This document shows positions 1-64,000 of a stretch of DNA of 64,000 bases, one piece after another. The DNA lies in the IMG/VR virus record IMGVR_UViG_3300024348_000005, positions 83,744 to 147,743 of that record, one strand, 5' to 3'. Positions within the stretch are counted from its first letter, which is position 1, and every line of letters starts with the position of its first letter. The position numbers and the translations under genes were made by a program. Under the pieces are notes generated by a model. That model was not told where the DNA came from. It made no database searches and saw only the letters and a list, made by a program, of their open reading frames with translations. This DNA is from a virus.

Positions 1-1
1 T

Positions 2-1207
2 AATATATTCGCCGAAAATGCATATTTAACTAATTTAGAAATTGACAACATAACTTTAAATAGTTTATCACTTCCAGGTAATTTAACTGTAAGTGGTACA
101 ACAACATTATCTGGTTCTGTTTATGTTGAAGATTTAATTGAAAAAAGATTAGTTGTTGCTGGTGCCGGTGGTTTATTAACAAACTACAGTGGACTAACAT
201 TTAATAATGGTAATTTAAATGTTTCAGGAGCACTTGAAGTAACAAACATTCAAGGTACAGGTTCACTTTATTTACGACCTGACAAAGCCGACGGAAGATA
301 CTTTGAAATTTATAACACCGCAGCAAGTGATGTACACATTAAATCTAGTAATGGATTAAGTTTCTTTGGTGATGACACGAATTACTTAAAAATTGACGAC
401 TCAGCACAAACAGTAACAATTGATAGTACAAACGGAATATTTTTAGATAGTAATACAAAGGTTAATGGAACATTAATAGTTACTGGTACCACATCATTAC
501 AAAATACTTTAACTGTAACAGGTACTACAATAATTCATGGAAATGAAACAGTAAACGGTATTTTAACTGTAACGGGAAACACTCAATTAGGTGGTAACTT
601 ATATGTTTCAGGAACATTAGAAGTTTTAGGATCATCAACAGAGGTACATATACAATCAAATACGGTTGAAATTAATGACAATATTATTTTATTAAATGCA
701 TATTCACCATTTGAAAGATATGCGGGTATAGCATTATATGATTCAGGTTCAACAGGAGAATCGGGTTCATTCTTGTGGGATTCATTGAACAACTATTTCT
801 TAATGAACAATAACAGTGTAAGTAGTAAAGTTATTGGTACAACAACAAACACATTAGGTAACGAAAATAGTTTAACCTCAACATATTTTCCAATTGCAAC
901 TGGTGACAATACAATAGGAAATAGTTTGTTAAGATATTCAGGAACAACACTTTCATTTAATACTAACAAGTTTACTGTTGATTCATCAAGTGGTAATGTT
1001 TATGTAGATGGTAATGTTAGAGTTAATGGTGCTGGTGGTTCAAATTATACAGGTTATACATCTGAAATTGTATTTAAAAACAGTGATGATGATTTAGGAT
1101 TTGTTAGTAGTACTGACACACAAACAGTTACAACACAGTTATTGGGATATCAATCTTCTGATGGTACTTTAGTTTTCTCATCATTAATTGATGGTGGTTC
1201 ATACTAA
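2..1207 (+). CDS. Virion fibre/structural protein, 5'-truncated (frame open from window start, extends the 773..1207 ORF)
   Basis: Frame 2 translates without a stop from nt 2 to 1207; Thr/Gly/Val-rich beta repeats (GNLTVSGTT, TLTVTG, GNLYVSG); ends in IDGGSY, a phage-fibre-type DGG terminus. Confidence 0.8.
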   Translation, partial: NIFAENAYLTNLEIDNITLNSLSLPGNLTVSGTTTLSGSVYVEDLIEKRLVVAGAGGLLTNYSGLTFNNGNLNVSGALEVTNIQGTGSLYLRPDKADGRYFEIYNTAASDVHIKSSNGLSFFGDDTNYLKIDDSAQTVTIDSTNGIFLDSNTKVNGTLIVTGTTSLQNTLTVTGTTIIHGNETVNGILTVTGNTQLGGNLYVSGTLEVLGSSTEVHIQSNTVEINDNIILLNAYSPFERYAGIALYDSGSTGESGSFLWDSLNNYFLMNNNSVSSKVIGTTTNTLGNENSLTSTYFPIATGDNTIGNSLLRYSGTTLSFNTNKFTVDSSSGNVYVDGNVRVNGAGGSNYTGYTSEIVFKNSDDDLGFVSSTDTQTVTTQLLGYQSSDGTLVFSSLIDGGSY

Positions 1208-1226
1208 TTAATTAAAATTAAAATAT

Positions 1227-1254
1227 AAAGGGAACTCAAAAGGTTCCCTTTTTT
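1227..1254 (+). terminator. Intrinsic terminator
   Basis: aaagggaac-loop-gttcccttt stem followed by a T-run just after the stop at 1207. Confidence 0.8.
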
Positions 1255-1287
1255 ATTAAATTCTATTTATTTAAACTATTTTTTTGT

Positions 1288-1296
1288 GTATTTATA
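1288..1296 (+). promoter_or_regulatory. Putative late promoter RTATTTATA
   Basis: Same 9-mer upstream of the genes at 1361, 3410, 9294, 48583 and 62532. Confidence 0.6.
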
Positions 1297-1298
1297 GA

Positions 1299-1337
1299 AA
1301 GACTTATATAAGTCTTATTAACCGTGGTATATACCAC
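1299..1337. promoter_or_regulatory. Two perfect palindromes in the 5' leader
   Basis: aagacttatataagtctt (1299-1316) and gtggtatataccac (1324-1337), both centred on TATA. Confidence 0.55.
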
Positions 1338-1360
1338 AATTGAATGAGGGAACCATACAT

Positions 1361-3337
1361 ATGGCACAAATAGTCAAACTGCGTAGGAGCGCTGTATCCG
1401 GTCAAAAACCAACAAACAGTAATTTACAGCTAGGTGAATTAGCGTTGAATACCGCCGATGGTAAGGTATACATGGCAGTGTCAGGTTCGGGAGGACCCTC
1501 AATTCAAGAATTATTAGTAACAAACACGGTTAATACAGGTTCAATTTATCTTACAAATAATGTAACCGCATCTTTTTTCACAGGTTCATTTATTGGTAAT
1601 GGTACGGGTTTATATAACGTACCGGCAAGTGGTGTAACTGGATTAAGTCTTTACCAAATCGTAAGTGGTTCGGTATCTGCCTCAATATCACCTGATTTAG
1701 GATTTCAAATTAATACTAATACTGCAATAACAGGTACATTATCTGTTAGTGGTAATTTATTTGCAACATCATCACACGCAATTAGTGCATCATATGCCGC
1801 GAATGCCATTATTGTTTCTGGACAAACAAAAACTTTAACGGTAAATCCGGCAGCAACAACATGGTCATTCCAACATAATTTAGGTTACAAATATCCAGCA
1901 ATTAATGTTTTTGATGTTAATGATAATGTAGTTGTACCAAAAGAAATAACTGTAGTTGACAATAATAATTTAGTTGTATATTTCGATACACCACAAATAG
2001 GTACTGTAATTGCAACGATTGGTGGTAACGGTTCTTCCGGAACAAGCGGAACATCAGGTACGAGTGGTTCTTCAGGAACTGCAGGTACGTCAGGTACGTC
2101 AGGAACAAGTGGAAGTTCAGGATCATCAGGTTCTAGTGGTAGTTCAGGTACAACCGGTTCTTCAGGAACCTCAGGTTCATCGGGAAGTAGTGGTAGTACT
2201 ACCGTAGGTGCTTATAATTCTTTAACAGTATCAAGTCCAAGCACAACATGGTCATTTCAACATGATTTAGGTGCTCAATATCCTGTATTTCAAATTTATG
2301 ATACAAATGGTTTTGTAATAATTCCACAACAAATACAAGCCATTGATTTATATAATTCAACAATAACATTTTCATCACCACAATCAGGTATTGTTGTTGC
2401 AACTCTTGGTGAAGGTGGTGGTGGGTCTTCAGGTACTTCAGGCACTAGTGGAACCTCAGGTTCAAGCGGTAGTAGTGGAACTTCAGGTACGTCAGGAACA
2501 AGTGGAAGTAGTGGTACAAGTGGTTCTGCCGGAACTAGTGGTACTTCAGGTAGTTCAGGGTCAAGTGGAACGTCAGGAACAAGTGGTACATCAGGTTCTA
2601 GTGGTTCTTCAGGAACATCTGGTACAAGTGGTAGTGATGGTTCATCGGGTACTAGTGGTAGTAGTGGAACCTCAGGTTCAAGTGGTAGTAGTGGAACGGC
2701 CGGTACATCAGGTTCTTCAGGTTCTAGCGGTAGTAGTGGTACTAGTGGAACATCAGGGTCTAGTGGTACTAGTGGAACATCAGGGTCTAGTGGTTCGTCA
2801 GGAACAAGTGGTAGTAGTGGAACGTCCGGCACATCGGGTTCTTCAGGAACTGCGGGTACATCAGGTACATCAGTAACAGTTGGAGGTACGACTAATACGA
2901 TTGTTAAGTTTGATTCACCAACAACAATTGCTGATTCAAATATAGATGACAACGGTAGTTTAATTACACTAAACACAAATACAACAATTTCAGGGTCATT
3001 ATCTGTAACGGGAAGTGTTGGTATAACCAACGGTAGAATATATAATCAATATTCAAATGTTGTTTCAGGTACAACAAGTGTTTTTGCAATTCAAACAGGT
3101 TCATTTACCTCCGCATTTTTCAATTATACATTATATGATCAAGCAAACGCTAGAGCGGGTATTATTGTGAGTGCTTGGAATGGTAACATTATAAACTATA
3201 ATGAAACAACAACTACCGACATTGGAGACACAACGGATGCAACATTTGACATAACATTATCAAATGAAGGTCACATCGAATTAAAGGTTATTTCAACCGC
3301 TAACTGGTCTTTTAAAACAATGACAACATTTTTATAA
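1361..3337 (+). CDS. Tail-fibre-like protein with Mtd-N-like N-terminus, two H[ND]LG modules and (G-S/T-S)n tracts
   Basis: MAQIVKLRRS...LQLGELALNTADGKVY resembles phage fibre N-terminal attachment domains; ATG 1361 preferred over TTG 1340. Confidence 0.75.
   Translation: MAQIVKLRRSAVSGQKPTNSNLQLGELALNTADGKVYMAVSGSGGPSIQELLVTNTVNTGSIYLTNNVTASFFTGSFIGNGTGLYNVPASGVTGLSLYQIVSGSVSASISPDLGFQINTNTAITGTLSVSGNLFATSSHAISASYAANAIIVSGQTKTLTVNPAATTWSFQHNLGYKYPAINVFDVNDNVVVPKEITVVDNNNLVVYFDTPQIGTVIATIGGNGSSGTSGTSGTSGSSGTAGTSGTSGTSGSSGSSGSSGSSGTTGSSGTSGSSGSSGSTTVGAYNSLTVSSPSTTWSFQHDLGAQYPVFQIYDTNGFVIIPQQIQAIDLYNSTITFSSPQSGIVVATLGEGGGGSSGTSGTSGTSGSSGSSGTSGTSGTSGSSGTSGSAGTSGTSGSSGSSGTSGTSGTSGSSGSSGTSGTSGSDGSSGTSGSSGTSGSSGSSGTAGTSGSSGSSGSSGTSGTSGSSGTSGTSGSSGSSGTSGSSGTSGTSGSSGTAGTSGTSVTVGGTTNTIVKFDSPTTIADSNIDDNGSLITLNTNTTISGSLSVTGSVGITNGRIYNQYSNVVSGTTSVFAIQTGSFTSAFFNYTLYDQANARAGIIVSAWNGNIINYNETTTTDIGDTTDATFDITLSNEGHIELKVISTANWSFKTMTTFL
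2030..2870 (+). repeat. Coding Gly-X-Ser tripeptide (9-nt period) tracts, interrupted by one globular module
   Basis: ggttcttca/ggaacatca/ggtagttca units encoding GSS/GTS/GTA; boundaries approximate. Confidence 0.9.
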
Positions 3338-3365
3338 AAAATAAATGAAATTAAGTAAATAACAA

Positions 3366-3374
3366 ATATTTATA
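3366..3374 (+). promoter_or_regulatory. Putative late promoter RTATTTATA
   Basis: atatttata about 35 nt upstream of ATG 3410. Confidence 0.6.
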
Positions 3375-3409
3375 AAGGACTTAGTGTAATATAAAAACAA
3401 AAGTAAAAA

Positions 3410-6400
3410 ATGGCAAATCAATTCATAGTTAAAAACGGTCTCATTGTAGACCAAGGTGGCGCGATAATAACGGGTTCATCCAATATTTCGGGCTCATTAG
3501 CAATAACAGGTTCACTCAACCTTTCAGGTAGTCAAACAATTACCGGAAATTTAGAGGTTGGAGGTAATTTGATCGCCAATCAATACATTGTTTCTTCTTC
3601 AGTTAGTTATATAACAGAATCTTTTGCCTCAGGTTCACATAAATTTGGTGACAGTTTAGACGATAATCATGATTTTACTGGTAGTCTAAACATCACAGGT
3701 TCATTAAATATTAATGGTACTTCATATACTGCTGCAACATCAGGTACTTCAGGTACTTCAGGTAGTTCAGGAACAAGTGGTACATCGGGTTCTTCAGGGT
3801 CAAGTGGAAGTAGCGGTTCATCAGGAACAGCTGGTTCTTCAGGAACAAGTGGTACCTCAGGTTCTTCAGGAACTGCCGGTACGTCAGGTACATCAGGTTC
3901 TTCAGGTACATCAGGTTCTTCAGGTACTGCAGGAACAAGTGGTTCATCAGGTTCTTCAGGAACTAGTGGTTCATCTGGTTCTTCAGGTTCAAGTGGTACA
4001 TCAGGTTCAAGTGGTACTGCGGGTACTTCAGGAAGTTCAGGTACATCAGGTTCTGCAGGTACGTCAGGTACTTCTGGTTCAAGTGGTACTGCAGGAACAA
4101 GTGGTTCATCAGGTTCTAGTGGGTCAAGTGGTTCTTCAGGAACTTCAGGTTCTAGTGGATCAAGTGGAACATCAGGTTCTAGTGGTTCATCGGGAAGTTC
4201 CGGAACTTCAGGTTCAAGTGGTTCTTCGGGTAGTGATGGTTCTTCAGGAACATCAGGTACTTCAGGTACTGCGGGAACTTCAGGAACTTCAGGTTCTAGT
4301 GGTTCTTCAGGTAGTTCGGGTACATCAGGTTCTAGTGGTTCTTCAGGAACAAGTGGTTCATCGGGAACATCAGGTTCTAGTGGTTCTTCAGGTTCAAGTG
4401 GGTCTAGTGGTAGTTCTGGAACATCGGGTTCTAGCGGTTCTGCTGGTACATCAGGTTCTTCAGGTACTTCAGGTTCTAGTGGTTCTTCAGGTTCTTCAGG
4501 TTCTTCAGGAACTGCGGGAACATCAGGAACATCAGGTTCTTCAGGTTCTTCAGGTTCTTCAGGAACAGCAGGTACTGCGGGTACGTCAGGTACATCGGGT
4601 TCATCGGGAACATCAGGTTCATCAGGTTCTAGTGGAAGTAGTGGAACTGCGGGTACTTCAGGTACTTCGGGTACATCAGGTTCTTCAGGTTCATCAGGAA
4701 GTAGTGGTACTGCAGGTACTGCGGGTACATCAGGAACATCAGGTTCGTCTGGTACATCAGAGGTTTATAAAACAACATCAACTTCAACCTTTACATTAGG
4801 TCAAGCTGGATCATTAACGGTCCTATCAGGATTAAGTTACTCAGCGGGACAATCAATTATAATCGCTTACGACGTTAACAATTATCAAGAGTCTGACGTT
4901 GTAAGTTATAGTGGAACAACATTAACATTCACAGCACCAGATTCAAATGGTACTGTGGGTAGCGGTATATATTCAGATTGGACAATTAACTTGGATGGTG
5001 CAACAGGTGCCGATGGTAGTTCAGGAACCTCAGGTTCTTCAGGTTCTTCAGGTTCAAGCGGTTCATCAGGTTCAAGTGGTTCATCAGGTACAGCAGGAAC
5101 TTCAGGAACATCAGGTTCAAGTGGTTCTTCAGGAAGTAGCGGAACGGCTGGTACATCTGGTACATCAGGAAGTTCAGGTTCAAGTGGTTCATCAGGTTCA
5201 TCAGGTTCAAGTGGAACATCTGGATCAAGTGGAACATCAGGTTCTTCAGGTTCTTCAGGTTCTTCAGGAACATCAGGAACAAGTGGAAGTTCAGGTTCAT
5301 CAGGTTCATCAGGAACGGCCGGTACAAGTGGTAGTTCAGGAAGTTCAGGAACTGCAGGAACATCCGGTTCTTCAGGAACATCAGGTTCAAGTGGATCATC
5401 GGGAACTGCTGGTACATCAGGTACAAGTGGAACTTCAGGAAGTAGTGGTTCAAGTGGTTCGTCAGGAACTGCGGGTACATCTGGTTCTTCAGGTAGTTCA
5501 GGTTCATCAGGTACAGGTGGTACATCAGGGTCTTCAGGAACATCAGGAACATCAGGTTCTAGCGGTTCAAGTGGTTCTTCAGGAACAGCAGGAACAAGTG
5601 GTACCTCAGGTAGTTCAGGAACTGCAGGTTCTTCAGGAACAGCAGGTACAAGTGGAACATCGGGGTCTTCTGGTTCATCAGGTTCTTCAGGTGATAGTAT
5701 ATTCGCTTTAACAGGTTCAGTTTGGGAGACGAATTTTAGTGTTAAATTTAATCAACCAGTAACTTCTTCTGTATTCACAGGTTCATTTATAGGTGATGGT
5801 GCGGGTTTATATAATATTCCAGCGTCAGGTGTTACAGGATTAGAATTAAATAAAATAGTAAACGGTGCGGTAAGTGCATCTGTTTTATCTGATGGAACAT
5901 TCAGAGTAAACGGAGATACCTATATTAATGGTACATTAACCGCAAAAGAAATACATACGAGTATTGTTACATCTTCAGTACTTTACGAAAGTGGTAGTAC
6001 TAAATTTGGAGACACACTTGATGATACTCATTCATTTACTGGTTCTGTTAACATTACAGGTTCAATTTCATTAAATGGTCAAGCAATTGGTACAGGTAAA
6101 TTAGATGAAACAGCATTCAATACGTATGTTTCAGGTTCAAGTTCACAATTTGCCGGTACATCGTCATTTGCTGTTTCTTCATCATATGCTGTTTACGCTG
6201 AAAATGCGGTTATTGTTTCAGGTCAAACTAAAACATTAACAGTAGGTTCTAATACAACAACATGGTCATTTAATCATAGTTTAGGATACAAATATCCTGC
6301 AATTAACGTTTTTGACACTAACGACAAAGTTATTGTTCCAACAGAGATTGAGGTTATTGATAGTAATAATTTAAAAGTATATTTTAACGTACCACAAAGT

Positions 6401-9181
6401 GGTACAGTAATTGCAACTGTTGGTGGTAACGGTTCTTCAGGAACATCAGGAACCGCAGGTACAAGTGGTAGTTCAGGAACAGCAGGAACAAGTGGAACAT
6501 CAGGTTCTTCAGGTAGTTCAGGTTCTTCAGGTTCTTCAGGTAGTTCAGGAACATCAGGTTCAGCAGGTACTTCAGGTTCTAGTGGTTCTTCAGGAACCGC
6601 CGGTACATCAGGTAGTGACGGTTCTTCAGGAACATCGGGTAGTTCAGGTTCTAGTGGTTCTTCGGGAACTGCGGGTTCATCAGGAACTTCAGGTAGTTCA
6701 GGTTCATCAGGTAGTTCAGGAACAAGTGGAACGTCAGGTTCTAGTGGTTCAAGTGGTTCATCAGGAACAAGTGGAACTTCAGGAACTTCGGGTTCATCAG
6801 GAAGTTCAGGTACAAGTGGAACATCAGGTTCGTCAGGAACAAGTGGAAGTTCGGGTTCATCAGGTTCTAGTGGTTCTTCAGGAACTGCAGGTACGTCAGG
6901 TACTTCAGGAACAAGTGGAAGCTCAGGTTCTTCAGGTTCTAGTGGAACATCAGGTTCATCAGGTTCTTCGGGAAGTTCAGGAAGTTCGGGTTCATCAGGA
7001 ACATCAGGAACATCAGGTTCATCAGGAAGTTCAGGGTCAAGTGGAACTGCTGGTACTTCGGGTACTTCAGGTTCATCGGGGTCATCAGGAAGTAGCGGAA
7101 CTGCTGGTACATCGGGTACATCAGGTACTTCAGAGGTTTATAAAACAACATCAACTTCAACCTTTACATTAGGTAATTCAGGTTCGTTAACAGTACCAAG
7201 TGGATTAAGTTATTCAGTTGGACAGTCAATTATAGTTGCGTACGATATAAATAATTATCAAGAGTCGGTTGTCGTTAGTTATAGCGGGACAACATTAACA
7301 TTTAGTGCACCTAACATTAATGGTACTTTTGGTAGTGGTATATATTCAGATTGGAATATTAACTTAGATGGTACAACAGGTGCTGACGGTTCTTCAGGTA
7401 CTTCAGGTACTTCAGGTACTTCAGGTTCTAGTGGTTCATCAGGTTCGTCAGGAACAGCGGGTACTTCAGGTTCAAGTGGTTCAAGTGGTTCATCAGGAAC
7501 ATCGGGTTCAGCGGGTACTTCAGGTAGTTCAGGGTCAAGTGGAACATCTGGTTCAAGTGGTTCTTCAGGTACTTCAGGTAGTTCGGGTTCTTCAGGAACA
7601 GCCGGTACAAGTGGAACATCAGGTTCTAGTGGTTCAAGTGGAAGTTCTGGTACATCAGGCACTTCAGGAACATCAGGTTCAGCGGGTACTTCAGGTAGTT
7701 CAGGGTCAAGTGGAACATCAGGTTCTTCAGGAACATCGGGTTCTTCAGGTTCAAGTGGTTCTTCAGGCACCGCAGGCACTTCGGGTACCTCGGGAAGTTC
7801 AGGTTCATCAGGAAGTTCAGGTAGTAATGGATCATCAGGAACAAGTGGAACATCGGGTTCTTCAGGAACATCGGGAAGTAGTGGTAGTACTACGGTAGGT
7901 GCATACAATTCATTAACCGTATCAACACCAAGTACAACATGGTCATTCCAACACGATTTGGGAGCACAATATCCTGTTGTTCAAATTTACGATTCAAACG
8001 GATTTGCAATTATACCTACAACAATTAGAGCAATTGACTTATATAATATTGAAGTAACATTCTCAACACCACAAGCCGGTTTAATTGCGGTGACACTTGG
8101 TGAAGGTGGTGGTGGTTCATCAGGAACAAGTGGTAGCTCAGGTTCTTCAGGTTCTTCAGGAACCGCAGGTACAAGTGGTAGTTCAGGAACTGCAGGTTCA
8201 TCTGGTTCTTCAGGAACTGCAGGTTCAAGTGGTACATCAGGAACAAGTGGAACATCTGGTTCTAGTGGTTCAAGTGGAACATCGGGTACATCAGGTAGCT
8301 CAGGTTCTTCAGGAACAAGTGGAAGTTCAGGTACATCAGGTTCATCAGGAAGTTCAGGTACTTCAGGTTCGGCTGGAACATCAGGAACAAGTGGTACAAG
8401 TGGTTCTAGTGGGTCAAGTGGTTCATCGGGAACAAGCGGTAGTTCAGGTTCTTCAGGAACTTCAGGTTCAAGTGGGTCATCTGGTTCTTCAGGAACATCA
8501 GGTACTTCAGGAAGTTCAGGTAGTTCAGGTTCATCAGGAACCGCGGGAACAAGTGGTTCAAGTGGAACATCAGGAACTTCAGGTTCGTCAGGTTCTAGTG
8601 GGTCATCTGGTACTTCAGGTACGAGTGGAACATCAGGTTCTTCAGGAACGTCAGGTTCTAACGGTTCAAGTGGTACGAGTGGTTCAAGTGGTTCTTCAGG
8701 AACAGCAGGTACTTCAGGTTCCGCGGGTACATCAGGTACATCAGGTTTAATAACATTAGCGGGAACAACTGATAATGGTATTATAACACTCAATGGTAGT
8801 TCACCAAATGGTACCGTTGAATCTAATTTAACATTTAATGGTTCAACATTAGATTTGACGGGTGACATCTTAATGAATTCTAAAGTTGGTTTTAAATCAG
8901 AAAGAATTACAGGTGTAACAGGAACATCAACAGTGTTTATATTAACAGGATTTGATGGTATGGTTATGGATTACTTGGCAAAAAATGGTTCTAACATGAG
9001 AGCGGGTACGGTTGTGGGTATTTGGGATGGTTCAAATTCTAATTTATCTGAAACGACAACAACTGACTTAGGTAACACAACTGCAATCACATTTAGTGTA
9101 TCAAATGCGGGAACAATAAGTGTAAACGCGTCATCAGGAACATGGACAATTACTGCAACAGTAAGAGCGTTAAGTAGTTAA
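3410..9181 (+). CDS. Giant modular fibre-like protein (1923 aa) with five G-S/T-S repeat tracts
   Basis: Long ORF with a duplicated EVYKTTSTSTFTLG...DWxINLDG module, H[NSD]LG modules and KFGD[ST]LDD modules; C-terminal domain homologous to that of 1361-3337. Confidence 0.8.
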   Translation: MANQFIVKNGLIVDQGGAIITGSSNISGSLAITGSLNLSGSQTITGNLEVGGNLIANQYIVSSSVSYITESFASGSHKFGDSLDDNHDFTGSLNITGSLNINGTSYTAATSGTSGTSGSSGTSGTSGSSGSSGSSGSSGTAGSSGTSGTSGSSGTAGTSGTSGSSGTSGSSGTAGTSGSSGSSGTSGSSGSSGSSGTSGSSGTAGTSGSSGTSGSAGTSGTSGSSGTAGTSGSSGSSGSSGSSGTSGSSGSSGTSGSSGSSGSSGTSGSSGSSGSDGSSGTSGTSGTAGTSGTSGSSGSSGSSGTSGSSGSSGTSGSSGTSGSSGSSGSSGSSGSSGTSGSSGSAGTSGSSGTSGSSGSSGSSGSSGTAGTSGTSGSSGSSGSSGTAGTAGTSGTSGSSGTSGSSGSSGSSGTAGTSGTSGTSGSSGSSGSSGTAGTAGTSGTSGSSGTSEVYKTTSTSTFTLGQAGSLTVLSGLSYSAGQSIIIAYDVNNYQESDVVSYSGTTLTFTAPDSNGTVGSGIYSDWTINLDGATGADGSSGTSGSSGSSGSSGSSGSSGSSGTAGTSGTSGSSGSSGSSGTAGTSGTSGSSGSSGSSGSSGSSGTSGSSGTSGSSGSSGSSGTSGTSGSSGSSGSSGTAGTSGSSGSSGTAGTSGSSGTSGSSGSSGTAGTSGTSGTSGSSGSSGSSGTAGTSGSSGSSGSSGTGGTSGSSGTSGTSGSSGSSGSSGTAGTSGTSGSSGTAGSSGTAGTSGTSGSSGSSGSSGDSIFALTGSVWETNFSVKFNQPVTSSVFTGSFIGDGAGLYNIPASGVTGLELNKIVNGAVSASVLSDGTFRVNGDTYINGTLTAKEIHTSIVTSSVLYESGSTKFGDTLDDTHSFTGSVNITGSISLNGQAIGTGKLDETAFNTYVSGSSSQFAGTSSFAVSSSYAVYAENAVIVSGQTKTLTVGSNTTTWSFNHSLGYKYPAINVFDTNDKVIVPTEIEVIDSNNLKVYFNVPQSGTVIATVGGNGSSGTSGTAGTSGSSGTAGTSGTSGSSGSSGSSGSSGSSGTSGSAGTSGSSGSSGTAGTSGSDGSSGTSGSSGSSGSSGTAGSSGTSGSSGSSGSSGTSGTSGSSGSSGSSGTSGTSGTSGSSGSSGTSGTSGSSGTSGSSGSSGSSGSSGTAGTSGTSGTSGSSGSSGSSGTSGSSGSSGSSGSSGSSGTSGTSGSSGSSGSSGTAGTSGTSGSSGSSGSSGTAGTSGTSGTSEVYKTTSTSTFTLGNSGSLTVPSGLSYSVGQSIIVAYDINNYQESVVVSYSGTTLTFSAPNINGTFGSGIYSDWNINLDGTTGADGSSGTSGTSGTSGSSGSSGSSGTAGTSGSSGSSGSSGTSGSAGTSGSSGSSGTSGSSGSSGTSGSSGSSGTAGTSGTSGSSGSSGSSGTSGTSGTSGSAGTSGSSGSSGTSGSSGTSGSSGSSGSSGTAGTSGTSGSSGSSGSSGSNGSSGTSGTSGSSGTSGSSGSTTVGAYNSLTVSTPSTTWSFQHDLGAQYPVVQIYDSNGFAIIPTTIRAIDLYNIEVTFSTPQAGLIAVTLGEGGGGSSGTSGSSGSSGSSGTAGTSGSSGTAGSSGSSGTAGSSGTSGTSGTSGSSGSSGTSGTSGSSGSSGTSGSSGTSGSSGSSGTSGSAGTSGTSGTSGSSGSSGSSGTSGSSGSSGTSGSSGSSGSSGTSGTSGSSGSSGSSGTAGTSGSSGTSGTSGSSGSSGSSGTSGTSGTSGSSGTSGSNGSSGTSGSSGSSGTAGTSGSAGTSGTSGLITLAGTTDNGIITLNGSSPNGTVESNLTFNGSTLDLTGDILMNSKVGFKSERITGVTGTSTVFILTGFDGMVMDYLAKNGSNMRAGTVVGIWDGSNSNLSETTTTDLGNTTAITFSVSNAGTISVNASSGTWTITATVRALSS
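3737..8746 (+). repeat. Coding (Gly-Ser/Thr-Ser)n tracts (approx. 3737-4757, 5013-5692, 6431-7131, 7388-7888, 8110-8746)
   Basis: Gly at every third residue over hundreds of codons, with mixed synonymous codons. Confidence 0.9.
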
Positions 9182-9201
9182 GATTTAAATAAAAAATAGA
9201 T

Positions 9202-9229
9202 AAAAAGGGGGAATTTATCCCCCTTTTTT
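9202..9229 (+). terminator. Intrinsic terminator, possibly bidirectional
   Basis: aaaaaggggga-loop-tcccccttttt stem after the stop at 9181. Confidence 0.85.
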
Positions 9230-9249
9230 ATTTTATAACAAACCGTTTA

Positions 9250-9258
9250 ATATTTATA
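9250..9258 (+). promoter_or_regulatory. Putative late promoter RTATTTATA
   Basis: atatttata between the terminator and ATG 9294. Confidence 0.6.
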
Positions 9259-9293
9259 TAGTAACACATTAGTGGAAATGAAACTAATCAATT

Positions 9294-12200
9294 ATGGCAA
9301 ACGAATTTAGAGTCAAAAATGGCCTCGTTGTATCGGGGTCTGCAGAAATACAAAACGATTTAATCGTTCAAGGTACAATAACAGCAAAAGAAATACATAC
9401 AAGTTTAGTTACTTCGTCTGTTATTTTTGAATCAGGTTCGACCAAATTTGGTAACACTAATGATGATACTCATCAATTTACGGGTAGTTTAAATATATCA
9501 GGTTCATTAATTCTTAATGATACCAATTTTTCAGCATTTACTTCAGGAACAAGTGGAACTTCAGGAACGTCAGGTAGTAGTGGAACCGCGGGAACTTCAG
9601 GTTCTTCAGGTTCAAGTGGTTCTTCAGGTTCTAGTGGTAGTTCAGGAACATCCGGTACGTCCGGAACCTCAGGTTCTTCAGGAAGTTCAGGTACTTCAGG
9701 TTCAAGTGGTTCCTCAGGTTTAGCGGGAAGTAGTGGAACATCGGGAACATCAGGTTCTAATGGTTCTTCAGGAACGGCTGGTACTTCAGGTACTTCGGGT
9801 TCTTCAGGAACTGGCGGAACGTCAGGTTCTTCAGGTTCTAGTGGTTCATCAGGAACTTCGGGTTCATCAGGAAGTTCAGGTAGTTCAGGTACGAGCGGAA
9901 CATCGGGGTCTAGTGGGTCTTCAGGAACATCAGGTTCTTCAGGTTCAAGTGGTTCTTCAGGTTTAAGTGGATCTTCAGGTTCAAGTGGTTCTTCAGGAAC
10001 AGCAGGAACTTCAGGTTCATCAGGAACAAGTGGAACCGCAGGCACTTCGGGTACCTCGGGAAGTTCAGGTAGTAGTGGTAGTAGTGGTAGTAACGGCACA
10101 TCGGGTAGTTCGGGAAGTTCAGGTTCAAGTGGAACATCAGGTTCCTCAGGTAGTTCAGGTTCTTCAGGAACTGCGGGTACAAGTGGGTCTTCAGGTACAT
10201 CAGGTTCTTCGGGTTCAAGCGGAACATCTGGTTCTAGTGGTTCTTCAGGAACTGCAGGAACATCAGGTTCAAGTGGTAGTTCAGGTGTATCAGGTACAAG
10301 TGGAAGTTCGGGTAGTACCGGCACGTCAGGTACATCAGGTACTTCAGGTTCAAGCGGTTCTTCGGGTTCTTCAGGAAGTTCAGGTATTAGTGGTACTAAT
10401 GGAACGTCAGGAACAAGTGGTAGTAGTGGTTCAAGTGGAACATCAGGTTCTAGTGGTTCAAGTGGAAGTTCTGGCACATCAGGTACAAGTGGAAGTTCTG
10501 GTACATCGGGGTCTTCAGGTTCAAGCGGTACATCTGGTAGTTCAGGTTCTTCAGGTACCGCAGGAACAAGTGGTTCAAACGGAACGTCAGGAACGTCCGG
10601 TTCGAGTGGAAGTTCTGGTGTGTCGGGTAGTTCAGGTGTATCAGGTTCATCAGGAACATCAGGTACTAGTGGTTCATCAGGTTCAAGTGGTTCATCAGGA
10701 AGTTCGGGTACATCAGGTTCTTCTGGTAGTAGTGGAACAAATGGACTTACGGGTACATCAGGAACATCAGGTTCATCTGGTTCAACAACAGTTGGGGCAT
10801 ATGAATCTATGACTGTTACATCGGGAAGTACCACATGGAACTTTCAACACAATTTAGGAGCAAAATATCCTGTTTTTCAAGTATTTGACCAAAATGATAA
10901 AGTCATAATACCGACTGAAATACGTGTTATAGATTTATACAATGCTGAAATTTTATTTTCACAACCTCAAACAGGAACAGTTAGTGTTACGTTAGGTAAA
11001 AGTGGAGGAGGATCATCGGGTACTTCAGGTAGTTCAGGTAGTTCAGGAACAAGTGGTACTTCGGGTTTAAGTGGTTCAAGCGGAAGTTCTGGATTATCAG
11101 GTACTAACGGTTCATCAGGTTCTAGTGGTACTGCAGGTTCTTCAGGAACAAGTGGAGCGTCGGGTTCATCTGGTTCAGGTGGTACTTCAGGTTCATCAGG
11201 AACAAGTGGTAGAGATGGTATTGGAGGTACAACACAAACATTTGCATCATCCACAACATGGTCTGTAGCTCATAATTTAGGTACTGATTTTCCGGTGGTA
11301 ACTGTTTGGGATGATAATAAAAATGTTGTCATTCCAAATCAAATAAAATCAATTAATTCAAACAATCTTGATGTTTATTTTGGTAATCCAATTTCAGGTA
11401 GTATTAATGTAGTTTATGGTGGACACGTTGTTAGTGGTGCTATTGATACATCGGCAGTTGGACACATTGTACCATCACTTGATAATACATATGATTTAGG
11501 ATCACCATCAAAACAATTTAGAGACTTATACTTATCAAGTGCTTCGTTATATATTGATGGACAAAAAGTTTTAAGTTCAACAAATCAAGAATTACAGATT
11601 ACAACCGATACGGGTCAATCAATTAAGATTTTAGAAGATGGTAGTGATAATATAATTTTACAAACTGTTGATGGTGATGTTGAATTAAAATCTTCGGGTG
11701 GAGGTGATATATTATTAGACCCTACCGCAGGTTTAATTTCGGTTAAAGGAACATTACAAGTACAAGATGGTAGTAAAATTACAAGTTCAGGAGCAACTAA
11801 AGTTGTTTTTGGAAATGATATTGAGGTAACAGGTTCAATTAGAACAAATGGTACATTGATTATAAATGGTGTTTCATTCTCAGCAATGACATCAGGAACC
11901 TCAGGAACAAGTGGTACTAGTGGTTCATCAGGTACTAGTGGGTCTTCAGGTTCTAATGGATCAAGTGGTTCATCAGGAACAGCTGGTAGTTCGGGGTCTA
12001 GTGGAACATCAGGTTCTGGTGGTTCATCAGGAACTGCCGGTACAAGTGGAACGTCAGGTTCAAGTGGAACATCAGGTAGTTCGGGGTCTAATGGTTCAAG
12101 TGGTTCATCGGGAGATTCAATATTTGCACAAACAGGGTCTATATGGTCAGCAACTAAAGATGTTGAAATTACCGGCTCATTAAAAGTTAAAGGTGCAATT

Positions 12201-13037
12201 ACAGCCGACGAACTTTATATGACATATGTCACATCATCCGTTATGTATTCATCAGGGTCAACTAAATTTGGTGATACATTAGATGATACACATCAAGTTA
12301 CGGGTAGTTTAAGTATAACAGGTTCATTATCGATAAATGGAACATCATATACCGCGGCAACATCAGGAACTAGTGGTTCATCAGGAACATCAGGAACTGC
12401 TGGTTCTTCAGGAACGTCAGGTTCTAGCGGTAGTAATGGTTCTTCAGGAACGTCAGGTTCTAGCGGAACTTCAGGTTCAAGCGGTTCTTCAGGAACATCA
12501 GGTTCTTCAGGAACATCAGGTTCATCAGGTTCATCAGGTAGTTCAGGTTCATCAGGTACATCGGGAAGTAGTGGTTCTTCAGGTTCTAGCGGAACTTCAG
12601 GTTCTTCAGGTTCTTCAGGTACATCGGGAAGTAGTGGTTCTTCAGGTTCTAGCGGAACTTCAGGAAGTTCAGGTTCTAACGGTTCTTCAGGTTCTAGTGG
12701 TACAACAACAATCACAAATGCGGTTGATAATAGAGTAATGACGAGTGTTGGTGGTGTTACATTAAATGCTGAAGCCAATTTAACATTTGACGGATCAACA
12801 TTAACGGTAGCGGGTAACGTTTTACCTGAAGCAACCGGAACAAGAGATTTGGGTTCTTCATCATATCGTTGGAGTACAGTTTATACATCGGATTTATCCT
12901 TAAACAACGGAATAGGTGATTGGACAATAGTAGAAGGTGAAGATGATTTATTCTTATACAATAATAAGAAGGGTAAAGTTTACAAATTTGCATTAACCGA
13001 AGTTGACCCTAATGTTGCAACTCCTAAAAAATCTTAA
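9294..13037 (+). CDS. Modular tail-fibre-like protein (1247 aa) with G-S/T-S tracts
   Basis: N-terminus MANEFRVKNGL parallels MANQFIVKNGL of 3410; C-terminal DLGSSSYRWSTVYTSDL...WTIVEGEDDLFL...KVYKF resembles fibre termini of aquatic myophages. Confidence 0.8.
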   Translation: MANEFRVKNGLVVSGSAEIQNDLIVQGTITAKEIHTSLVTSSVIFESGSTKFGNTNDDTHQFTGSLNISGSLILNDTNFSAFTSGTSGTSGTSGSSGTAGTSGSSGSSGSSGSSGSSGTSGTSGTSGSSGSSGTSGSSGSSGLAGSSGTSGTSGSNGSSGTAGTSGTSGSSGTGGTSGSSGSSGSSGTSGSSGSSGSSGTSGTSGSSGSSGTSGSSGSSGSSGLSGSSGSSGSSGTAGTSGSSGTSGTAGTSGTSGSSGSSGSSGSNGTSGSSGSSGSSGTSGSSGSSGSSGTAGTSGSSGTSGSSGSSGTSGSSGSSGTAGTSGSSGSSGVSGTSGSSGSTGTSGTSGTSGSSGSSGSSGSSGISGTNGTSGTSGSSGSSGTSGSSGSSGSSGTSGTSGSSGTSGSSGSSGTSGSSGSSGTAGTSGSNGTSGTSGSSGSSGVSGSSGVSGSSGTSGTSGSSGSSGSSGSSGTSGSSGSSGTNGLTGTSGTSGSSGSTTVGAYESMTVTSGSTTWNFQHNLGAKYPVFQVFDQNDKVIIPTEIRVIDLYNAEILFSQPQTGTVSVTLGKSGGGSSGTSGSSGSSGTSGTSGLSGSSGSSGLSGTNGSSGSSGTAGSSGTSGASGSSGSGGTSGSSGTSGRDGIGGTTQTFASSTTWSVAHNLGTDFPVVTVWDDNKNVVIPNQIKSINSNNLDVYFGNPISGSINVVYGGHVVSGAIDTSAVGHIVPSLDNTYDLGSPSKQFRDLYLSSASLYIDGQKVLSSTNQELQITTDTGQSIKILEDGSDNIILQTVDGDVELKSSGGGDILLDPTAGLISVKGTLQVQDGSKITSSGATKVVFGNDIEVTGSIRTNGTLIINGVSFSAMTSGTSGTSGTSGSSGTSGSSGSNGSSGSSGTAGSSGSSGTSGSGGSSGTAGTSGTSGSSGTSGSSGSNGSSGSSGDSIFAQTGSIWSATKDVEITGSLKVKGAITADELYMTYVTSSVMYSSGSTKFGDTLDDTHQVTGSLSITGSLSINGTSYTAATSGTSGSSGTSGTAGSSGTSGSSGSNGSSGTSGSSGTSGSSGSSGTSGSSGTSGSSGSSGSSGSSGTSGSSGSSGSSGTSGSSGSSGTSGSSGSSGSSGTSGSSGSNGSSGSSGTTTITNAVDNRVMTSVGGVTLNAEANLTFDGSTLTVAGNVLPEATGTRDLGSSSYRWSTVYTSDLSLNNGIGDWTIVEGEDDLFLYNNKKGKVYKFALTEVDPNVATPKKS
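9541..12700 (+). repeat. Coding G-S/T-S tracts (approx. 9541-10785, 11010-11210, 11890-12112, 12360-12700)
   Basis: Tripeptide periodicity; a 50-nt exact duplication with 63-nt period at 12552/12615. Confidence 0.9.
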
Positions 13038-13040
13038 AAT

Positions 13041-13289
13041 ATGGAAAACAGAAAATATATAATTTTTAATGTCAGTGAATTAGATAAAATTGACTTTAAT
13101 CAAGTTCAAGAAACATCAGTAGATACAATTAGAAAATCTGTTGATGAAACATTAACGTTTGTAAAATATGATGGAGATGAAATGCCGTCAAGTGTATCAT
13201 CTTTAACAACAAAACAAGGACCATACACACAAACGGAAATACTTGAAATAATAAACACACCTGAATGGTCTGTAGAGATAACACCTTAA
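13041..13289 (+). CDS. Small hypothetical protein, possibly a fibre accessory or chaperone
   Basis: 82-aa ORF tightly coupled between the fibre and LamG genes. Confidence 0.65.
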   Translation: MENRKYIIFNVSELDKIDFNQVQETSVDTIRKSVDETLTFVKYDGDEMPSSVSSLTTKQGPYTQTEILEIINTPEWSVEITP

Positions 13290-13292
13290 TAG

Positions 13293-14000
13293 ATGCCAAT
13301 TAATATAAACGGAAATATTGTTAATAGTCAAATTGCCAGTACTTTAAATTACAAAAGTATCGTTACTAGAGGATTGAGTATTCATTTTGACGCATCAGCA
13401 AAAGATTCATATCCCGAAACAGGAACCAGTTGGTTTGATTTAGTTACATCTACAACCGGTACTTTACAAAACGGACCAACTTATTCAAGTGATGGTAATG
13501 GGAGTATTTCTTTTGATGGAACAAACGATTATATAAGTACTTCAAATATTTCAACGTCTTTTGCTGGAGGAGCAACATTAGAAATGTGGGTAAATTTAAT
13601 AAGTAAAGATAGAAATCAAGGATTTATAGATTACGGTGGTGGTGGAAAGTATATAAACTTTTATATGCCATCTTCCAATTATATGAGATGGGAAGTAATT
13701 GGAACAACCGCAAATCCATATAATACTATTACTACAACTACTGCTTTTCAAACTGGAATTTGGTATCACGTAGTTGGAACTTTTAATGGTGCTAATATGT
13801 ATCTATATTTAAATGGATCACAACAATCAACTGGAGCGTTGACTAATGTACCCACAGATATGAATGTATCTTTTACGATAGGTAGTTATGCTGGATATGG
13901 AAACGCTAAAATAGCGGTAGGAAGATTTTATAATAGACCATTAACTGCTGCCGAAGTTTTACAAAACTATAACGCACAAAAAAATAGATTTGGATTATAA
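13293..14000 (+). CDS. LamG/concanavalin-A-like domain protein
   Basis: DAS...SYP..GTSWFDL, FDGTNDY, WYHVVGT, YNRPLTAAEVLQNY motifs. Confidence 0.8.
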   Translation: MPININGNIVNSQIASTLNYKSIVTRGLSIHFDASAKDSYPETGTSWFDLVTSTTGTLQNGPTYSSDGNGSISFDGTNDYISTSNISTSFAGGATLEMWVNLISKDRNQGFIDYGGGGKYINFYMPSSNYMRWEVIGTTANPYNTITTTTAFQTGIWYHVVGTFNGANMYLYLNGSQQSTGALTNVPTDMNVSFTIGSYAGYGNAKIAVGRFYNRPLTAAEVLQNYNAQKNRFGL

Positions 14001-14010
14001 AAAATAAATT

Positions 14011-14739
14011 ATGCCATTTAATATAGGAGGACACATATATAACGGAACACATGCGGATGTTGAAGATTATAAAAATGTAATTACTAGAGGATTGGTGTTA
14101 CATTTAGATGCATCAGCACTAGAATCTTATCCAGGTTCAGGAACAAGTTGGAGTGATTTATCAGGAAATAATAATAATGGTACTTTAACAAATGGACCAA
14201 CATTTAGTAGTGGTAATCAAGGGTATATTAATTTTGATGGTACTAATGATTATGTAACTATTCCTGATTCTTCAAATTGGGATTTTGGTACTGGAGAGTT
14301 CTCGATAGAAATGTGGATTTATTTAGATGGAGCTCAACCACAAAATTATTCAGGATATATAGGTACTTTTCAATCAAAATGGCCAGCATCAGGATGGGTT
14401 ATAATGAATTCACCCGGTACTACTATGAGAAATTATTCAAATGACGGAACTTACGAAACAACTATATCAACTAATACTGACTTAAATCAATGGAAACACG
14501 TTGTATTAACTAGAGTTGGTAATACTGGATATATGTATATAAATAATTCATCTGTTGGTACTCAAAGTTGGACTAATGCCGCGTTTAATAATACGGGAAA
14601 CCCTCTTTTAATAGGGGCAGGTAGTGGAGATCATTCTAAAATACGAGTTGCATCTGTTAAAATATATAAAGGAGTTGGTTTTACAAGTACAATGGTTACA
14701 CAAAACTACAACATACAAAAATCAAGGTTTGGTTTATAG
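14011..14739 (+). CDS. LamG/concanavalin-A-like domain protein (paralog of 13293)
   Basis: LHLDAS..SYPGSGTSWSDLSGN, FDGTNDY, WKHVVL; shared RFGL terminus. Confidence 0.8.
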   Translation: MPFNIGGHIYNGTHADVEDYKNVITRGLVLHLDASALESYPGSGTSWSDLSGNNNNGTLTNGPTFSSGNQGYINFDGTNDYVTIPDSSNWDFGTGEFSIEMWIYLDGAQPQNYSGYIGTFQSKWPASGWVIMNSPGTTMRNYSNDGTYETTISTNTDLNQWKHVVLTRVGNTGYMYINNSSVGTQSWTNAAFNNTGNPLLIGAGSGDHSKIRVASVKIYKGVGFTSTMVTQNYNIQKSRFGL

Positions 14740-14757
14740 AAATATTTTTCTTATATT
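14729..14757 (+). promoter_or_regulatory. Sigma70-like promoter TTGGTT-N17-TATATT
   Basis: 17-nt spacing, just upstream of ATG 14764; same architecture at 16140, 39015, 47489 and 56931. Confidence 0.5.
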
Positions 14758-14763
14758 ATAGAT

Positions 14764-15495
14764 ATGAATAATATTGGTATAGGAATAATGTGTTTCGGAG
14801 ACGATTACTATTTTAGAGGTACTAAAGAAAAAGTTAAGGAATTTAATTCTTTAAATTATCCTGTCTATATTATCACAGACAAACCAAATGAATTCCCAAC
14901 TAACAATCTAATAAATGTTATATATTATGATAGACAAATAAAGTCATATCATGATAAAATGTTATTACCAAAATACATTTTAGAGAACCACGAAATTTGT
15001 ATCATATTAGATGCCGATTTACACATCAAAGATTATTCATTTTTAAAAAAATTAAAGGATTACCAATTCTTAGTAGGTATTTCATATATAGACACACTTC
15101 TAAATCATCCGGCAAAAATAGTATTCAATAACAATTTCAATTTTAATGAATTGGAGTGGGTACCTTATAAAAAATACATAGATTATGTTTACGAACCGAT
15201 ATTAGGGTATGAAACAATTTGGGAATATATGTTAATAGTTAATAAATTTGGATTTAACCAAGAGAAGTTCTACAACGAATATGAAAAATTACAAATTGTT
15301 AAAGAATATTCGGATTTGTCAGTAAAAAAAGATATATTAGGTAATGGGGAAGGTATTTCCATAAGAGTAAGTTCAATTTTATCCGATACATTAATACAAA
15401 GAGATTTTGAATTGTATGAAATGATAAAAGATAAGGTTGAAAGTATAAGTAAAAAATTCACAAGACCTGAGTTATGGCCGATATGGATGAAATGA
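14764..15495 (+). CDS. Putative GT-A fold glycosyltransferase-like protein
   Basis: YIITD and IILDAD (DxD) motifs; first gene of the enzyme island. Confidence 0.5.
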   Translation: MNNIGIGIMCFGDDYYFRGTKEKVKEFNSLNYPVYIITDKPNEFPTNNLINVIYYDRQIKSYHDKMLLPKYILENHEICIILDADLHIKDYSFLKKLKDYQFLVGISYIDTLLNHPAKIVFNNNFNFNELEWVPYKKYIDYVYEPILGYETIWEYMLIVNKFGFNQEKFYNEYEKLQIVKEYSDLSVKKDILGNGEGISIRVSSILSDTLIQRDFELYEMIKDKVESISKKFTRPELWPIWMK

Positions 15496-16223
15496 TTAGT
15501 AATCAAGAGTTTATAAAGAAAAACATTACCACGAATGATGGTGAACCGGTTCCATATAGATGGACACATGGGGCAACCGATGAACATTTAGGTGATGGTA
15601 TCCTCGTATACTCTTTAATTCAACACATGAGGTCCAAAAACTGTGTTTGTATAGGTTCGGGTGGTGGATACATACCAAGGATAATAACACAGGCTAGAAT
15701 TGATTTATATAAACAAGGAATATTTGAAGGAAATGGAGACTATAATTGGGGTAACATTGGTGCTACTTATGTTGTTGACGCTTGTAATGGTGTTGGTGGT
15801 CCTAACGATTTGGATAATGAAGACTCATTCTACAGGAAGAAGTTTTATCCGAGGTTTATTAAATCAACTTCTGTCGACGCGTATCATGATTTTTTTGTTA
15901 GACAAGATATTAAAATAGATTTCTTGTTTATCGATGGAGACCACTCATATGAAGGGGTTAAATTAGATTTCGAATTATATTCAAACTTATTATCTGATAA
16001 TGGTATAATTGTTATACACGACACAGATGAACAATATGAAGAATCGATGATTATTTCAGAAGATTCCAAAAAAGACCACCATCGATTTGATGGTCCGGCA
16101 AAATTTATTAAAGAATTACAAAAAAATCCTACCTATAATTTGATTAATTTATTTAATTTTCGTATATTATCTACTAAACCTACATCAAGTGGTTTAACGA
16201 TAATAAACAAAAAACATGATTAG
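15492..16223 (+). CDS. Class I SAM-dependent methyltransferase (Methyltransf_24-like)
   Basis: CIGSGGG, FLFIDGDHSYEGV, IVIHDT; start chosen at the ATGA overlap. Confidence 0.8.
   Translation: MISNQEFIKKNITTNDGEPVPYRWTHGATDEHLGDGILVYSLIQHMRSKNCVCIGSGGGYIPRIITQARIDLYKQGIFEGNGDYNWGNIGATYVVDACNGVGGPNDLDNEDSFYRKKFYPRFIKSTSVDAYHDFFVRQDIKIDFLFIDGDHSYEGVKLDFELYSNLLSDNGIIVIHDTDEQYEESMIISEDSKKDHHRFDGPAKFIKELQKNPTYNLINLFNFRILSTKPTSSGLTIINKKHD
16140..16168 (+). promoter_or_regulatory. Internal sigma70-like promoter TTGATT-N17-TATATT
   Basis: 17-nt spacing, about 48 nt upstream of ATG 16216. Confidence 0.4.
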
Positions 16224-17064
16224 ATTAGTAACAGTTATTGGTCACGGCTCGAACTTAATCCCACATTTTATTAATCATTACGAAACCAAAGTTGATGAAA
16301 TCAACATGGTCGTTTATGTTTCTGACGTTAATCCAAATTTAGAAGAGGAGGTTTATTCAAAGGTTAATAATCACCCAAAAGTAAAGATAGTCTCAATTGT
16401 AAAAGATAGGGTTTTTGACTGGAACAGGGTAACTGAGTTATATAATCAAACAAAAAATTTATATCCGAATGACTGGTGGGTTGTTGCCGACATTGATGAG
16501 TTTCATCTTTATTCAGATTCATTATTACAAATTATACACACTTGTAATAAAAACGGATATGAATTGGTTCGAGGAGGTTTTATAGACAGAATTGGTCGTG
16601 AGGGTGAATTTCCCGAATTAAAAAATGATACATCAATATGGGAACAATTTCCAAACGCAGGTTTTTTTAGATATCCAATGAGTGATGCTTGTCCTAACAA
16701 AGTTTGTATAATGAAAGGACATATTGAAATAACATCCGGACAACATTATGCTAAAATAAATGGACAAACAACTTGGAAATGGCAAGGATGGAATCATCCA
16801 TTAATTAATCCACACGATTCGGTACAGGTTCATCATTTTAAATGGGACTCTACATCAATTGAAAGAATAAAATCTGTGGCATCAATAAAACAAGTCTATG
16901 CATTTTCAGATGAATACAATAAAATGTACAAATCTTTAAATCAAACAAATTTTAAAATTGATTTAATAAATCCTGAATACATGTTTGAACTTGATTTAAA
17001 ATATCCTAAATTTGAACAATACACAAAATGGAATAAACTATATAACAAAATAATATCAATATGA
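16216..17064 (+). CDS. Glycosyltransferase family 2-like protein
   Basis: FINHY, WWVVADIDEF, GQH and VHHFKW motifs. Confidence 0.7.
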   Translation: MIRLVTVIGHGSNLIPHFINHYETKVDEINMVVYVSDVNPNLEEEVYSKVNNHPKVKIVSIVKDRVFDWNRVTELYNQTKNLYPNDWWVVADIDEFHLYSDSLLQIIHTCNKNGYELVRGGFIDRIGREGEFPELKNDTSIWEQFPNAGFFRYPMSDACPNKVCIMKGHIEITSGQHYAKINGQTTWKWQGWNHPLINPHDSVQVHHFKWDSTSIERIKSVASIKQVYAFSDEYNKMYKSLNQTNFKIDLINPEYMFELDLKYPKFEQYTKWNKLYNKIISI

Positions 17065-17267
17065 GTACTAAAGTAGAAAAAGAAATCGACGTTTTAGCGT
17101 TAGAAACAAGAAAAGTAAAGGCGTTAGAAAAAATTGCCAATTCATTAGATGCCCTAACCGTATGGTTTGAGGAAATCGATAAAGAAGAGTGGAGCCAAAG
17201 AACTCAATACTATTTGGCAGAATTTCACACGGCAGTAAAACCAAAAGACCCAACAATAAATGGATAA
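17061..17267 (+). CDS. Hypothetical helical protein
   Basis: 68-aa ORF overlapping both neighbours. Confidence 0.6.
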   Translation: MSTKVEKEIDVLALETRKVKALEKIANSLDALTVWFEEIDKEEWSQRTQYYLAEFHTAVKPKDPTING

Positions 17268-18687
17268 AAAATTAGGGATAATTGTTCCCTATAGAGCAAG
17301 AGAAATTCATTTAGAGACATTTAAAAAGAAAATGACTCAATATCTCAATGCAAGAAAAATGAACTATGAAATAATTGTTGTCCACCAGGACGACGCTAAA
17401 TTATTTAATAGGGGAATGTTATTGAATATTGGTTTTAAAATTGCTGAAAGTTATGAGTGTGATTATGTGGTGTTTCACGATGTCGACATGATTCCATTAA
17501 TTGTCGATTATTCATATAGTGATATTCCATTACATTTAGCAACCGATTTTAAAGGTTCGGAAGGAGAACCTAAAAGAGAACTATTTGAAGAATATTTTGG
17601 AGGAGTAACATTATTCCCAATGGAGGATTTCCGTAAAATTGATGGGTACTCAAACAAATATTGGGGTTGGGGATTTGAAGATACCGATTTGTTACATAGA
17701 TGTCGAAAAAACGATATTAAATTAGATACATGGAAAATTAAAAACACCGGTTCTAATGGACTCGCGTTAAAATTTAATGGACACAATGCATATGTTAAAG
17801 GAATTAATAAATTTAATTTAAATAATAATTTAACAATATTTGTTTCCTTTTATCCTGATGATTTTATATGTAATCACGAAAAAGATTCTGACGATTTTTC
17901 TATTTTTTCAATACCAGGATATGATACCTCAATATCATTTAATTCATTCTCAAGATATAATTTCTGTACATTTAGTGAAGAAGAAAAAAATGTTTTTTAT
18001 GCCAACTCAAATATTAAACCAAATTATAAAACAAATATTTGTGTAAGGTTTAATGTTACTGAAAAAATCATTAGTGTGTTTCAAGATGGTGAATTAATTG
18101 AAGATATAAATCATTTTGAAAAATTAATAAAATACAATAAAGAGTCATTCTTTTATTTAGGTGTTGGAGACCCAAATAGAGAACACGATTTAAAATATTT
18201 TAAAGGACATATGGATTCGTTTGCTGTTTTTAATGACATATTGGAAGATGAAGAGATTAAGGAAATATCAAAAAATCGTTACTTCGGATTAACCCAAAAT
18301 TTCGGTAATTACATATCCTCACACACATTACAAACCTACTACGATGCTAAACATATAAAAGATTATAAATTAATGGATTTATCGGGTAACGGTAACCATG
18401 GTGAAATTGTAAATTGTGAAATAACTGAATTAGAATTTGAACCATATAAAGAAGTAAAAATACCATTTAGAAGAGAATCTAAATTTGGTTCACTTTTTCA
18501 TGAAGAAAATGGTTTCTTCGATAATAAATGGAAACAACAATCAACCAGATGGAATCAATTAAGATTTCAAAATGAAGTTCTATTGGATGATAATTTAATC
18601 AAAAACGATGGACTGTCAACGTTAGAATTCATTGAACACGGCAGAACACATGAAAATAAAATAACACATATTAATATTGGTATATGA
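17260..18687 (+). CDS. GT7 (beta-1,4-galactosyltransferase-like) enzyme with inserted LamG-like domain
   Basis: IVPYR, FNRGMLLNIG, FHDVD, YFGGV, SNKYWGWGFED; central LKFNG...LGVG...FKG..D LamG-like segment; GT7 C-terminal part (H...N..RF...DGL) resumes afterwards. Confidence 0.8.
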   Translation: MDKKLGIIVPYRAREIHLETFKKKMTQYLNARKMNYEIIVVHQDDAKLFNRGMLLNIGFKIAESYECDYVVFHDVDMIPLIVDYSYSDIPLHLATDFKGSEGEPKRELFEEYFGGVTLFPMEDFRKIDGYSNKYWGWGFEDTDLLHRCRKNDIKLDTWKIKNTGSNGLALKFNGHNAYVKGINKFNLNNNLTIFVSFYPDDFICNHEKDSDDFSIFSIPGYDTSISFNSFSRYNFCTFSEEEKNVFYANSNIKPNYKTNICVRFNVTEKIISVFQDGELIEDINHFEKLIKYNKESFFYLGVGDPNREHDLKYFKGHMDSFAVFNDILEDEEIKEISKNRYFGLTQNFGNYISSHTLQTYYDAKHIKDYKLMDLSGNGNHGEIVNCEITELEFEPYKEVKIPFRRESKFGSLFHEENGFFDNKWKQQSTRWNQLRFQNEVLLDDNLIKNDGLSTLEFIEHGRTHENKITHINIGI

Positions 18688-20117
18688 GTCATAAATTAGG
18701 TATATGTATACCATATAGAAATCGGAAGGAACATGTGGAACAATTAATTCCACATTTAACAAAATACCTTAATGAAAGGGGTGTTGAACATAAATTTTAT
18801 ATAGGACATCAAGTAGACGATAAATTGTTTAATAGAGGTGCAATGAAAAACATTGCAGCACATTATGCATTTGAAGATGGATGTGATTATATTGCTTGGC
18901 ATGATGTTGACATGTTAGCGTTAGAAAAAGACGAATTAATTTGTGATTATTCTTATCCCGAAGAAACACCAATTCATATAGCAACTAAATTATCAAAGTA
19001 TCAATATGGTTTAGGATATGATCAGTATTTTGGTGGGGTTGTATTGTTTAATAAAGAACAGGCATATAAAACAAACGGATACTCAAACGACTATTGGGAT
19101 TGGGGACAAGAGGACGATGATTTATTTTGGAGATGTTATTTTGAAGATTATACAACAGGAAAAATTTTAAAAAATTATGGAGATAGAAAAGTGTTGTATT
19201 TTAATGGTGAGAACTCAGTTTTAAAATTACCAACAAATAGAGAAATTAGTGCATCATTACATAATGAATTCACAATTTCGATGTTGTTCAGTGCAGAACA
19301 ACAACCAGAAAAAGTACCCATTTGGTTGGTTGGTGATAAAGAAAAGAAATTCATAGAATATCCGTTACTTAGGAAAGAAGGTTCTTGGACGTGGGGTTTA
19401 TCTTTTAATAATTCACGTGCATTAACGATGGTCATGTTTGATAAAAATAATAATCATCATTATAATTGGGGAAAAAGATTTGAGAATTTATGGACATGGG
19501 TAACATTATCATATTCAAAAGAAAATAGAGGTGCTTACCTTTACATCAACAATGAATTGATATGTCAAATGAACGGAATAAAAGAAGATAAACCTTTCCC
19601 AATAACTGAGGATTTGAAATCACACGATTCAATAAGACCGTTTCTAATTGGATTTTGTGAACATATGAATACACACTTTAAAGGTAAGGTTGCTGAGATA
19701 AAAATGTTTAATAAATTCATTGATAATATTAATGAAGCAATTGATGAAGAAAATAACTTAACTTTACATTATAACTTTAACGATAGTTTAACGGATTTGG
19801 TTAATGACGGTGAATGTGAAAAAGAGAACGTTGAATTAATAACTGATAAAGTAGAGTTGGTTGAGAATGTTTTACCATTTAGAAGGGAGGGTAATTTCTA
19901 TTGTATGTCACACGAAGATGAGGGGTTTGTTGATGGAACATGGAAAAAAGGTGAGACAACCGCAAAAAATGAAAGAAGATTTGTTACAGAAATGCAACAA
20001 AAGAAAATAAATTATAAAGAAGACGGATTAAAAAATATTTTAAGTGTTTTGGATGTGGACAATATAGACCAAGAAACATACCCGAACACAATGTTTATAA
20101 ATGTAAAAATGAAATGA
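18684..20117 (+). CDS. Second GT7 enzyme with inserted LamG-like domain
   Basis: IPYRNR, FNRGAMKN, WHDVD, YFGGV, SNDYWDWGQEDDD; same architecture as 17260. Confidence 0.8.
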   Translation: MSHKLGICIPYRNRKEHVEQLIPHLTKYLNERGVEHKFYIGHQVDDKLFNRGAMKNIAAHYAFEDGCDYIAWHDVDMLALEKDELICDYSYPEETPIHIATKLSKYQYGLGYDQYFGGVVLFNKEQAYKTNGYSNDYWDWGQEDDDLFWRCYFEDYTTGKILKNYGDRKVLYFNGENSVLKLPTNREISASLHNEFTISMLFSAEQQPEKVPIWLVGDKEKKFIEYPLLRKEGSWTWGLSFNNSRALTMVMFDKNNNHHYNWGKRFENLWTWVTLSYSKENRGAYLYINNELICQMNGIKEDKPFPITEDLKSHDSIRPFLIGFCEHMNTHFKGKVAEIKMFNKFIDNINEAIDEENNLTLHYNFNDSLTDLVNDGECEKENVELITDKVELVENVLPFRREGNFYCMSHEDEGFVDGTWKKGETTAKNERRFVTEMQQKKINYKEDGLKNILSVLDVDNIDQETYPNTMFINVKMK

Positions 20118-22207
20118 GAATAGAGTATCAAAAACCTTGGTTTTTAAAATCAAAATCATCCGAGACAAACATCTTGGTTAACAGAAACTTTTCTTTGAGT
20201 GTTTCATTCAAAGTGGAAAAGAATTTTAAAAAAGATGATAAAATTGGTTTTTTAGGAATTCCTGGTAAGAATTTTGGAATTAGTTATGACTATGAAGTCG
20301 ATGCGTTTGTGTTCGAGTTTTGGACAAAAAAACCTGAAGGTGAACCGGAGTTTCATTGCTTTGTTTATGACCACATTAATGAAACAATACTTGCTAAAGG
20401 TGTAACAATCACAATTACATTCGATGGTAACAATTTTATTCTTTACAAAGATTTTAGAGTTTTTGATACCATTCAGGTATCAAATCCATTGATTGAAGAT
20501 TATAACAATGAACCATTATATCTTGGTTGTCACAACTTAGATAGTTTAGTTAAGAGACACGCTTGTTATACTGAAATGGAAATTACTCACTTAAGTATTT
20601 TTGATGGGGTAATACCAATGTCATTGTTAAAAAGTTATGTGTTAGGTGAAATACCTTTAATTACTGGTAATCATATTAACCAAGTTCTTTGTTATTTCAC
20701 ATTTGAGGATAACACCAGCGAAGATTTATTAATATATGATGGAGTTAAAGATTTATATTTCTTAAAGAAAAGAAATAAGATGTCAATGGTTGGTTTTAAA
20801 CTTGCCAAAGATAAATTAGATTCCGTTGGGTGTGGATTCTGTTTGGCTAAGTGGACACAAGTAACAATGCACTTACACAATGGTACAACACACAGTTGTC
20901 ATCACCCAATCCCACATAAAGTTGGGTTGGAGGAGGTTTCAAGAAATCCAACCGCATTACATAATAGTAAAATAAAAAAACAAGCAAGAAAAGAAATGCT
21001 TGAGGGTAAAAGACCAAGTGAATGTGGATATTGTTGGAACGTGGAAGACAACACAAATTCATATTCCGATAGGGTATTCAAATCCTCTGAACCATGGTCA
21101 GAACCGCATTTTGATGATATTGCCAAATCGGATTGGAGAGATGATTTTAATCCAAAATACGTTGAGGTTAGTTTTTCAAACACATGTAATTTTAAATGTG
21201 CATATTGTGGTCCTGAATATTCTTCTAAATGGATGGAAGAGGTTACAGAACACGGAGCTTATATGTTATCTCACGAATATAATGGTATAAGAAGATTAGA
21301 AGAGAATAAAACAAAACCATACAAACACACAGAACACAATCCTTATGTTGAGGCATTTTGGGAGTGGTGGCCTGACATGTATAATAGTTTAGATACCTTT
21401 AGAATCACGGGTGGAGAACCTTTATTATCTAAAGATACATGGAAGGTACTTGATTACATTATCGAGTCAGAGAATCCAAATAAAGAACTAAAACTATCTA
21501 TTAATTCTAACTTAGGAGTACCAGACGAATTGGTAGATAAATTAATTTTAAAGTTAGATCAAATTATCAAGGAAGAAAGAGTTAAAGAGGTTATTATTTT
21601 TACATCATGTGATGCATACGGTGCTCAAGCTGAGTATAGTAGATACGGGATGGACTTCGATAAAGTATTCAATAACATTGATAAAATATTAACTAAATTA
21701 GAGAAAGTTACAGTTGTTATTATGTCAACATTTAACATCTTTAGCGTTTATTCATATGAAAAATTAATTAAAAAGGTTTATTCATATAAAGTAAAACACT
21801 TTAACACTATAAGATATTGGAATTCACCACTAATATTGGATACGTCTTTCTTAATTAATCCAGATTTCTTAAGTTTTAGAATATTAAAAGATTATTTGGA
21901 TGTTGAATATTTCGAAAGATGGGAAAAATATATGAAGTTTAATTCAACATTTAGAAGTTTAAATTTCCATAAAACACAAGACATAAATGATGTTGGATTT
22001 TCAACAAAAGAAATTGAGAAGATTACTCGTATTAAAGAAATGTTTGTAACGGATGCCACATCACCGGAAAGAACATTTGAAAGATGTAAACTTGATTTCT
22101 TAAATTTCATTAAAGAATATGAAAAAAGAAGAGGCATGAAATGTGAGGAATATTTTCCTGAATTAACTAAATTTATTAAAGATATTGAATATGAAAATAA
22201 AATATAA
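20114..22207 (+). CDS. LamG-like domain fused to twitch-type radical SAM enzyme
   Basis: CLAKW...HSCHHP...CGYCW auxiliary Cys motif; CNFKCAYC; ITGGEP. Confidence 0.85.
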   Translation: MRIEYQKPWFLKSKSSETNILVNRNFSLSVSFKVEKNFKKDDKIGFLGIPGKNFGISYDYEVDAFVFEFWTKKPEGEPEFHCFVYDHINETILAKGVTITITFDGNNFILYKDFRVFDTIQVSNPLIEDYNNEPLYLGCHNLDSLVKRHACYTEMEITHLSIFDGVIPMSLLKSYVLGEIPLITGNHINQVLCYFTFEDNTSEDLLIYDGVKDLYFLKKRNKMSMVGFKLAKDKLDSVGCGFCLAKWTQVTMHLHNGTTHSCHHPIPHKVGLEEVSRNPTALHNSKIKKQARKEMLEGKRPSECGYCWNVEDNTNSYSDRVFKSSEPWSEPHFDDIAKSDWRDDFNPKYVEVSFSNTCNFKCAYCGPEYSSKWMEEVTEHGAYMLSHEYNGIRRLEENKTKPYKHTEHNPYVEAFWEWWPDMYNSLDTFRITGGEPLLSKDTWKVLDYIIESENPNKELKLSINSNLGVPDELVDKLILKLDQIIKEERVKEVIIFTSCDAYGAQAEYSRYGMDFDKVFNNIDKILTKLEKVTVVIMSTFNIFSVYSYEKLIKKVYSYKVKHFNTIRYWNSPLILDTSFLINPDFLSFRILKDYLDVEYFERWEKYMKFNSTFRSLNFHKTQDINDVGFSTKEIEKITRIKEMFVTDATSPERTFERCKLDFLNFIKEYEKRRGMKCEEYFPELTKFIKDIEYENKI

Positions 22208-22928
22208 AGAACCATATTGGTTAAAATATAAGTGGGACATAACCAATCATCACGATAATCAATACGTAACCAAACACGATAAAGAAGAGAATTACGTTTT
22301 CAATGAATTTCTTCATAAAGATGAGTATATTATTACGTGTAATTTTAAAATAAAAAGCCATTATAAGACAGATACAATCTGTATGGTATATGGTAAACCC
22401 GGTAAGAATTTTGGTTTATCTTATAATACCGAATCAAAAACATTAGCATTAGAATTTTGGTCTTTAAATGAACCAAACGATAAAGTTCATTTTGTGCCGT
22501 TCAAAACAGTGACCGAAAAAGATGTGAGTAGAGGTATTACCGTTTCTATTATAAGAAGAAACAATACATTTATTTTATATAGGGAATTTGAAGAAGATAA
22601 CGTGTATGAATTTGAAAATAATTTGGTAGAAGACTACAAATACGATGGATTATATGTTGGATGTTCAAGTCCCGATTGTGAAACGGAAAGACAAAGATAT
22701 CACGGGGAAATGGATGTCAATCACTTATCCATACTAACCTCAACATCTAACATTAACGACGCGGTAGATGTATATGGTAACGAACCAGAAACACTATTAA
22801 ATCGAAGATACTACGATAATTTAATTTGTCTTTTTGATTTCAAAAATGTAAACAATTTAGGTATTGTATATGATGAATCAAAATATACTAATTTTTTAGA
22901 GAAAGTACCTAAAGAATATATAAAATAA
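22191..22928 (+). CDS. Stand-alone LamG-like protein homologous to the N-terminal domain of 20114
   Basis: GKPGKNFGLSY...LEFW versus GIPGKNFGISY...FEFW; LY[VL]GC; HLSI. Confidence 0.65.
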   Translation: MKIKYKEPYWLKYKWDITNHHDNQYVTKHDKEENYVFNEFLHKDEYIITCNFKIKSHYKTDTICMVYGKPGKNFGLSYNTESKTLALEFWSLNEPNDKVHFVPFKTVTEKDVSRGITVSIIRRNNTFILYREFEEDNVYEFENNLVEDYKYDGLYVGCSSPDCETERQRYHGEMDVNHLSILTSTSNINDAVDVYGNEPETLLNRRYYDNLICLFDFKNVNNLGIVYDESKYTNFLEKVPKEYIK

Positions 22929-22963
22929 CAATAAAATTAAGTATATTATAAAAAAAGATTAAT

Positions 22964-24421
22964 ATGTCAGAACAATTAAGGGAGTGGAGAGATAAAAACC
23001 TGAATTCAATAAGTTGTAGCTTCTGTGCAGCTAAGTGGTACAACGCAAGTTTACACTTAGGTCATGGTTTTACAAACTCGTGTCACTTACCATTACCACA
23101 CCCAATTGATTTAGAAGAAATTAAAACAAATCCTTCCGCACTTCACAATACAAAACATAAAAAAGAAATGCGTCGTATGATGTTGACGGGAGTGAAACCT
23201 GCTGAATGTTCATACTGTTGGAAGATTGAAGATATTGGTCGTGGTAATATTTCCGACCGAGTTTATAAAAGTCAAATCTACAAAGAGGAAGATATTGAAG
23301 CACTTAAACACATTCCTTGGGACCAAGACATTCCCTTGAAAACTGTTGAGGTTAGTTTTGACCGTATCTGTAACTTCGCATGTACATATTGTAACTCAGG
23401 TTATAGTACAACTTGGGGTAAAGATATTAAAAACAATGGACCTTATCAGAAATTTAAAACGACCAGTGCTGGTGCATATTATGCGGATGGTTCTTGGTCT
23501 GAAACTTATGGTAAGTACGCTGGTGATAATCCATATGTTAACGCATTTTTAGAATGGTGGCCCGAATTATCACAAACATTGGAAGAGATAAGAATTACGG
23601 GTGGAGAACCATCTCAGAGTCATAATTTTTGGGCTTTCATGGAAACAATGAAACAATACCCATCACCTAATTTGAGACTCGCAATCAACTCTAATTTAGG
23701 TTTAAATCAAGCAACGTTAGATAGGTTAGTTAATATAACACACGAAGTTAAGGTTAAAGAATTTGACATTTACACAAGTTGTGAGGCGTACGGCGAACAA
23801 GCGGAGTATATTCGTGACGGTTTGAAGTACGATTTATGGAGAGAAAATTTAATAAAGATTATTGAGAACGCGAACATTAGACAAGTTGTTATCATGATGA
23901 CAATTAATAGTTTATGTTTGTTTAGTATTACAGAATTTTTAGATGATATGTTAAAACTTAAAAAACAATACGGTACACATAAACCAATTGTTGATTTTAA
24001 TATTTTAAGATGGCCTTCATTTATGTCACCATTAACTTTACCAAATGATATCAAGTACGAATTACACGGTAAATTATCAATGTGGTGGAGAAAACACAAA
24101 AAGAATCCATTAATTAATATGCACGAAGGTGCACAAATCGAAAGATTGATTGATTACATTGAGGTAGTTAACAGAGGACATAATACTACTGAAATGGATA
24201 TGGAACTACAATTCCACGATTTCAAAAGTTTCTACACACAGTACGATGTTCGTAGAAATAAAAGTTTTGTTGACACATTTCCAGAATTAGCTGATTGGTA
24301 TAATGGTCTTAAAATTGACAACACAATACCTGACGTTAAAATAACGGATGGTAAAATAACACATTTTGAGTCTGGAATTTATGAATCAGATGTTCAAAAT
24401 TATAACAAATCAATAGAATAA
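22964..24421 (+). CDS. Twitch-type radical SAM enzyme
   Basis: CAAKW...NSCHLP...CSYCW; CNFACTYC; ITGGEP. Confidence 0.88.
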   Translation: MSEQLREWRDKNLNSISCSFCAAKWYNASLHLGHGFTNSCHLPLPHPIDLEEIKTNPSALHNTKHKKEMRRMMLTGVKPAECSYCWKIEDIGRGNISDRVYKSQIYKEEDIEALKHIPWDQDIPLKTVEVSFDRICNFACTYCNSGYSTTWGKDIKNNGPYQKFKTTSAGAYYADGSWSETYGKYAGDNPYVNAFLEWWPELSQTLEEIRITGGEPSQSHNFWAFMETMKQYPSPNLRLAINSNLGLNQATLDRLVNITHEVKVKEFDIYTSCEAYGEQAEYIRDGLKYDLWRENLIKIIENANIRQVVIMMTINSLCLFSITEFLDDMLKLKKQYGTHKPIVDFNILRWPSFMSPLTLPNDIKYELHGKLSMWWRKHKKNPLINMHEGAQIERLIDYIEVVNRGHNTTEMDMELQFHDFKSFYTQYDVRRNKSFVDTFPELADWYNGLKIDNTIPDVKITDGKITHFESGIYESDVQNYNKSIE

Positions 24422-25704
24422 TGTATTTCGCTTTCGAAGATAAATTTAATTTACAGAATTTTATTAATTGTAAGGACATTAATAAATCCACAATACCAAG
24501 ATTTAGTACATCCCCTCTACTAACATCATCACAAATATATTTCCAACAAAGTGACCCAAATGAAATGGTTTATTTTAATTCAACGGATAATATTGACGGT
24601 GATTATATTATAAGTGCAAGTGTTAATCATAGTCCAGATGATTGGACTGGACACGACCCAAGAGTTGAAACATTTTTTAGTCATTTAAATGAAAAATATT
24701 TAAAAGATTTAAGAGACAACAAGGCTTACTTGATGTTAGATCAAAGTTTAGAAGGATATCAAACGCCATGGTTGTGGGATTATTTTCATCAACAATGTGC
24801 CGAATGGAAAGTGTCACCAATACGTATGATTTACGTTACTGGTAATATGATTGCAGATGATGTGTACGAAAAATGGGCTAATGACAATAACGTTATTGAA
24901 CGAATGAAAGTTATTCCGTACGCACATTTTGAATTAGATATGGGAATGACAGCACACGGTAGATCAAAAGGTGAAAAGTCTAACCCATTACCAAGTTTCC
25001 AAGAACATATTGATTATAAAACAAAAAATGAAGAAAAAATAAAATCATTTGCGTGTTTAAACAAAAGAATAAGACCACATCGTGTATGGTTTTATAATTA
25101 CCTATATCATTCGGGTTTATTAAATAAAGGTTTAGTAAGTATGAATGAATTTCCTAAACATTTGTATAATTGGGAAGGTAAAATGATATATGATAATGAG
25201 TTAGATGAAATAACAAAAAATTTACCATTACAGGTTTATAACAAACCTAACGATGAATTAGATGATAGCTTTTATATCAATAGATTTAATGATGAAATTT
25301 GTTTAGACACATTCGTAACCGTTATTAGTGAAGCACATTGTGGAGATGGAGACCAAACCATGTTTTTAAGTGAGAAAACCTTTAAACTTATTGCCTGCCG
25401 ACATCCTTTTATGTTTTTAGGTAATAAAGATAGTTTAAAAATGATGAGGAAGATTGGTTATAAAACATTTGATGGATTTATTGACGAGGGTTACGACTCA
25501 TTACCAACACACGAAAGATTAGAATATTTAATTGAATCAATTAGAAAAGTTGATAATATTGAAAATAAAATTGAATGGTTTAAATCAATGGAGGATATTA
25601 TTGAACACAACTATAACACACTTATTAGTAAACTTTTTGCACCTCCTGAGGCGTATAATGAACTTAAAAGATACTGTATCAAAACAACAAAAAAATTATT
25701 GTAA
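24421..25704 (+). CDS. Putative glycosyltransferase-like protein (N-x-R-x-x-HR / [ST]EKxFK family)
   Basis: CLNKRIRPHR, VISE, LSEKTFK, GYKTF; four paralogs elsewhere in the window. Confidence 0.55.
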   Translation: MYFAFEDKFNLQNFINCKDINKSTIPRFSTSPLLTSSQIYFQQSDPNEMVYFNSTDNIDGDYIISASVNHSPDDWTGHDPRVETFFSHLNEKYLKDLRDNKAYLMLDQSLEGYQTPWLWDYFHQQCAEWKVSPIRMIYVTGNMIADDVYEKWANDNNVIERMKVIPYAHFELDMGMTAHGRSKGEKSNPLPSFQEHIDYKTKNEEKIKSFACLNKRIRPHRVWFYNYLYHSGLLNKGLVSMNEFPKHLYNWEGKMIYDNELDEITKNLPLQVYNKPNDELDDSFYINRFNDEICLDTFVTVISEAHCGDGDQTMFLSEKTFKLIACRHPFMFLGNKDSLKMMRKIGYKTFDGFIDEGYDSLPTHERLEYLIESIRKVDNIENKIEWFKSMEDIIEHNYNTLISKLFAPPEAYNELKRYCIKTTKKLL

Positions 25705-26639
25705 TGTTAGATTGGTATAAAGATGAGTTGATAGAACGTAAAAAAAATAAATCCAAAATATTGATTGGTTTAGGTGATAGTTTCACTCAGGGTCAGGGTG
25801 CTTGCTCAATAGAATTATGGGAAAAATACAATTGGGATTTAGGCACATCGTCTGAAATTGATAATCATGATTTGTTAAAATCATCTTACGAAAATTCTTG
25901 GGTAAACAAGATTTGTGAAAATTATCTAACCGAGTACACACCAATTAATTTAGGAATGACAGGTAGAGGTAATCGAGCCGCAGTTAAAGAATTATATTTA
26001 CATCCAGATTTACAATTGGAAAAATCTAACGAAATAATCGTTGTTTTCATGTTAACCGGAATGGAGAGGTTTGATTTTATTGATAAAGAATTTTTTGAAC
26101 ATGTTCATTATACGACTATGTGGCCAAATAATAATACTAAATTATCATCCGGTTATTTTGAAGAAATATGGAGTGATAAGTTTGGTGTGATTGAATCACT
26201 ATTATCAATTGCCGAAGTTAAAATGTGGTGTAAATTAAATAATGCTAAATTATTATTAATCAGTGCCTTTTCTCCCAATTTTAATAGAGATTACTTTTTT
26301 AATACTTTAATTGGTGATGGTAAAGAAAATAAAAACTATCTATATAAAAACAAAGACTACACAAATCTATTACTTAATAGTAATATTGATTGGGATAATT
26401 TTATTAGACCAAATAATTTTAATTGTGTAACGGATTTTTTATGTCATTTAGAAAATAGAGAAGATTTAATAAATTCATCGTCACCACACCATTACTATGA
26501 ATATGCTTATAGTTTGGATAAAATGAGTCCAAATGGATATATCACAAAATGTGCTCACCCATCGAATAAGGGTCACGAAAAAATTGCGGAATTAATACAC
26601 AATGAAATAATAAAAAATAAAAAAGACAAGTTAATTTAA
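25704..26639 (+). CDS. SGNH/GDSL-like hydrolase or acyltransferase
   Basis: GDSFTQG, NLG..G.GN, C-terminal AHPSNKGH. Confidence 0.7.
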   Translation: MLDWYKDELIERKKNKSKILIGLGDSFTQGQGACSIELWEKYNWDLGTSSEIDNHDLLKSSYENSWVNKICENYLTEYTPINLGMTGRGNRAAVKELYLHPDLQLEKSNEIIVVFMLTGMERFDFIDKEFFEHVHYTTMWPNNNTKLSSGYFEEIWSDKFGVIESLLSIAEVKMWCKLNNAKLLLISAFSPNFNRDYFFNTLIGDGKENKNYLYKNKDYTNLLLNSNIDWDNFIRPNNFNCVTDFLCHLENREDLINSSSPHHYYEYAYSLDKMSPNGYITKCAHPSNKGHEKIAELIHNEIIKNKKDKLI

Positions 26640-27058
26640 TGGAAAAAAGAAGATTCTTACCAACATTATCAGAATTGATAGACAGATTATCAATAGTACA
26701 ATTAAAAGAGGTATTCATACCAGAACATAAAGAAGCGTACGCTCAAGAAATTGCGGATATCACACACGACATACAACTTATTTTAAGTGAAAAAGATGTT
26801 GTTATAACTGGTGAGATGTTGAGAGCGGTTATTGTATGTGCTCAGATGAACTTACATATTTGGCATAACGAATCTAACGTTAGAAGTGGTAAAGAAGGTC
26901 CAAGTATGTTAGCATTAACACACGGAATTAATGGAATAAGAAATACCGCCAAAAACAAAATACAAGAAGTTGTTGGAGGTAGAAAAGATTATAAAATTGA
27001 TTGTATCGCTGCCGATTTTAAAGATTGGAAAGTTAGTTGGCCTAACCAAGAAGGTTAG
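26639..27058 (+). CDS. Conserved-looking hypothetical helical protein
   Basis: ELIDRLSIVQLK...N..IW..E...R...NG.RN..KN.I pattern. Confidence 0.6.
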   Translation: MEKRRFLPTLSELIDRLSIVQLKEVFIPEHKEAYAQEIADITHDIQLILSEKDVVITGEMLRAVIVCAQMNLHIWHNESNVRSGKEGPSMLALTHGINGIRNTAKNKIQEVVGGRKDYKIDCIAADFKDWKVSWPNQEG

Positions 27059-27603
27059 TTAATATAATACAATTCAGGATATTCAACAATTACGTGTATA
27101 CCACCTTCGGTATATGCGTTTTTGTATATTGTTTCAATATTATTCCATTCCTTTAAATCCCAAAATTTAATATTAGGACACATTGATTTAAACTCATCAA
27201 AATAATTTCCTCTATGTTGATGCCCCGGGTCTAATGGTTTATCTGACCCCTTACCCAAACGAATAATCATATTAGGTTTCCATTCGTCCTTACTCATCAA
27301 TCCAATCTTATCAACATGGTTTACTAATTGATTTGTTGCACAGATTATGAAATCCCAACGAGGGTAGAAAGTTATTACAAATTTACCGGCCATAGCTATA
27401 CCTAAACTCATACCCATTTGAGACTCTTCCATTACAGGTAATTCAATTAATTTATTCTTAGGTACATCACCAATTGTTGTACTCATAGGATTACCGTGCC
27501 AAAGGACCTGTTGACCTATAAAAACGGTGTTCTCTTGTTGACCAAGGAAAGTCATTGAATTAGTTAGTGCGTCTTTGTATGGGGTGTATTCTGGTTGACT
27601 CAT
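27055..27603 (-). CDS. ThDP enzyme E1-beta/transketolase pyrimidine-binding domain (short)
   Basis: VFIGQ, IELPVMEESQMGMSLGIAMAG, NQLVNH, PGHQH. Confidence 0.8.
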   Translation of the reverse strand: MSQPEYTPYKDALTNSMTFLGQQENTVFIGQQVLWHGNPMSTTIGDVPKNKLIELPVMEESQMGMSLGIAMAGKFVITFYPRWDFIICATNQLVNHVDKIGLMSKDEWKPNMIIRLGKGSDKPLDPGHQHRGNYFDEFKSMCPNIKFWDLKEWNNIETIYKNAYTEGGIHVIVEYPELYYIN

Positions 27604-28427
27604 TTTAAATCTTTTTGTATGTTATTTATTATATTTTCTGCAATTACTTGGTGACACAATTTAGATGGGTGGTGATCTGACGGTGGGGTCCCTACAAAGT
27701 TATCAAAATCTGATTCAATAACCATGTTTTTATGTTCCCTTTGTAGACCTTCAATTGTTTTATATTCTTTATTTTTATATTTTAATTTAATAAATCTTTC
27801 ACTTAGGTATGGGTCTTTTAATATTGGGGATACCAATTCATTTTGCCAAGATAAAATTTTAACTTTAATACCTTTTTCTTCATAGAACATTACTTCATTT
27901 TTAAGTCGTAAAAATTGTTGTTCCACCATTGATTCATTACAATCATCAAAGGTCTGATTACTATCATAAAACCATTCTAAAAAATCTGGATATCGTTTTT
28001 CAATTTCAGAAAGATTTTGAAGGGGAATGTTTATAAATTTATTTGTGTCGTTTTTATCATAATAAAATTTATTTCTCCACATATGAGATAATTGTATTAT
28101 CATATAATCAAAATCGTGGTGATTAAATTTTTCATATGATATGTGTTCTGCCGTTTTACTCTTTTCCTCAAAAACAAATTTAAAGAATTGAAAAGTTTCA
28201 TCTTCTGACCCACCATTTACATTTTTAAATGCTTCAAATGTGTTGAAATGATTTGCAACCAATCTTGGGTAATATAGAGTTTCTCTAAATTTAATATGTG
28301 ACAATTTTAAATCTTCACCATTAAATACATAATGACTTTTAGGATATTTTAAATCTACCAGATCAGAATAAAAATATAAACCCTGCCCCCAAGTAAATGA
28401 ACATCCGCCAAATATTATTCCTTTCAT
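27600..28427 (-). CDS. SGNH-like protein
   Basis: GCSFTWGQG, NGGS, DHHP. Confidence 0.7.
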   Translation of the reverse strand: MKGIIFGGCSFTWGQGLYFYSDLVDLKYPKSHYVFNGEDLKLSHIKFRETLYYPRLVANHFNTFEAFKNVNGGSEDETFQFFKFVFEEKSKTAEHISYEKFNHHDFDYMIIQLSHMWRNKFYYDKNDTNKFINIPLQNLSEIEKRYPDFLEWFYDSNQTFDDCNESMVEQQFLRLKNEVMFYEEKGIKVKILSWQNELVSPILKDPYLSERFIKLKYKNKEYKTIEGLQREHKNMVIESDFDNFVGTPPSDHHPSKLCHQVIAENIINNIQKDLK

Positions 28428-29260
28428 ATTAAATCCTTTTCTATGTTTTTTATTATATTTTCAGCAATAACTTGATGACATAATTTTGATGGATGATGAT
28501 CTAATGGTGGATTATTCCCAAAACTATCAAAATCTGTTTTAATTACCATGTTTTTATTATTTTCTTGTAAATCCTTTATTGAAGAATAGGATACCCCATT
28601 ATAATTTAAATCTATAAATCTTATACTCAAAAAATCATCATTTTTTAAATAATTAACAATATCATTTTCCCAAGATAATATTTTTGTTTTAATACCCTTT
28701 TCTTCATAGAACATTAGTTCTTTTTTTAATCTAATGTACTGGTTTTCAATTTGTATTTTCTCCCATTCATTAAACGTATAATCGTTAGAATCAAACCACT
28801 CAAAGAACTTAACATTTTTTTCGTTTCTATTTTCTAATATAGGAGCAACATTCGTTTTATAATTAATACCCCCCAATTGAAAATGAAAATCATTTCTAAA
28901 TATGTGAGATATTTGAACTATCATATAATCAAAATCCACATAATCGTATTTTTTTAACATCAAATATTGATGTATATCTCGACCACCCAATAAATTAGGA
29001 ACTAACGAGTTTAGAAAAAAATCAAACGTTTTATCTTCCGACCCACCATTATCTTTTTTGGTCACCTCAAATGTATTGAAATGATTTGCAACCAATCTTG
29101 GATAGTATAATGTGTTTTTAAATTTTATTTGAGCGTCTGTTATTTCTTTTTGATTAAATACATATTCACTTTCAGGATATTTTAAATCCACCAAATCAGA
29201 ATAAAAATATAACCCTTGTCCCCATGTAAAAGAACATCCACCAAATATTATTCCTTTCAT
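28424..29260 (-). CDS. SGNH-like protein (tandem paralog of 27600)
   Basis: First 29 aa identical to 27600; DHHPSKLCHQVIAENII shared. Confidence 0.7.
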   Translation of the reverse strand: MKGIIFGGCSFTWGQGLYFYSDLVDLKYPESEYVFNQKEITDAQIKFKNTLYYPRLVANHFNTFEVTKKDNGGSEDKTFDFFLNSLVPNLLGGRDIHQYLMLKKYDYVDFDYMIVQISHIFRNDFHFQLGGINYKTNVAPILENRNEKNVKFFEWFDSNDYTFNEWEKIQIENQYIRLKKELMFYEEKGIKTKILSWENDIVNYLKNDDFLSIRFIDLNYNGVSYSSIKDLQENNKNMVIKTDFDSFGNNPPLDHHPSKLCHQVIAENIIKNIEKDLI

Positions 29261-30108
29261 ATTAAACTATTACTTGTTAAATTATTAATTATTGATTTAG
29301 CAATTATTTGATGGCACTCTTTAGACGGGTGAACATCGAAAACATTACGATTTTTATTTTTTCTAAAATCACCCTCAATGGTCATATCGTCATCTGATTT
29401 CATTAAACTCATTATTGTCCCGAACTCCTTATTATTATTTTTTATTTTTATTACCTTATCTTTAAAAAATGTGTCATCTTTTAAACAATAAAGTACATCA
29501 CCAAACCAAGAAATTATCTTAACATCAATTCCTTTTTTATTATAAAAAATAACCTTTTCCTTTAATCTTTTATTTTGTTTAATTAAATGCTGTTCCTGAA
29601 TATCATCAACGGTATAATTATGTAAATTACAATATTCATCAAACTCTTTACCACCGACAATATCGTCATCGATTCCGTTATATAGATGTGCATTTAATAT
29701 TTTTGTTTTATATGACACACCATTTAATTCAAATTCAAAATAACTTCTATATGGATTTGTTAATTGGATAATCATATGACTAAAGTCTTGATATGAAAAT
29801 TTACGTTCAACGTTAAATATATGATTGAAAAAATCAAATGTTTCATCTTCAGAACCACCATTACCTAATAATTGACCAACATCATCTTTACACACCTCGA
29901 ATGTATTTAAACCGTTAGCGACTAATCTTGGGAACCTTAATGAGTTTTTATGTCTAATCATCGCTTCAGTTATTACTCTTGAATTAAAAGAATGATTTTC
30001 CGATGTTGCTGGTAAATTTGAAAGGTTAGAGTAATGATACAACCCTTGCCCCCAAGTAAACGAACACCCACCAAATAATATACCTTTAATAGTTTGTCTC
30101 ATCCTCAC
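29257..30108 (-). CDS. SGNH-like protein (third paralog)
   Basis: GCSFTWGQG, NGGSED, DVHP. Confidence 0.7.
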   Translation of the reverse strand: MRMRQTIKGILFGGCSFTWGQGLYHYSNLSNLPATSENHSFNSRVITEAMIRHKNSLRFPRLVANGLNTFEVCKDDVGQLLGNGGSEDETFDFFNHIFNVERKFSYQDFSHMIIQLTNPYRSYFEFELNGVSYKTKILNAHLYNGIDDDIVGGKEFDEYCNLHNYTVDDIQEQHLIKQNKRLKEKVIFYNKKGIDVKIISWFGDVLYCLKDDTFFKDKVIKIKNNNKEFGTIMSLMKSDDDMTIEGDFRKNKNRNVFDVHPSKECHQIIAKSIINNLTSNSLI

Positions 30109-30718
30109 TAATTATTTGTATCAATGACGTTCTTAATAAATTATTATCAGTTATTTCCATAACTTCATGTTGTAAATTTGCCTCTTTAAAATTCAGTATT
30201 GCAACATTCCCAAATTTAGGTTCCACTTCAATCCTATTACCATCTAAATCGGTGATATATAACTCACCACCCATTCCCTTCTCCCAATTTTTAGTAAGGT
30301 AACAAATTAACGCACAAACTCTTGGAATATGTAAACCATCATTGTGATCCTTAATAAAACACCCTTTATTATAAAGTGCCAATTCAAAACCATTCTTTAC
30401 GAGTTTATATCTACCCCAAGTCTTTTCCAATGTTGGAAACGCATAATTAATTATTGTTTTTTCACCAAAAGAATAATCATATAACCATATCTGTACTAAA
30501 TCTTTCTCTTCTCTTATTAATCTTTCTTTTTCTAAGTTTGCCATTTCATAAGACATCATTTCAGTCCTATTTACGTTTTTCACTTCACCTATTGAATAAA
30601 ATACACAATAATTTTTACCAACATAATTGACATTACTTACCCTTTCTAAAATATTTTCATAATCAGGACCAAAAAATTCGTTTCCTGTCCCAACTATGTA
30701 TCCTTTACCTATTTTCAT
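30086..30718 (-). CDS. 2OG-Fe(II) oxygenase
   Basis: HND, YL...W....GGEL, HEV, distal R. Confidence 0.8.
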   Translation of the reverse strand: MKIGKGYIVGTGNEFFGPDYENILERVSNVNYVGKNYCVFYSIGEVKNVNRTEMMSYEMANLEKERLIREEKDLVQIWLYDYSFGEKTIINYAFPTLEKTWGRYKLVKNGFELALYNKGCFIKDHNDGLHIPRVCALICYLTKNWEKGMGGELYITDLDGNRIEVEPKFGNVAILNFKEANLQHEVMEITDNNLLRTSLIQIISEDETNY

Positions 30719-31695
30719 TAGTTATTAAATTCGTTTTTATGTTCCATATACCACACATACGCATTTTTTAACCCAACTTCTAATGGGGTTTTAGATTCCC
30801 AACCTAAGTTCTCTTTGATTTTATTTGAATCTATTCTACGTGTTGGAATCATAGATGGTTTACCCTGAATATATTCTGTAGGAGCATTATAGTCCACAAT
30901 ATGTTTCATTAAACCTAAAACATCATTTACAGAGTGTACTTCATTTGACCCTACGTTATATACTTGAAACATTTCCGTTTCTTTTTCCATAACAACCTGT
31001 AGAGCCTCTACGAAATCTTCAACGTAAAGTAAATCACGCAGTTCGCTACCATCTCCCCATACAGGAATTGGATTCATTTTATCAGCAACTTTACGAATTG
31101 TTGCTGGTGTTACGTGACATTTATTAAAATCGTACTTATCGTGTGGGCCAAACAAATTTGCTGGTCTGATAACCGTACATTTCATTGTTCGTGGTAAGTA
31201 TTTTGCATAAAGCTCACATTGAACCTCAGCATAACGTTTCATCCAACCTACTGGAAAATAAACGGGGTAAGGTTCATCAAATAAGAAATCAGTTTCGACA
31301 ACGGGTTCATCACCCTTTGGTGGATACACTGTGTTTGATGATATAAATATGTAATGTTCCACACCATTTCTCCATGACGCGTCAATTAAAAAATTATTCA
31401 TTGCCACGTTAGGTGTTACATGTGCTAAAGGGTCCACAACCGTATCTACAGCATTTGATGTTGAGGCAGCAGCGTGAAACACAACACTTACTCCTTCAGT
31501 TGCCTCTCGACAACCTTGATATGTTTGTAAATCATGTTGAGTGTATTCTACACCTTCATGTTTTGTTCTAACACCTCTTTTATGTAGGTTTACTCTGATT
31601 TCAGTATAACCTTCTTTTATTAATCTTGCGGTTAAATTTTGACCAACTAATCCCGAACCACCGGTGATTAATATTTTTGAATTTTTATTTATCAT
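30718..31695 (-). CDS. NAD-dependent epimerase/reductase, GDP-fucose-synthase-like
   Basis: TGGSGLVG, RPANLFGPHD, WGDGSELRDLLYVED; YxxxK position reads VGWMK. Confidence 0.8.
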   Translation of the reverse strand: MINKNSKILITGGSGLVGQNLTARLIKEGYTEIRVNLHKRGVRTKHEGVEYTQHDLQTYQGCREATEGVSVVFHAAASTSNAVDTVVDPLAHVTPNVAMNNFLIDASWRNGVEHYIFISSNTVYPPKGDEPVVETDFLFDEPYPVYFPVGWMKRYAEVQCELYAKYLPRTMKCTVIRPANLFGPHDKYDFNKCHVTPATIRKVADKMNPIPVWGDGSELRDLLYVEDFVEALQVVMEKETEMFQVYNVGSNEVHSVNDVLGLMKHIVDYNAPTEYIQGKPSMIPTRRIDSNKIKENLGWESKTPLEVGLKNAYVWYMEHKNEFNN

Positions 31696-33347
31696 ATTAT
31701 TTGTTTTTTTTTCAATTCTTTTTTATCAAATATAAAATCAATGAAAGTTAATCTTCTAAAACCATTTTTAACAGGATTAACAGCATGATTGGGGTTGTTA
31801 TGTGTGAAGTCTAACATTGAGAAATTACCTTTTATTGGAGTTAATGATTTTACATCTTTCCCTTCCATAATAACTAATTCACCACCATTAATATAGTCTT
31901 TTTCATCTGAAAGGTAAATTAAAACGACACATTTTCTTCCTTTATTTTCACCATCGTTATGTGGTGTGATGTGATCACCATCTTCATATATGGTGAACGC
32001 CGATTGATGTTCAATATTGTCTTTTAATTCAGGATAAATTTTAACCACATATTTCTCTACAATTTCTTTAAAGTAATCTTTAGATTTAGATAGGTCTCCG
32101 GTAAATTGTACACTTTCCCACCATTTTTGAACAACTTCTAAATTGTTATCTATAATAAATTGGTTACGTTCTTCTATTTCTTCTTTGGTTATAGATGGTT
32201 TATAATCACCCCCAAATTGGGAAAAGTTCCTATACTCATATCTATACAAATAATTCTCTTTTGTTTCTGCAGATTGATAAACAGGAGTAATATGTTGATT
32301 AAATTCATCCATATCAACACCTAACTCTTCAATCTTACCAAAATAATAACCAGATTTGATATAATCTTTTACTTTAAAATTTAGATTTGAATTATCAAAT
32401 TGAGAAATGTAATAATTATACGTGTTTCTTAATCCATCCTCAAAAGATTTTTTTGGTAATAAATCATAACTTTTTTGTTTGGTAACATCCATTTGTCTTT
32501 TTAAATCTCCATTTGGTTTCGATGGGTCCCAATTGATAGACAAATCTTTACCTGATATTTTTACCAAAGATTCAATCATAGATTTGATTGTTATTTCCAC
32601 ACCCGCACCAAAATTTACAATATCATTTATCTCATCCTCAAATAACTTTATACATGCGTCAGCAACATCACCACCGTAAACAAAATCACGAATCGGACTA
32701 CCATCTCCCCAACATTCAATACTACCTTCAGATTCCCATATTTTTTTAACGGTAGATGAAATCACGGTACCATTACCACTAAAATCGTCATAGTCACCAT
32801 ATATGTTAGCCGGTCTAATTATTGACCACTTTTTATAATCATATTGAACTTTATATGCCTCTAATAATATTTCTCCCATTCTTTTAGACCAAGAAGGAAA
32901 CCAGTCGTGTTCAGATGGCAATGTTTTCCAAACATCAGATTCAACAAACGTTTCTGCGGGAGAATAAACACCAACTGAGCTCATGAAAACCAACCATATA
33001 TTTCTTTTTGAACATTGATTAATTATCTCTGTGTTAATTTTGAATGATGGATATAAAAAGTCAACTGGTTGTGTTTTAGCTCTAATAGGTGAACCTTTTA
33101 TACCAAACGCGTTAATTACTACGTCCGGATTATGTTTATCAAATAACCCAATTAAATCAAGTTCATTTGTTAAATCAACCTTTTCATATGTAAATCTATT
33201 TTTATATAAATCACTTAAGTTTATGTTAGATTCTTTAATATCAGCACCAATCACAAGGTACATCTTATCACTCTGATGTCTTAAAAGTTTTTCAATTAAG
33301 AATTTTCCAACTAATCCGTTACAACCGGTTACTAATATTTTTTTCAT
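31692..33347 (-). CDS. GDP-fucose-synthase-like SDR fused to a C-terminal 2OG-Fe(II) oxygenase
   Basis: TGCNGLVG, RPANIYG, WGDGSPIRDF, KPNG; then HNDG...GGEL...HAV...R. Confidence 0.8.
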   Translation of the reverse strand: MKKILVTGCNGLVGKFLIEKLLRHQSDKMYLVIGADIKESNINLSDLYKNRFTYEKVDLTNELDLIGLFDKHNPDVVINAFGIKGSPIRAKTQPVDFLYPSFKINTEIINQCSKRNIWLVFMSSVGVYSPAETFVESDVWKTLPSEHDWFPSWSKRMGEILLEAYKVQYDYKKWSIIRPANIYGDYDDFSGNGTVISSTVKKIWESEGSIECWGDGSPIRDFVYGGDVADACIKLFEDEINDIVNFGAGVEITIKSMIESLVKISGKDLSINWDPSKPNGDLKRQMDVTKQKSYDLLPKKSFEDGLRNTYNYYISQFDNSNLNFKVKDYIKSGYYFGKIEELGVDMDEFNQHITPVYQSAETKENYLYRYEYRNFSQFGGDYKPSITKEEIEERNQFIIDNNLEVVQKWWESVQFTGDLSKSKDYFKEIVEKYVVKIYPELKDNIEHQSAFTIYEDGDHITPHNDGENKGRKCVVLIYLSDEKDYINGGELVIMEGKDVKSLTPIKGNFSMLDFTHNNPNHAVNPVKNGFRRLTFIDFIFDKKELKKKQII

Positions 33348-33979
33348 TTTTTACTTATAAAATTTATGTATGTTAATCTTTTAAAATCGTTTTTCACTGA
33401 AGTAACTTCATGAGTTACGTTGTTTTGTGTAAAATCTAATATAGTAAAATTTTCGTTAATTGGGTACACTTCTTCAATGATACCATTATTCTTTATAATC
33501 AATTTTCCACCCCCATCATTATATGTTTGTGAATCCGATAGGTAGATTAAAAAAACACAAATTCTACCTTCATTAAAACCATCTTTATGTTCATTTATAA
33601 AGTCACCATTTTCAAATAGAGTTACATCATCCATATGAACTAAATCACCAAGGTCCCCATAATTTTCATTTATAAAATTGGTAATACTCTTTCTAAAATA
33701 ATTTTTTAGGGGTATTAATTTATCACCACTATACTGCCACCATCTTTGAAATGTACTTAAATTATTATCTCTAACGAATTGTTCCCTCGTACTAATTTCA
33801 TTTAAACTAATTAACATTTCATATGGTATTGGGTCTTCATAATCAAAACGATACCTAAATTCATTCTTATCGTTAACTAATTCATTTGTTTTTAAACAAT
33901 AATCTTTGAATATCGACAGTTCAGAAAATAACTCCACATTTTTACCAACATAATACCCGTCTTTAAATAAATTATTCAT
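33344..33979 (-). CDS. 2OG-Fe(II) oxygenase, paralog of the C-terminal domain of 31692
   Basis: HKDG, IYLSD, GGGKL, HEV, R. Confidence 0.8.
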   Translation of the reverse strand: MNNLFKDGYYVGKNVELFSELSIFKDYCLKTNELVNDKNEFRYRFDYEDPIPYEMLISLNEISTREQFVRDNNLSTFQRWWQYSGDKLIPLKNYFRKSITNFINENYGDLGDLVHMDDVTLFENGDFINEHKDGFNEGRICVFLIYLSDSQTYNDGGGKLIIKNNGIIEEVYPINENFTILDFTQNNVTHEVTSVKNDFKRLTYINFISKK

Positions 33980-35681
33980 TTTTATGGATTAAACTTTTAA
34001 AATAGATTTCATCTCTTTTTGAATTATCAATATCTACTATTTTATTTTTATTGTCGATGAATCTTTGCTCGTTATTTTTATAAAATTCAATAACTTGATT
34101 TTTGTTTTTTAACAATCTCAAAATTTCATTAAAAACAAGTATAAACCTTTTTTTATCGTCTGGTTCATTATCATAATCGTGATTTACGATGTCATCAAAT
34201 AAATCAAATCCAAACCTATCTTTAAGTGTTTTTACGTGGTTATAAGACGAAACAAAAATAGGTAGTTGGTAAAAATAGAACGGTTTCATTGATTTTTCTG
34301 TGATGTGAATTTCTGGCCTGTCATAACAGGATTCGGTTACTATATTAACATAAGAACCCTCAAAGGTTCTATTCTCATATATATTTTTCCAATCAACCTG
34401 TGCATGATCACTCGTGTCATCAAACCACCCCTTTTCATTTTCAAAATTACTTTTCTTTATATCAATATCATTAAGTGTGTCTATTTCTGATTTTAACATA
34501 TCACACTCTTCTTTTGTGAATATCGGAGAATAGAACGGATAGTCGGGGTTAAACTTAAGTTGTTTCTTCCTATACCAACCATAGACTAAAGACCAATCCA
34601 CCTCATTTAAAATATTATTCTTCATCATTAATGCAAGTAACCCATATCTATGAGGTTTAGGACTTCTATTGTGACACATAAAAAAATTACCGGTTTTATC
34701 TGGTATAAATCTCGGTTCACCAAATTGGACCATGTGGTCACAAATAAATTTGACTAAAAAATCTAAAGAATAAACGTTTAAATCTGTGTTAAGTTCTTCT
34801 TTATATTGGTTTAATTTTGAATTATTATTCCATATGTAGATTCTTTTAGAATCCAAATTTTCGTTTTTACAAATCGTATCTACTTGTGAAATGAAATTTT
34901 TTGTTTCATACTCGTGCTCGTTTAAAAGTACAATATTAAAATTTGGGTACTGTAAAAAACATTCTCTAACTTTAACAGGTAATGGTAATGTTTGTTCATC
35001 TGAAATATGGTGACTGATATTATCACTATTAATAAAATAATAGTAATTTTCGTTTGGATTATCAAAAACCTCATCTAATGTGCAATTTTTGATGTTACTG
35101 AACATTTTGTAAAATCTAAAAAAACCTATAACTATACGATATCTTCTTTTATTTGGTTCCTCATGTAAATTTGGGAAATACGTGCCAATATCTTCGCTCC
35201 ATTTATCATAGACAACATTAAGAGTCTTTTGTTTTTTTATATTAATTAGATTATTGAAAAATGAATTATTTATCTCCTTTTCATCTAAAACATAAAATCT
35301 TTCAGTTGGTAAATTAATTTTTGTTATTACTTTAGTCACATCCTTAAAAATTTTTGGATCACCAATAAAGATAATTCTAAGATTATCGTGGTTCCAATAC
35401 ATGTTTCTTAATTTTGTTTCTAACGGCAAATCATCGTGCCCAATGTCTTGAGTTACAATGTTGAATGTTTCAAACCCATTTAATATATAAAAATAATCTT
35501 CATTTGGATTTTCAGAAATAGAATCTAAAGTACATTTTCTTATATTATTAATACCGATATTTGATAACACCAATTTTATACCTTCAAATTTCTCATCTTC
35601 ATTTTTTTTGATACCATTATAATAGTGTAATTCATTTACTCTATCATAATCACCATATATCACATTAAAAAAATACCCCAT
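33972..35681 (-). CDS. HR/TEK-family glycosyltransferase-like protein with duplicated N-terminal domain
   Basis: CHNRSPKPHR, NIVTES, HITEKSMKPF; CTLD...NPNE.Y.Y occurs twice. Confidence 0.6.
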   Translation of the reverse strand: MGYFFNVIYGDYDRVNELHYYNGIKKNEDEKFEGIKLVLSNIGINNIRKCTLDSISENPNEDYFYILNGFETFNIVTQDIGHDDLPLETKLRNMYWNHDNLRIIFIGDPKIFKDVTKVITKINLPTERFYVLDEKEINNSFFNNLINIKKQKTLNVVYDKWSEDIGTYFPNLHEEPNKRRYRIVIGFFRFYKMFSNIKNCTLDEVFDNPNENYYYFINSDNISHHISDEQTLPLPVKVRECFLQYPNFNIVLLNEHEYETKNFISQVDTICKNENLDSKRIYIWNNNSKLNQYKEELNTDLNVYSLDFLVKFICDHMVQFGEPRFIPDKTGNFFMCHNRSPKPHRYGLLALMMKNNILNEVDWSLVYGWYRKKQLKFNPDYPFYSPIFTKEECDMLKSEIDTLNDIDIKKSNFENEKGWFDDTSDHAQVDWKNIYENRTFEGSYVNIVTESCYDRPEIHITEKSMKPFYFYQLPIFVSSYNHVKTLKDRFGFDLFDDIVNHDYDNEPDDKKRFILVFNEILRLLKNKNQVIEFYKNNEQRFIDNKNKIVDIDNSKRDEIYFKSLIHKNE

Positions 35682-35692
35682 ATTAATTTCAT

Positions 35693-36856
35693 TTATATTA
35701 AAGATTCAAAATAATTGTAATCAGTTCTATCGTTTATTATGTTTGAAACGATTTCATTATTTTTTAAAAACCTTTCTTTATTATTTATGATGAATTTTTT
35801 AATTTCATCTCTATTATTATAAATTCTATTTATTTCATCACAAACAAGTGAGAATCTCTTTTTAAAGTTAGTTTCATTATCATAATCGTGATTAACCACA
35901 TCCTCAAATAAATCAAACCCATATATTTCTTTTAGATTCTTAACATGAAATGCGGAAGATAAAAATATAGGTATTTGATAAAAAAAGAACGGTTTAAAGG
36001 ATTTCTCAGTTATATGTACATCTTCAGTAATGAAATTTGTTTCCGTTGTAATATTAAGATATGCATTACGAAACGTATCCTCACAAATGAAATCACCAAG
36101 ATCACCAAATTTAAAGACATGGTCAATTTCATATTTACTTTTCACGTTACCATTTTTTAAAATAATTTCAATTTCTTCTTTTAATGTTGGAGATAAATTA
36201 TAATCCACATTTGATTCCGAATCGAACATAAATGACCAGTCGACATCATTGATAATGTTTGTTTTTTTAAGAAACGCCAATACCGCAAGTCTGTGTGATT
36301 TCATTCTTTTATTATGACACATAAATAAAAATTCACGATTTGTAGAAAATTCTATTTTATGTTTATTTAATAGTTTTGAATAAAAGATTGGTAAATATTT
36401 TGTGGACAACACGTTAATGTTACTATTGTATTTTGATTTATAAAAATTTAAAAGAGAATTATTATTGATTAAATGTATTTTTGTCCCATCAATATTATGT
36501 CTATCTATAAAATCATTTAATTTTATGAAATTTTCTTCGTCAATAGACTCGTGCTCACTTAATAAAACAACATTTACATTATTTAATGTTTTTAATGAGA
36601 CCATTAATAACTCCGTAAATGGAATTGTATTTTCAAAAAAACTAAATGTAGATAATTTTGAAATAAAATAATAATATTTTTCATTAGGATTATTAAATGC
36701 ATCAATTAACTTAGATTCATTTATTTCTTTGAAATTAAAATATTTAAAATGTTTTTTTAAATACAACATTCTTTCCTCATCACTACCTTTAACAAAGTAA
36801 TAACTCAAATCTATATCATCTAAATTATCCTTAATAATATTTAAAAAATTACCCAT
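35693..36856 (-). CDS. HR/TEK-family glycosyltransferase-like protein
   Basis: CHNKRMKSHR, NITTET, HITEKSFKPF; start chosen at MGNFLN. Confidence 0.6.
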   Translation of the reverse strand: MGNFLNIIKDNLDDIDLSYYFVKGSDEERMLYLKKHFKYFNFKEINESKLIDAFNNPNEKYYYFISKLSTFSFFENTIPFTELLMVSLKTLNNVNVVLLSEHESIDEENFIKLNDFIDRHNIDGTKIHLINNNSLLNFYKSKYNSNINVLSTKYLPIFYSKLLNKHKIEFSTNREFLFMCHNKRMKSHRLAVLAFLKKTNIINDVDWSFMFDSESNVDYNLSPTLKEEIEIILKNGNVKSKYEIDHVFKFGDLGDFICEDTFRNAYLNITTETNFITEDVHITEKSFKPFFFYQIPIFLSSAFHVKNLKEIYGFDLFEDVVNHDYDNETNFKKRFSLVCDEINRIYNNRDEIKKFIINNKERFLKNNEIVSNIINDRTDYNYFESLI

Positions 36857-37473
36857 TTCCCCGTTCCGTAGTGCGGCCACTCTTTTTTATAATCATACCA
36901 AATAACATCTGAAGGAACCTCACTTTTAACTTTCCATGTTTCCACTGTTGGAGTGTTGGTCGATACACCATTATCCTCAACAACAAATTTTATTGGTAAA
37001 TCAAAATTTTTGGCATACTTGTAGTTTTCCATAAATCCACCAGTTTCAAATGCCATGTCACCAACAAAACACCAAACAGTTTCATTATTATCCTCTATTT
37101 TATTTGCCATAGCAACACCAACAGCAATCGGTATTATAGCACCAACAATTGCAGATGCATAGAATTTCTCATCTTTATTTACTAATGTAATTGACCTACC
37201 GTCTAATATTTCTTGTTCAATCCATTCAGATGGTACACCTTTAAGTAACGCATGGTAATGAGATCTCCAAGTTGAAAAAACCCAATCGGGTTTCTTAATG
37301 TATTTGAATATTTCAATTAACTCATCTTCATTACCACCACTTAAGTGAATCGGTCCCCTAACTCTTCCGGATTCCCAATGATCCGCCATTTTTCTTTCAA
37401 ACTGAATAAGTCCCGCTTTATCCCATAATGGTTTGTTTACCATCGGTAATGAATCTATTAAATTTTTTATCAT
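36841..37473 (-). CDS. ThDP-dependent dehydrogenase E1-alpha-like subunit (short)
   Basis: HLSGGNE, STWRSHYH, GDMA...EDN ThDP-binding motif. Confidence 0.85.
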   Translation of the reverse strand: MIKNLIDSLPMVNKPLWDKAGLIQFERKMADHWESGRVRGPIHLSGGNEDELIEIFKYIKKPDWVFSTWRSHYHALLKGVPSEWIEQEILDGRSITLVNKDEKFYASAIVGAIIPIAVGVAMANKIEDNNETVWCFVGDMAFETGGFMENYKYAKNFDLPIKFVVEDNGVSTNTPTVETWKVKSEVPSDVIWYDYKKEWPHYGTGKWVIF

Positions 37474-38006
37474 CTGTCTCTTTTTTGTAATATTGGATTA
37501 TTTGTTGGCCATTCCATTTGATATTCGGGGTCATTCCATTTAACAACACCTTGTTCATTTGCATCAACATAACCATCTTTATAAAATAGGTTATAATGAA
37601 ACATACAATCGGTTAATGCGTAATGACCATTGGCAAATCCTGGAGGAACCAATACTTGATTTCTATCTTTCTCGGTAATCATAAAGGATTCCCACTCACC
37701 AAAGGTATCTGATTTCGGTCTCATATCTAATACTATTAAATATATATCACCAACTGCGGCTTGTACTAATTTCCAAGTCTTATTGTCCCAATGTAACCCT
37801 CTCAATACACCTTTGTACGATTTTGAAAACCTACCATGTACTTCGTTTCCTTCACCTATTTTTTGCATAACAGGATGTTCACCTGAATGAAAAGTTGTGA
37901 ATATCTCACCCCTATATTCTCTATAAATTGATGGTGTATATGTTGGTACTTCGTAACCAAATTTTTTTGATGGAGTAATTTGAAACTCATTCCATTTATT
38001 ATTCAT
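37470..38006 (-). CDS. rfbC: dTDP-4-dehydrorhamnose 3,5-epimerase family
   Basis: RGEIF, SYKGVLRGLH, LDMRPKS.TFG.W, VPPGFANG, WNDP. Confidence 0.85.
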   Translation of the reverse strand: MNNKWNEFQITPSKKFGYEVPTYTPSIYREYRGEIFTTFHSGEHPVMQKIGEGNEVHGRFSKSYKGVLRGLHWDNKTWKLVQAAVGDIYLIVLDMRPKSDTFGEWESFMITEKDRNQVLVPPGFANGHYALTDCMFHYNLFYKDGYVDANEQGVVKWNDPEYQMEWPTNNPILQKRDR

Positions 38007-38007
38007 A

Positions 38008-38979
38008 TTACATGTTGTTTGCGTATCCTAAAGGAAAACCATTTCTAAATTCCGCACCCATTTTTGGTACAATCATTTGATAAGCCATTATTAATTCTTC
38101 AATACCCATATCAATATCCCACTTAGGAGACCAACCAGTCGATTCAATCTTTGCATTTGATACAATATAATCCCTTTTGTCGGGATCTTCGTAATAGTCG
38201 TTATATGAGACAGCAAAGTTTTTAACGTGTGATTGAATCTTCTCAAGTAATTCTTGTTTACTTAAATTAGCAGTACTTAAACCCACGTTAAAAATCTCAC
38301 CTTTATGTTGTTCATAATTTTCTAACATAAACAAGAATACATTTGCAACGTCTTGAATGTGAATGAAGTTTCTTTTAAAATTCTTTTCAAATACCACAAT
38401 GTATTTGTCAGTAATAGCTTTATAGGTAAAATCATTTACCAATAAGTCCGTTCTCATTCTTGGTGAAACACCAAACACAGTTGCCAATCTAAAAATGATG
38501 GCATTGGTATTTGATTTTAAGAAATTTTCTGCTGAACATTTTGTTGTGCCGTATATTGAAATTGGATTTAATGGTGATTCTTCGGTACATTCAGTTTGAC
38601 CCACACCAATACCATATCCACTATTTGTATTAGGATATAATATTTTTATATTTTTATCTTTGGTGAATTTAACTATGTTGAAAATCTGGTTAAAGTTAAT
38701 TTCCTTAGCTAATTCTGGTTCTGCATCACACGCAGGAAACCCAACAATTGCGGCTAATGGAATTATAACGTCAACCTCATTACAAAGTTTTTCCAATAAC
38801 GATTCGTTTCTAACATCTCCGTGAATAAATTTAAAATTAGGATTTGATGTATAAACTAATAAAGATGTTTGATTGAATATCAATTTATCCAAAACAACTA
38901 CTTTGTGTCCGGCATTTAACATTTTTCCGGTAATTACGGAACCAAGATATCCAGCTCCACCTGTGATTAGTATTTTCAT
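38008..38979 (-). CDS. NAD-dependent nucleotide-sugar epimerase/dehydratase
   Basis: TGGAGYLGS, LAAIVG, YGTTK, RLATVFG.SPRMR.DL. Confidence 0.88.
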   Translation of the reverse strand: MKILITGGAGYLGSVITGKMLNAGHKVVVLDKLIFNQTSLLVYTSNPNFKFIHGDVRNESLLEKLCNEVDVIIPLAAIVGFPACDAEPELAKEINFNQIFNIVKFTKDKNIKILYPNTNSGYGIGVGQTECTEESPLNPISIYGTTKCSAENFLKSNTNAIIFRLATVFGVSPRMRTDLLVNDFTYKAITDKYIVVFEKNFKRNFIHIQDVANVFLFMLENYEQHKGEIFNVGLSTANLSKQELLEKIQSHVKNFAVSYNDYYEDPDKRDYIVSNAKIESTGWSPKWDIDMGIEELIMAYQMIVPKMGAEFRNGFPLGYANNM

Positions 38980-38985
38980 ATTTAA

Positions 38986-39043
38986 AATATACAAAAAATA
39001 ATCTTAATTACAAATTGTTATTACGGATTTTTTTATTTATATT
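38986..39043. promoter_or_regulatory. Divergent sigma70-like promoter pair
   Basis: Plus strand TTGTTA(39015)-N17-TATATT(39038); minus strand TTGTAA-N16-TATATT (39013 to 38986). Confidence 0.5.
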
Positions 39044-39056
39044 TTATCATAATATT

Positions 39057-40328
39057 ATGGATAAAATCATTTGCAGTTTAGAGGAATGGGATACTATTTT
39101 TGATTATTATAGACCTAACGGATCATCGAAAACGTGGTATATTAAAGAATTGAAAAAACTAAGTCAACCACTAATGTGGGGGAAATGGAATCTATATAGT
39201 GAAGGTGGTGAGATGTTCGACAAGGGGATGATGATGGGTCAAATTACACCTAAACATTCAGACAGGTTAGAATATGTACCATTTGACCAAATACAAGAAG
39301 GGAGTCATTTATATATCATAAATGTCTACTCGTATAGTTTTTTTGTTGATAATTTAGACATTGGATTTGGTTGTATATCAGAAAAGTACCTAAAAGATAT
39401 CAAGGAAGGTAGGTCTAAAATTGTGATGTTGTTTCTTTATGAGGGATATTCCGGTTCTAAAGGTAACTATGATTTAGAGATAATTGAAAAATGGAGGGTT
39501 GATGCAGATTTACCTATAAACTCAATTTATTACGTTTCAGGTAATTTATTGTGTCAGCAAATTGTAGAGGAAAAAAAATTAGGGTATCAGGGACGACCAA
39601 TACAGTACTTTGAACCTTGGAACAAATATAATGAAAATACAATTATAGATTTTAAACCGATTAATGAAAAAAATTTATACTTAACCTATAATAGAAATCC
39701 AAGACAACATAGAGTACAGTTAATTTTAAATTTATTAAAACACAACATATTTGATAGGGGGTTAATTAGTTTAAGTGAATTACTTTATAAAACACCGGCA
39801 GATGCGAACGTTGAACACGTTGAATTTTTAAAGAACAACACCCCATTTGTTATCAGTGAAGGATGTGACTTGTTTTTTAACATGTGTTGTAATATTACTA
39901 AAGAAGATTATGAAAAAACCTTTATCTCAATGGTTACCGAAACTTTGGTTGATGAGGGTACATTGTTTATTTCGGAAAAAATATGGAAACCAATTATGGT
40001 CGGTCATCCATTTATTGTTTTTGGTAATTTATGGACTTTAAAATTTCTTAAGTCTATGGGTTACAAGACTTTTGATAAATGGATTAATGAGGAATACGAT
40101 AACGAGCCCGATAGTGGTAAAAGATGTAATATGATTACTGACGAACTGATAAAACTATCAACAAAAACTGTGGAGGAATTAAAGTTAATTAGAGATGAGA
40201 TGAACGAAGTGTGTGACCATAATCAAAAATGGTATAAAAAACTTTATGATGAAAAATATGGTGGAATTGACATAAACGGAGATTTAACTAAGATATTTGA
40301 AGAGGTTTGGAATGAATTAAAAAAATGA
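39057..40328 (+). CDS. HR/TEK-family glycosyltransferase-like protein
   Basis: YNRNPRQHR, MVTET, ISEKIWKP, GYKTF; ATG 39057. Confidence 0.6.
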   Translation: MDKIICSLEEWDTIFDYYRPNGSSKTWYIKELKKLSQPLMWGKWNLYSEGGEMFDKGMMMGQITPKHSDRLEYVPFDQIQEGSHLYIINVYSYSFFVDNLDIGFGCISEKYLKDIKEGRSKIVMLFLYEGYSGSKGNYDLEIIEKWRVDADLPINSIYYVSGNLLCQQIVEEKKLGYQGRPIQYFEPWNKYNENTIIDFKPINEKNLYLTYNRNPRQHRVQLILNLLKHNIFDRGLISLSELLYKTPADANVEHVEFLKNNTPFVISEGCDLFFNMCCNITKEDYEKTFISMVTETLVDEGTLFISEKIWKPIMVGHPFIVFGNLWTLKFLKSMGYKTFDKWINEEYDNEPDSGKRCNMITDELIKLSTKTVEELKLIRDEMNEVCDHNQKWYKKLYDEKYGGIDINGDLTKIFEEVWNELKK

Positions 40329-41623
40329 TAATGACAAAGAATTTTAATATAGTTTATGAAAATTGGAAAGGAGATGAACCCATATCTAATTGGGTGGATA
40401 TTTTTCCAAAAAGAAATTTAAAAGATCCATATTATTTAATACAACATTATATAAACGACACCGAATTTGAAAATAAATTTAATTTGAGGAGGTGTGATTT
40501 CGATGATGTGATGAATGCCCCAAATGAGAATTTTTATTATTTCGTAAACTACGGAGTGGGAGATTTATGTGAGTTATTTGAAAATAACGAATTTGGTAAA
40601 CCGGTACAACCATTAAATCCGATAAGTGATAAATTAAAAAGTTTTATTAAGGATAACCAAAACTTTAATATGGTTTTTTTAACCGAGCATGAACCTGATA
40701 ATGAAGAGGGGTTTAGAATTTTAAACGATTACATAAAAAATAATGATTTAAACGCAAAACAATTCTTTGTAATTAACAATAATTCCAAAATTAAGGACTA
40801 TAATCAAAAATATAACAGTGAGATTAATACATACACTTTAAATTTCATACCTCACTCATCAACTAAAGTTTTAGTTAGAATTGGTGGTTGTGAATTTAAC
40901 ACAGAAAGAAAGGGTAAGTTTTTTATGTGTTTTAATAAATCACCCAAATCACATCGTTACGCATTGTTATGTCTTCTTAAAAAGAATAATATTTTAGAAA
41001 ATACAAATTGGTCCTTAGTACCGTCGTGGAATTGTAATTTTGACGAGTCTTACCTTCGTTCTACCTTTTCTAAGAACGAATTGAAAATGATTAAAACCGA
41101 GATTGATTATTTTGGTAAAATTGATATCAAAAGAAGCGATTTTGAGGATGACAAGGGATGGTTTAATAGGTTCAGTAACATCAACAGGGACTCGTTACCA
41201 ATATGGCAACAAATACCGGAGCATTTAGAAACCTTTCTTAGTTCATATGTAAACATCGTAACAGAGTCAATGTTTAAAGATGTAAACAACAACATTCACA
41301 TATCCGAAAAATCATTTAGACCATTCTATTATTATCAAATCCCTGTTATATTATCAACACATGGACATATTAAAACACTAAAGGAAAAGTATGGATTTGA
41401 TTTTTACGACGATATTGTCAATCATAGTTATGATGATGAACCAGACCAAAAAACAAGATTAATAAAATTGGTTGCTGAGGTTGCAAGATTGAATAATAAT
41501 AAAGAAAAAATAGTAGAATTTTTTAAAAACAATAAAGAAAGATTCGAAAGTAATAAACAGAAAGTAATTGAAGTTTTGAATGTTGTAAATCAAGATTACC
41601 TTTATTTTGAAAGTCTAATATAA
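40325..41623 (+). CDS. HR/TEK-family glycosyltransferase-like protein
   Basis: CFNKSPKSHR, NIVTES, HISEKSFRPF. Confidence 0.6.
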   Translation: MIMTKNFNIVYENWKGDEPISNWVDIFPKRNLKDPYYLIQHYINDTEFENKFNLRRCDFDDVMNAPNENFYYFVNYGVGDLCELFENNEFGKPVQPLNPISDKLKSFIKDNQNFNMVFLTEHEPDNEEGFRILNDYIKNNDLNAKQFFVINNNSKIKDYNQKYNSEINTYTLNFIPHSSTKVLVRIGGCEFNTERKGKFFMCFNKSPKSHRYALLCLLKKNNILENTNWSLVPSWNCNFDESYLRSTFSKNELKMIKTEIDYFGKIDIKRSDFEDDKGWFNRFSNINRDSLPIWQQIPEHLETFLSSYVNIVTESMFKDVNNNIHISEKSFRPFYYYQIPVILSTHGHIKTLKEKYGFDFYDDIVNHSYDDEPDQKTRLIKLVAEVARLNNNKEKIVEFFKNNKERFESNKQKVIEVLNVVNQDYLYFESLI

Positions 41624-42189
41624 TGAAAAGGAACATATTAATTTGTGGAGATAGTTTTGCTGCTGATTGGACAAAAAAATACAACGGAGTCGGTTGGGTT
41701 AATATGTTATGTGATAATTTTAATGTTACAAATGTTGCTGAGGCTGGAGTATCGGAGTATAAGATATACCAACAATTGAGTAAACAAAAAATCACGGATT
41801 TTGACAAGGTAATCATTTCACATACAAGTGCATATAGAATACCGGTAGAAGTTCATCCGATTCACTCTAAAGACATATTACATTATAATTGTGACTTTAT
41901 TTATTCTGATATCAAGGAACACAAAAACAATCCTGAGGTTAAATGTATTGTCGATTTATATGAAAATTATTTTCATGTTGAATATGCAATATTTGTACAT
42001 GACTTAATATTAAAAGAAATTAAAGGATTATGTCCTAACGCAATAAACATGACATTCTTTAATTCCTTTAATAAGGATTCAATTCAATTGGAAGATGTAT
42101 TTTTAGAGAATAGGGGGGATATAAATCACCTAAATGAAGTCGGCAATAAAATAGTATATAATAAAATTTTAAAATTATTAAATGAATAA
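41623..42189 (+). CDS. SGNH-like protein
   Basis: GDSFA, NVAEAGVS, NHLNEVGN. Confidence 0.65.
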   Translation: MKRNILICGDSFAADWTKKYNGVGWVNMLCDNFNVTNVAEAGVSEYKIYQQLSKQKITDFDKVIISHTSAYRIPVEVHPIHSKDILHYNCDFIYSDIKEHKNNPEVKCIVDLYENYFHVEYAIFVHDLILKEIKGLCPNAINMTFFNSFNKDSIQLEDVFLENRGDINHLNEVGNKIVYNKILKLLNE

Positions 42190-42898
42190 ACTTTGGACGT
42201 TTGGGTGTAGTTTTACCTCAGAGTATAATTTTACCCCTTTTAGGGGTGCGGTAAATCAAATGATAAACTATAAGGAATGGAGAAACGGTAGTGAACCTAA
42301 ACTATGGGCAACAATACTTGCGGATAAATTAAATTTAGAAGAAAAAAATTTAGGGTATCCGGGTTCCTCGGTTTATAAAATTTTTGACGCATTTTGTAAT
42401 AATTGTCACTTGATTGAAAGGGGAGATGTGGTTATTGTTGAATGGACAAGATTACAAAGATTTAGGGTTTGTTTACACGGAAACTTCCCAACAGTGCTAC
42501 CCGTTCATAATAAAGATACAAATACAATATTAAGTTATAAAACCACGGCTCAAATACAGGTGAATAGAGATGAAAGACCTTTTATTGAAGAGGTTTACTC
42601 GTTTCAAAATTTTATAGAGGAATTTTGTAACTCATTAGGTTGTGAAATATATTTTTGGTCGGCCGATGATGAAATTATTAACAAGGAAAGTAATGAATTT
42701 AAAAGTAAAAGAAAATATCTATTTCCCGAGGCAAATATTGATATGACACAATATTTGAGAAGAAAATATGGTGCAGAGACAATACATGAAGAGACGAGTG
42801 GTGAGGTCTTAGATCAACAACATTATGGTGAAAAGGGGCATATTGTTATGGGTGAAATATTTTATAATGAAATAATTAGATACAGAAATTTACAATAA
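42182..42898 (+). CDS. SGNH-like protein
   Basis: FGCSFT, NLGYPGSS, QHYGEKGH. Confidence 0.65.
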   Translation: MNKLWTFGCSFTSEYNFTPFRGAVNQMINYKEWRNGSEPKLWATILADKLNLEEKNLGYPGSSVYKIFDAFCNNCHLIERGDVVIVEWTRLQRFRVCLHGNFPTVLPVHNKDTNTILSYKTTAQIQVNRDERPFIEEVYSFQNFIEEFCNSLGCEIYFWSADDEIINKESNEFKSKRKYLFPEANIDMTQYLRRKYGAETIHEETSGEVLDQQHYGEKGHIVMGEIFYNEIIRYRNLQ

Positions 42899-43584
42899 TG
42901 AATACACTTTGGATATTTGGAGATAGTTTTAGTTCAGATTTTGACTATAAAAATCTACATGAAAATCATAAAACCTATATGGATATTTTTAATATTGAAT
43001 ACATACCGGTTTGGGCAAGTGTATTAGGAGAAAAATTAGGATATGATGTTAAAAATTTAGCAAAAGGAGGAAATTCTAATTATCAAATATTTCAAGATTA
43101 TTGTGATTCTTGTAATTTAATACAACCAAACGATATTGTTATTGTTGGTTGGGGACTGATTGATAAGTTTAGAATATCTCAAAATAATAAAGTCGTAAAC
43201 ATACATCCTAATAACACCAGAGATTATGAGAACATGTCTAAATCTACGTTAGATGAGATGATAAAAAATAGAAGAGAAATTTATAATGGTATCGATATTT
43301 GGGCGGGTGAAATTTACGGATGGGAAAGGGCGATTGATACGTTAAGTAAAAACAAAGGGTACCAAATATATTTTTGGTCAACTGAAGAAGATAGATTAAT
43401 GAAACAAGAAGATAAAAAAAATTATTTGTGTTCAGAAAGTAAAATATCTTTAATACATTATTTGAGGGATTTAGGGTGTTTAAGTATGTCACAAGAAACT
43501 AATAATGTTGTTGGAGATTCCCATTTTGGACTACAGGGTCATAATAAACAAGCAGAAATTTTTTATAATGAAATTAAAAAATAA
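42898..43584 (+). CDS. SGNH-like protein
   Basis: FGDSFS, NLAKGGNSN, DSHFGLQGH. Confidence 0.65.
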   Translation: MNTLWIFGDSFSSDFDYKNLHENHKTYMDIFNIEYIPVWASVLGEKLGYDVKNLAKGGNSNYQIFQDYCDSCNLIQPNDIVIVGWGLIDKFRISQNNKVVNIHPNNTRDYENMSKSTLDEMIKNRREIYNGIDIWAGEIYGWERAIDTLSKNKGYQIYFWSTEEDRLMKQEDKKNYLCSESKISLIHYLRDLGCLSMSQETNNVVGDSHFGLQGHNKQAEIFYNEIKK

Positions 43585-44353
43585 ACTTTGGACATTTGGA
43601 TGTAGCTTCACCGCAGAGTATGACCCGATAGGTGGAATACACCCACCGTTTGAAAATAATTTTGACAGGTATTATAAATTTAGAGGTAATAATTTTCAAG
43701 ACACATGGACAACCGTACTTGCTAATAAAATAGGATATAATCCCATGAATTGTGCTTTTGGTGGATCATCAAATTATGGTATACTTAATCAATTCATTGA
43801 GGTTTGTGATTTAATTAAAAAAGACGATATTGTTATTTTTGGATGGACACATTTAGGTAGATTTGTTGCGGTTAATAACGTGAACGATATCTTTAATCAA
43901 GTTCTACCCTTTGGTGCAGAATACAATGATTTAGGGTTATCTAAAAAAACAGTTGAAGAGATACAGGTAAATAGAACAAACCCTTTATGGGGTAAGGAAG
44001 TGTATAGTTGGATTTACTTCATTAATAGATATATTAAAAATATTGGAGCGGAATCATATCATTGGACAAGTGATGAAAGAATTTTTAACTATCACACCAA
44101 AAATAGAAAGGAAGATGGATTAATCGTGGTTGATGATGAAGAAATTTTAAACAATCCCCATATTGTGGATAAACACAATTTATTATGGTATCTAACTCAT
44201 CCGTTACAATATAATGGAAAACAAATGGGTAAGGTTATTGATGAGACCGACGGTCTAATTACCGACGGACACTTGGGTGAATGGGGACATAAAGTACAAG
44301 CGGGACTATTCTATATAAATTTAAAAGAAAGAAGTAAAATAACAATACCATGA
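43568..44353 (+). CDS. SGNH-like protein
   Basis: FGCSFT, NCAFGGSSN, DGHLGEWGH; ATG 43568. Confidence 0.65.
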   Translation: MKLKNKLWTFGCSFTAEYDPIGGIHPPFENNFDRYYKFRGNNFQDTWTTVLANKIGYNPMNCAFGGSSNYGILNQFIEVCDLIKKDDIVIFGWTHLGRFVAVNNVNDIFNQVLPFGAEYNDLGLSKKTVEEIQVNRTNPLWGKEVYSWIYFINRYIKNIGAESYHWTSDERIFNYHTKNRKEDGLIVVDDEEILNNPHIVDKHNLLWYLTHPLQYNGKQMGKVIDETDGLITDGHLGEWGHKVQAGLFYINLKERSKITIP

Positions 44354-44973
44354 GACTAATTTGTTTTGGTGATAGTTGGACTGCTGGTCATGGAATTGAA
44401 ACCGATATAAAATATAAAGAAGAACCGTTTCCTCACACGTTCATTCAAAAATTAAGAGAAATGAACTCATGGCCAAGATGGGTCTCAGATAAATTAAAAT
44501 GTGAATATATTAATTTAGGGGTTTGTGGTTATGGTAATGAATACATTTTAAAAGATTTAAAAGAAACAGTTGAAAACGGGTTTATTAACAAAGACGATAT
44601 TGTTATAGTAATGTTATCATATCCTTACCGTTATAAATCAAAAGACACACACAATGTTGTTGAAATATATCTATTAATGGAAGAACTATTAGAAGGATAT
44701 AAACATTTTTATTTTAATTCTTTCTATCCTTCGTTTATAGAAGAGGATGTCGACACAAAAAAATTACCAGAATATTTTATAAACCCGAATGGATGTGTGT
44801 CTGATGTATTAAGAAAGTATGAAATTAAAAATAACACCGGTGTTTGGGAATATCATAGTAGGTCAGTTTGGAATGACGAGAAAAATTTCTACGAGGGAGA
44901 CTACCACCCAAATTTAAAGGGGTATAAAATAATTGCAAAACACATATATGACGAAATCAAACGAAGAATCTAA
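44350..44973 (+). CDS. SGNH-like protein
   Basis: FGDSWTAG, NLGVCGYGN, DYHPNLKGY. Confidence 0.7.
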   Translation: MRLICFGDSWTAGHGIETDIKYKEEPFPHTFIQKLREMNSWPRWVSDKLKCEYINLGVCGYGNEYILKDLKETVENGFINKDDIVIVMLSYPYRYKSKDTHNVVEIYLLMEELLEGYKHFYFNSFYPSFIEEDVDTKKLPEYFINPNGCVSDVLRKYEIKNNTGVWEYHSRSVWNDEKNFYEGDYHPNLKGYKIIAKHIYDEIKRRI

Positions 44974-45682
44974 AAAAGTTTGGGAACAGTTTCTAACCGA
45001 AGAATATGTGAAACATGTTGGGTATACTCCATCAATACCGATTGAAACAGATTACTATGCGATTATTATAGAACCAAGAGTACATCCTGATTTGTTGACA
45101 GCAATTAAATCCACAATGTTTCATTTAAACGAAACGAACTCACCCATCAAATGGGGATTACAAATATTTCACGGTAATCAAAATAAAGAATTGGTTGAAA
45201 ATGTTAAGTTAAGTTTAGGTAATGTGGTTTTAACAAACATTGGAATTGATAACTTTACACATATCGAACATAGTAGATATATGGAAAGTGTAGAGTTTTG
45301 GAAACAAGTAAAAGGGACTAAGGCTTTAATCTTCCAAACAGATTCCTTATTATTAAGGAGTGGAATAGATGATTTTTTAAAATATGATTATGTGGGAGCT
45401 CCGTGGAGAAAACCCAAAGAAAATCAATGGGTCGGAAACGGGGGATTATCATTAAGAACAGTTAGTAAAATGATTGAAATTTGTGAAAATAACCCAGTCA
45501 CTGAAGATATTTTAGAGGATATTTATTTTATGAAGTATATGAAGGGAAATGGAGTTGCAGATATTGAAACCGCAATGAAGTTTAGCATGGAGGATGTATT
45601 TTCACCAAACCCTTTAGGAGTTCATAACCCAATAAGACACATAGGACCTGAACAATTAAAAAAGGTTCTGTTTAAAAAATAA
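44948..45682 (+). CDS. DUF5672-like putative glycosyltransferase
   Basis: IIEPR, IFQTDS, YDYVGAPW, VGNGGLSLR, EDIYF. Confidence 0.7.
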   Translation: MTKSNEESKKVWEQFLTEEYVKHVGYTPSIPIETDYYAIIIEPRVHPDLLTAIKSTMFHLNETNSPIKWGLQIFHGNQNKELVENVKLSLGNVVLTNIGIDNFTHIEHSRYMESVEFWKQVKGTKALIFQTDSLLLRSGIDDFLKYDYVGAPWRKPKENQWVGNGGLSLRTVSKMIEICENNPVTEDILEDIYFMKYMKGNGVADIETAMKFSMEDVFSPNPLGVHNPIRHIGPEQLKKVLFKK

Positions 45683-45685
45683 AAA

Positions 45686-47350
45686 ATGTATATAATAGGA
45701 ATATCGGCATTTTATCACGATTCTTCTGTTTGTTTATTTAGAGACAATCAGTTGATTTTTGCGTGCGAAGAAGAAAAATTTACGGGAATTAAACACGACA
45801 GTTCTTTTCCCGAAAAGACTTTAGAATATATCTATAAACAATTTAAAATTACAGATAAAAATTTACAATCGGTTTGTTATTATGAAGACCCGAAATTGAA
45901 ATACGAAAGGGTAATGAATAACATTAAACCACAATGGTTTAAGAATCCAATTTATTCGTTAAAGTCTTATTTAAAAATTCGTAACATTGCGAAAGAGGTT
46001 GATGAAAGATTAAGAAAAATTTCACCGAACGTTTTCTATTCAACACATCACGAATCTCACATATACTATTCATTTTATACGTCAAATTTTCAAGAGGCAA
46101 CTTGTCTATCAATAGATGGCGTTGGTGAAATGGACACAATGTCAATTGGGTTAGGTAATGAACATGGTATCGAATACGCATCTCTTGCAAAATACCCACA
46201 CTCAATCGGTTTATATTATTCTGCAATGACGTCCTTTTTGGGATTCAGACCAAATGAAGGTGAATACAAAATGATGGGATTAGCGTCTTATGGTAATCCA
46301 AACACCTACTTAGATGTTGTCAGAAAATTGATAACATATAAAAATAGTAAATTAGAATGTAATTTAGATGTATTTTGTTGGAATAAGTCTGATAAAATAA
46401 TGTTCAATGAGAAATTATCCGAATTACTTGGTGTTGAACAAAGATTACCTGAAGATAGTATTGAATCAATTCACCAAGATTTGGCGGCCTCAGTACAAAA
46501 AGTATATGAGGAAATTTTATTTGAAGTATTGAAAACGGTGTCAATTATAAGTGTTAGACCAAATCTTTGTTTAAGTGGAGGTTGTGCGTATAATGGGACA
46601 GCTAACGGTAAAATTGTAGGTAATAGTTTGTTTCAACACCTATGGATACCACCGGCACCATCAGATGCCGGTTCATCAATTGGTGCTGTTGTACATTATT
46701 TAGTAAAAGAAAGAAAAATAAAAAATAAAATAACCAAAAATCCATTTTTAGGACCCGAATACTTTTACGACGATATTCAAAAATCAATTAAAGGGTTGAA
46801 GTATAAAAACTTTACAACTGAGAAGGGTTTAATGAGATATGTTGCAAAGAAAATTAACGAGGGTAGTGTTGTGGGTTGGTTTAGTGGACATATAGAATTT
46901 GGGTCAAGGGCTTTAGGTAATAGATCAATATTAGCGAATCCAACACTTCCAAATATGAAAGATAGGATTAACAAGGTCATAAAGAAAAGAGAAGGATTTA
47001 GACCATTTGCACCAATGGTAACAAAAGAGAAACAACACGATTTTTTTGAAATGACCGATGATGTACCATATATGAACCAAGTTGTACAGGTTAAACCACA
47101 GTTTAGGGATATCTTAAAGGCCGTAACACACGTAGATGGTTCAGCTAGAGTCCAAACTGTTTATAAAAACACATTAATACATAAACTATTAGAAGAATTT
47201 GAATTAGTAAGTGGGTACCCAATACTCCTTAATACATCGTTTAACATAAAAGATAAAACAATGGTATTAACACCAAAAGACGCAATAGATACATTCTTTG
47301 ACACTGAAATGGATTTATTAGTCATTGGTAATCACGTATTATATAAATAA
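45686..47350 (+). CDS. O-carbamoyltransferase (NodU/CmcH family)
   Basis: GISAFYHDSS, HHESH, DGVGE, EGEYKMMGLA, GGCAYN, EFGSRALGNRS, REGFRPFAP, HVDGSARVQ, LNTSFN. Confidence 0.93.
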   Translation: MYIIGISAFYHDSSVCLFRDNQLIFACEEEKFTGIKHDSSFPEKTLEYIYKQFKITDKNLQSVCYYEDPKLKYERVMNNIKPQWFKNPIYSLKSYLKIRNIAKEVDERLRKISPNVFYSTHHESHIYYSFYTSNFQEATCLSIDGVGEMDTMSIGLGNEHGIEYASLAKYPHSIGLYYSAMTSFLGFRPNEGEYKMMGLASYGNPNTYLDVVRKLITYKNSKLECNLDVFCWNKSDKIMFNEKLSELLGVEQRLPEDSIESIHQDLAASVQKVYEEILFEVLKTVSIISVRPNLCLSGGCAYNGTANGKIVGNSLFQHLWIPPAPSDAGSSIGAVVHYLVKERKIKNKITKNPFLGPEYFYDDIQKSIKGLKYKNFTTEKGLMRYVAKKINEGSVVGWFSGHIEFGSRALGNRSILANPTLPNMKDRINKVIKKREGFRPFAPMVTKEKQHDFFEMTDDVPYMNQVVQVKPQFRDILKAVTHVDGSARVQTVYKNTLIHKLLEEFELVSGYPILLNTSFNIKDKTMVLTPKDAIDTFFDTEMDLLVIGNHVLYK

Positions 47351-47368
47351 AATTTTAAAACAAAACAT

Positions 47369-47485
47369 ATGAAAAAGTTATTTAAGTGGATTTTAGACAA
47401 GATTGAAGCGTATAAAAAGAAAAAAAGATTCAAAAAGAAATTAGAAGAATTACGTAAAAGAGACCCATTTATTTATAATCATTAA
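47369..47485 (+). CDS. 38-aa basic peptide ending RDPFIYNH (not in ORF track)
   Basis: Hand translation MKKLFKWILDKIEAYKKKKRFKKKLEELRKRDPFIYNH, directly after the carbamoyltransferase. Confidence 0.7.
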   Translation: MKKLFKWILDKIEAYKKKKRFKKKLEELRKRDPFIYNH

Positions 47486-47488
47486 TAT

Positions 47489-47517
47489 TTGACTTTTTGG
47501 TAAAAGTTAAGTATATT
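47489..47517 (+). promoter_or_regulatory. Sigma70-like promoter TTGACT-N17-TATATT
   Basis: Near-consensus -35 and 17-nt spacer, about 10 nt before ATG 47527. Confidence 0.65.
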
Positions 47518-47526
47518 AGTAGTATT

Positions 47527-47964
47527 ATGATATATTGGTTTACCGGACAACCCGCAGCAGGAAAAACGACTTTAGCTAAACATTTAGAGTCGTATATTTC
47601 ACATTCAAATAAGGTTATTCACATTGACGGTGATGATTTAAGAGATATCTTTCAAAATAAAGACTATTCCGAAACGGGTAGAAGAAAAAATATTGAAAGA
47701 GCTCAAGACATTGCTCGTTTTATGAGTGAAAAAGGATATGACGTTGTTGTGTCACTTGTTTCACCATATAGAGACCAAAGAGAACAATTTAAAGAAAATA
47801 ACGAAGTTCATGAGATTTATGTTCGTACCACCGATGATAGAGGTAGAAATGATTTTCATGTAACCAATTACGAAGCTCCAACTGACGATTTCGTTGAAAT
47901 CGATACAACAGATAGATTGGAGGTTGATTCGTTTATTGAATTAACAATAAAATTAAAAATATGA
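47527..47964 (+). CDS. cysC: Adenylylsulfate (APS) kinase
   Basis: WFTGQPAAGKTT, IDGDDLR, YS..GR..NI, VSLVSPY, YEAP. Confidence 0.85.
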   Translation: MIYWFTGQPAAGKTTLAKHLESYISHSNKVIHIDGDDLRDIFQNKDYSETGRRKNIERAQDIARFMSEKGYDVVVSLVSPYRDQREQFKENNEVHEIYVRTTDDRGRNDFHVTNYEAPTDDFVEIDTTDRLEVDSFIELTIKLKI

Positions 47965-48341
47965 GTAAAAAGTACGCAATGTATGTGGGGCGTTGGCAAA
48001 ATTGGCATAAGGGTCACGAATGGCTTATTAACCAACAATTAGAGAAAGGAAAAGACGTATGGGTTGCAATTAGAAACGTACCCACAGATGAAAATAACCC
48101 AAAAACCGCACAACAGGTAATGATGGATTTATCTGAGGAGACTTTCTTTAAAGAAAATTCACAAAGAATTAATATATCAATTATTCCTGATATTGAGAGT
48201 ATCAATTATGGTAGAGGGGTTGGGTATGATGTTATTTACCATGAACCACCTCCAGATGTTGCAGTTATTAGTGGTACAGCAATTAGAACCGGCCACATGA
48301 CACCTGATGGTGAAATTAAATATGACCAAACAAAAGGATAA
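47961..48341 (+). CDS. Minimal HxGH nucleotidyltransferase (candidate ATP sulfurylase)
   Basis: GRWQNWHKGH and ISGTAIR motifs; coupled to cysC. Confidence 0.65.
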   Translation: MSKKYAMYVGRWQNWHKGHEWLINQQLEKGKDVWVAIRNVPTDENNPKTAQQVMMDLSEETFFKENSQRINISIIPDIESINYGRGVGYDVIYHEPPPDVAVISGTAIRTGHMTPDGEIKYDQTKG

Positions 48342-48556
48342 TGATAGTAGAAAGAAAAAGACATATCGCCAAAACCGTCTCATATCGTATTGTAAGTACC
48401 CTTATTGGATTTGTTATAATGTGGTGGGTAAGCGGTTCAATAAAGGTTGGTGCCGCATTTGGGATAGCCGAATTAATATATAAACCCATCCAATATTATC
48501 TTCATGAAAGAATTTGGTATAAATGGATAAAATTTGGTCTAAAAGATAAAAAATAA
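48341..48556 (+). CDS. DUF2061-like small membrane protein
   Basis: RHIAKTVSYRI, hydrophobic segments, YYLHERIW. Confidence 0.75.
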   Translation: MIVERKRHIAKTVSYRIVSTLIGFVIMWWVSGSIKVGAAFGIAELIYKPIQYYLHERIWYKWIKFGLKDKK

Positions 48557-48565
48557 GTATTTATA
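48557..48565 (+). promoter_or_regulatory. Putative late promoter RTATTTATA
   Basis: gtatttata about 18 nt before ATG 48583; same motif precedes the fibre genes. Confidence 0.55.
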
Positions 48566-48582
48566 TATAAAACTAAGAAAAT

Positions 48583-50079
48583 ATGAGAACAGTATTAATA
48601 GGTTCGGACTTTATGTACGATCAGGATGGTAATTTAAAACCCATTGAAATAAACACCGCAGTTGGTTGGGATAATGCATCTAAAGTTGAACATGATGTGG
48701 ATTCTTTGGATTTAACAAATTTATACCAATTTGTTACTGATAATAACTTCCAAAATATACATTATGTAGGTGATATACAATATTTCCATAAAACATTAGA
48801 AACACACTATACAGGAAGTTCCGTTACATATGAATACCACGCAATCGGTGGTTTGTCGATTACTATTCCATTTATAGAGGATAATGATGAAACATTGATT
48901 ATCAGAAGTGCATATGATACAACAGCGTTGGTAGATGATACCTATTGTAGAGATAAGGTTGAATTTATGAAACTTATCCAATCTCAATCATTCGGTTCAC
49001 AATTTGCTTACATAGATGAAAACAATACTTTAATTAATACCATAACAACAATACCAGATAATGGTGTACATCCGAATTTTATTCTAAAATCAAGGTATCC
49101 TGGTTATGATAAAGAGGTTTATCCTAAATTTTATAAAGTAACAACACAAGAAGAATTAGATGTGGTTTTAGAAAATGTAACATCTGATTACTTCTTAATG
49201 GAGAATTATTGTAACACTACTAATAATTACGAAGGACATATAAAGATAATTAGAAGTTTAAATATATTATATCCACCGACATTAGAATCAATTCAAATTG
49301 GACAATATACCAAATTGAATGAAAACGTATTTTTTTCTGAAGTAGAATATAACTCAGAAACCCATGAGATAAATTCAGAATATAGAGATAGTTACACAAC
49401 TAACACAAATGGTAGATGGCTACCTAAACTATTAGATACGGATATGGTCGAAATGGGCGATGGTACATTTAAAACTGCGTTAGATTTAAATGTTGATGAT
49501 GTAATTAAAACAATAGATATTCCAAATCCAAATGGTATTGATAATTCATCCTATGTTGGAAATTTTGGAATATCATACGAAACATTACTAAGTGGTACAA
49601 CGTATTCAACAAATAAAATTATTGCATTAAAGAGAGTTAATAAATTATCATATTTTTATCAATTAACTTTTGATGATGATAGTACTTGGGAGGATACCGG
49701 AGTTTCTTCGTATTTGATTGAAAGAAATAACGAAGTTCAATTTGAACATTTATTTGATGTGGTAAATGGAGATGTGGTTTTATTGTTAAACACAACGGAC
49801 GGGTTAATGGATTTTGTTAGAAAAACAATAGTGTCTGTTGTTCAAGTTAAAAAGGTATTTACCGGTTGGTTTATTTCAGTAGAAAGAGCACACTTATTTT
49901 TAACTAAGACCACATCAACAAATAACGAATCATTTGTTTCTATTGAACATAATGGACCAGCATGTCCAGTGGGATGTTGTTCCGCTTCATGTCCAACGTG
50001 TCCCAAATCCGAACCTCAATGCTCTGGTCCAGTATGGGCTCCAACATGTAATGGTTATTCGGGAATATGTTACTCATAA
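48583..50079 (+). CDS. Circularly permuted ATP-grasp-like / Hint domain / Cys-rich peptide fusion
   Basis: DFMYDQDGNLKPIEINT, NFILKS, FLMENY (CP ATP-grasp-like); Hint blocks ending IEHN; then GPACPVGCCSASCPTCPKSEPQCSGPVWAPTCNGYSGICYS. Confidence 0.7.
   Translation: MRTVLIGSDFMYDQDGNLKPIEINTAVGWDNASKVEHDVDSLDLTNLYQFVTDNNFQNIHYVGDIQYFHKTLETHYTGSSVTYEYHAIGGLSITIPFIEDNDETLIIRSAYDTTALVDDTYCRDKVEFMKLIQSQSFGSQFAYIDENNTLINTITTIPDNGVHPNFILKSRYPGYDKEVYPKFYKVTTQEELDVVLENVTSDYFLMENYCNTTNNYEGHIKIIRSLNILYPPTLESIQIGQYTKLNENVFFSEVEYNSETHEINSEYRDSYTTNTNGRWLPKLLDTDMVEMGDGTFKTALDLNVDDVIKTIDIPNPNGIDNSSYVGNFGISYETLLSGTTYSTNKIIALKRVNKLSYFYQLTFDDDSTWEDTGVSSYLIERNNEVQFEHLFDVVNGDVVLLLNTTDGLMDFVRKTIVSVVQVKKVFTGWFISVERAHLFLTKTTSTNNESFVSIEHNGPACPVGCCSASCPTCPKSEPQCSGPVWAPTCNGYSGICYS
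49426..49953 (+). other. Hint (intein-like) domain lacking the N-terminal nucleophile
   Basis: KLLDTDMVEMGDGTFKTALDLNVDD aligns to CFxxGTxVxMxDGxxKxIxDLxVGD with Cys1 replaced by Lys; LTFDDDSTWEDT; DVVNGD; ISVERAHLF...IEHN. Confidence 0.7.
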
Positions 50080-50100
50080 AATAATAAAAATTAAAATAAT

Positions 50101-50190
50101 ATGGCAACTATAATAACAAACACAGAAATCAACGTTCTAAATACAACTTTAACTACCATTGGTAATTTAATTGTAACCGCAAATAGTTAA
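50101..50190 (+). CDS. 29-aa Thr/Asn/Ile-rich peptide (not in ORF track)
   Basis: MATIITNTEINVLNTTLTTIGNLIVTANS; fills the intergenic gap after an A-rich leader. Confidence 0.55.
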   Translation: MATIITNTEINVLNTTLTTIGNLIVTANS

Positions 50191-50208
50191 CTCTAAAAAT
50201 AATAGGTT

Positions 50209-50739
50209 ATGGTTTATTTCATTCCCAATGTACTTTCAAAGGTGGAGTGTGAATTCTTGTCTAAACAATTTGATATTGAAAAAATAAATCACGCTTCTGG
50301 TGATAAAGTAGTAGATACAAATGCTTCCTTTGGGTTTAGACCTTCATATAATTTTGATAAATATTTAGATATTCTAAAACCAAAAGTATTAGAATTCAAT
50401 AATGAAATCGAACACTTAGATAATGTAAACACATATGTTAGAGAGTATTTCAATAGTGCATTTTTAACAAAACATATAGATAGAACAGATATAAGTGTAA
50501 CAATGTCAATATGTTTAGAGTCAACAATAAATAAAGAATGGCCGCTATTTGTAGAAATAGATGGTAAGGAATATTCACATCACACAAATGTGGGTGATGG
50601 AATAATATTATTTGATGCTGATAAAAACGTTCATTGGAGAAATCCTTTAGAATGTGACGAAACCCAAAGAGTATTACAATTTTTTCTACATTGGATGCCA
50701 ATTAATTATGTTGCAAAGAAAAATAAATCATTAATATAA
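50209..50739 (+). CDS. 2OG-Fe(II) oxygenase
   Basis: LTKHIDR, SVTMSICL, WPLF, HWR; ends KSLI. Confidence 0.8.
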   Translation: MVYFIPNVLSKVECEFLSKQFDIEKINHASGDKVVDTNASFGFRPSYNFDKYLDILKPKVLEFNNEIEHLDNVNTYVREYFNSAFLTKHIDRTDISVTMSICLESTINKEWPLFVEIDGKEYSHHTNVGDGIILFDADKNVHWRNPLECDETQRVLQFFLHWMPINYVAKKNKSLI

Positions 50740-51347
50740 TGTTAGATGCAATAAAATTTTCAGAAGAATTATCAATATATACCACAAAAATTAGTGATAT
50801 TGATAATGAACAACTTTCTAAAGATTTAGAATTGAATTGTAATATAAATAAAAACTTAATTAAGGGTGATAATATTCCGGGTATACAATCTGATATTATT
50901 ATAACTTCTAAAAATATCCAAGATTTAGAAATTAAAATTATAAAAATAATAAAAGATTTTTTAAAACTAAAGGATGATTATGTAATATATAAGTGGTATT
51001 GGACATACATTAGTGATTCTAATAATACACTATCAAAATATCATAACCATGTAACAAATTATAATATTGAATATTCAAGAGAAATTCCACAATGGTCATT
51101 AGTTTATTATGCAAGTTTCCCCAATAATTTGGAAGGGAATGATGGCATGTCATTATTCCAAACAAAATCAGGTGAAGAATTTTCAATATTACCCGAAGAA
51201 AGTCAGATAATAATATTTCCATCGGATGTACTACATAAACCCGGATTGAATAAAAATTCTACTAAAAAAAGAATAGTTTTTGCAGCTAACGTAGCAATTT
51301 TAGATACAAATAAAGAATATTCTAAAAAACAAAAATCATTAATATAA
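50739..51347 (+). CDS. 2OG-Fe(II) oxygenase-like protein (HxH type)
   Basis: YHNH, WSLVYY, IFPS.VLH, RIVFAAN; ends KSLI. Confidence 0.7.
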   Translation: MLDAIKFSEELSIYTTKISDIDNEQLSKDLELNCNINKNLIKGDNIPGIQSDIIITSKNIQDLEIKIIKIIKDFLKLKDDYVIYKWYWTYISDSNNTLSKYHNHVTNYNIEYSREIPQWSLVYYASFPNNLEGNDGMSLFQTKSGEEFSILPEESQIIIFPSDVLHKPGLNKNSTKKRIVFAANVAILDTNKEYSKKQKSLI

Positions 51348-51353
51348 AAAGTT

Positions 51354-51926
51354 ATGTCGTTTACATATAAATCTATATCAAATTTATTAACAAAAGAAGA
51401 ATGTAATTTAGTTCTAAATTTCACATTAGAAAATTTAATATTAAAACCTGCTGAAATTGTAGGAGATAATAATCACAATTACGATGCTAGAAAATCAAAT
51501 GTGGTGTTTTATCCATATTATCAAAAATTTTCATTTATTTTAGAAAAAATATCTAAATTATTAGATGAAAATATTTTAATAAAAGGATTTGACTTAGATT
51601 ACAAAAATAGTCAATTCCAATTCACAGAATATAAAATTGGGGATTACTTTGCGTGGCATAAAGATATTACAGGAAATGAAGTTACACAATATGATAGATA
51701 TTGTTCGTTAGTTATACAATTAAATGATGAATATGAAGATGGTGATTTAGAATTAAAATTATCGGATGATTCAATAATGAAAGTAGAAAAGGGAATAGGT
51801 AATACTATTGTTTTTTTATCAGATATTGAACACAGAGTAACTGGTGTTAAAAATGGTAATAGATATACATTAGTTAATTGGGTTGGTTTAAAAAAAACCA
51901 ATAATTATAAAAAAACACTATTATAA
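51354..51926 (+). CDS. 2OG-Fe(II) oxygenase, prolyl-4-hydroxylase/PKHD-like
   Basis: QFTEY, WHKD, YEDGDL, HRVT.V..G.RY.LV.W; ends KTLL. Confidence 0.85.
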   Translation: MSFTYKSISNLLTKEECNLVLNFTLENLILKPAEIVGDNNHNYDARKSNVVFYPYYQKFSFILEKISKLLDENILIKGFDLDYKNSQFQFTEYKIGDYFAWHKDITGNEVTQYDRYCSLVIQLNDEYEDGDLELKLSDDSIMKVEKGIGNTIVFLSDIEHRVTGVKNGNRYTLVNWVGLKKTNNYKKTLL

Positions 51927-51927
51927 T

Positions 51928-52224
51928 ATGATAGATTTCAAAGAAATTTCAACTGCGTGGTACAATACACTTATACATTCTAATGAATTAAAAAAATTAG
52001 CAGATAATAGGTTTGATATTTGTTTAGAATGCCCATCTAAGCAAGAAATGTTTAAAGGAAAGGAATGGTCCCTCAGATGTGGAGAATGTGGTTGCCCATT
52101 AAAAGGTAAAGTATATACCCCAAAAACATATTTAGATAAAAAGGGGTCGTGTCCATTAGGAAAATGGAAAGAAGTTGAAGATGAATATTTAAAAAGTTTT
52201 AAAAAATCTAAAACTATTATATAA
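51928..52224 (+). CDS. Small Cys-rich metal-binding protein (DUF6171-like)
   Basis: RFDICLECP...CGECGCPL..K...CPLGKW; ends KTII. Confidence 0.7.
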   Translation: MIDFKEISTAWYNTLIHSNELKKLADNRFDICLECPSKQEMFKGKEWSLRCGECGCPLKGKVYTPKTYLDKKGSCPLGKWKEVEDEYLKSFKKSKTII

Positions 52225-52226
52225 CA

Positions 52227-52907
52227 ATGTCCCATTTAATTAATAATGAACTTATTTGGGTTTCAATTCCAAAGTGCGCTAGTTACTCCATTGAAAGGTC
52301 ATTAAGAAACTCAAAATTAAATTTAGAATTAATTGAACCAAATGACAAAACACTTCATTTTCACATACCTCTAAATCAATGTTTAGAACGATGGGGCGAT
52401 AAAGAAACTGTTTGTATAACTCGTAATTGGTTATTTAGATGGTTAAGTGCCTTAAATTTTATTTGGGATAACATAGAATTTGAAAGCGAATATAATGCAA
52501 TTCGTAATTGGGAGGATGTTGATAATGAATATATCTATAAAACATTTGATACCGATTTTTTAAATAATTTACATTTGTTGAGTAATGATTATGATGGATT
52601 TAGGAAATGCTGGTTTAAACTGGTAAAAGAAAATTTTGAATGTGAATTACCAATTCGAGGTGCGGTTGACACTTTACTTTCTCAAAGATTTTACAAATCT
52701 AATAAAAAATGCACCTACGAATTTGATATTAGTGAGATTGATAAATTTATAGATTTTATAGAAGATAAGTTTGGTGAAAGATTGATTATAAATCACACAA
52801 ATAGAACATCTAAGAGACCAAATAAGATAATCGTAAATGATGAATTAAAATCATTTATTTGGGATAATTTCGAAAAAAGATTTGAAAAGGGAAATTATTT
52901 AATATAA
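52227..52907 (+). CDS. Sulfotransferase family 2-like protein
   Basis: WVSIPKCASYSI (5'-PSB loop), RN...RWLS (3'-PB); ends NYLI. Confidence 0.7.
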   Translation: MSHLINNELIWVSIPKCASYSIERSLRNSKLNLELIEPNDKTLHFHIPLNQCLERWGDKETVCITRNWLFRWLSALNFIWDNIEFESEYNAIRNWEDVDNEYIYKTFDTDFLNNLHLLSNDYDGFRKCWFKLVKENFECELPIRGAVDTLLSQRFYKSNKKCTYEFDISEIDKFIDFIEDKFGERLIINHTNRTSKRPNKIIVNDELKSFIWDNFEKRFEKGNYLI

Positions 52908-53638
52908 TGATAGTAGATAAAAAATTTATTTTTATAAGTCTACCAAGATGTGCATCAACATCATTTATGATTACGTGCCTTAAAAACAAAATACCAATAG
53001 AACATCTTAATTCAAATTTTGATAATCAGTTGATTAAGATAAATGAATGGGAAAAAATGAATAATGAAGAATTATCTGATAGTTTACTACACGCGCATGA
53101 GCCATTATATAAATTACAAGAGAAATTTGGGGTAACCAATCAAATTATTTCAATAAGAAGAAACAATTACGATAGATTTTTATCTTTATGGAAACATATC
53201 ATAGATGAATTATATAGAATCAAAAAACTTGATATTGCGGATATATTTTCAAAACTAACAACTAATCATATATTTGAAAATATTAAATCAAATGACATTT
53301 ATAATTCAGAAAATAGATATAAAGTTATTGATAATTTTTTAACTAAATTAGAAATTTCAAAAAAAGAATCTTATATCAAAAATATGTTAGATATATTATT
53401 TACACCAATAGTTGAACTCACAAATGGTAATCCAAATATTATTTGGTTTGATATTGATAATTTAGTGGAATTAGAAAATTGGGTATCAAAAAAATTAAAT
53501 AAGGATTTTAAAATGGAAAAAATAAACTCAAGTAAACAATTTGAGTGTGCAATAGAAATCAATGATGATTTTAAACAAAAATATGATAATCTTTATAAAG
53601 AATTCGAACAAAGAAAAATAAATAAAACATTAATTTAA
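52907..53638 (+). CDS. Sulfotransferase family 2-like protein
   Basis: FIFISLPRCASTS, RRNNYDRFLS; ends KTLI. Confidence 0.7.
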   Translation: MIVDKKFIFISLPRCASTSFMITCLKNKIPIEHLNSNFDNQLIKINEWEKMNNEELSDSLLHAHEPLYKLQEKFGVTNQIISIRRNNYDRFLSLWKHIIDELYRIKKLDIADIFSKLTTNHIFENIKSNDIYNSENRYKVIDNFLTKLEISKKESYIKNMLDILFTPIVELTNGNPNIIWFDIDNLVELENWVSKKLNKDFKMEKINSSKQFECAIEINDDFKQKYDNLYKEFEQRKINKTLI

Positions 53639-54109
53639 GTGGAAATTTATAAAAACATATTAACAAATGATTTTTGTGATACTTTAATTGAAAAAATTAA
53701 GAATCAATGTGTGTTAAGTGAATCACATAAAACAGATTGGTTTGTTTGGTTAATATGGGGCCAACAAGGTATTCAACTACTTGATAGAGAAAAGTGGAAT
53801 GAAGAAATTTATAATATGATAATAAATGAGTTGGATAAATGTAATTTTCCTAAACATAAAATAATGTGGTTACAAATGACGGAATACAAAGATGGTAGGT
53901 GGTTACGAAGACACATGGATGGTGCAGGAAACAAAACATCAATAATTTTGTTATCCAATGGGTTTGTAGGTGGAGATACCTATATAAATGATAGAGTTGT
54001 AAATTTAGAAAAAGGTGATGGTGTTGTATTTGCTGGCGGTCACCAATATCACGAAATAAAACCAGTAACGAAAGGAACACGATACGCATTAAATTTTTGG
54101 TTTCATTAA
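53639..54109 (+). CDS. 2OG-Fe(II) oxygenase, prolyl-4-hydroxylase-like
   Basis: HMD, FVGGDT, HEIKPVTKGTRY. Confidence 0.85.
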   Translation: MEIYKNILTNDFCDTLIEKIKNQCVLSESHKTDWFVWLIWGQQGIQLLDREKWNEEIYNMIINELDKCNFPKHKIMWLQMTEYKDGRWLRRHMDGAGNKTSIILLSNGFVGGDTYINDRVVNLEKGDGVVFAGGHQYHEIKPVTKGTRYALNFWFH

Positions 54110-54118
54110 TAATATATT

Positions 54119-55162
54119 ATGGTAGATTTAAAAAACTATACATGCAACGTACCATTCACCTCATTAGAAGTACATAATAATGTATGTTTTGTTTGTTGTC
54201 CATCTTGGTTACCCAATAAAGTAGAACTTAGTGAAATTCCACTAAAAGATGTTTTTAATAGTGAACCAATTATTGATATTAGAAATTCTATTTTAGATGG
54301 TTCATTTAAGTATTGTAGTAAAGAACTTTGTCCCTATTTAAGTAAATTGGTAAACTATGGCGTAACATCAGGACCTGTTACTTTAAACTCGGATTCAAAC
54401 ATTAATAGTCCGATTGTAGAAAATAATACACCTGATTATTTAGTAATGAATTTTGATAGGACTTGTAATTATAAATGTCCATCATGTAGAGTAGATTTGA
54501 TTGTTGAAGATAGTAAAGGTATAAGACGTGTTGAAAAAACGATTGAGGATATTGATAAATATTATTCACAGCATGTAAAAACATTATACATTACTGGCTC
54601 TGGCGACCCATTTGTATCTGTTGGATTCCGAAATTATTTAAGAAATTTTAATCCTAAAAAATATCCTAATTTAAAATCCATACATCTTCATACTAACGCA
54701 TCTATGTGGAATAAAGAAATGTGGGACAGTATGCCAAACGTACACAAATACGTTCATACTTGTGAAATTAGTATAGATGCGGGTACAAAAGATACTTACG
54801 AAAATAAAACAAGAATAGGTGGTAATTGGGATAACTTATTGGGTAATTTAAAATTTATTAACACCCTACCAAATATGAATGTAAAAACATCCTTCGTTGT
54901 ACAAGATACAAATTATACCGAAATGGAAACATTTTATAATTTGATGTATTCTATTTTTGATAAAAAGGTAAATGTATTTTTTGGTAAGATAACTAATTGG
55001 GGGACATTTTCAGAAGGTGAATTTAAATTAAAACAAGTGTGGGATATAGAACATCCAGAACACCAGTTATTTAAAAAAGAGTTTAATAAAATATGGAAAA
55101 ACACAAATCTATTTCACAATCTATATGAGTTTATTGATACTACAAATAAAACGTTAATATAA
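54119..55162 (+). CDS. Radical SAM enzyme with N-terminal auxiliary Cys cluster
   Basis: CNVPF..VCCP...CSKELCP; CNYKCPSC; GSGDPF; ends KTLI. Confidence 0.85.
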   Translation: MVDLKNYTCNVPFTSLEVHNNVCFVCCPSWLPNKVELSEIPLKDVFNSEPIIDIRNSILDGSFKYCSKELCPYLSKLVNYGVTSGPVTLNSDSNINSPIVENNTPDYLVMNFDRTCNYKCPSCRVDLIVEDSKGIRRVEKTIEDIDKYYSQHVKTLYITGSGDPFVSVGFRNYLRNFNPKKYPNLKSIHLHTNASMWNKEMWDSMPNVHKYVHTCEISIDAGTKDTYENKTRIGGNWDNLLGNLKFINTLPNMNVKTSFVVQDTNYTEMETFYNLMYSIFDKKVNVFFGKITNWGTFSEGEFKLKQVWDIEHPEHQLFKKEFNKIWKNTNLFHNLYEFIDTTNKTLI

Positions 55163-55659
55163 TGAAAATTTTATTAATTACTTTACCTAGAACCGGGTCA
55201 ACCTCATTATTAAAAAAAATATCCAAAGAACAAAAACTAAATTCAATAAGTGAACCATTCAACAATGTTAATGGTAATTCGGAAAAATACAAATATTATA
55301 ATTGGAAAAGTACAAACGATATATGTGTTAAAACACATATAAATCACAAAGACATACCATTTTATTTAGAGTTTATTAAATTTTTTGATGAAGTGATTTT
55401 ATTATCCAGAAAAGATTTAAACGCATGTGCAGAAAGTTTATCTTACGCAAACCATTTTCAAAGTTTTACGGAAAAATATAAATGGATTAAGACACCCAAT
55501 CTTAATGAAAATATTAAATTAGTAAAAGAATTTAATGAAGAATTAGAAAAACTATCCAAATTAACCAATATTAAAATTTCATATTATGAGGAATTGTTTG
55601 ATTCAGAATCGGAAGATAAATTAAGAAAAAATGATATTAAAAGAGAAAATCTTATTTAG
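55162..55659 (+). CDS. Sulfotransferase-like (P-loop) protein
   Basis: LPRTGSTSL, SEPF, VKTH, LSRKD....ES, YYEEL; ends ENLI. Confidence 0.65.
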   Translation: MKILLITLPRTGSTSLLKKISKEQKLNSISEPFNNVNGNSEKYKYYNWKSTNDICVKTHINHKDIPFYLEFIKFFDEVILLSRKDLNACAESLSYANHFQSFTEKYKWIKTPNLNENIKLVKEFNEELEKLSKLTNIKISYYEELFDSESEDKLRKNDIKRENLI

Positions 55660-56131
55660 TAAGGAGGAGTGTGAATCTATAATATCATATAACGACACAC
55701 ATATTACAAATTGGTTAATGGGAGATAGAAAATACAATTCACAACCAATTAATTATTCATTAGAAACCAAATGGTTATTTGATAAATTAAAAGAATTTGT
55801 TGAAGAAAATACTGATATTAAAATAAAGAAAATTAAAGAAACAATACATTTTCATAAATTTACAAAAGATGATTGGTTTGGAAAACATAACGATATTAGA
55901 GATAATAGATTATATGCTGTGGGAGTTTTATTAAACGATGAATTTGAAGGGGGTGATTTTAAATTATACAACCCAAATCAAATTATATTAGATAAAGTTA
56001 TTGGAAATACATATTTATTTGATGTAAGAATAGACCACGAAATAACACCAATTTTAGAAGGTGAACGATATTCTTTATTATGGTTTTTAGAAAATGAACA
56101 TATAAAAATAGAAACAAATAAATTAATATGA
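55631..56131 (+). CDS. 2OG-Fe(II) oxygenase
   Basis: HND, LNDEFEGGDF, HEITPILEGERY; ends NKLI. Confidence 0.85.
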   Translation: MILKEKILFSKEECESIISYNDTHITNWLMGDRKYNSQPINYSLETKWLFDKLKEFVEENTDIKIKKIKETIHFHKFTKDDWFGKHNDIRDNRLYAVGVLLNDEFEGGDFKLYNPNQIILDKVIGNTYLFDVRIDHEITPILEGERYSLLWFLENEHIKIETNKLI

Positions 56132-56934
56132 ACCCATTAGAATATTGGAATTCAGAAGGATTTGAAATTTCATCTTATATGTATTCATTAAGGGGAAGAG
56201 TAAATAAAACATACAGAACTTCCGGTAGTGATAATACCGAAAAATGTACCTACACCTATAATGAATTAGGATTTAGGGGTGATAGTATAAAAAAAGAAGG
56301 TTTTAAAGTCATGTCATTAGGATGTTCAAATACCGAAGGTGTTGGAGTAAATCATTATGAAACATGGCCATCTCAATTCACATCATTAATACCAAACGGT
56401 ATTAATATGAATTTTGGTACGGGGGGTAGAAGTAATGATTTCATTACTAGATGTCTATTAACATATTATGATATAATAAAACCTGATTTGGTATTAATAA
56501 TGTATACAGATCCATTTAGAAGAGAATTTTATACTAAAGATGGTGGGATAGAACCCTTTATGCCAACAGTATCTTGGGGATATTTGAAAGAAACAGATGA
56601 CGGTGTTAAAACACAAGAATATTTAACTTATTTACAAAATAATAACGAGGACATAATAAATTGGCATAAAAATCATTTATTAATAAAGTATTTTTTAGAA
56701 TCAAAAAAATGTAATTGGATATGGAATGGTTTTTTCAATATACCAAAAGATTGTAATGAATTTAATAGATTTGATGGCGATTACGATATGCCTTTTTTGG
56801 ATTTTGGAGTTGATGGGGTACATCCAGGTCCAAACCACAATAAAACATACGCTCATAAATTGTATAATTTCATATCAAAAAATTTCCCACATTACATATA
56901 TTACTTACCCAAAAATAAACAAAGTTTGATTTGA
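56128..56934 (+). CDS. SGNH-like protein
   Basis: YNELGFRG, LGCSNTEGVG, NFGTGGRSN, DGVHPG; ends QSLI. Confidence 0.7.
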   Translation: MNPLEYWNSEGFEISSYMYSLRGRVNKTYRTSGSDNTEKCTYTYNELGFRGDSIKKEGFKVMSLGCSNTEGVGVNHYETWPSQFTSLIPNGINMNFGTGGRSNDFITRCLLTYYDIIKPDLVLIMYTDPFRREFYTKDGGIEPFMPTVSWGYLKETDDGVKTQEYLTYLQNNNEDIINWHKNHLLIKYFLESKKCNWIWNGFFNIPKDCNEFNRFDGDYDMPFLDFGVDGVHPGPNHNKTYAHKLYNFISKNFPHYIYYLPKNKQSLI

Positions 56935-56959
56935 CATTTTGATAGATTTTCATTATATT
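56931..56959 (+). promoter_or_regulatory. Sigma70-like promoter TTGACA-N17-TATATT
   Basis: Perfect -35 and 17-nt spacer, about 8 nt before ATG 56967. Confidence 0.7.
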
Positions 56960-56966
56960 ATGGTAT

Positions 56967-59693
56967 ATGAAAATCTTAGCACACGCCCCCTTTATTGGTA
57001 CTACAGGTTACGCCAATCATGCACGTTCATTCTTTTGTGCACTCAATAAGTACCATACTGTAAAAGTTAGAAACCTTACCATTGGAAACAGTTGGAAGGG
57101 TATGAATAACCGACCTCACGATGGAGAACCATATTTCACCAAAGAAATTGGGGATATGTTGATTTTACAGACATTAAATAAGGCGGATGGTAACGGGAGA
57201 GTAGATGAACCAATGTACGATTACAAAGGTGACTTTGTACCGGATGTACATATTGTACTCATGGAAACTAATAACCACTACTTCTTTGATGACTATGTGG
57301 GTTATAAGATTGCATATAACGTATGGGAATCAACACGTTATCCCGACGAGTTCTTTAATCAATTATTAAAGTTCGATGAGATGTGGGTACCAACTCAATG
57401 GCAATTTGATTGTTTAGTTGAACAAGGTTACCCAAAAGAAAAGATATTCATTGTACCCGAAGGAGTTGATGTTGACATATTCAAACCAATTAAAAAATAT
57501 CCCGAAAGAGATAAAATACAATTCGTACATTTTGGTAGATGGGATTATAGAAAAGGAACGACAGAAGTACTTCAAGCATTTGCTGAAGAGTTTAAAGACG
57601 TGGATGACGTTGAATTAATTGCATCGGTTGAGAACCCATACCCATACGACGGATTGAAATCAACTGAAGAGAGGATTACACATCATAATATTGATACAAA
57701 AAATATCAAGTTTGTTAAGTTTCCACCAAGGAAAGATTATGTTAAATACCTACAAGAGGCACATGTGTTTGTATCGTGTGCTCGTAGTGAGGGATGGAAT
57801 TTACCATTAATTGAAGCGATGGCATGTGGTACACCATCCATCTATTCCAATTGGGGTGGTCAGTTACAATTTGCTCAAGGTAAGGGCATTCCTGTTGAGA
57901 TTAAATCATTGAGACCAGCAAATATTGAACACAAGGAATTTCCTGGTGAGTATTGTGAACCAGATTGGGAAGATCTTAAATTTAAGATGAGACAAGCGTA
58001 TGATTACAATACCGCAATGTGGGTTACAGCGAGGGGTGACGCTAAAAATATTCATGAAAAATTTAATTGGGACACGGTAGCGAAGGGTGCCTGTGAAATT
58101 TTAGAAAGAAATAAAAAACCATTTGCGTTTGTAACAACTGGTAATTTAAGTTACATGCCGGTGATTGAAAAATTAGTTCAATCCTTATTAGAATTCTCAG
58201 AACAAAAGATTTTAGTTTATGGTATCGATTGTGAGGTTCCATTTGACTATCCAAATATTATTAAAAGAACAATTACTGTTCCTAAAATTTCAGAACATGA
58301 TAAATGGTATTGGAAACAATGGTCTTGTATTGAAGCGTTAAAAGAAGACTTTGAAAATTTTGTTTGGGTTGATGGTGATGTTGTTGTTAATCACAATATT
58401 GATAACATTAGACAATACTTTAATCAAATTGAAAACTATCCAATTGCCGATATCCACGTACAAGAAGAATTTTTTGGTATGTACGATAATGGAAACAAGT
58501 CGCAATTATTTAATGAACAATTGGCAAATGAATGGGGTGTAGGTAAAAGAAACCCATACATGCATATTTGTCTTTATGTTTACAATAAAAATTGTGGTGA
58601 ATGGTTCGATGAATTACTTACTCACTATGTTTCATTAATGTCAACTAAACCCGAAGAATATAAACGATTATATCTTTGGAATGATGAGGGTATTGATAAC
58701 GCTATGAGATGGAAACATGGACATACGAAACATTTACCATTATCTAATTTTGATACATCGTCTTATGATGGTGACGCGGGTTTCATTGATAAATCATTAC
58801 ATCAATTCTATAAATTTTGGAATGAGGAAGGACCTCAGAACTTTGATAGAATATTCGGTTATCAATTTATACCAAAAGATAAATCTAAAATCATTTATTT
58901 CCACGGTAATAAGAACGCTGAGATTTCAGATAAGATGATTGAGTTTATTAAAATGCAACGAGACAATTCATTTTATAAATCACATTGTTTCTATACCGAT
59001 GTTTATAAAGTAGAAAACTTTTCACAATATTATCAATATGAAGGAAGTACACTTGATGTAGCTTCTAAATTTGGTTGGGCGGTCGCTATCTTTCATGAGA
59101 TTTTTAACTTATTGGATTATTATAAGAATAGGGAAAGAACCATCAATGAAGGAGACACCGTTGTTGACTTAGGTGGTAACATAGGAGTATTCAACAGATG
59201 GGCATATAGTCAGGGTGCGAGTAGGGTAATATCATTTGAACCTGATAAGAGGTACTTTAAATTATTGTCATTAAATGCTGACCCACGTTCAATAATATTC
59301 AACGCCGCCGCAAGTGACTCTATTGGTGAGTTGAGTTTATATGAAAGTGTACACTTGGGTGGATCAAATTTATTTGGTACACAGGAAGGTGCAAAGGAAT
59401 ACAAGGTAAGAACATATACATTAGACTACCTTTTTGAAACGAGATTAATTGATAAAATTGATTTCTTAAAGATAGACATTGAAGGTGCTGAACATCACGC
59501 ACTAAAAGGAATTAGTGACGAGAATCTTATGAAGGTTAAAACAATTTCAATGGAATACCATCATAGTCATTTTGATTATAATGAAGAGTTGAGACAAGAA
59601 ATGATTGATAGAATGATGAGATTAGGGTTTACCACATATATTTTATTTATGGGTTCAAATAATGCATTACAAATGATATATTTTACAAGATGA
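56967..59693 (+). CDS. Tri-domain GT4 glycosyltransferase / GT-A-like domain / FkbM methyltransferase
   Basis: TGYANHAR, GRWDYRKG, EGWNLPLIEAMACG; WVDGD, NDE; VVDLGGNIG, FEP, LKIDIEGAE. Confidence 0.85.
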   Translation: MKILAHAPFIGTTGYANHARSFFCALNKYHTVKVRNLTIGNSWKGMNNRPHDGEPYFTKEIGDMLILQTLNKADGNGRVDEPMYDYKGDFVPDVHIVLMETNNHYFFDDYVGYKIAYNVWESTRYPDEFFNQLLKFDEMWVPTQWQFDCLVEQGYPKEKIFIVPEGVDVDIFKPIKKYPERDKIQFVHFGRWDYRKGTTEVLQAFAEEFKDVDDVELIASVENPYPYDGLKSTEERITHHNIDTKNIKFVKFPPRKDYVKYLQEAHVFVSCARSEGWNLPLIEAMACGTPSIYSNWGGQLQFAQGKGIPVEIKSLRPANIEHKEFPGEYCEPDWEDLKFKMRQAYDYNTAMWVTARGDAKNIHEKFNWDTVAKGACEILERNKKPFAFVTTGNLSYMPVIEKLVQSLLEFSEQKILVYGIDCEVPFDYPNIIKRTITVPKISEHDKWYWKQWSCIEALKEDFENFVWVDGDVVVNHNIDNIRQYFNQIENYPIADIHVQEEFFGMYDNGNKSQLFNEQLANEWGVGKRNPYMHICLYVYNKNCGEWFDELLTHYVSLMSTKPEEYKRLYLWNDEGIDNAMRWKHGHTKHLPLSNFDTSSYDGDAGFIDKSLHQFYKFWNEEGPQNFDRIFGYQFIPKDKSKIIYFHGNKNAEISDKMIEFIKMQRDNSFYKSHCFYTDVYKVENFSQYYQYEGSTLDVASKFGWAVAIFHEIFNLLDYYKNRERTINEGDTVVDLGGNIGVFNRWAYSQGASRVISFEPDKRYFKLLSLNADPRSIIFNAAASDSIGELSLYESVHLGGSNLFGTQEGAKEYKVRTYTLDYLFETRLIDKIDFLKIDIEGAEHHALKGISDENLMKVKTISMEYHHSHFDYNEELRQEMIDRMMRLGFTTYILFMGSNNALQMIYFTR

Positions 59694-60349
59694 GTACATT
59701 AGACAAATTAGCAAAATCGTTCGGAACCGATAAATCTTCCGACAATCACAATTATTGTGTTAAGTATGAAAAATATTTACCATTTAATAGATATGATAAC
59801 TTAAATATTTTAGAGATTGGTATTTTAGATGGTAAGTCACTATTAACGTGGAAGGATTACTATTATCGTTCGAACATTTTAGGTATTGATATTAATCCCG
59901 ATTGTAAAAAATTTGAAGAGGAAAGAATTTCGGTTGAGATTGGTTCACAAGCGGATGGAAATTTTTTATCGAGAACATGGCAACAATATGGACCATTCGA
60001 CATGATTTTAGATGATGGGTCACATATGAGTAGTCATATGATTTATTCATTTGAACATTTATTTGGTTCGGTTAAATCGGGTGGTGTTTATGTTATTGAA
60101 GATATTGGTTGTTCGTATTGGGAGGATTATGGTGGTGGATACCTTAACCCCGGAAGTTCCATCGAGTACTTCAAAAGATTATCCGATGACATTAATTTTA
60201 GAGGATTAATGAATTTTGATTATTCTAATGTACATGCAAGAAGAGAAGATGTTTTGACTGATTTATCAAAACAAGTACAACCAGGATGTAGAACCGATAT
60301 TGAATCGATAAATTTCCTTAATGGAATTATTATAATAACTAAACGATAA
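59690..60349 (+). CDS. Class I SAM-dependent (sugar O-)methyltransferase
   Basis: GTDK...HNY, LEIG, GIDI, FDMILDDGSH, GGVYVIED. Confidence 0.85.
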   Translation: MSTLDKLAKSFGTDKSSDNHNYCVKYEKYLPFNRYDNLNILEIGILDGKSLLTWKDYYYRSNILGIDINPDCKKFEEERISVEIGSQADGNFLSRTWQQYGPFDMILDDGSHMSSHMIYSFEHLFGSVKSGGVYVIEDIGCSYWEDYGGGYLNPGSSIEYFKRLSDDINFRGLMNFDYSNVHARREDVLTDLSKQVQPGCRTDIESINFLNGIIIITKR

Positions 60350-62466
60350 TGGGATATAGTTTTGACGAAGATATCTTCGTAATTGATTGTTGGATTGATA
60401 CTAAAGAAAAAGAGCAAACACTTCTTAATTTAATTAATAGAGTAAAGATTTATAATGTACCAATATTATTATGTGGACACAGTCCCGTTAGTATTGAAGT
60501 ACAAAAACAAGTTGACTATTTCTTATATGATAAAAATAACAATATTTTATTAGAAAAGGATTTTGATGAGTATGGTGTTGTTAGTGATAGATGGTCTATC
60601 ATGAATGACTATAAAGTTTTTAATAAAGTAAACTTTCATCATGACTATGCAATTTGGGATACAATGAGAAATGCATTTCAATTTGTAAAGAAGTTAGGTA
60701 AAAAATACATACACTTTATTGAGTTCGATAATTTACCCGATGAAATACAATATCGTCAATCGTTTATGGAATATATTAGGGGAAACGACGTTGTGGTTCA
60801 AGAATATCTTCAAGGTTCAACAAAAGAACAGGACCCATATTGTGCCACGTACATATTCTCAATTAAAACGGATATTGCGAATCAAATGATTGATAGGATT
60901 AACACAAAAGAGGAGTATTTTAAAGATAGACCGGGTAAGTGGCAATTAGAAAAGGTATTTTATCAAACGTTAAAAGAGATTACCGGTAGTATTTTTGTTA
61001 GTAAGTATATTCCAAATGATGGTGAGTTAAACATATATGCGGCTTGGAACCGTAATGGTATTTTACGAAATGGTGCAAGATTTCAAACATATTTGGCGGT
61101 AGACCATCATAAAAAATTATATATACATTTTATTTCGGGATTTTCCGAGAATCCCGCGGACAAAGACTATATGGTAGAAGTAAATTACGGATCTCGTAGT
61201 TTCTTTCATACAATTAAAAAGGGTTCCTATCAAATAGAGGAATTGGGGGATTATATTGGGGAAGAGACAATAAAAGTGTTTTATCAGGGGATTGAAGTTT
61301 TCACAGAAACTCTTAATAAAGGTGTTGATGAATTTAGAAGATTAAATAAATTAGAATGGAAAGTTAAAGAATCAAACAGGAGAATTAATATAAATTTTGT
61401 TGATGGGCCTTTTATTGAGATATTAGATAATGTTGATTTATCTTATAAAATTGATTTTGTTAATAGAAAAAATAACAAAATAGAATATTCAACCACATTA
61501 AGGAGTAATCATTGGTCTAAGTGTTCGATAAAATATCACGTAGATTGGGAAATTAGGATTGTGGGTATAGATAATGACTATGTTGGAACTTATTTAATGG
61601 ACCTTAAAGAAAAAAGAGTCTTAATTAGTTATGAAACAAAATCTTTAGGGGACAATATTGCATTCATACCATATGTTGAAGAGTTTAGAAAACAAAAAAA
61701 TTGTCATGTTGTTTGTTCTACGTTTCATAATGACTTATTTAAAAAGGATTATCCTGAAATTGAATTTGTTGAACCGGGGACTAACGTTGATAACATTTAT
61801 GCGGTTTATAGATTAGGTATTTTTTATGAAAATAAACAAATAGATTATTCAAAACACCCAATTGACCCAATTAAGGAACCACTAATGAAGGTTGCAACAG
61901 ATATTTTAGGTATAAATTATAAAGAAACTAAGGTAAAACTCCCTAAATTATCTAAATCAAAAAAGAAAAGAGTGTGTATTGCAATTCACTCAACCTCACA
62001 AGCAAAATATTGGAACAATCCAACGGGATGGCAGGACGTTGTTGATTATATAAAGGGAAAGGGATATGAAGTAAGACTTCTTTCAAGAGAAGAAGATGGG
62101 TATATGGGTAATTCTAATCCAAAAGGTGTCACTAACCAACCAAATAGCACCACTAAGGAGGTATTAAAAACAATTCAAGAATCAAAACTATTTATTGGTA
62201 TAAGTAGTGGTTTAAGTTGGTTAGCTTGGGGTACAGATACACCTGTTGTTATTATATCAGGTTTTACCGATAAACACTTAGAACCAATTGAAGGAATTAC
62301 TCGAATAATAAATAAAGAAGTGTGTAATAGTTGTTGGCACAGTCACGAATTTGATCCAGGAGATTGGAATTGGTGTCCTATACATAAAAATACCGACAGA
62401 CAATTCGAATGTTCAAAAGAAATCACATCTGAGGATGTAATTAAACAAATTAAAAATTTTTTATAG
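60349..62466 (+). CDS. Aah/TibC-like protein O-heptosyltransferase domain with long N-terminal extension
   Basis: SLGDNIAFIPY, AKYWNNPTGW, FIGISSGLSWLAW, ISGF, CNSCW...WCP...FECSKEI. Confidence 0.75.
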   Translation: MGYSFDEDIFVIDCWIDTKEKEQTLLNLINRVKIYNVPILLCGHSPVSIEVQKQVDYFLYDKNNNILLEKDFDEYGVVSDRWSIMNDYKVFNKVNFHHDYAIWDTMRNAFQFVKKLGKKYIHFIEFDNLPDEIQYRQSFMEYIRGNDVVVQEYLQGSTKEQDPYCATYIFSIKTDIANQMIDRINTKEEYFKDRPGKWQLEKVFYQTLKEITGSIFVSKYIPNDGELNIYAAWNRNGILRNGARFQTYLAVDHHKKLYIHFISGFSENPADKDYMVEVNYGSRSFFHTIKKGSYQIEELGDYIGEETIKVFYQGIEVFTETLNKGVDEFRRLNKLEWKVKESNRRININFVDGPFIEILDNVDLSYKIDFVNRKNNKIEYSTTLRSNHWSKCSIKYHVDWEIRIVGIDNDYVGTYLMDLKEKRVLISYETKSLGDNIAFIPYVEEFRKQKNCHVVCSTFHNDLFKKDYPEIEFVEPGTNVDNIYAVYRLGIFYENKQIDYSKHPIDPIKEPLMKVATDILGINYKETKVKLPKLSKSKKKRVCIAIHSTSQAKYWNNPTGWQDVVDYIKGKGYEVRLLSREEDGYMGNSNPKGVTNQPNSTTKEVLKTIQESKLFIGISSGLSWLAWGTDTPVVIISGFTDKHLEPIEGITRIINKEVCNSCWHSHEFDPGDWNWCPIHKNTDRQFECSKEITSEDVIKQIKNFL

Positions 62467-62502
62467 TTTTAAAAATTTTTAATACTTAAACATAATTGTC
62501 GA

Positions 62503-62511
62503 GTATTTATA
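62503..62511 (+). promoter_or_regulatory. Putative late promoter RTATTTATA
   Basis: gtatttata about 20 nt before ATG 62532. Confidence 0.6.
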
Positions 62512-62531
62512 TGGTATAATATCATATTTAA

Positions 62532-64000
62532 ATGAAAATATTTGAACCAGTTATAACAGGGTCCCTTTCAGTATCAGGATCGGCAAATGTCTCAGGAGAC
62601 TTAACCGTACTTGGTACTATAAACGCATCGATTAGCGGTACAACAACGAACGCGACAAGTGCTTCACATGCGTTGTACGCGGATGACGCTAATAAATTGG
62701 ATGGTAAAGACTCATCCGAATTTGCAATAACGGGAAGTAACGTATTTAAAGCGAGTCAAACAATTACTGGCTCACTTTTCGTCACGACCGATATAATATT
62801 AAACGGACAATCGTACACAGGACAAACGTCAGGTACATCAGGTTCCTCAGGTTCGTCAGGTTCAAGTGGAACGGCCGGTAGTTCAGGTTCTAGTGGATCA
62901 TCAGGTTCTAGTGGGTCATCGGGCTCTTCAGGTTCTAACGGTAGTTCAGGAACAAGTGGAAGTTCTGGTTCATCAGGCTCATCAGGAACTTCAGGTTCTA
63001 ACGGTAGTTCAGGAACCGCAGGTACATCAGGATCATCTGGTTCAAGTGGATCATCTGGAAGTAGTGGTTCTTCAGGAACAAGTGGTTCATCAGGTTCTTC
63101 GGGTTCTTCAGGAACATCAGGTTCTTCAGGGTCAAGTGGTTCATCAGGTTCATCAGGAAGTTCAGGAACTGTTACTTTAAGTGGTACAACAGATAATGGT
63201 TTATTAACATTGAACGGTAGTTCACCTAACGTTAGTGTTGAACCTAACTTAACTTTTGATGGTACAACACTTACAGTTACGGGTGATATATTAGTAACGA
63301 ACAATCTATTAGTTCAAGGTACAAATACGAATTTACAAGTTACCAACTTATATGTTGAGGACAAATTAATCACATTGGCAAGTGGGTCATTAACAGCCGC
63401 AGCTGCTAATGGTGCGGGTATTGAGGTTGTTGGACCAGCAACAGGTGCCACATTCACATACGCAAATGCTGATGATAGTTGGAATTCAAATAAAAAATTA
63501 AATGTTCCGTCACTTACAATTAACGGAACATCATATTCCGCGGCGACTTCGGGTACATCAGGAAGTTCAGGTTCTAGCGGTTCATCAGGTTCTTCAGGTT
63601 CTTCAGGTTCAAGTGGATCATCAGGAACAAGTGGTTCTTCAGGAACTTCAGGTTCTAGTGGATCATCAGGTTCTTCAGGTTCTTCAGGTTCAAGTGGTTC
63701 ATCTGGAACAAGTGGTTCTTCAGGTTCTAACGGATCTTCTGGTACATCAGGTTCTAGTGGATCATCAGGTTCTTCAGGAACAAGTGGTTCATCAGGAAGT
63801 TCTGGAAGTTCAGGAACATCAGGTTCTAGTGGTTCTTCAGGTAGTTCAGGTTCAAGTGGGTCATCAGGTAGTTCAGGTTCAAGTGGATCATCAGGTACAA
63901 CAACAATTACAAACGCAAGTGATGACCGTGTAATGACAAGTGCGGGTGGAGTTACCCTAAATAGTGAAGCAAATTTAACATTTAACGGAACAACACTATA
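62532..64000 (+). CDS. G-S/T-S repeat fibre-like protein, 3'-truncated (not in ORF track)
   Basis: MKIFEPVITGSLSVSGS... runs to the window end; shares GTTDNG..TLNGSSPN with 3410 and TITNA.D.RVMTS.GGVTLN.EANLTF with 9294. Confidence 0.8.
   Translation, partial: MKIFEPVITGSLSVSGSANVSGDLTVLGTINASISGTTTNATSASHALYADDANKLDGKDSSEFAITGSNVFKASQTITGSLFVTTDIILNGQSYTGQTSGTSGSSGSSGSSGTAGSSGSSGSSGSSGSSGSSGSNGSSGTSGSSGSSGSSGTSGSNGSSGTAGTSGSSGSSGSSGSSGSSGTSGSSGSSGSSGTSGSSGSSGSSGSSGSSGTVTLSGTTDNGLLTLNGSSPNVSVEPNLTFDGTTLTVTGDILVTNNLLVQGTNTNLQVTNLYVEDKLITLASGSLTAAAANGAGIEVVGPATGATFTYANADDSWNSNKKLNVPSLTINGTSYSAATSGTSGSSGSSGSSGSSGSSGSSGSSGTSGSSGTSGSSGSSGSSGSSGSSGSSGTSGSSGSNGSSGTSGSSGSSGSSGTSGSSGSSGSSGTSGSSGSSGSSGSSGSSGSSGSSGSSGTTTITNASDDRVMTSAGGVTLNSEANLTFNGTTL

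Follow-up and report, generated by a model that had tools for sequence, protein, structure and literature searches.

Described systems of surface-protein glycosylation

Mycobacteriophage glycosyltransferases reportedly modify the phages' own structural proteins, as described by Freeman et al. in 2023 (PMC10527164, cited in PMC12619734); in that case, few enzymes are involved and the glycans are located on the C-termini of capsid and tail-tube subunits. In Mimivirus, a eukaryotic giant virus, the sugar-nucleotide pathways and the transferases for coating the surface fibres are supplied by the virus itself; collagen-like proteins are encoded as well, and the collagen is modified at hydroxylysine by LH3-like enzymes. 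In E. coli, the BAHT enzymes TibC and Aah (TIGR04414) are paired with the surface proteins TibA and AIDA-I, respectively. Known Aah/TibC members modify beta-helix loops and not triple helices, which counts against collagen-like fibres as acceptors. Gly-X-Y fibres carrying O-linked sugars on hydroxy-amino-acid side chains are found in BclA of the Bacillus exosporium and in the galactosyl-threonine collagen of vent worms, where the sugars presumably stabilise a triple helix that lacks hydroxyproline (PMC8968730, PMC11923368). The peptide (Gly-Pro-Thr)10, for instance, stays a random coil as long as its Thr residues are not galactosylated (PMC11923368). In T4-like cyanomyophages and pelagimyophages, tail-fibre genes lie together with numerous genes for glycosyltransferases and sugar enzymes in hypervariable region C, a block of about 34-45 kb (PMC7029224).

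The locus described here lies in a window of 64,000 nucleotides, i.e. the whole stretch of phage DNA that was analysed. It combines giant collagen-like fibres with a block of sugar enzymes including a TibC relative, so this large uncultured phage probably sugar-coats its own fibres; judged from sequence, we assign this reading a probability of roughly 0.6. With TibC-TibA and Aah-AIDA-I, it shares the enzyme family, above the curated cut-off, and an enzyme gene adjoining that of a surface protein which is long, repetitive and rich in Ser and would be hyperglycosylated in the cytoplasm. In contrast to these pairs, the enzyme is phage-encoded and carries a GT-A-like fusion, while the presumed acceptor would form a collagen-like triple helix instead of a beta-helical autotransporter. 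BclA is composed of Gly-Pro-Thr triplets and relies on other enzyme families, whereas the phage fibres are devoid of Pro and dominated by Ser, and are accompanied by a TibC-like enzyme. As in mycobacteriophages, phage-encoded glycosyltransferases would serve the phage's own structural proteins, but with about 1,500 presumed Ser/Thr acceptors in the fibres and an enzyme set of up to 49 kb. Mimivirus is similar in its virus-encoded fibre-coating sugar machinery and collagen-like proteins, although its enzymes belong to unrelated families. Region C and this island have carbamoyltransferase and 2OG oxygenases as common themes; the transferases of region C, however, were assigned to host O-chain modification, and neither a TibC-like enzyme nor Ser/Thr-only collagen fibres are reported there (PMC7029224).

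Collagen-like fibres

As originally predicted, four Ser-Gly-rich fibre genes, all on the plus strand, bracket an enzyme island of about 49 kb (13293-62466; Table 1). Together they encode 714 Ser-Gly dipeptides (71, 358, 208 and 77 per ORF), and all four match Pfam Collagen (PF01391; E 1e-26 to 6e-155). Strict, uninterrupted Gly-X-Y triplets amount to 774, with a longest run of 138, which is far beyond chance expectation. Position X is occupied by Ser (56%) or Thr (41%) and position Y by Ser (87%) or Ala (8%), while Pro, Lys, Glu and Asp, the stabilising or charged residues, are absent from all 774 triplets. It is proposed from these sequences that the genes encode proline-free, collagen-like, triple-helical virion fibres consisting mainly of Gly-Ser-Ser, Gly-Thr-Ser and Gly-Thr-Ala. 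Since the usual triple-helix stabilisers are missing, dense glycosylation may also enable folding, on which the fibres might then depend.

The original prediction had likened the Ser-Gly dipeptides to the attachment sites of animal proteoglycans. They are instead a by-product of the collagen triplets and lack an acidic glycosaminoglycan context; no island ORF matched a xylosyltransferase or glycosaminoglycan-polymerase family of Pfam at E <= 0.001. The likeness to proteoglycan linker synthesis consists in GT7 enzymes with beta4GalT7 as best solved relative, a predicted dense brush of Ser-linked glycans, and PAPS-related and sulfotransferase-like candidates. TibC-TibA and Aah-AIDA-I, BclA, Mimivirus fibrils and mycobacteriophage virion glycosylation are closer analogues, and "proteoglycan-like" is to be read as an analogy, not as membership. 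Glycosylation of the phage's own fibres is supported, whereas the proteoglycan framing is not supported as far as membership is concerned.

Table 1 Features of the fibre and enzyme island region (numbers within descriptions are ORF names)
Position	Strand	Feature	Basis or remark
1361..3337	+	Fibre 1, 658 aa	71 Gly-X-Y triplets in 2 runs, Ig-like domains between; Pfam Collagen E 1.4e-26; PHROG tail fiber families
3410..9181	+	Fibre 2, 1923 aa	400 triplets in 5 runs, longest 113, 62% of protein; Pfam Collagen E 5.8e-155
9294..13037	+	Fibre 3, 1247 aa	226 triplets, longest run 138; C-terminal tail-fibre-type domain; Pfam Collagen E 7e-86; PHROG tail fiber E 2.8e-88
13293..14739	+	Two paralogous concanavalin-A-like (Laminin_G_3) proteins	Pfam E 1.6e-25, 2e-17
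14764..17064	+	ORF 14764; Methyltransf_24 methyltransferase 15474; GT2-like 16216	14764 without assignment
17260..20117	+	Two GT7 (beta-1,4-galactosyltransferase family) enzymes	First fused to Laminin_G_3 lectin-like domain
20114..24421	+	Twitch-domain radical SAM paralogues 20114, 22964; ORF 22185	NCBIfam, Pfam
24421..25704	+	GT-B glycosyltransferase, family A (one of five paralogues)	Paralogy, family fold
27055..38994	-	Operon	Pfam, NCBIfam, paralogy
within operon	-	TPP E1-beta-like 27055, E1-alpha-like 36841	Split E1-like pair
within operon	-	Three family B paralogues	SGNH-like, motif read by eye only
within operon	-	2OG-Fe(II) oxygenases 30086, 33344
within operon	-	SDR 30718, SDR-2OG fusion 31692, SDR 38008	Three SDR epimerase/dehydratases
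within operon	-	GT-B family A paralogues 33972, 35693
within operon	-	RmlC-like epimerase 37470
39015..41623	+	GT-B family A paralogues 39015, 40325	AlphaFold2 model of 40325
41623..44973	+	Five SGNH/GDSL-like proteins	41623; family C 42182, 42898, 43505; 44350
44933..47350	+	DUF5672 protein; NodU/CmcH-type O-carbamoyltransferase	Pfam E 3.8e-29; Carbam_trans_N/C E 1e-60 to 1e-63
47497..48341	+	APS-kinase-like P-loop protein; 126-aa HxGH nucleotidyltransferase
50209..56934	+	Tailoring block
within block	+	2OG-Fe(II) oxygenases 51354, 53639, 55631, 50739	50739 weak
within block	+	Sulfotransferase-like candidates 52227, 52907, 55162	Weak
within block	+	Radical SAM 54119; SGNH-like 56128
56967..59693	+	GT4 glycosyltransferase-FkbM methyltransferase fusion	Pfam, NCBIfam; first cassette gene
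59690..60349	+	Methyltransf_24 methyltransferase	Pfam; second cassette gene
60349..62466	+	Two-domain enzyme	GT-A-like, beta-sandwich, Aah/TibC-family domain
62532..64000	+	Fibre 4, open at 3' end	77 triplets in visible part; Pfam Collagen E 3e-33

Enzyme island

Glycosyltransferases, sugar-nucleotide enzymes, and methyl- and carbamoyl-transfer enzymes, all anticipated in the original prediction, were recovered when Pfam, NCBIfam and the PDB were searched and folds compared, which confirmed the island. The two Laminin_G_3 proteins at its start are 39% identical, match a PHROG virion structural protein and are likely lectin-like or receptor-binding virion parts rather than enzymes. The predicted GT7 assignment was borne out by matches to Pfam Glyco_transf_7N/7C (E 1e-15 to 1e-20) and, in the PDB, to beta4GalT7 (E 2e-25) and beta4GalT1 (E 2e-23), two enzymes between which the match does not discriminate; the GT2_4 match of ORF 16216 is borderline (27.0 bits, cut-off 27.5). 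For ORF 40325, the AlphaFold2 model (pLDDT 86.7, pTM 0.86) gave structural matches exclusively to GT-B glycosyltransferases, the best being an alpha1,3-fucosyltransferase of GT10 (Z 11.6, rmsd 5.3, 274 aligned), and the five family A paralogues are GT10-like on the basis of this model. The assignment of the radical SAM paralogues 20114 and 22964 draws on a match to NF033640 (317 bits, cut-off 170), ORF 22185 resembles the N-domain of 20114, and the carbamoyltransferase is about 30% identical to cyanophage and pelagiphage homologues.

Acyl and sulfo transfer, which had been listed as well, are less firmly supported. Among the SGNH-like proteins, 44350 is supported by a Pfam Lipase_GDSL_2 match and family C by its similarity to 44350 (hhalign probability 90%), while family B and three others were assigned from motifs read by eye, in ORF 41623 solely from a GDSF motif. 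Sulfo transfer by island enzymes is weakly suggested by the APS-kinase-like ORF (Pfam APS_kinase E 1.6e-19; NCBIfam apsK 73 bits, below the cut-off of 139) and by one profile match, that of the 52907 family to heparan sulfate 2-O-sulfotransferase (E 0.0013), to which family the 55162 family appears related (hhalign probability 73%); no Pfam sulfotransferase was matched in the island at E <= 1.

TibC-like enzyme and its linkage to fibre genes

Enzyme 60349 consists of a GT-A/nucleotide-diphospho-sugar transferase fold (residues 1-240; model pLDDT 85, structure match Z 14.9, rmsd 3.0-3.6, 161-179 aligned), a beta-sandwich (245-337) and a region belonging to the Aah/TibC-family protein O-glycosyltransferases (339-703). 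Aah/TibC enzymes had already been invoked in the original prediction, and with 284 bits against the TIGR04414 equivalog (cut-off 200, entire profile covered) and E 2.4e-55 against the TibC structure 4rap, the C-terminal part genuinely belongs, by sequence, to the Aah/TibC family of protein O-heptosyltransferases. All 44 distinct phage homologues compared retain the catalytic Asp-110, Lys-230, Trp-305 and also the four iron-finger Cys (TibC numbering; PMC4358343), and Thr-226 is likewise kept in the phage enzyme. In contrast, the heptose-binding Arg-286, required for TibC activity, is Val in 60349 and not Arg in 41 of the 44, so the sugar donor may not be ADP-heptose. Phage TibC-like sequences form a separate clade on a long branch, and other phages carry the domain in fusions with GT4 and methyltransferase domains. 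In this phage, it closes a conserved three-gene cassette (56967-62466), behind a GT4-FkbM fusion, for which tblastn found a match beside the TibC-like gene in 41 of the related loci surveyed, and a methyltransferase found in 17 of 19 close relatives.

Fibre 4 starts only 66 bp downstream of gene 60349. When phage lineages of the enzyme were defined as clusters at 80% identity (n = 29) and flanks of mostly 10 kb on either side were surveyed, a Ser/Thr-type Gly-X-Y ORF was found near the enzyme in 22 lineages, with the nearest copy at most 7.5 kb away, be it upstream, downstream or on the opposite strand. In a 23rd lineage, the sole Collagen match in 190-256 kb is of the Gly-Thr-Ser/Gly-Ser-Ser type and lies 11.6 kb from the enzyme. 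As a control, 77 loci around homologues of the family A glycosyltransferases were inspected, and not one contained a collagen-like ORF or a TibC-like enzyme within 10 kb. The pairing persists through many rearrangements down to 36-38% enzyme identity and includes phages of at least 700 kb such as the 735-kb phage LR756501, as well as, among the 22 lineages, the cultured Microcystis cyanophage Mel-JY01 with its different genome layout. On bacterial plasmids, the same enzyme family is encoded directly upstream of the substrate gene in all three annotated loci. An 86%-complete 245-kb record, on the other hand, carries a Gly-Thr-Ser/Gly-Ser-Ser ORF without a TibC-like gene, and as the linkage data are drawn from related phages, part of the linkage may be inherited gene order. 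Enzyme family, adjacency and pairing together support the core of the original prediction, namely that the phage glycosylates its own fibres.

Proposed mechanism and alternative explanations

Directly observed are the features of the sequences, the families they belong to, the conservation of catalytic residues and the linkage of the genes; acceptor, sugars, order of steps and role of the glycan coat are what we infer. Fibre chains would be O-glycosylated on Ser/Thr in the host cytoplasm by the cassette, with the TibC-like domain placing the first sugar onto the protein, possibly from a donor other than ADP-heptose, and the fused GT-A-like domain and GT4 extending the glycan. At least some of the surrounding island would then contribute: GT7 and GT10-like transferases could lengthen and branch the glycans, deoxy-sugar and branched-sugar enzymes could supply donors, and carbamoyl-, methyl-, SGNH- and possibly sulfo-transferases could add decoration.

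Anything from the three-gene cassette alone to the full 49 kb may serve the fibres. Conceivably, though rather unlikely, only the cassette does so, and most of the island (13-56 kb) corresponds to the hypervariable region usual in T4-like aquatic phages and acts elsewhere, either on the lipopolysaccharide or capsule of the host, so as to prevent superinfection, or on different targets. In other phages, homologues of family A occur far from fibres, as seen in the control loci, the carbamoyltransferase is common to cyanophages and pelagiphages, comparable regions of fibre and glycosyltransferase genes (about 34-45 kb) have been read as host O-chain modification (PMC7029224), and in the complete record G014 fibres, island genes and enzyme are all present but far apart. 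Against this, the island encodes no apparent membrane proteins, apart from one borderline hydrophobic stretch in each of two soluble enzymes, and none of its ORFs matches Pfam flippase, polymerase, ligase or lipid-carrier transferase families at E <= 0.001. Moreover, SDR, SGNH, 2OG, radical SAM and sulfotransferase-like homologues remain within 10 kb on each side of the enzyme in 19 relatives (53-89% identity), and the order fibres-island-enzyme-fibre is repeated in the large records G011 and G012 at about 48% identity. A host-only role, in which the enzymes modify host proteins or glycans, the virion is not glycosylated and fibre adjacency reflects a shared recombination-prone late region, appears quite improbable: hypervariable regions do accumulate unrelated cargo, but the pairing outlasts rearrangement and is absent from the control loci. 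Sugar hypermodification of phage DNA can hardly be considered credible. The structures matched by family A do include T4 DNA beta-glucosyltransferase (Z about 10), and phage DNA glycosylation is well known according to work cited in PMC12619734; the TibC family, however, acts specifically on proteins, family A is matched best by a fucosyltransferase, and none of the matches obtained for the island ORFs suggested a base-modification pathway, e.g. an hmC- or hmU-forming enzyme.

With glycosylation of the phage's own fibres as the preferred reading, the acceptor may still differ from the collagen triplets. TibC-like acceptors could be short strand-loop-strand Ser/Thr-Gly motifs in beta-structured virion parts such as fibre N-domains, sheath or baseplate, which is improbable as a replacement for the triplets but compatible with their glycosylation. 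The family's known action on beta-helix loops (PMC4358343) is in line with such acceptors, as are repeated T-G-S-L-x-I-[ST]-G-S-type motifs in the non-collagen parts of the fibres and one phage clade (L052-L062) in which a tail-sheath-like gene directly follows the enzyme gene and the surveyed flanks contain no Ser/Thr collagen. It is nevertheless the Gly-Ser/Thr-Ser tract itself that tracks the enzyme across 22-23 lineages, even where the flanking fibre domains are unrelated.

Collagen-like fibres of the phage

The window has a G+C content of about 30% and carries no tRNA genes. Its four fibre ORFs (coordinates are listed in the table) all match the Pfam Collagen family (PF01391) with E values from 1e-26 to 6e-155, and in PHROG the encoded proteins have their matches among tail-fibre families and collagen-like minor-tail families. 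Counting over the four ORFs revealed Gly at every third residue in 774 uninterrupted Gly-X-Y triplets, the longest run comprising 138 of them, with Ig-like spacer domains interrupting the runs. The original prediction had emphasized many hundreds of Ser-Gly sites in these genes. Such sites are real (714 Ser-Gly dipeptides summed over the four ORFs), but since the counting shows uninterrupted Gly-X-Y runs, they are to be regarded as a by-product of the collagen-like triplets. Position X is occupied by Ser (56%) or Thr (41%) in 97% of the 774 triplets and position Y by Ser (87%) or Ala (8%) in 94%, while Pro and Lys do not occur at all and just 8 Asp and one Arg were counted. The usual stabilizers of the collagen triple helix, i.e. 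Pro or Hyp in X or Y and Lys-Gly-Asp/Glu salt bridges (PMC11923368), were not found in the fibre triplets. Judged from their sequence, the fibres are collagen-like without the usual stabilizers and should fold by no known rule. Overlapping ORFs in other frames of the fibre genes are repeat artefacts. With a fibre Ig-like spacer as tblastn query, the sole match was uninformative, lying within a small non-collagen protein of phage NCTB.

Positions of the discussed features (window coordinates unless another record is named)
Feature	Position	Strand	Remark
Fibre ORFs	1361-3337, 3410-9181, 9294-13037, 62532 to beyond the window end	+	rich in Ser, Gly and Thr (ORF composition)
Enzyme island	13293-62466		about 50 tightly packed ORFs between fibre genes
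SGNH/GDSL-like proteins, group 1	27600-30108	-	
SGNH/GDSL-like proteins, group 2	41623-44973	+	
SGNH/GDSL-like proteins, single ORFs	25704, 56128 (starts)		
Fusion of SDR sugar epimerase/reductase and 2OG-Fe(II) oxygenase	31692-33347	-	
ORF with Cys-rich C-terminus	48583-50079		498 aa
TibC-like enzyme	60349-62466		
Motif TATTTATA	1289-1296, 3367-3374, 9251-9258, 47470-47477, 48558-48565, 62504-62511	+	
Motif TATAAATA	39034-39041		precedes the minus-strand operon
Mel-JY01 collagen-like ORF (L067, PP395634)	2-3049	+	at least 1016 aa, unannotated; 202 Gly-Thr-Ser/Gly-Ser-Ser triplets
GT4-TibC-like fusion and following ORF with tail-sheath-like N-terminus (locus L055)	3138-7515		

A TibC-like glycosyltransferase next to a fibre gene

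Known enzymes of the Aah/TibC family assemble into a dodecameric ring and transfer heptose from ADP-heptose onto Ser. For the TibC-like ORF of the window, named 60349 after its start, Pfam gave a weak Glyco_transf_9 match only. In NCBIfam, however, residues 339-703 of the protein match TIGR04414 (Aah/TibC autotransporter O-heptosyltransferases, BAHT) at equivalog level, scoring 284.1 bits against a cut-off of 200 and covering profile positions 5-373 of 374. Alignment to the TibC structure 4rap yielded an E value of 2.4e-55. The functional residues of TibC were taken from the literature (PMC4358343) and compared across 44 distinct phage homologues. The catalytic base Asp-110 and the donor-binding residues Thr-226, Lys-230 and Trp-305 of TibC (PMC4358343) correspond to Asp-435, Thr-549, Lys-553 and Trp-624 of the 60349 protein. 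All 44 phage homologues share the Asp, the Lys and the Trp, and 43 share the Thr, which is Ser in the remaining one. The four iron-finger cysteines (Cys-659, 662, 676 and 688, equivalent to TibC 339, 342, 358 and 370) are likewise invariant across the 44 phage and four bacterial sequences. Its curated score and its catalytic residues thus place the 60349 enzyme in the Aah/TibC family.

It differs from that family in two features. TibC Arg-286 binds heptose; when this residue is mutated, activity is lost or greatly reduced (PMC4358343). The counterpart in the 60349 protein is Val-605, and 41 of the 44 phage homologues carry Val, Leu, Ile, Thr or Ala at this position, whereas all four bacterial sequences, like three deep phage lineages, retain Arg. 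Because of this replacement, the donor sugar of the phage enzyme may differ from ADP-heptose. The other difference concerns the acceptor, which is a β-helical autotransporter passenger for Aah/TibC enzymes, while the gene adjoining 60349 encodes a collagen-like fibre and no autotransporter. The adjacency as such, known from bacterial plasmid loci, is nevertheless kept at 60349 and the presumed substrate gene 62532.

The N-terminal 240 residues of the protein were modelled (pLDDT 85) with a GT-A/nucleotide-diphospho-sugar transferase fold (structural match with Z 14.9, rmsd 3.0-3.6, 161-179 aligned residues). The domain contains a conserved E-x-D-N-x-P-D motif, and the Gly loop of nucleotidyltransferases is absent from it; a second glycosyltransferase is its likelier identity. 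Metagenomic homologues of the enzyme number more than 3,000, some of them fused to methyltransferases.

Linkage of enzyme and fibres in other phages

In order to survey the genomic context, 66 viral loci encoding relatives of the 60349 enzyme were scanned for Ser/Thr-type Gly-X-Y ORFs, with lineages defined as enzyme clusters at 80% identity and mostly 10 kb of DNA examined on each side. Such an ORF is present in 22 of 29 phage lineages, its nearest copy lying within 7.5 kb of the enzyme; depending on the lineage, it follows the enzyme gene after 57-72 bp in the same orientation, precedes it by 1-2.6 kb or is found on the opposite strand. For an additional lineage (contigs of 190-256 kb, judged 27-36% complete), the sole Collagen match is located 11.6 kb from the enzyme and consists of Gly-Thr-Ser and Gly-Ser-Ser triplets. 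The GT4-FkbM gene accompanies the enzyme in 41 related loci and is fused to it in some phages. As a control, 77 loci from similar phages centred on homologues of family A, a set of five paralogous island glycosyltransferases, contained neither collagen-like ORFs nor TibC-like genes within 10 kb. In bacteria, each of the three annotated plasmid loci inspected has the family gene immediately ahead of its AIDA-type substrate gene, an arrangement shared by 60349 and 62532.

The enzyme was detected in four of 50,697 GenBank phage records. In the cultured Microcystis phage Mel-JY01, the TibC-like part forms the C-terminus of a 1227-aa GT4-methyltransferase-TibC-like fusion, which is encoded 4.2 kb from a Gly-Thr-Ser/Gly-Ser-Ser ORF. 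The 735-kb phage LR756501 has an ORF of the same triplet type 4.8 kb from the enzyme. In the GenBank entry of Mel-JY01, the region of the triplet ORF is annotated on the wrong strand as Pro/Val/Glu-rich "hypothetical proteins", and the fusion is labelled only "methyltransferase FkbM". A literature search found no paper on Mel-JY01, nor any linking the TibC-like enzyme family to phages.

Five large whole records with family A homologues (G011-G015) were checked in addition. TibC-like gene and collagen-like ORFs are both present in G011, G012 and G014 and both absent from G015, and the order of fibres, island, enzyme and fibre is repeated in G011 and G012. In G013 (L170, L171; 244,850 bp, 86% complete), the TibC-like gene is absent and collagen-like ORFs are present, comprising ordinary charged collagen-like fibres (Gly-Ala-Gln, Lys-Gly-Asp) as well as one 700-aa Gly-Thr-Ser/Gly-Ser-Ser ORF, making this record a possible exception to the pairing. 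Shared ancestry of gene order could account for much of the linkage.

Enzyme repertoire of the island

A megablast search with 24 kb of the island gave no matches among GenBank phages. Firmly supported are the GT4-FkbM methyltransferase fusion, two Methyltransf_24 proteins, a NodU/CmcH carbamoyltransferase, two GT7 enzymes, three SDR epimerase/dehydratases and one RmlC-like epimerase. The GT7 enzymes have β4GalT7 (E 2e-25) and β4GalT1 (E 2e-23) as best solved relatives, scores that do not allow the β4GalT7-type subfamily to be separated. The SDR proteins and the RmlC-like epimerase all score below NCBIfam equivalog cut-offs and hence receive no sugar name. Support is likewise firm for a TPP-dependent E1-like pair encoded by separate ORFs, three radical SAM proteins (20114 of the twitch type, above the NCBIfam cut-off, and 54119 matching the same family below it), two concanavalin-A-like proteins resembling virion structural proteins and six clear 2OG-Fe(II) oxygenases. 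Collagen-type prolyl/lysyl hydroxylation by these oxygenases was considered and rejected, since the fibre repeats contain neither Pro nor Lys. In the SDR-oxygenase fusion, the oxygenase part shows weak similarity to FlmC, an oxygenase of flagellin modification (E 6e-5, below cut-off).

Family A (24421, 33972-, 35693-, 39015 and 40325) has no Pfam match. Its structural model, of high confidence (pLDDT 86.7, pTM 0.86), matches GT-B glycosyltransferases only, the best being a GT10 α1,3-fucosyltransferase (Z 11.6, rmsd 5.3, 274 aligned). PDB sequence-profile searches with family A, the two SGNH-like paralogue sets (families B and C) and the 55162 family returned nothing usable. Up to ten island proteins are SGNH/GDSL-like, in several of which Cys replaces Asp in the G-D-S block. 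This likeness holds for family C and ORF 44350, but is by motif alone for family B and ORFs 25704, 41623 and 56128, and profile comparison did not tie family B to SGNH (probability 4%). The set represents an unusual expansion, with profile support for family C and 44350 only. Sulfation is weakly indicated: an APS-kinase-like ORF (Pfam E 1.6e-19) stays below the NCBIfam cut-off, the 52227/52907 family, to which the 55162 family is related, matches heparan sulfate 2-O-sulfotransferase by profile over a putative PAPS-binding loop (E 0.0013), and Pfam gave no sulfotransferase match for the island candidates at E ≤ 1. Pfam likewise returned nothing at E ≤ 1 for the ORF whose C-terminus is Cys-rich; its homologues occur near the TibC-like gene in nine of 19 relatives.

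Proposed mechanism and alternative readings

Cytoplasmic O-glycosylation of the fibre chains is the best-supported reading of these data. The TibC-like domain would start the glycan, and its extension would fall to the GT-A-like domain of the same protein and to the GT4-FkbM protein encoded nearby. (Gly-Pro-Thr)10 folds only once its Thr residues are galactosylated (PMC11923368), and the collagen-like protein BclA is glycosylated (PMC8968730). Because of these precedents and the missing stabilizers in the fibres, glycosylation may by analogy be structurally required for folding, a step which we infer. The proteoglycan-like coat of the original prediction was rejected as family membership and persists as an analogy only: the proteoglycan linker system combines Ser-Gly in acidic context with a protein xylosyltransferase, whereas the triplet count found no acidic Ser-Gly context in the fibre tracts, and no Pfam match to a xylosyltransferase (at E ≤ 0.001) or glycosaminoglycan-polymerase family was returned for island ORFs.

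How much of the island serves the fibres is a matter of weighing. Family A transferases occur elsewhere without fibres, namely in the 77 control loci, as expected if only the three-gene cassette 56967-62466 (GT4-FkbM fusion, methyltransferase and TibC-like enzyme) acted on them. On the other hand, 19 relatives carry homologues of the SDR, SGNH, 2OG, radical SAM and sulfotransferase-like genes within up to 10 kb on each side of the enzyme; the cassette is therefore accompanied by no less than the right-hand part of the island. Given the points against it, we therefore assign a probability of about 0.6 to fibre glycosylation with participation of the island, and consider a role of the cassette alone unlikely. 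A reading with other acceptors is less probable still. Known family members modify β-helix loops, and in one clade (L052-L062) a 771-aa GT4-TibC-like fusion is encoded directly upstream of an ORF with tail-sheath-like N-terminus, with no Ser/Thr collagen ORF in the DNA examined around the enzyme, such that the acceptor may differ there.

Similarly low weight is given to targets on the host and to modification of DNA. Like the hypervariable region of T4-like aquatic myophages (PMC7029224), the window holds a block of tens of kilobases in which tail-fibre genes stand alongside numerous genes for glycosyltransferases and sugar pathways, a likeness judged by gene content. In the literature, such regions are read as serving the modification of host O-chains (PMC7029224). 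No convincing membrane segment was found in any island protein, and Pfam at E ≤ 0.001 matched none of the island ORFs to flippase, polymerase, ligase or lipid-carrier transferase families. Particular to the window are the extent of 49 kb, at least ten glycosyltransferase domains, the large tailoring set and the fibre genes on both sides.

Beyond fibre glycosylation with island participation, it is conceivable, if doubtful, that the whole 49-kb island acts as one assembly line that equips about 1,500 fibre Ser/Thr residues with a branched heteroglycan bearing methyl, carbamoyl, acyl and sulfate groups, with a TibC-like initiator that now uses a donor other than ADP-heptose and glycosylation replacing Pro, Hyp and salt bridges in folding the triple helix. 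If true, this would be a viral counterpart of the mucin or proteoglycan bottlebrush. To our knowledge, glycosylation of phage-particle proteins has been documented for very few phages, with small enzyme sets, and the Aah/TibC-type protein O-glycosyltransferase family is known only from bacterial adhesin systems. Widespread large aquatic phages appear to pair this bacterial-adhesin-type family with giant collagen-like fibres. If confirmed, this would establish a new class of viral glycoprotein and offer a test, set up by nature, of whether glycosylation can drive collagen folding. Part of the gene cargo that aquatic myophages are held to use on "host lipopolysaccharide" would then belong to virion decoration instead, with consequences for how particles recognize hosts and stay stable in lakes and oceans. 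The idea is directly testable, as Mel-JY01 is deposited, its host is named (Microcystis elabens) and the pairing is present.

Shared protein endings and promoter-like motifs

About 16 unrelated island enzymes between 24421 and 56934 end in -[STKN]-L-I, including 25704, 28424, 29257, 35693, 40325, 50209, 50739, 52227, 52907, 54119, 55162, 55631 and 56128; this shared ending may serve as a docking or sorting tag. For the T4 late-promoter motif TATAAATA, 12 occurrences against 15 expected show no enrichment. Each of the four fibre genes, as well as ORFs 47497 and 48583, is preceded at a distance of 18-70 nt by the motif TATTTATA, and a second motif, TATATTAT, precedes 14764, 22964 and 56967. Promoters may be common to the fibre genes and some of the island.

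Follow-up and report, generated by a model that had tools for sequence, protein, structure and literature searches.

A C-terminal aliphatic tag on a giant phage enzyme module: a possible new address or docking label

Why should enzymes of unrelated families, encoded together in one phage genome, end in the same few residues? This question is raised by the window analyzed here, a 64,000-nucleotide stretch of the IMG/VR record IMGVR_UViG_3300024348_000005. An [LI][LI] C terminus is present in 17 of the 59 long non-nested open reading frames of the window, and in 13 of those 17 the last two residues are LI. The virus is an uncultured giant T4-like phage, as indicated by its Gp23 capsid protein; a search for an NCLDV capsid, which had no positive control, gave no match.

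Distribution of the tag in the window and in relatives

The shared ending occurs far beyond chance in the window. The binomial P value for 17 of 59 is 1e-9 when the baseline is the terminal rate outside the island in a complete relative (4.7%), and 2e-14 when the baseline is the internal dipeptide rate (2.3%). Every ending reported in the first-pass annotation was found again in the sequence, from KKLL (24421) to QSLI (56128–56934), and the degenerate endings KSLIHKNE (33972) and KDLK (27600) are likewise present. Along the run at 50209–56934, the C termini read KSLI, KSLI, KTLL, KTII, NYLI, KTLI, FWFH (untagged), KTLI, ENLI, NKLI, and QSLI. Seven tagged genes of the window lie 7–24 kb from the gene for a protein that we call the hub, and both strands are represented. 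The features are as follows, with the basis of an assignment in parentheses.

24421–25704, + strand: tagged, KKLL; paralog family A (sequence, BLAST grouping)
25704–26639, + strand: tagged, DKLI; weak GDSL/SGNH match (sequence, Pfam)
27600–28427, − strand: degenerate, KDLK; paralog of the 28424 and 29257 genes, family B (sequence, BLAST grouping)
28424–29260, − strand: tagged, KDLI; paralog family B (sequence, BLAST grouping)
29257–30108, − strand: tagged, NSLI; paralog family B (sequence, BLAST grouping)
31692–33347, − strand: tagged, KQII; fusion of NAD epimerase/dehydratase and 2OG-Fe(II) oxygenase (sequence, Pfam)
33972–35681, − strand: degenerate, KSLI plus four residues (HKNE); family A (sequence, BLAST grouping)
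35693–36880, − strand: tagged, ESLI; family A (sequence, BLAST grouping)
40325–41623, + strand: tagged, ESLI; family A; look-alikes are viral hypotheticals only (sequence, protein-atlas look-up)
48583–50079, + strand: untagged hub; glutathione-synthetase-like ATP-grasp, Hint, and disordered Cys-rich peptide; candidate tag reader
50101–50190, + strand: conserved micro-ORF of 29 codons, separating the hub gene from the tagged run
50209–50739, + strand: tagged, KSLI; tag in 23 of 23 locus orthologs
50739–51347, + strand: tagged, KSLI; weak 2OG oxygenase match (sequence, Pfam)
51354–51926, + strand: tagged, KTLL; 2OG-Fe(II) oxygenase with ∼12 extra C-terminal residues relative to cyanophage homologs
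51928–52224, + strand: tagged, KTII; 98 amino acids, Cys-rich, zinc-ribbon-like by sequence
52227–52907, + strand: tagged, NYLI; family D (sequence, BLAST grouping)
52907–53638, + strand: tagged, KTLI; family D (sequence, BLAST grouping)
53639–54109, + strand: untagged exception in the run; 2OG oxygenase that stops where the fold ends (FWFH)
54119–55162, + strand: tagged, KTLI; radical SAM (sequence, Pfam)
55162–55659, + strand: tagged, ENLI; P-loop fold resembling sulfotransferases, with a tail modeled as disordered
55631–56131, + strand: tagged, NKLI; 2OG-Fe(II) oxygenase (sequence, Pfam)
56128–56934, + strand: tagged, QSLI; clusters with 42182/42898/43505

The consensus is [K/N]-[T/S/K/N]-[L/I]-[I/L]-COOH. 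The aliphatic end described in the first-pass annotation holds, but the preceding (K)-[ST] is looser than claimed, with K or N at −4 and T, S, K, or N at −3. Lysine occupies −4 in 207 of 402 unique tags, and positions −5 and −6 are enriched in K, N, T, and R. Near-tags ending in LF, LM, FI, or LV also occur.

Carriers of the tag include 2OG oxygenases, radical SAM enzymes, sulfotransferase-like, SGNH-like, and SET-like proteins, and several proteins of no assigned function. Their number, 17, agrees with the earlier count, but they do not represent 17 independent families, since BLAST places them in about 12 groups in the window. That the folds are unrelated holds for the 2OG oxygenases and radical SAM enzymes (Pfam) and for the sulfotransferase-like P-loop protein; the SGNH assignments come from weak Pfam matches. 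For family A, the protein-atlas look-up returned viral hypotheticals and a chance-level GT10 lead. Tagging by family is bimodal: across the window and related loci, at least 17 BLAST-distinct families (each with at least four distinct members) are ≥70% tagged, and 53 families are ≤10% tagged. Sugar-nucleotide enzymes, glycosyltransferases, fibre proteins, and the hub are untagged, as are the radical SAM or 2OG enzymes at 20114, 22964, 30086, 33344, and 53639 of the same island.

Whole-genome comparisons were made with the complete 335-kb relative G001. There the tag is carried by 16 of 39 island genes versus 17 of 364 genes elsewhere (Fisher P 9e-10), and several of the tagged genes outside the island again encode SGNH-like enzymes. 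The ending is thus not equally frequent throughout the genome. Searches of deposited phages returned no DNA match to 50209–56934, no homolog of the hub, and, at E 1e-10, none of the radical SAM protein; in 185,579 prokaryote species genomes the hub was seen on one 2-kb MAG contig only. Public data contain ∼1,800 relatives of the radical SAM protein, and IMG/VR contains 272 relatives of the hub.

Selection on the peptide and an appended tail

The ending could in principle be a nucleotide-level by-product of AT-rich stop/start coupling, or an inheritance from a few paralog families. Many junctions do read TTAATATAATG or ATATGA, the last Ile shows a mild shift toward ATA (66% vs 46%), and several carriers are paralogs. 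However, Leu codon usage at −2 (TTA 71%, TTG 13%, CTT 5%, CTA 9%) is the same as the internal background (67%, 13%, 9%, and 8%), and all four of these codons are seen at the tag, as noted earlier. The tag is found at every type of junction, including gaps of >30 nt and convergent ends; it persists at 55659, where the genes overlap by 29 nt, and at 56934, which is followed by a gap of 32 nt. Outside the island of the complete relative, none of 46 genes with overlapping stop/start junctions carries it. L/I interchanges and synonymous changes occur while the amino acids stay conserved. The carriers fall into at least 12 BLAST-unrelated groups in the window, and into at least 17 when relatives are considered, which speaks against paralogy. 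The predictions of both explanations were tested and failed, and we give them next to no probability. Codon usage, junction classes, the genome-wide null, and conservation of the tag among orthologs bear out the proposal of the first-pass annotation that selection acts on the protein rather than on translation coupling. The outcomes that the annotation had named as grounds for rejecting its idea, such as an equal tag frequency across the genome or a tag lost in orthologs, did not occur.

The flexible tail is under purifying selection, and its last two residues are the most conserved. These two positions have an entropy of 0.5–1.3 bits, compared with 2.5–3.3 bits for the preceding 20 (divergent families), and the length of the linker before the tag varies by up to ∼20 residues. 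AlphaFold predicts the fold of the 55162 protein with confidence and assigns no secondary structure to residues 146–165; for the last four residues, pLDDT is <50. The ∼12-residue extension is missing from cyanophage 2OG homologs and from 53639, the untagged paralog, all of which stop at the last strand. Among radical SAM proteins, close relatives are tagged in 120 of 120 cases; in more distant sets the counts are 12, 3, 2, 1, and 3 of 30. Judging from one modeled tail that is disordered and from distant homologs that lack it, the tail is an appended extension.

The hub protein and its link to the tag

The hub is a phage-only protein whose gene leads the tagged run. A fold search matched its N-terminal domain to eukaryotic glutathione synthetases, and a profile search against PDB sequences gave marginal matches only. 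Residues E22, N24, K169, R108, and R224 are invariant. Behind the Hint domain lies a Cys-rich, hypervariable C-terminal peptide of 25–49 residues, which holds at least one Lys in all cases and exactly one in 25 of 32. The hub and fibre genes have in common an upstream motif, TATTTATA, a candidate promoter; the T4 late promoter TATAAATA is not enriched (12 found versus 15 expected).

To measure the association of hub and tag, we used 73 further loci chosen solely via the hub alignment. Tagged genes make up 407 of 707 downstream of the hub and 107 of 595 upstream, and in most cases the hub is immediately followed by the tagged run, even where hub identity falls to 42%. The link persists beside a 912-amino-acid hub variant that is only 21% identical. 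This variant is without the Cys-rich peptide and ends HN-K, and its neighbors are still tagged, which weakens the simple picture in which the enzymes dock to tailor the hub's own peptide.

Tagged radical SAM homologs (42%–45% identical) also occur alone, with no hub match in the flanking DNA examined, at three loci. In L184, the gene lies between gp32-like and RecA-like genes, and flanks of up to 10 kb were examined; for L188 this was 10 kb upstream only, and L186 is a 3-kb contig. The tail is conserved within this clade. Either the hub need not be the reader of the tag, or it is encoded elsewhere in those genomes. No natural fusion of the hub to a tagged enzyme came to light. Hub domains are missing from long radical SAM homologs, and a search for extended versions of the hub returned none, although the latter result is weak evidence. 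The tag is real, selected as a peptide, specific to one module, and linked to the hub gene.

Candidate readers of the tag

The first-pass annotation had offered a docking signal, a degron, or the carboxylate substrate of the ATP-grasp. All three survive. The best fit is a docking or address function, given that the tag is a mark of a single functional module and accompanies the ATP-grasp–Hint protein. The tail would be a linear recognition motif of a few residues that ends a flexible linker of basic or polar character, appended by the phage lineage to many unrelated tailoring enzymes. A common partner would receive its free carboxylate together with the two aliphatic side chains, and in this way interchangeable enzymes would gather at a macromolecular substrate that they share. 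The hub, with its ATP-grasp ligase, Hint domain, and hypervariable peptide, would be the likeliest such partner; both the existence of a binding partner and its identity with the hub are inferred here. This reading is put forward tentatively, at a little less than an even chance. A resemblance to class I PDZ ligands ([S/T]-x-hydrophobic-COOH), also suggested earlier, finds no support from the phage side: PDZ_2, PDZ_6, and Peptidase_S41 are absent from the complete relative (controls were positive), as are TPR_8 and TPR_16. As to the ligand motif, S or T occupies the PDZ −2 position in 219 of 402 unique tags (54%), the others having K, N, or another residue, and a hydrophobic last residue is part of how the tags were defined.

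Short C-terminal address tags on unrelated enzymes are textbook in eukaryotes, with PTS1, KDEL, and the CIA signal as examples, and bacterial proteolysis offers ssrA. PTS1 is S-K-L-COOH, with Pex5 as its reader, and KDEL and HDEL are retrieval signals. Like the phage tag, PTS1 and KDEL consist of three or four C-terminal residues on a flexible tail and occur on unrelated folds with related functions, and reading through the free carboxylate may be a further likeness. They differ in being eukaryotic organelle systems. The phage tag, which ends [T/S/K/N]-[L/I]-[I/L] with an aliphatic rather than a basic −2 residue, does not match the PTS1 motif [SAC]-[KRH]-[LM]-COOH. PTS1 is read in eukaryotes by the TPR receptor Pex5; the virus here is a T4-like phage, and the complete relative lacks TPR_8 and TPR_16.

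As a degron, the tail would mark the enzymes for an AAA+ protease (phage or host Clp), limiting the amount or lifetime of cofactor-hungry proteins. The relative G001 encodes a genuine ClpP (194 bits), a two-ring ClpC/ClpA-type ATPase, and a tmRNA, so the lineage carries its own parts for tag-directed proteolysis. The MuA C-motif-2 degron for ClpX, ending RRKKAI, and ssrA tags (PMC12723719) also place basic residues before an aliphatic free C terminus on a disordered tail, as the phage sequences and the one model do, and the lone radical SAM proteins of other phage types suit a general reader better than the hub. Nevertheless, the phage tag is limited to one functional module rather than to a temporal class, most proteins of the relative being untagged; it travels with the hub gene; and the phage tmRNA tag ends VAVA, not LI. 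If the promoter motif shared with fibre genes signifies late expression, timed turnover would have little obvious value. We regard a degron as unlikely. The tag might instead be read by a host factor, for example a chaperone, a system delivering cofactors or metals, or an assembly site close to the membrane, and hub linkage would then reflect a shared operon only. Metals or cofactors are used by many of the carriers (radical SAM, 2OG/Fe, and the Cys-rich zinc-ribbon-like protein), the searches of the phage relative gave no reader domain, and lone tagged homologs exist in other phage types. A parallel is the tripeptide [LIM]-[DES]-[WF]-COO− recognized by the CIA targeting complex, which is necessary and sufficient to recruit diverse clients (Marquez et al., PMC10245660). 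That signal also directs diverse enzymes to one machine, many of them Fe–S proteins as radical SAM enzymes are here, but it is eukaryotic, many phage carriers are not Fe–S proteins, and the phage consensus has neither an acidic −2 nor an aromatic −1 residue. The sulfotransferase-like and SGNH-like carriers require no metal centre, and the five radical SAM or 2OG enzymes of the island listed above are untagged. A host reader seems distinctly improbable.

Two further proposals make the carboxylate itself a substrate. The hub ATP-grasp might activate the terminal Ile or Leu carboxylate and ligate it to an amine, such as the single conserved Lys of the hub peptide that Hint would release, and the tag would then mark proteins for covalent conjugation. 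Enzymes of the GshB/glutathionylspermidine synthetase clade activate the C-terminal carboxylate of a peptide. The structural match and invariant residues of the hub are consistent with such chemistry, as are the Lys present in each hub peptide and the HN-K end of the peptide-less variant, in which Lys is all that remains. The tag must also lie at the extreme C terminus, 33972 with its four extra residues being the sole exception. On the other hand, attaching a peptide to a dozen enzymes has no obvious purpose, the lone homologs have no hub in the flanking DNA examined, and the conserved −3 and −4 positions and basic linker are equally expected under docking. We assign this substrate role a low probability. 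A fuller version, in which the ATP-grasp joins the tag to the peptide Lys and a cleavage-only Hint frees the peptide, seems likewise improbable; if true, it would be a phage protein-conjugation system with ubiquitin- or Pup-like logic built from ATP-grasp and Hint parts.

The docking reading has its nearest counterparts in RiPP leader-peptide/RRE recognition and in the docking domains of trans-acting PKS/NRPS enzymes. There, as may be the case here, a single precursor that bears a peptide attracts several tailoring enzymes of unrelated families. The hub likewise carries a Cys-rich peptide behind a self-cleaving domain and adjoins radical SAM and oxygenase genes, and in the window and the hub-anchored loci the tagged run directly follows it, as enzyme genes cluster with a RiPP precursor. 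The logic would be inverted, however, with the recognition element on the enzymes and the reader on a ∼460-residue "leader protein." Pfam scans detected catalytic domains only, and no PqqD/RRE-like domain, in the tagged proteins.

To our knowledge, no set of viral enzymes is known to share a tag across a whole pathway, and a search of the literature on ATP-grasp, Hint, phage, and tag combinations found no description of this one. It resembles an address or docking label of a kind not yet described. If docking is correct, it would represent a new organization of peptide or protein tailoring, in which the recognition element is placed on the enzymes and not on a substrate leader. This arrangement would explain the free swapping of small-enzyme cassettes between phages, and its four residues could be transferred to any enzyme of choice to bring it to a scaffold. 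With its many relatives in public data the system is abundant, and it is experimentally tractable with peptides and recombinant proteins.

Frequency and distribution of the ending

The C-terminal endings listed in the first-pass annotation were all reproduced by translating 59 long, non-nested ORFs of the window. Terminal [LI][LI] is found in 17 of the 59, and in 13 of these 17 the last two residues are LI. At the internal dipeptide rate (2.3%) about 1.4 such ends are expected (binomial P 2e-14), and 2.8 are expected at the terminal rate (4.7%) of genes outside the island of modification genes in the relative G001 (binomial P 1e-9). Gene sets came from a crude ORF caller (ATG starts, 60–70 aa or more), and orthologs in the tag counts are not independent. 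By BLAST, the 17 carriers (named here by start coordinate) collapse to about 12 unrelated groups, not 17 independent families. The joined carriers are 24421, 35693 and 40325 (with 33972 and 39015), 28424 and 29257 (with 27600), 51354 and 55631 (with 53639), and 52227 and 52907. Paralog alignments stop short of the tail in most pairs. Paralogy was tested and rejected as the source of the tag, since about 12 unrelated groups remain in the window.

The window is AT-rich (26–36% G+C outside the fibre genes) and encodes collagen-like tail-fibre proteins, and its fibre genes flank a modification-gene island of roughly 45 kb. The island encodes glycosyltransferases (GT7-LamG, GT2, GT4-FkbM and GT9), nucleotide-sugar enzymes, a split ThDP enzyme, a carbamoyltransferase, APS kinase, radical SAM enzymes, many 2OG-Fe(II) oxygenases and several unknowns. 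The three large fibre genes at 1340–13037 share modules of 58–70 residues with 61–77% identity, and have a G+C content of 41–44% vs about 30% in the rest of the window. Adjoining them are two paralogs (13293–14000 and 14011–14739) that both end R-F-G-L. Five paralogs of this pair in G001 end RFGL or RYGR, a second, family-internal C-terminal motif beside fibre genes.

No deposited phages resembling the window were found. Close relatives of the window radical SAM gene lie on 80 IMG/VR contigs, among them G001, a 335,630-bp record rated 100% complete. G001 carries a T4-type Gp23 capsid gene, and a search run without a positive control gave no match to an NCLDV capsid. With the entire G001 sequence as genome-wide background, the ending is not a genome-wide property: the syntenic island has it in 16 of its 39 genes, and the remainder of G001 in 17 of 364 (Fisher P 9e-10). 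Among those outside cases that have the K/N-x-hydrophobic form, two are again GDSL/SGNH-like enzymes, and two more, located towards the right end of the record, gave no significant Pfam hit.

Tagged proteins include 2OG oxygenases, one radical SAM enzyme, a sulfotransferase-like protein, SGNH-like proteins, a Cys-rich 98-aa protein, the paralog families A, B and D, which have no assigned function, and, in relatives, a SET-like protein. The tag is absent from all nucleotide-sugar enzymes, glycosyltransferases and methyltransferases, from the APS kinase operon, from the fibres and the hub (the untagged protein of gene 48583–50079), and from two radical SAM enzymes that bear an extra N-terminal domain instead. 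This division indicates that what the tag picks out is a subset of the late-acting tailoring enzymes rather than a stretch of the genome. The SET-like carrier, a 146-aa protein (L062:6077-6517, in a related locus) with a borderline SET-domain match (E 2e-4), hints that at least some tagged enzymes act on protein lysines. An untagged operon just upstream of the hub (47497–48556) encodes APS kinase, a 126-aa unknown and a DUF2061 protein, and it fits a role in PAPS supply for the tagged sulfotransferase-like proteins.

The tag is selected at the peptide level

The tag is an add-on to enzymes. In cyanophages, a Methylophilales phage and a Xanthomonas phage, 2OG oxygenases stop right after the last strand, and so does the untagged window protein 53639; its tagged paralogs, 51354 and 55631, have about 12 extra C-terminal residues. 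Among close relatives of the radical SAM enzyme, the [LI][LI] ending is present in 120 of the 120 listed. The tagged share drops with distance (12/30, 3/30, 2/30, 1/30 and 3/30, counted on representatives at 50% clustering).

A nucleotide coupling artefact is rejected by junction classes, codon usage and the G001 genome-wide counts. Outside the G001 island, 0 of the 46 genes whose stop/start junction overlaps (–1 or –4) have the tag, as does 1 of 60 with a 0–10-nt gap; inside it, three junction classes are tagged in 5/10, 4/10 and 7/17 cases. Every junction type is represented at related loci, where the tagged share is 20% for ATGA, 13% for TAATG, 30% for 0–10-nt gaps, 21% for gaps over 30 nt and 4% for convergent ends. 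In 402 distinct tagged gene ends, Leu codon use at position –2 equals that within the same genes. The sole codon shift is that of the terminal Ile towards ATA, which is expected from ATGA overlaps.

The tag is also bimodal by family. Among 88 BLAST clusters of four or more distinct sequences, 17 are tagged in 70% or more of members and 53 in 10% or fewer. Where families have diverged, conservation within the variable tail is highest at the last two residues; in the family of 55162, a sulfotransferase-like protein, their entropies are 0.7 and 1.3 bits vs 2.5–3.3 bits over the 20 positions before. L/I swaps and the near-tags LF, LM, FI and LV are observed. These patterns suggest that the free end must carry two hydrophobic residues, preceded by T/S/K/N and, before that, K/N. 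In the 55162 alignment, insertions lengthen the linker ahead of the invariant ending by as much as about 20 residues. The AlphaFold model of this protein has a confident sulfotransferase-like P-loop fold, with residues 146–165 lacking secondary structure and the last four below pLDDT 50. The first-pass interpretation is supported in part: its case for protein-level selection holds.

The hub protein and its neighbourhood

Two forms of the hub are referred to below:

48583–50079 (+), window: hub, ATP-grasp + Hint + Cys-rich peptide
L062:3179-5917 (also L064, L067), related loci: 912-aa hub variant, ATP-grasp + four Hint units

In the model of the window hub (mean pLDDT 82), the N-terminal half is an ATP-grasp region similar to eukaryotic glutathione synthetases, the second half has a Hint/intein/BIL fold, and the last 40 residues are disordered. 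Across 32 relatives, the sequence is conserved up to an invariant His-Asn, after which there is a hypervariable peptide of 25–49 residues. This peptide contains six or eight Cys; Lys is never missing from it, and 25 of the 32 have a single one. Since Cys, Ser or Thr is absent from the expected first Hint position, judging from sequence, the domain seems capable of C-terminal cleavage only. The architecture of the protein suggests that it releases or presents a disulfide-type peptide that evolves fast. The 912-aa variant has a degenerate Hint ending SHN, then three canonical Hint/BIL units, each starting with Cys and ending HN and joined by two-residue linkers; it ends His-Asn-Lys, without the Cys-rich peptide.

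Hub loci were also fetched by hub alignment, independent of the radical SAM gene, with 80 of 272 relatives kept. At 73 new loci, the 7 kb downstream of the hub contains 407 tagged genes out of 707, and the upstream side 107 out of 595. The tagged run usually starts at the first gene past the hub, even at 42–50% hub identity, and it is still directly downstream in the clade of the 912-aa variant, a hub that is only 21% identical. The hub family was not found in deposited phages, nor, save for one 2-kb MAG contig, in 185,579 prokaryote species genomes.

A T/N/I-rich 29-codon micro-ORF (50101–50190) separates the hub gene from the tagged run. In its best tblastn matches it is 82–100% identical and directly after the hub, and it is conserved far better than the hub's own peptide. 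A candidate promoter motif, TATTTATA, occurs in seven + strand copies (1289, 3367, 9251, 39034, 47470, 48558 and 62504), all in short intergenic spacers upstream of + strand genes. It lies 18–45 nt ahead of the starts of 1340, 3410, 9294, 48583 and 62532 and the first-picked start of 47497; the copy at 39034 is just within the TTG-called 39015 ORF. The window shows no enrichment of the canonical T4 late box, TATAAATA.

Possible readers of the tag

The tail is free, disordered and basic with two aliphatic residues at its end, it is appended to unrelated enzymes of one module, and it is inherited together with a single phage-only multidomain protein. These properties suggest that the tag would be a short linear motif read by one partner. 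Tailoring enzymes might dock through it to a shared partner that bears the substrate, with the hub as the likeliest candidate, a tentative proposal to which we give slightly less than an even chance. We infer both the step from a selected tag to partner binding and that from partner to hub. Speaking against the hub as reader, seven tagged window genes are 7–24 kb distant from it, and radical SAM homologs with 42–45% identity are the sole tagged gene at three loci, with a tail conserved within their clade. Around these lone genes, no hub was found in flanks of up to 10 kb at L184, in 10 kb of upstream DNA at L188 or on the 3-kb contig L186. The L184 homolog (L184:10001-11050; also L185, L189-L195), 43% identical to the window enzyme 54119, ends K-N-T-L-I. 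It belongs to another, marine type of phage, in which gp32-like and RecA-like genes flank it and no neighbour is tagged. In L180, a 21-kb fragment of a related island, the radical SAM homolog is untagged and neither K-x-[ST]-L-I ends nor a hub were found, a single case that fits co-occurrence of tag and hub.

We consider it unlikely that the tag is a degron for a Clp-type protease. It does resemble the MuA C-motif-2 degron, which ends RRKKAI, and G001 encodes a phage-borne set of parts for tag-directed proteolysis:

L085:6275-6679: tmRNA, tag peptide ATSTVAVA (ending VAVA)
L091:12530-13204: ClpP
L086:9705-11714: two-ring ClpC/ClpA-type ATPase, without a Clp_N domain

However, module specificity and hub linkage speak against a general degron, and are compatible with a pathway-specific one. 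Less probable again is that the terminal carboxylate of the tag is the acyl substrate of the hub ATP-grasp. ATP-grasp enzymes of this clade activate C-terminal carboxylates of peptides, and lysine, a potential partner in this reading, is the one constant feature of the hub peptide. Reading by a host factor is given a probability marginally below that of the acyl substrate. Docking to a common partner is the reading we favour.

Among known C-terminal signals, the tag is like PTS1 and KDEL sorting peptides in function, although its sequence falls outside their definitions. The same is true of the CIA client signal, [LIM]-[DES]-[WF] (PMC10245660), and Clp degrons are a further functional likeness. 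The fit to a class I PDZ ligand is loose, with S/T at the required position in 54% of tags, and no PDZ or TPR reader was found in G001. No paper describing the tag was found in the literature searched. The ending looks like a C-terminal address tag in a new setting. It is of note for being abundant and conserved, undescribed, and open to direct testing.

Follow-up and report, generated by a model that had tools for sequence, protein, structure and literature searches.

In an uncultured giant phage, a train of modifying enzymes lies behind a gene that fuses a ligase, a Hint domain and a Cys-rich peptide, and this raises the question of whether these enzymes act on the peptide that the Hint domain may release. 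The block occupies positions 48583-56934, on the + strand throughout, of the window, which is the whole 64,000-nucleotide stretch of DNA that was analysed. All genes listed in the preliminary description were confirmed at their coordinates: the ligase-Hint-Cys-peptide fusion, a 29-aa micro-gene, five 2OG-Fe(II) oxygenases, three sulfotransferase-like proteins, a 6-Cys protein, a radical SAM enzyme and an SGNH-like protein. The genes were spaced by -29 to +32 nt, and no terminator-like sites were found between them. The statement that the block contains no glycosyltransferase also held in this window; in relatives, GT9-like genes and g437-family genes were interleaved inside the block. The g437 family is uncharacterised, and it is a candidate glycosyltransferase family only by the motif reading of the preliminary description. 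Gly-(Ser/Thr)-Ser fibres flank the island around the block. Four fibre genes with hundreds of G-(S/T)-S repeats were present in the window; Pro (~1%) and Lys (0.8-2%) were rare in these fibres, and in the G-X-Y repeats both were missing from X and Y.

The fusion protein, its small partners and the PAPS genes

The fusion protein (AF2 model, pLDDT 86.8) has three parts. Residues 1-281 (48583-49425) form a circularly permuted ATP-grasp ligase domain of the eukaryotic glutathione synthetase type, with Foldseek matches to 2hgs, 1m0w and 8fbz (E about 1e-5). The ligase motif residues E22 and N24 were invariant and K169 nearly invariant in 60 sequences, and by this measure the domain is active-looking. 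Glutathione synthetases take the C-terminal carboxylate of a peptide as their substrate. Residues 282-457 (49426-49953) form a Hint domain without an N-terminal nucleophile, which ends in the invariant Asn457 and matched inteins, hedgehog (1at0) and BIL2 by Foldseek (E 3e-7 to 1e-5; TM by target about 0.7). H456 was conserved in about 90% of sequences, while P281 and K282 at the domain start were invariant. Such a domain is predicted to be able to cleave only at its own C-terminal Asn. Residues 458-498 (49954-50079, including the stop codon) are a hypervariable 41-aa tail with eight Cys and one Lys (CPK); identity was 0.40-0.79 among tails vs 0.76-0.94 among protein bodies. The tails of relatives evolve fast and carry 6-10 Cys and one Lys, and a C-x(1,2)-K motif was present in 57/57.

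Two small genes accompany the fusion gene. The 29-aa micro-gene (50101-50190, C-terminus ...IGNLIVTANS) is a real, conserved and universal partner: it was found 3ʹ of the fusion gene in 83/83 loci of the first set, always at a distance of 13-55 nt, and diverged equivalents were present in distant loci. The micro-protein measured 24-30 aa across relatives, with a conserved C-terminus. The 98-aa six-Cys protein (51928-52224; CxxC...CxxCGC...CP, ending in KTII) has six invariant Cys in the alignment, and its matches, zinc-ribbon-like and weak only, hint faintly at a zinc ribbon.

PAPS-supply genes had been placed immediately upstream, and for the APS kinase (47497-47964; Pfam APS_kinase, E 1.6e-19) this was confirmed. 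It is followed, also on the + strand, by a 126-aa HxGH nucleotidyltransferase-like protein (47961-48341; PHROG 10255 and weak NCBIfam adenylyltransferase matches) and by a DUF2061 small membrane protein (48341-48556; Pfam DUF2061, E 3e-15) that completes the trio. APS kinase and DUF2061 accompanied the HxGH gene in every case, and its product is a candidate minimal ATP sulfurylase, a role that stays putative. For 58% of fusion genes, an APS kinase gene was found no more than 7 kb away.

Enzymes of the block and their common C-terminal tag

The five oxygenases were supported to different degrees. The 176-aa enzyme (50209-50739, ending in KSLI) aligned to Oxy_3 by hhalign at 99.7% (E 1.8e-26; PHROG 2954), and the HxD...H triad of its family (H89, D91, H142) was invariant. 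The 202-aa protein (50739-51347, KSLI) is a probable 2OG-Fe(II) oxygenase, with hhalign at 90.7% to Oxy_3 and a Pfam 2OG-FeII_Oxy_5 match below cutoff; its positional counterpart in locus L003, a 181-aa gene, matched Asp_Arg_Hydrox. The remaining three matched Pfam 2OG-FeII_Oxy_3: a 190-aa member of the prolyl-4-hydroxylase-like family (51354-51926, KTLL; E 9e-12), a 156-aa enzyme without a tag (53639-54109, C-end FWFH; E 1.6e-8), and a 166-aa enzyme (55631-56131, NKLI; E 8e-6, 27.1 bits vs a cutoff of 27).

The sulfotransferase fold of the 226-aa protein (52227-52907, tag-like end NYLI) was assigned from its model (pLDDT 88; Foldseek probability 0.94-0.96) and motifs. The fold is nearer to carbohydrate (heparan sulfate 2-O and 6-O) sulfotransferases, with HS2ST (Z 8.8) and HS6ST (Z 7.6) closest, than to tyrosylprotein sulfotransferases (Z only 4.0-4.2). 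A 243-aa paralog (52907-53638, KTLI) aligned with it, matched PHROG 3347 (Gal-3-O-sulfotransferase, E 1e-4) and has the same invariant PAPS-type motifs (P-K-x-A-S-x-S, His and R...S). The third, minimal protein (165 aa, 55162-55659, tag-like end ENLI) is the weakest call of the block; it was recognised by its PRTGSTS and RKD...S motifs only, and just its P-loop region aligned to the sulfotransferase profile.

The 347-aa radical SAM enzyme (54119-55162, KTLI) has a CxxxCxxC motif and a Cys-rich N-terminal region, and scored 30.9 bits for Pfam Radical_SAM (cutoff 29.5). Its best NCBIfam match, N_Twi_rSAM, was below cutoff, and the SPASM or RRE signatures typical of peptide maturases were not found in it. 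The 268-aa SGNH-like protein (56128-56934, QSLI) has no Pfam match; GCS, GGRSND and DGVH motifs are present, and hhalign related it at 100% (E 1.7e-40) to SGNH-like paralogs of the island, which are situated in its glycan part.

Nearly all enzymes of the block end in a common tag, [ST]-[LI]-[LI]. Across relatives, the tag was present on 72/83 6-Cys proteins, 81/96 sulfotransferases, 152/193 Oxy_3 oxygenases, 33/35 homologs of the 176-aa and 22/23 of the 202-aa oxygenase, and 46/51 radical SAM enzymes. Neither the fusion protein nor the micro-gene carried it, nor did the PAPS genes or the carbamoyltransferase. In a complete 335.6-kb relative, 7 of the 40 genes around the fusion gene carried the tag vs 4 of the 360 other genes (p 1.5e-5). 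Within the island's glycan part, tags were also seen on SGNH-like and g437-family proteins, and GT4-FkbM, GT9 and carbamoyltransferase, which belong to the same operon and are clearly of glycan type, had none.

Linkage of the enzymes to the fusion gene

The linkage set comprised 31 distinct fusion genes with flanks of at least 7 kb on each side. The 6-Cys gene and the micro-gene accompanied all of them (100%), followed by sulfotransferase-like genes (97%), any oxygenase (87%), SGNH-like genes (61%) and radical SAM genes (55%, thus absent from 45%). Synteny and co-occurrence with the fusion gene, the check that had been proposed, were observed for each partner, at 55-100%. The enzymes accompanied the fusion gene in relatives 42-91% identical and through rearrangements, with the 6-Cys gene on either side of the fusion gene and the oxygenases upstream or downstream, and also outside glycan islands. 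In two relatives, L080 and L046, the four-gene core alone was retained amid unrelated genes (TonB receptor, endonuclease, bilin reductase, peptidoglycan hydrolase, pyrimidine-dimer glycosylase). The fixed core of the cassette is the fusion protein, the micro-protein, the six-Cys protein and a PAPS-type sulfotransferase. The other enzymes varied, with 0-7 oxygenases per locus (none in four complete loci), 0-2 radical SAM enzymes and a variable number of SGNH-like proteins.

Reverse searches addressed whether the enzymes occur independently of the fusion gene. Seeded with the 6-Cys protein, the search found the fusion gene in every locus except truncated ones; seeded with the radical SAM enzyme, it did so in 34/34 loci with at least 8 kb upstream. 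Where flanks were testable, these two families occurred only beside the fusion gene, whereas sulfotransferase homologs also adjoined APS kinase without it (L199, L201, L204). Divergence roughly kept pace with that of the fusion protein in the 6-Cys protein, the sulfotransferases and two of the oxygenases, and it was much slower in the radical SAM and PAPS genes. Full-length orthologs of the radical SAM enzyme, an accessory member, were 74-93% identical where fusion proteins were 50-77% identical.

Tail chemistry and possible roles of the cassette

The locus had been read as a tailoring cluster whose enzymes fit the chemistry of the tail. The enzymes do travel with the fusion gene, but enzyme content did not covary with tail composition, either for oxygenase number or for radical SAM presence, and a match to the chemistry of the released peptide is weakly supported. 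The best correlation, Pro vs oxygenase count, reached a rho of 0.27 (p 0.11, uncorrected for phylogeny), and three tails lacking Pro still had oxygenases nearby. For hydroxylation, the roughly 4-fold enrichment of Pro (11% of tails vs 2.8% of the protein body) is weakly suggestive, but covariation was lacking, as were oxygenases in the four loci noted above. For sulfation, Tyr was present in 52/53 tails and the sole Tyr-less one belonged to a locus without sulfotransferase, a single case that is again weakly suggestive, but the fold is nearer to that of carbohydrate sulfotransferases. As for thioether crosslinking, the radical SAM enzyme is optional, and Cys counts were even in 57/57 tails. 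Because Cys counts are always even, disulfides or metal sites are favoured over Cys-consuming thioethers.

Starting from the gene identities, folds, linkage and tag established here, we tentatively propose, at somewhat less than even confidence, that this train of enzymes belongs to a conserved phage cassette and decorates a Hint-released peptide; we infer both this substrate and every chemical step. The peptide would be freed by the Hint domain via Asn cyclisation, and the tagged enzymes would be held at a complex of the fusion and 6-Cys proteins, where they would decorate it. Oxygenases may hydroxylate Pro or other side chains, and the sulfotransferase, drawing on PAPS supplied by genes of the phage itself, may sulfate a hydroxyl, e.g. 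of Tyr or a newly hydroxylated residue. The ligase domain could then couple a C-terminal carboxylate to the peptide's amine. The product would be a modified miniprotein, disulfide-rich or metal-binding.

It is rather unlikely, though by no means far-fetched, that the tagged enzymes instead decorate virion surface proteins or glycans such as the Gly-(Ser/Thr)-Ser fibres, the cassette being part of the same system, e.g. as a peptide cap or anchor, with sulfate going onto sugars or Ser/Thr hydroxyls and SGNH-like proteins acylating sugars. Most relatives have the cassette within or beside a glycan-building island or the tail genes, and this alternative is also consistent with the interleaved GT9-like genes, the four repeat-rich fibre genes, the carbohydrate-type sulfotransferase fold, the SGNH-like paralogs, the tag on g437-family and SGNH-like genes in other parts of the island, and the three loci with sulfotransferase and APS kinase but no fusion gene. 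As precedent, Iyer et al. 2010 (PMC2938197) predicted that collagen-like or tail-collar proteins are modified by hydroxylases, sulfotransferases and PAPS synthetases encoded in the same neighbourhood. However, the core with its sulfotransferase persists in L080 and L046 without a nearby glycosyltransferase or fibre gene, the glycan-type genes of the operon are untagged, and the prolyl-/lysyl-hydroxylase-type oxygenases have no obvious target in the fibre repeats, because Pro and Lys are missing from the X and Y positions. We give little credence to the linkage being merely inherited gene order in one phage lineage, with unrelated enzyme roles in auxiliary metabolism or nucleic-acid modification. 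All loci do come from related uncultured aquatic phages, and cyanophages such as Syn9 carry tandem arrays of diverse 2OG oxygenases with unassigned roles (PMC2938197), but the linkage is kept down to 42% identity and through gene-order inversions, survives relocation beside sheath genes, into glycan islands or among unrelated genes, and coincides with a tag specific to this locus and with a second cassette copy on one contig.

Improbable, too, is that the ligase has the tagged enzymes as its clients and that these do not tailor the peptide: it would activate the C-terminal carboxylate of either the tag or the micro-protein and attach it to the peptide freed by the Hint domain, at the conserved Lys or at the newly formed N-terminus. 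If so, a Cys-rich handle would tether the enzymes and serve their assembly, packaging or localisation. One tag on unrelated enzyme families concentrated at this locus, the carboxylate chemistry of glutathione synthetases, the conserved ligase residues and micro-protein C-terminus, and the tail Lys all point in this direction: Lys is depleted in tails but absent from 0/57 vs 7 expected. The tag might just as well serve for docking or as a signal for degradation, although three large relatives gave no PDZ_2 match and so no alternative reader was identified either; moreover, the ligase could cyclise or extend the peptide itself. Returning to the proposed decoration of a released peptide, the cassette has the look of a so far undescribed system for making or attaching peptides.

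Gene content of the block

The block at 48583-56934 of the window is a conserved enzyme train, marked by a common C-terminal tag, that is functionally coupled to a gene encoding a ligase, a Hint domain and a Cys-rich peptide in one protein. The window, with a GC content of about 30%, comes from an uncultured large tailed phage, and megablast and tblastn searches against 50,697 phage records found no match for either the block or the fusion protein. A row of plus-strand genes extends from 39015 to the window end with overlaps or gaps of no more than about 30 nt. Between the genes of the block no terminator-like sites were seen, and scans for promoters, terminators and T4 late promoters returned nothing above shuffled controls.

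The block and its surroundings were annotated by Pfam, PHROGs and NCBIfam, and all genes of this paragraph lie on the plus strand. Upstream of the block are a carbamoyltransferase (45686) and the three PAPS genes, which encode an APS kinase (47497), a 126-aa HxGH nucleotidyltransferase-like protein (47961) and a DUF2061 protein (48341). The block itself begins with the 498-aa fusion protein (48583), for which the family models gave no match, followed by a 29-aa ORF, here called the micro-gene (50101). Behind these come five oxygenases (50209, 50739, 51354, 53639 and 55631), a 98-aa Cys-rich protein (51928), three proteins with a P-loop-like PKxxSxS motif (52227, 52907 and 55162), a radical SAM enzyme (54119) and a 268-aa SGNH-like protein (56128). 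A GT4 and FkbM-methyltransferase protein (56967) lies downstream. In addition, a second conserved micro-gene of 38 codons (47369-47485, plus strand) was found between the carbamoyltransferase and the APS kinase; its product is very basic and ends in DPFIYNH, and the gene recurs, with this IY(N/K/R)H ending, in at least 38 related loci.

The gene set listed for this block in the preliminary description proved real when checked by family models, our own profiles, motifs and a sulfotransferase structure model, 55162 being a candidate by its motifs. Three oxygenase genes scored above the Pfam 2OG-FeII_Oxy_3 cutoff. The other two were compared by hhalign, using family profiles built from orthologs in related loci, for which control pairs gave 0.1%. 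Against the Oxy_3 family, that of the 176-aa oxygenase (50209) scored 99.7% (E 1.8e-26), with an HxD...H triad that does not vary (H89, D91, H142), and that of the 202-aa oxygenase (50739) scored 90.7%. By the same method, the 268-aa protein matched, at 100% (E 1.7e-40), the other SGNH-like genes that the surrounding island carries in its glycan part and, judged from these profiles, is a clear paralog of them. Searches of solved-structure profiles with the 176-aa oxygenase and SGNH-like families gave no useful match. The radical SAM enzyme exceeded the Pfam PF04055 cutoff (30.9 bits, cutoff 29.5), and its CxxxCxxC cluster motif reads CNYKCPSC. Its best NCBIfam match, N_Twi_rSAM, reached 58.8 bits against a cutoff of 170, and the sole SPASM model that matched, TIGR04053, reached 23.8 bits against a cutoff of 395, so that the protein appears to lack a convincing SPASM signature; no RRE signature was seen among these NCBIfam matches either. 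All six Cys are invariant in the 98-aa protein (the 6-Cys protein), which gave only weak zinc-ribbon-like and DUF6171 matches. A 6-Cys domain also forms the C-terminus of a 224-aa protein with an unrelated N-terminal region in another locus (L324:8010-8681), where the gene adjoins a 176-aa-type oxygenase and the fusion gene is absent nearby.

In the family alignment of the 226-aa and 243-aa sulfotransferase-like proteins (52227 and 52907), residues at both PAPS-binding motifs and the catalytic His were invariant: A18, S19, S21, H46, R66 and S74 did not vary, P15 and H44 hardly did, and the invariant residues align to the HS2ST motifs PKTASTS and RDPIERLVS. The profile of this family found heparan sulfate 2-O-sulfotransferase in the PDB with an E value of 0.012. 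Curated Pfam sulfotransferase models matched none of the 24 aligned members, a PHROG match was obtained at E 1e-4, and in neighbouring Atlas clusters 13-15% of members carried PF03567 (Sulfotransfer_2). The structure model of 52227 (pLDDT 88) matched HS2ST with a Z of 8.8 (165 aligned residues, rmsd 4.1) and HS6ST with a Z of 7.6. Foldseek probabilities for this model were 0.94-0.96 and nearly all Foldseek rows were sulfotransferases, as were 10 of the best 11 VIA rows. Tyrosylprotein sulfotransferases reached a Z of only 4.0-4.2, and the modelled fold thus leans toward the carbohydrate enzymes. The 165-aa protein (55162) aligned with the sulfotransferase profile over 20 columns at a probability of 10.6% (hhalign), and it is its motifs that mark it as putatively sulfotransferase-like.

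The fusion protein and its partners in related phages

Relatives of the fusion protein (48583) formed 802 clusters at 90% identity and 259 at 50%. The family is common in uncultured aquatic large phages, and cultured phage records gave no match to it. The structure model (pLDDT 86.8) shows two domains. Residues 1-281 matched 2hgs, 1m0w and 8fbz by Foldseek, distantly and with a TM score of about 0.3, indicating that this part is probably a permuted ATP-grasp ligase like eukaryotic glutathione synthetase. Residues 282-457 have a Hint fold, matching inteins, hedgehog (1at0) and BIL2 by Foldseek with E values from 3e-7 to 1e-5 and a TM score by target of about 0.7. In 60 sequences reaching down to 23% identity, the E-x-N metal/ATP motif of the ligase and Asn457 at the end of the Hint domain were invariant and H456 was about 90% conserved; the HN motif was present in all distant homologs read, in which the C-terminal cargo is quite different. 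At the start of the Hint domain, invariant P281 and K282 stand in place of the N-terminal Cys/Ser/Thr nucleophile, and the +1 residue after Asn457 varies (G, A, N, E, Y, F, V and others). The predicted reaction is therefore at most a C-terminal cleavage. A splicing intein was ruled out, as the N-terminal nucleophile is missing and the +1 position is not fixed.

The cargo behind Asn457 is a Cys-rich peptide of 31-56 aa (residues 458-498 in the window). Its sequence drifts quickly: tail identity was 0.40-0.79 where body identity was 0.76-0.94, which leaves a Cys framework and a single Lys as its sole constant features. All 57 distinct tails carry a C-x(1,2)-K motif, and although Lys is depleted in them, no tail lacked it, against 7 expected. 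Pro makes up 11% of the tails compared to 2.8% of the protein body, an enrichment of about fourfold. The Cys count was always even (6, 8 or 10), which favours disulfides or metal sites over the thioether crosslinks proposed in the preliminary description. Five homologs of 1100-1670 aa (P0175, P0180, P0185, P0191 and P0203) keep the ligase-Hint module and a SIEHN motif, with long C-terminal regions, two of them with BACON domains, replacing the Cys peptide. In some distant homologs (L118 and L125; proteins P0173 and P0207), another Hint domain, canonical and with Cys as its first residue (CF(I/V)(A/S)GT...), comes after the Cys peptide. Read from sequence, the peptide would there have a self-cleaving domain on each side and could be released as a C-terminal thioester.

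Loci around fusion homologs that share 42-91% identity were sampled, 77 from IMG/VR and six from metagenomes or genomes, and annotated with our own family profiles. Co-occurrence was counted where a fusion gene had 7 kb or more of flanking sequence to its left and right, which applied to 31 distinct genes. The 6-Cys protein and the micro-gene were present for 100% of these, a sulfotransferase-like gene for 97% and any 2OG oxygenase for 87% (0-7 copies, median 3). The 268-aa SGNH-like protein and the carbamoyltransferase each reached 61%, the PAPS genes 58%, the radical SAM enzyme, which is thus optional, 55% and the GT4-methyltransferase 26%. Four genes, for the fusion protein, the micro-protein, the 6-Cys protein and a sulfotransferase, make up the fixed core, while the oxygenases, the radical SAM enzyme and the SGNH-like protein are accessory members of the cassette. 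The micro-gene product is strikingly conserved (consensus ..EIN.LN..MT.IG.LI..ANS), and even the most distant loci have a diverged equivalent behind the fusion gene. Gene order varied, with the 6-Cys gene and likewise the oxygenases on either side of the fusion gene, and cassettes were located beside sheath genes, within glycan islands or among unrelated genes.

Two loci (L080 and L046) hold the four-gene core only, with a TonB-type receptor, an endonuclease, a bilin reductase, a peptidoglycan hydrolase and a pyrimidine-dimer glycosylase as neighbours. The bilin reductase gene (L080:20438-21064) is of the ferredoxin-dependent type, and a TonB-dependent receptor-like gene is also near this bare cassette. 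On one 211-kb IMG/VR contig, the bare cassette L046, with an unrelated tail peptide, and a full cassette within a glycan island (L069) are about 38 kb apart.

Searches seeded with the partner proteins returned the fusion gene; the enzymes were thus not found to occur independently of it, and the association expected in the preliminary description held across the relatives sampled. A search with the 6-Cys protein yielded 383 IMG/VR stretches, and every kept locus had the fusion gene unless the contig was cut. With the radical SAM enzyme as seed, all 34 loci that extended 8 kb or more upstream contained the fusion gene. Loci from the 176-aa oxygenase search that had no fusion gene were truncated or only distantly related, and among those from the sulfotransferase search only L199, L201 and L204 had none. 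In these three loci, the only clear exceptions to the linkage, sulfotransferase homologs of about 40% identity directly follow an APS kinase, and neither the fusion gene nor a 6-Cys gene occurs within 8 kb.

The shared C-terminal tag and the role of the enzymes

Of the 11 enzymes and small proteins encoded behind the micro-gene, ten have K/N-S/T-L/I-L/I or a close variant as their C-terminus. Across orthologs, this tag was found on the 6-Cys protein (72/83), the sulfotransferases (81/96), the Oxy_3 oxygenases (152/193), the 176-aa oxygenase (33/35), the 202-aa oxygenase (22/23), the radical SAM enzyme (46/51) and the SGNH-like protein (33/51), and never on the fusion protein, the micro-genes, the PAPS genes or the carbamoyltransferase. 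In a complete 335.6-kb relative, the strict tag occurs on 7 of 40 genes around the fusion gene compared to 4 of 360 elsewhere (p 1.5e-5), and nearly every gene directly behind the fusion gene is tagged. An artefact of overlapping stop and start codons was rejected, as TAATG and ATGA junctions without the tag exist in the same operon, minus-strand genes are also tagged, and the tag is confined to the locus in the complete genome. Some SGNH-like proteins and members of the g437 family (candidate glycosyltransferases by motif reading) also carry the tag, on both strands at 24421-44973 of the window and in G001 (loci L341-L342); the tag is missing from the GT4-FkbM, GT9, carbamoyltransferase and PAPS genes that belong to this operon. 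Because the tag marks SGNH-like and g437 genes of the glycan part, the functional set extends beyond 48583-56934. In three large relatives, PF13180 gave no match that would point to a PDZ reader of the tag; an Erv1-type sulfhydryl oxidase (PF04777) had no match there either, the control likewise having matched nothing anywhere.

That the tagged enzymes tailor the Hint-released peptide is the leading, though tentative, reading, to which we give somewhat less than an even chance. The match between the enzyme set and the chemistry of the peptide, put forward in the preliminary description, stood only weakly: Tyr is nearly universal (52 of 53 tails) and Pro is enriched, but covariation did not support it. 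Neither oxygenase number nor radical SAM presence showed a supporting correlation with tail composition. Pro did not follow the oxygenase count (rho 0.27, p 0.11), and the only nominally significant correlation was a negative one between Cys count and oxygenase number (rho -0.40, p 0.017, uncorrected). Four complete loci had no oxygenase at all, and three Pro-less tails had oxygenases nearby. Two loci had no sulfotransferase, and the sole Tyr-less tail, a single case, belonged to one of them. Divergence in the 6-Cys protein, the sulfotransferases and two oxygenases is about as rapid as in the fusion protein, and in the radical SAM and PAPS genes it is much slower.

It is also possible, if somewhat less likely, that the tagged enzymes modify fibres or glycans, since the window holds repeat fibres alongside hydroxylases, sulfotransferases and PAPS genes and the predicted fold of 52227 leans to carbohydrate enzymes. 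However, the four-gene core persists without a fibre gene in L080 and L046, and the four fibre genes (1340-13037 and 62532-63998) are collagen-like in period only. Their Pfam 'Collagen' matches fall on G-(S/T)-S repeats, up to 1200 residues long, with about 1% Pro, almost no Lys and no Cys, and because Pro and Lys are nearly absent, collagen hydroxylation of the fibres was dropped. An unlikely alternative, consistent with the chemistry of the ligase family and with the tag, is that the ligase conjugates the tagged enzymes to the released peptide. The Hint domain would release the Cys-rich, one-Lys peptide, and the ligase would join the [ST]-[LI]-[LI] carboxylate of the tagged enzymes, or of the 29-aa micro-protein, to the Lys or the new N-terminus of that peptide. 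We consider it a shade more improbable still that this constitutes a phage protein-tagging system, in which a Hint domain and an ATP-grasp ligase together would provide a conjugation chemistry resembling that of ubiquitin. Least probable is that the linkage reflects inherited gene order of enzymes without functional coupling, which we regard as very unlikely.

If the enzymes do tailor the peptide, the cassette would give phages a self-releasing way to make disulfide-rich miniproteins that are sulfated and hydroxylated. This would add a new source of peptide chemistry and give Hint domains a new role. If they are clients of the ligase, it would represent a new protein-conjugation chemistry. Either way, the common tag and the four-gene core make up a compact system amenable to expression tests.

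Comparison with known systems

We found no description of this cassette layout in the literature. Enzymes of the eukaryotic-type glutathione synthetase group ligate a peptide C-terminal carboxylate to an amine; the ligase here is only distantly similar and is fused to a Hint domain and a peptide. RiPP clusters, and the sulfated peptide RaxX with its sulfotransferase RaxST, offer another comparison. The cassette shares with RiPP clusters a ribosomal precursor whose N-terminal part is conserved and whose C-terminal core is hypervariable, a cluster of putative tailoring enzymes (in this case a sulfotransferase, oxygenases and a radical SAM enzyme) and a predicted release step. It differs in that the 'leader' is a 457-aa ligase and Hint domain, that release would be a self-catalysed Asn cyclisation and not the work of a protease, and that the cassette is phage-encoded and its enzymes carry a common C-terminal tag.

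In bacterial polymorphic toxins, HINT autopeptidase modules directly precede a variable C-terminal cargo, for which autoproteolytic release has been proposed (Zhang et al. 2012, PMC3482391). These toxin-releasing modules are the nearest known use of a Hint domain at such a position, before a variable C-terminal cargo. The fusion cassette, in contrast, has no secretion domain, repeat region or immunity gene, and its Hint domain shares one protein with an ATP-grasp ligase, a row of putative modification enzymes being encoded behind it.

Co-clusters of 2OG dioxygenases, P-loop sulfotransferases and PAPS genes with glycine-rich tripeptide-repeat or phage tail proteins have been described, and such hydroxylase-sulfotransferase-PAPS synthetase neighbourhoods were predicted to modify the co-encoded collagen-like or tail-collar proteins, with hydroxylation preceding sulfation in the proposed order (Iyer et al. 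2010, PMC2938197). Dioxygenase, sulfotransferase and PAPS genes and a Gly-rich repeat protein are all present in the window, but the invariant partner here is the ligase-Hint-peptide fusion and not a collagen-like protein. Cyanophages such as Syn9 carry tandem arrays of unrelated 2OG-Fe(II) oxygenases with no assigned function (Iyer et al. 2010, PMC2938197). The block resembles these marine phage arrays in its series of several unrelated 2OG-Fe(II) oxygenases, whereas neither a ligase-Hint-peptide gene nor a 6-Cys partner, sulfotransferases or a common tag are reported for the arrays of that paper.
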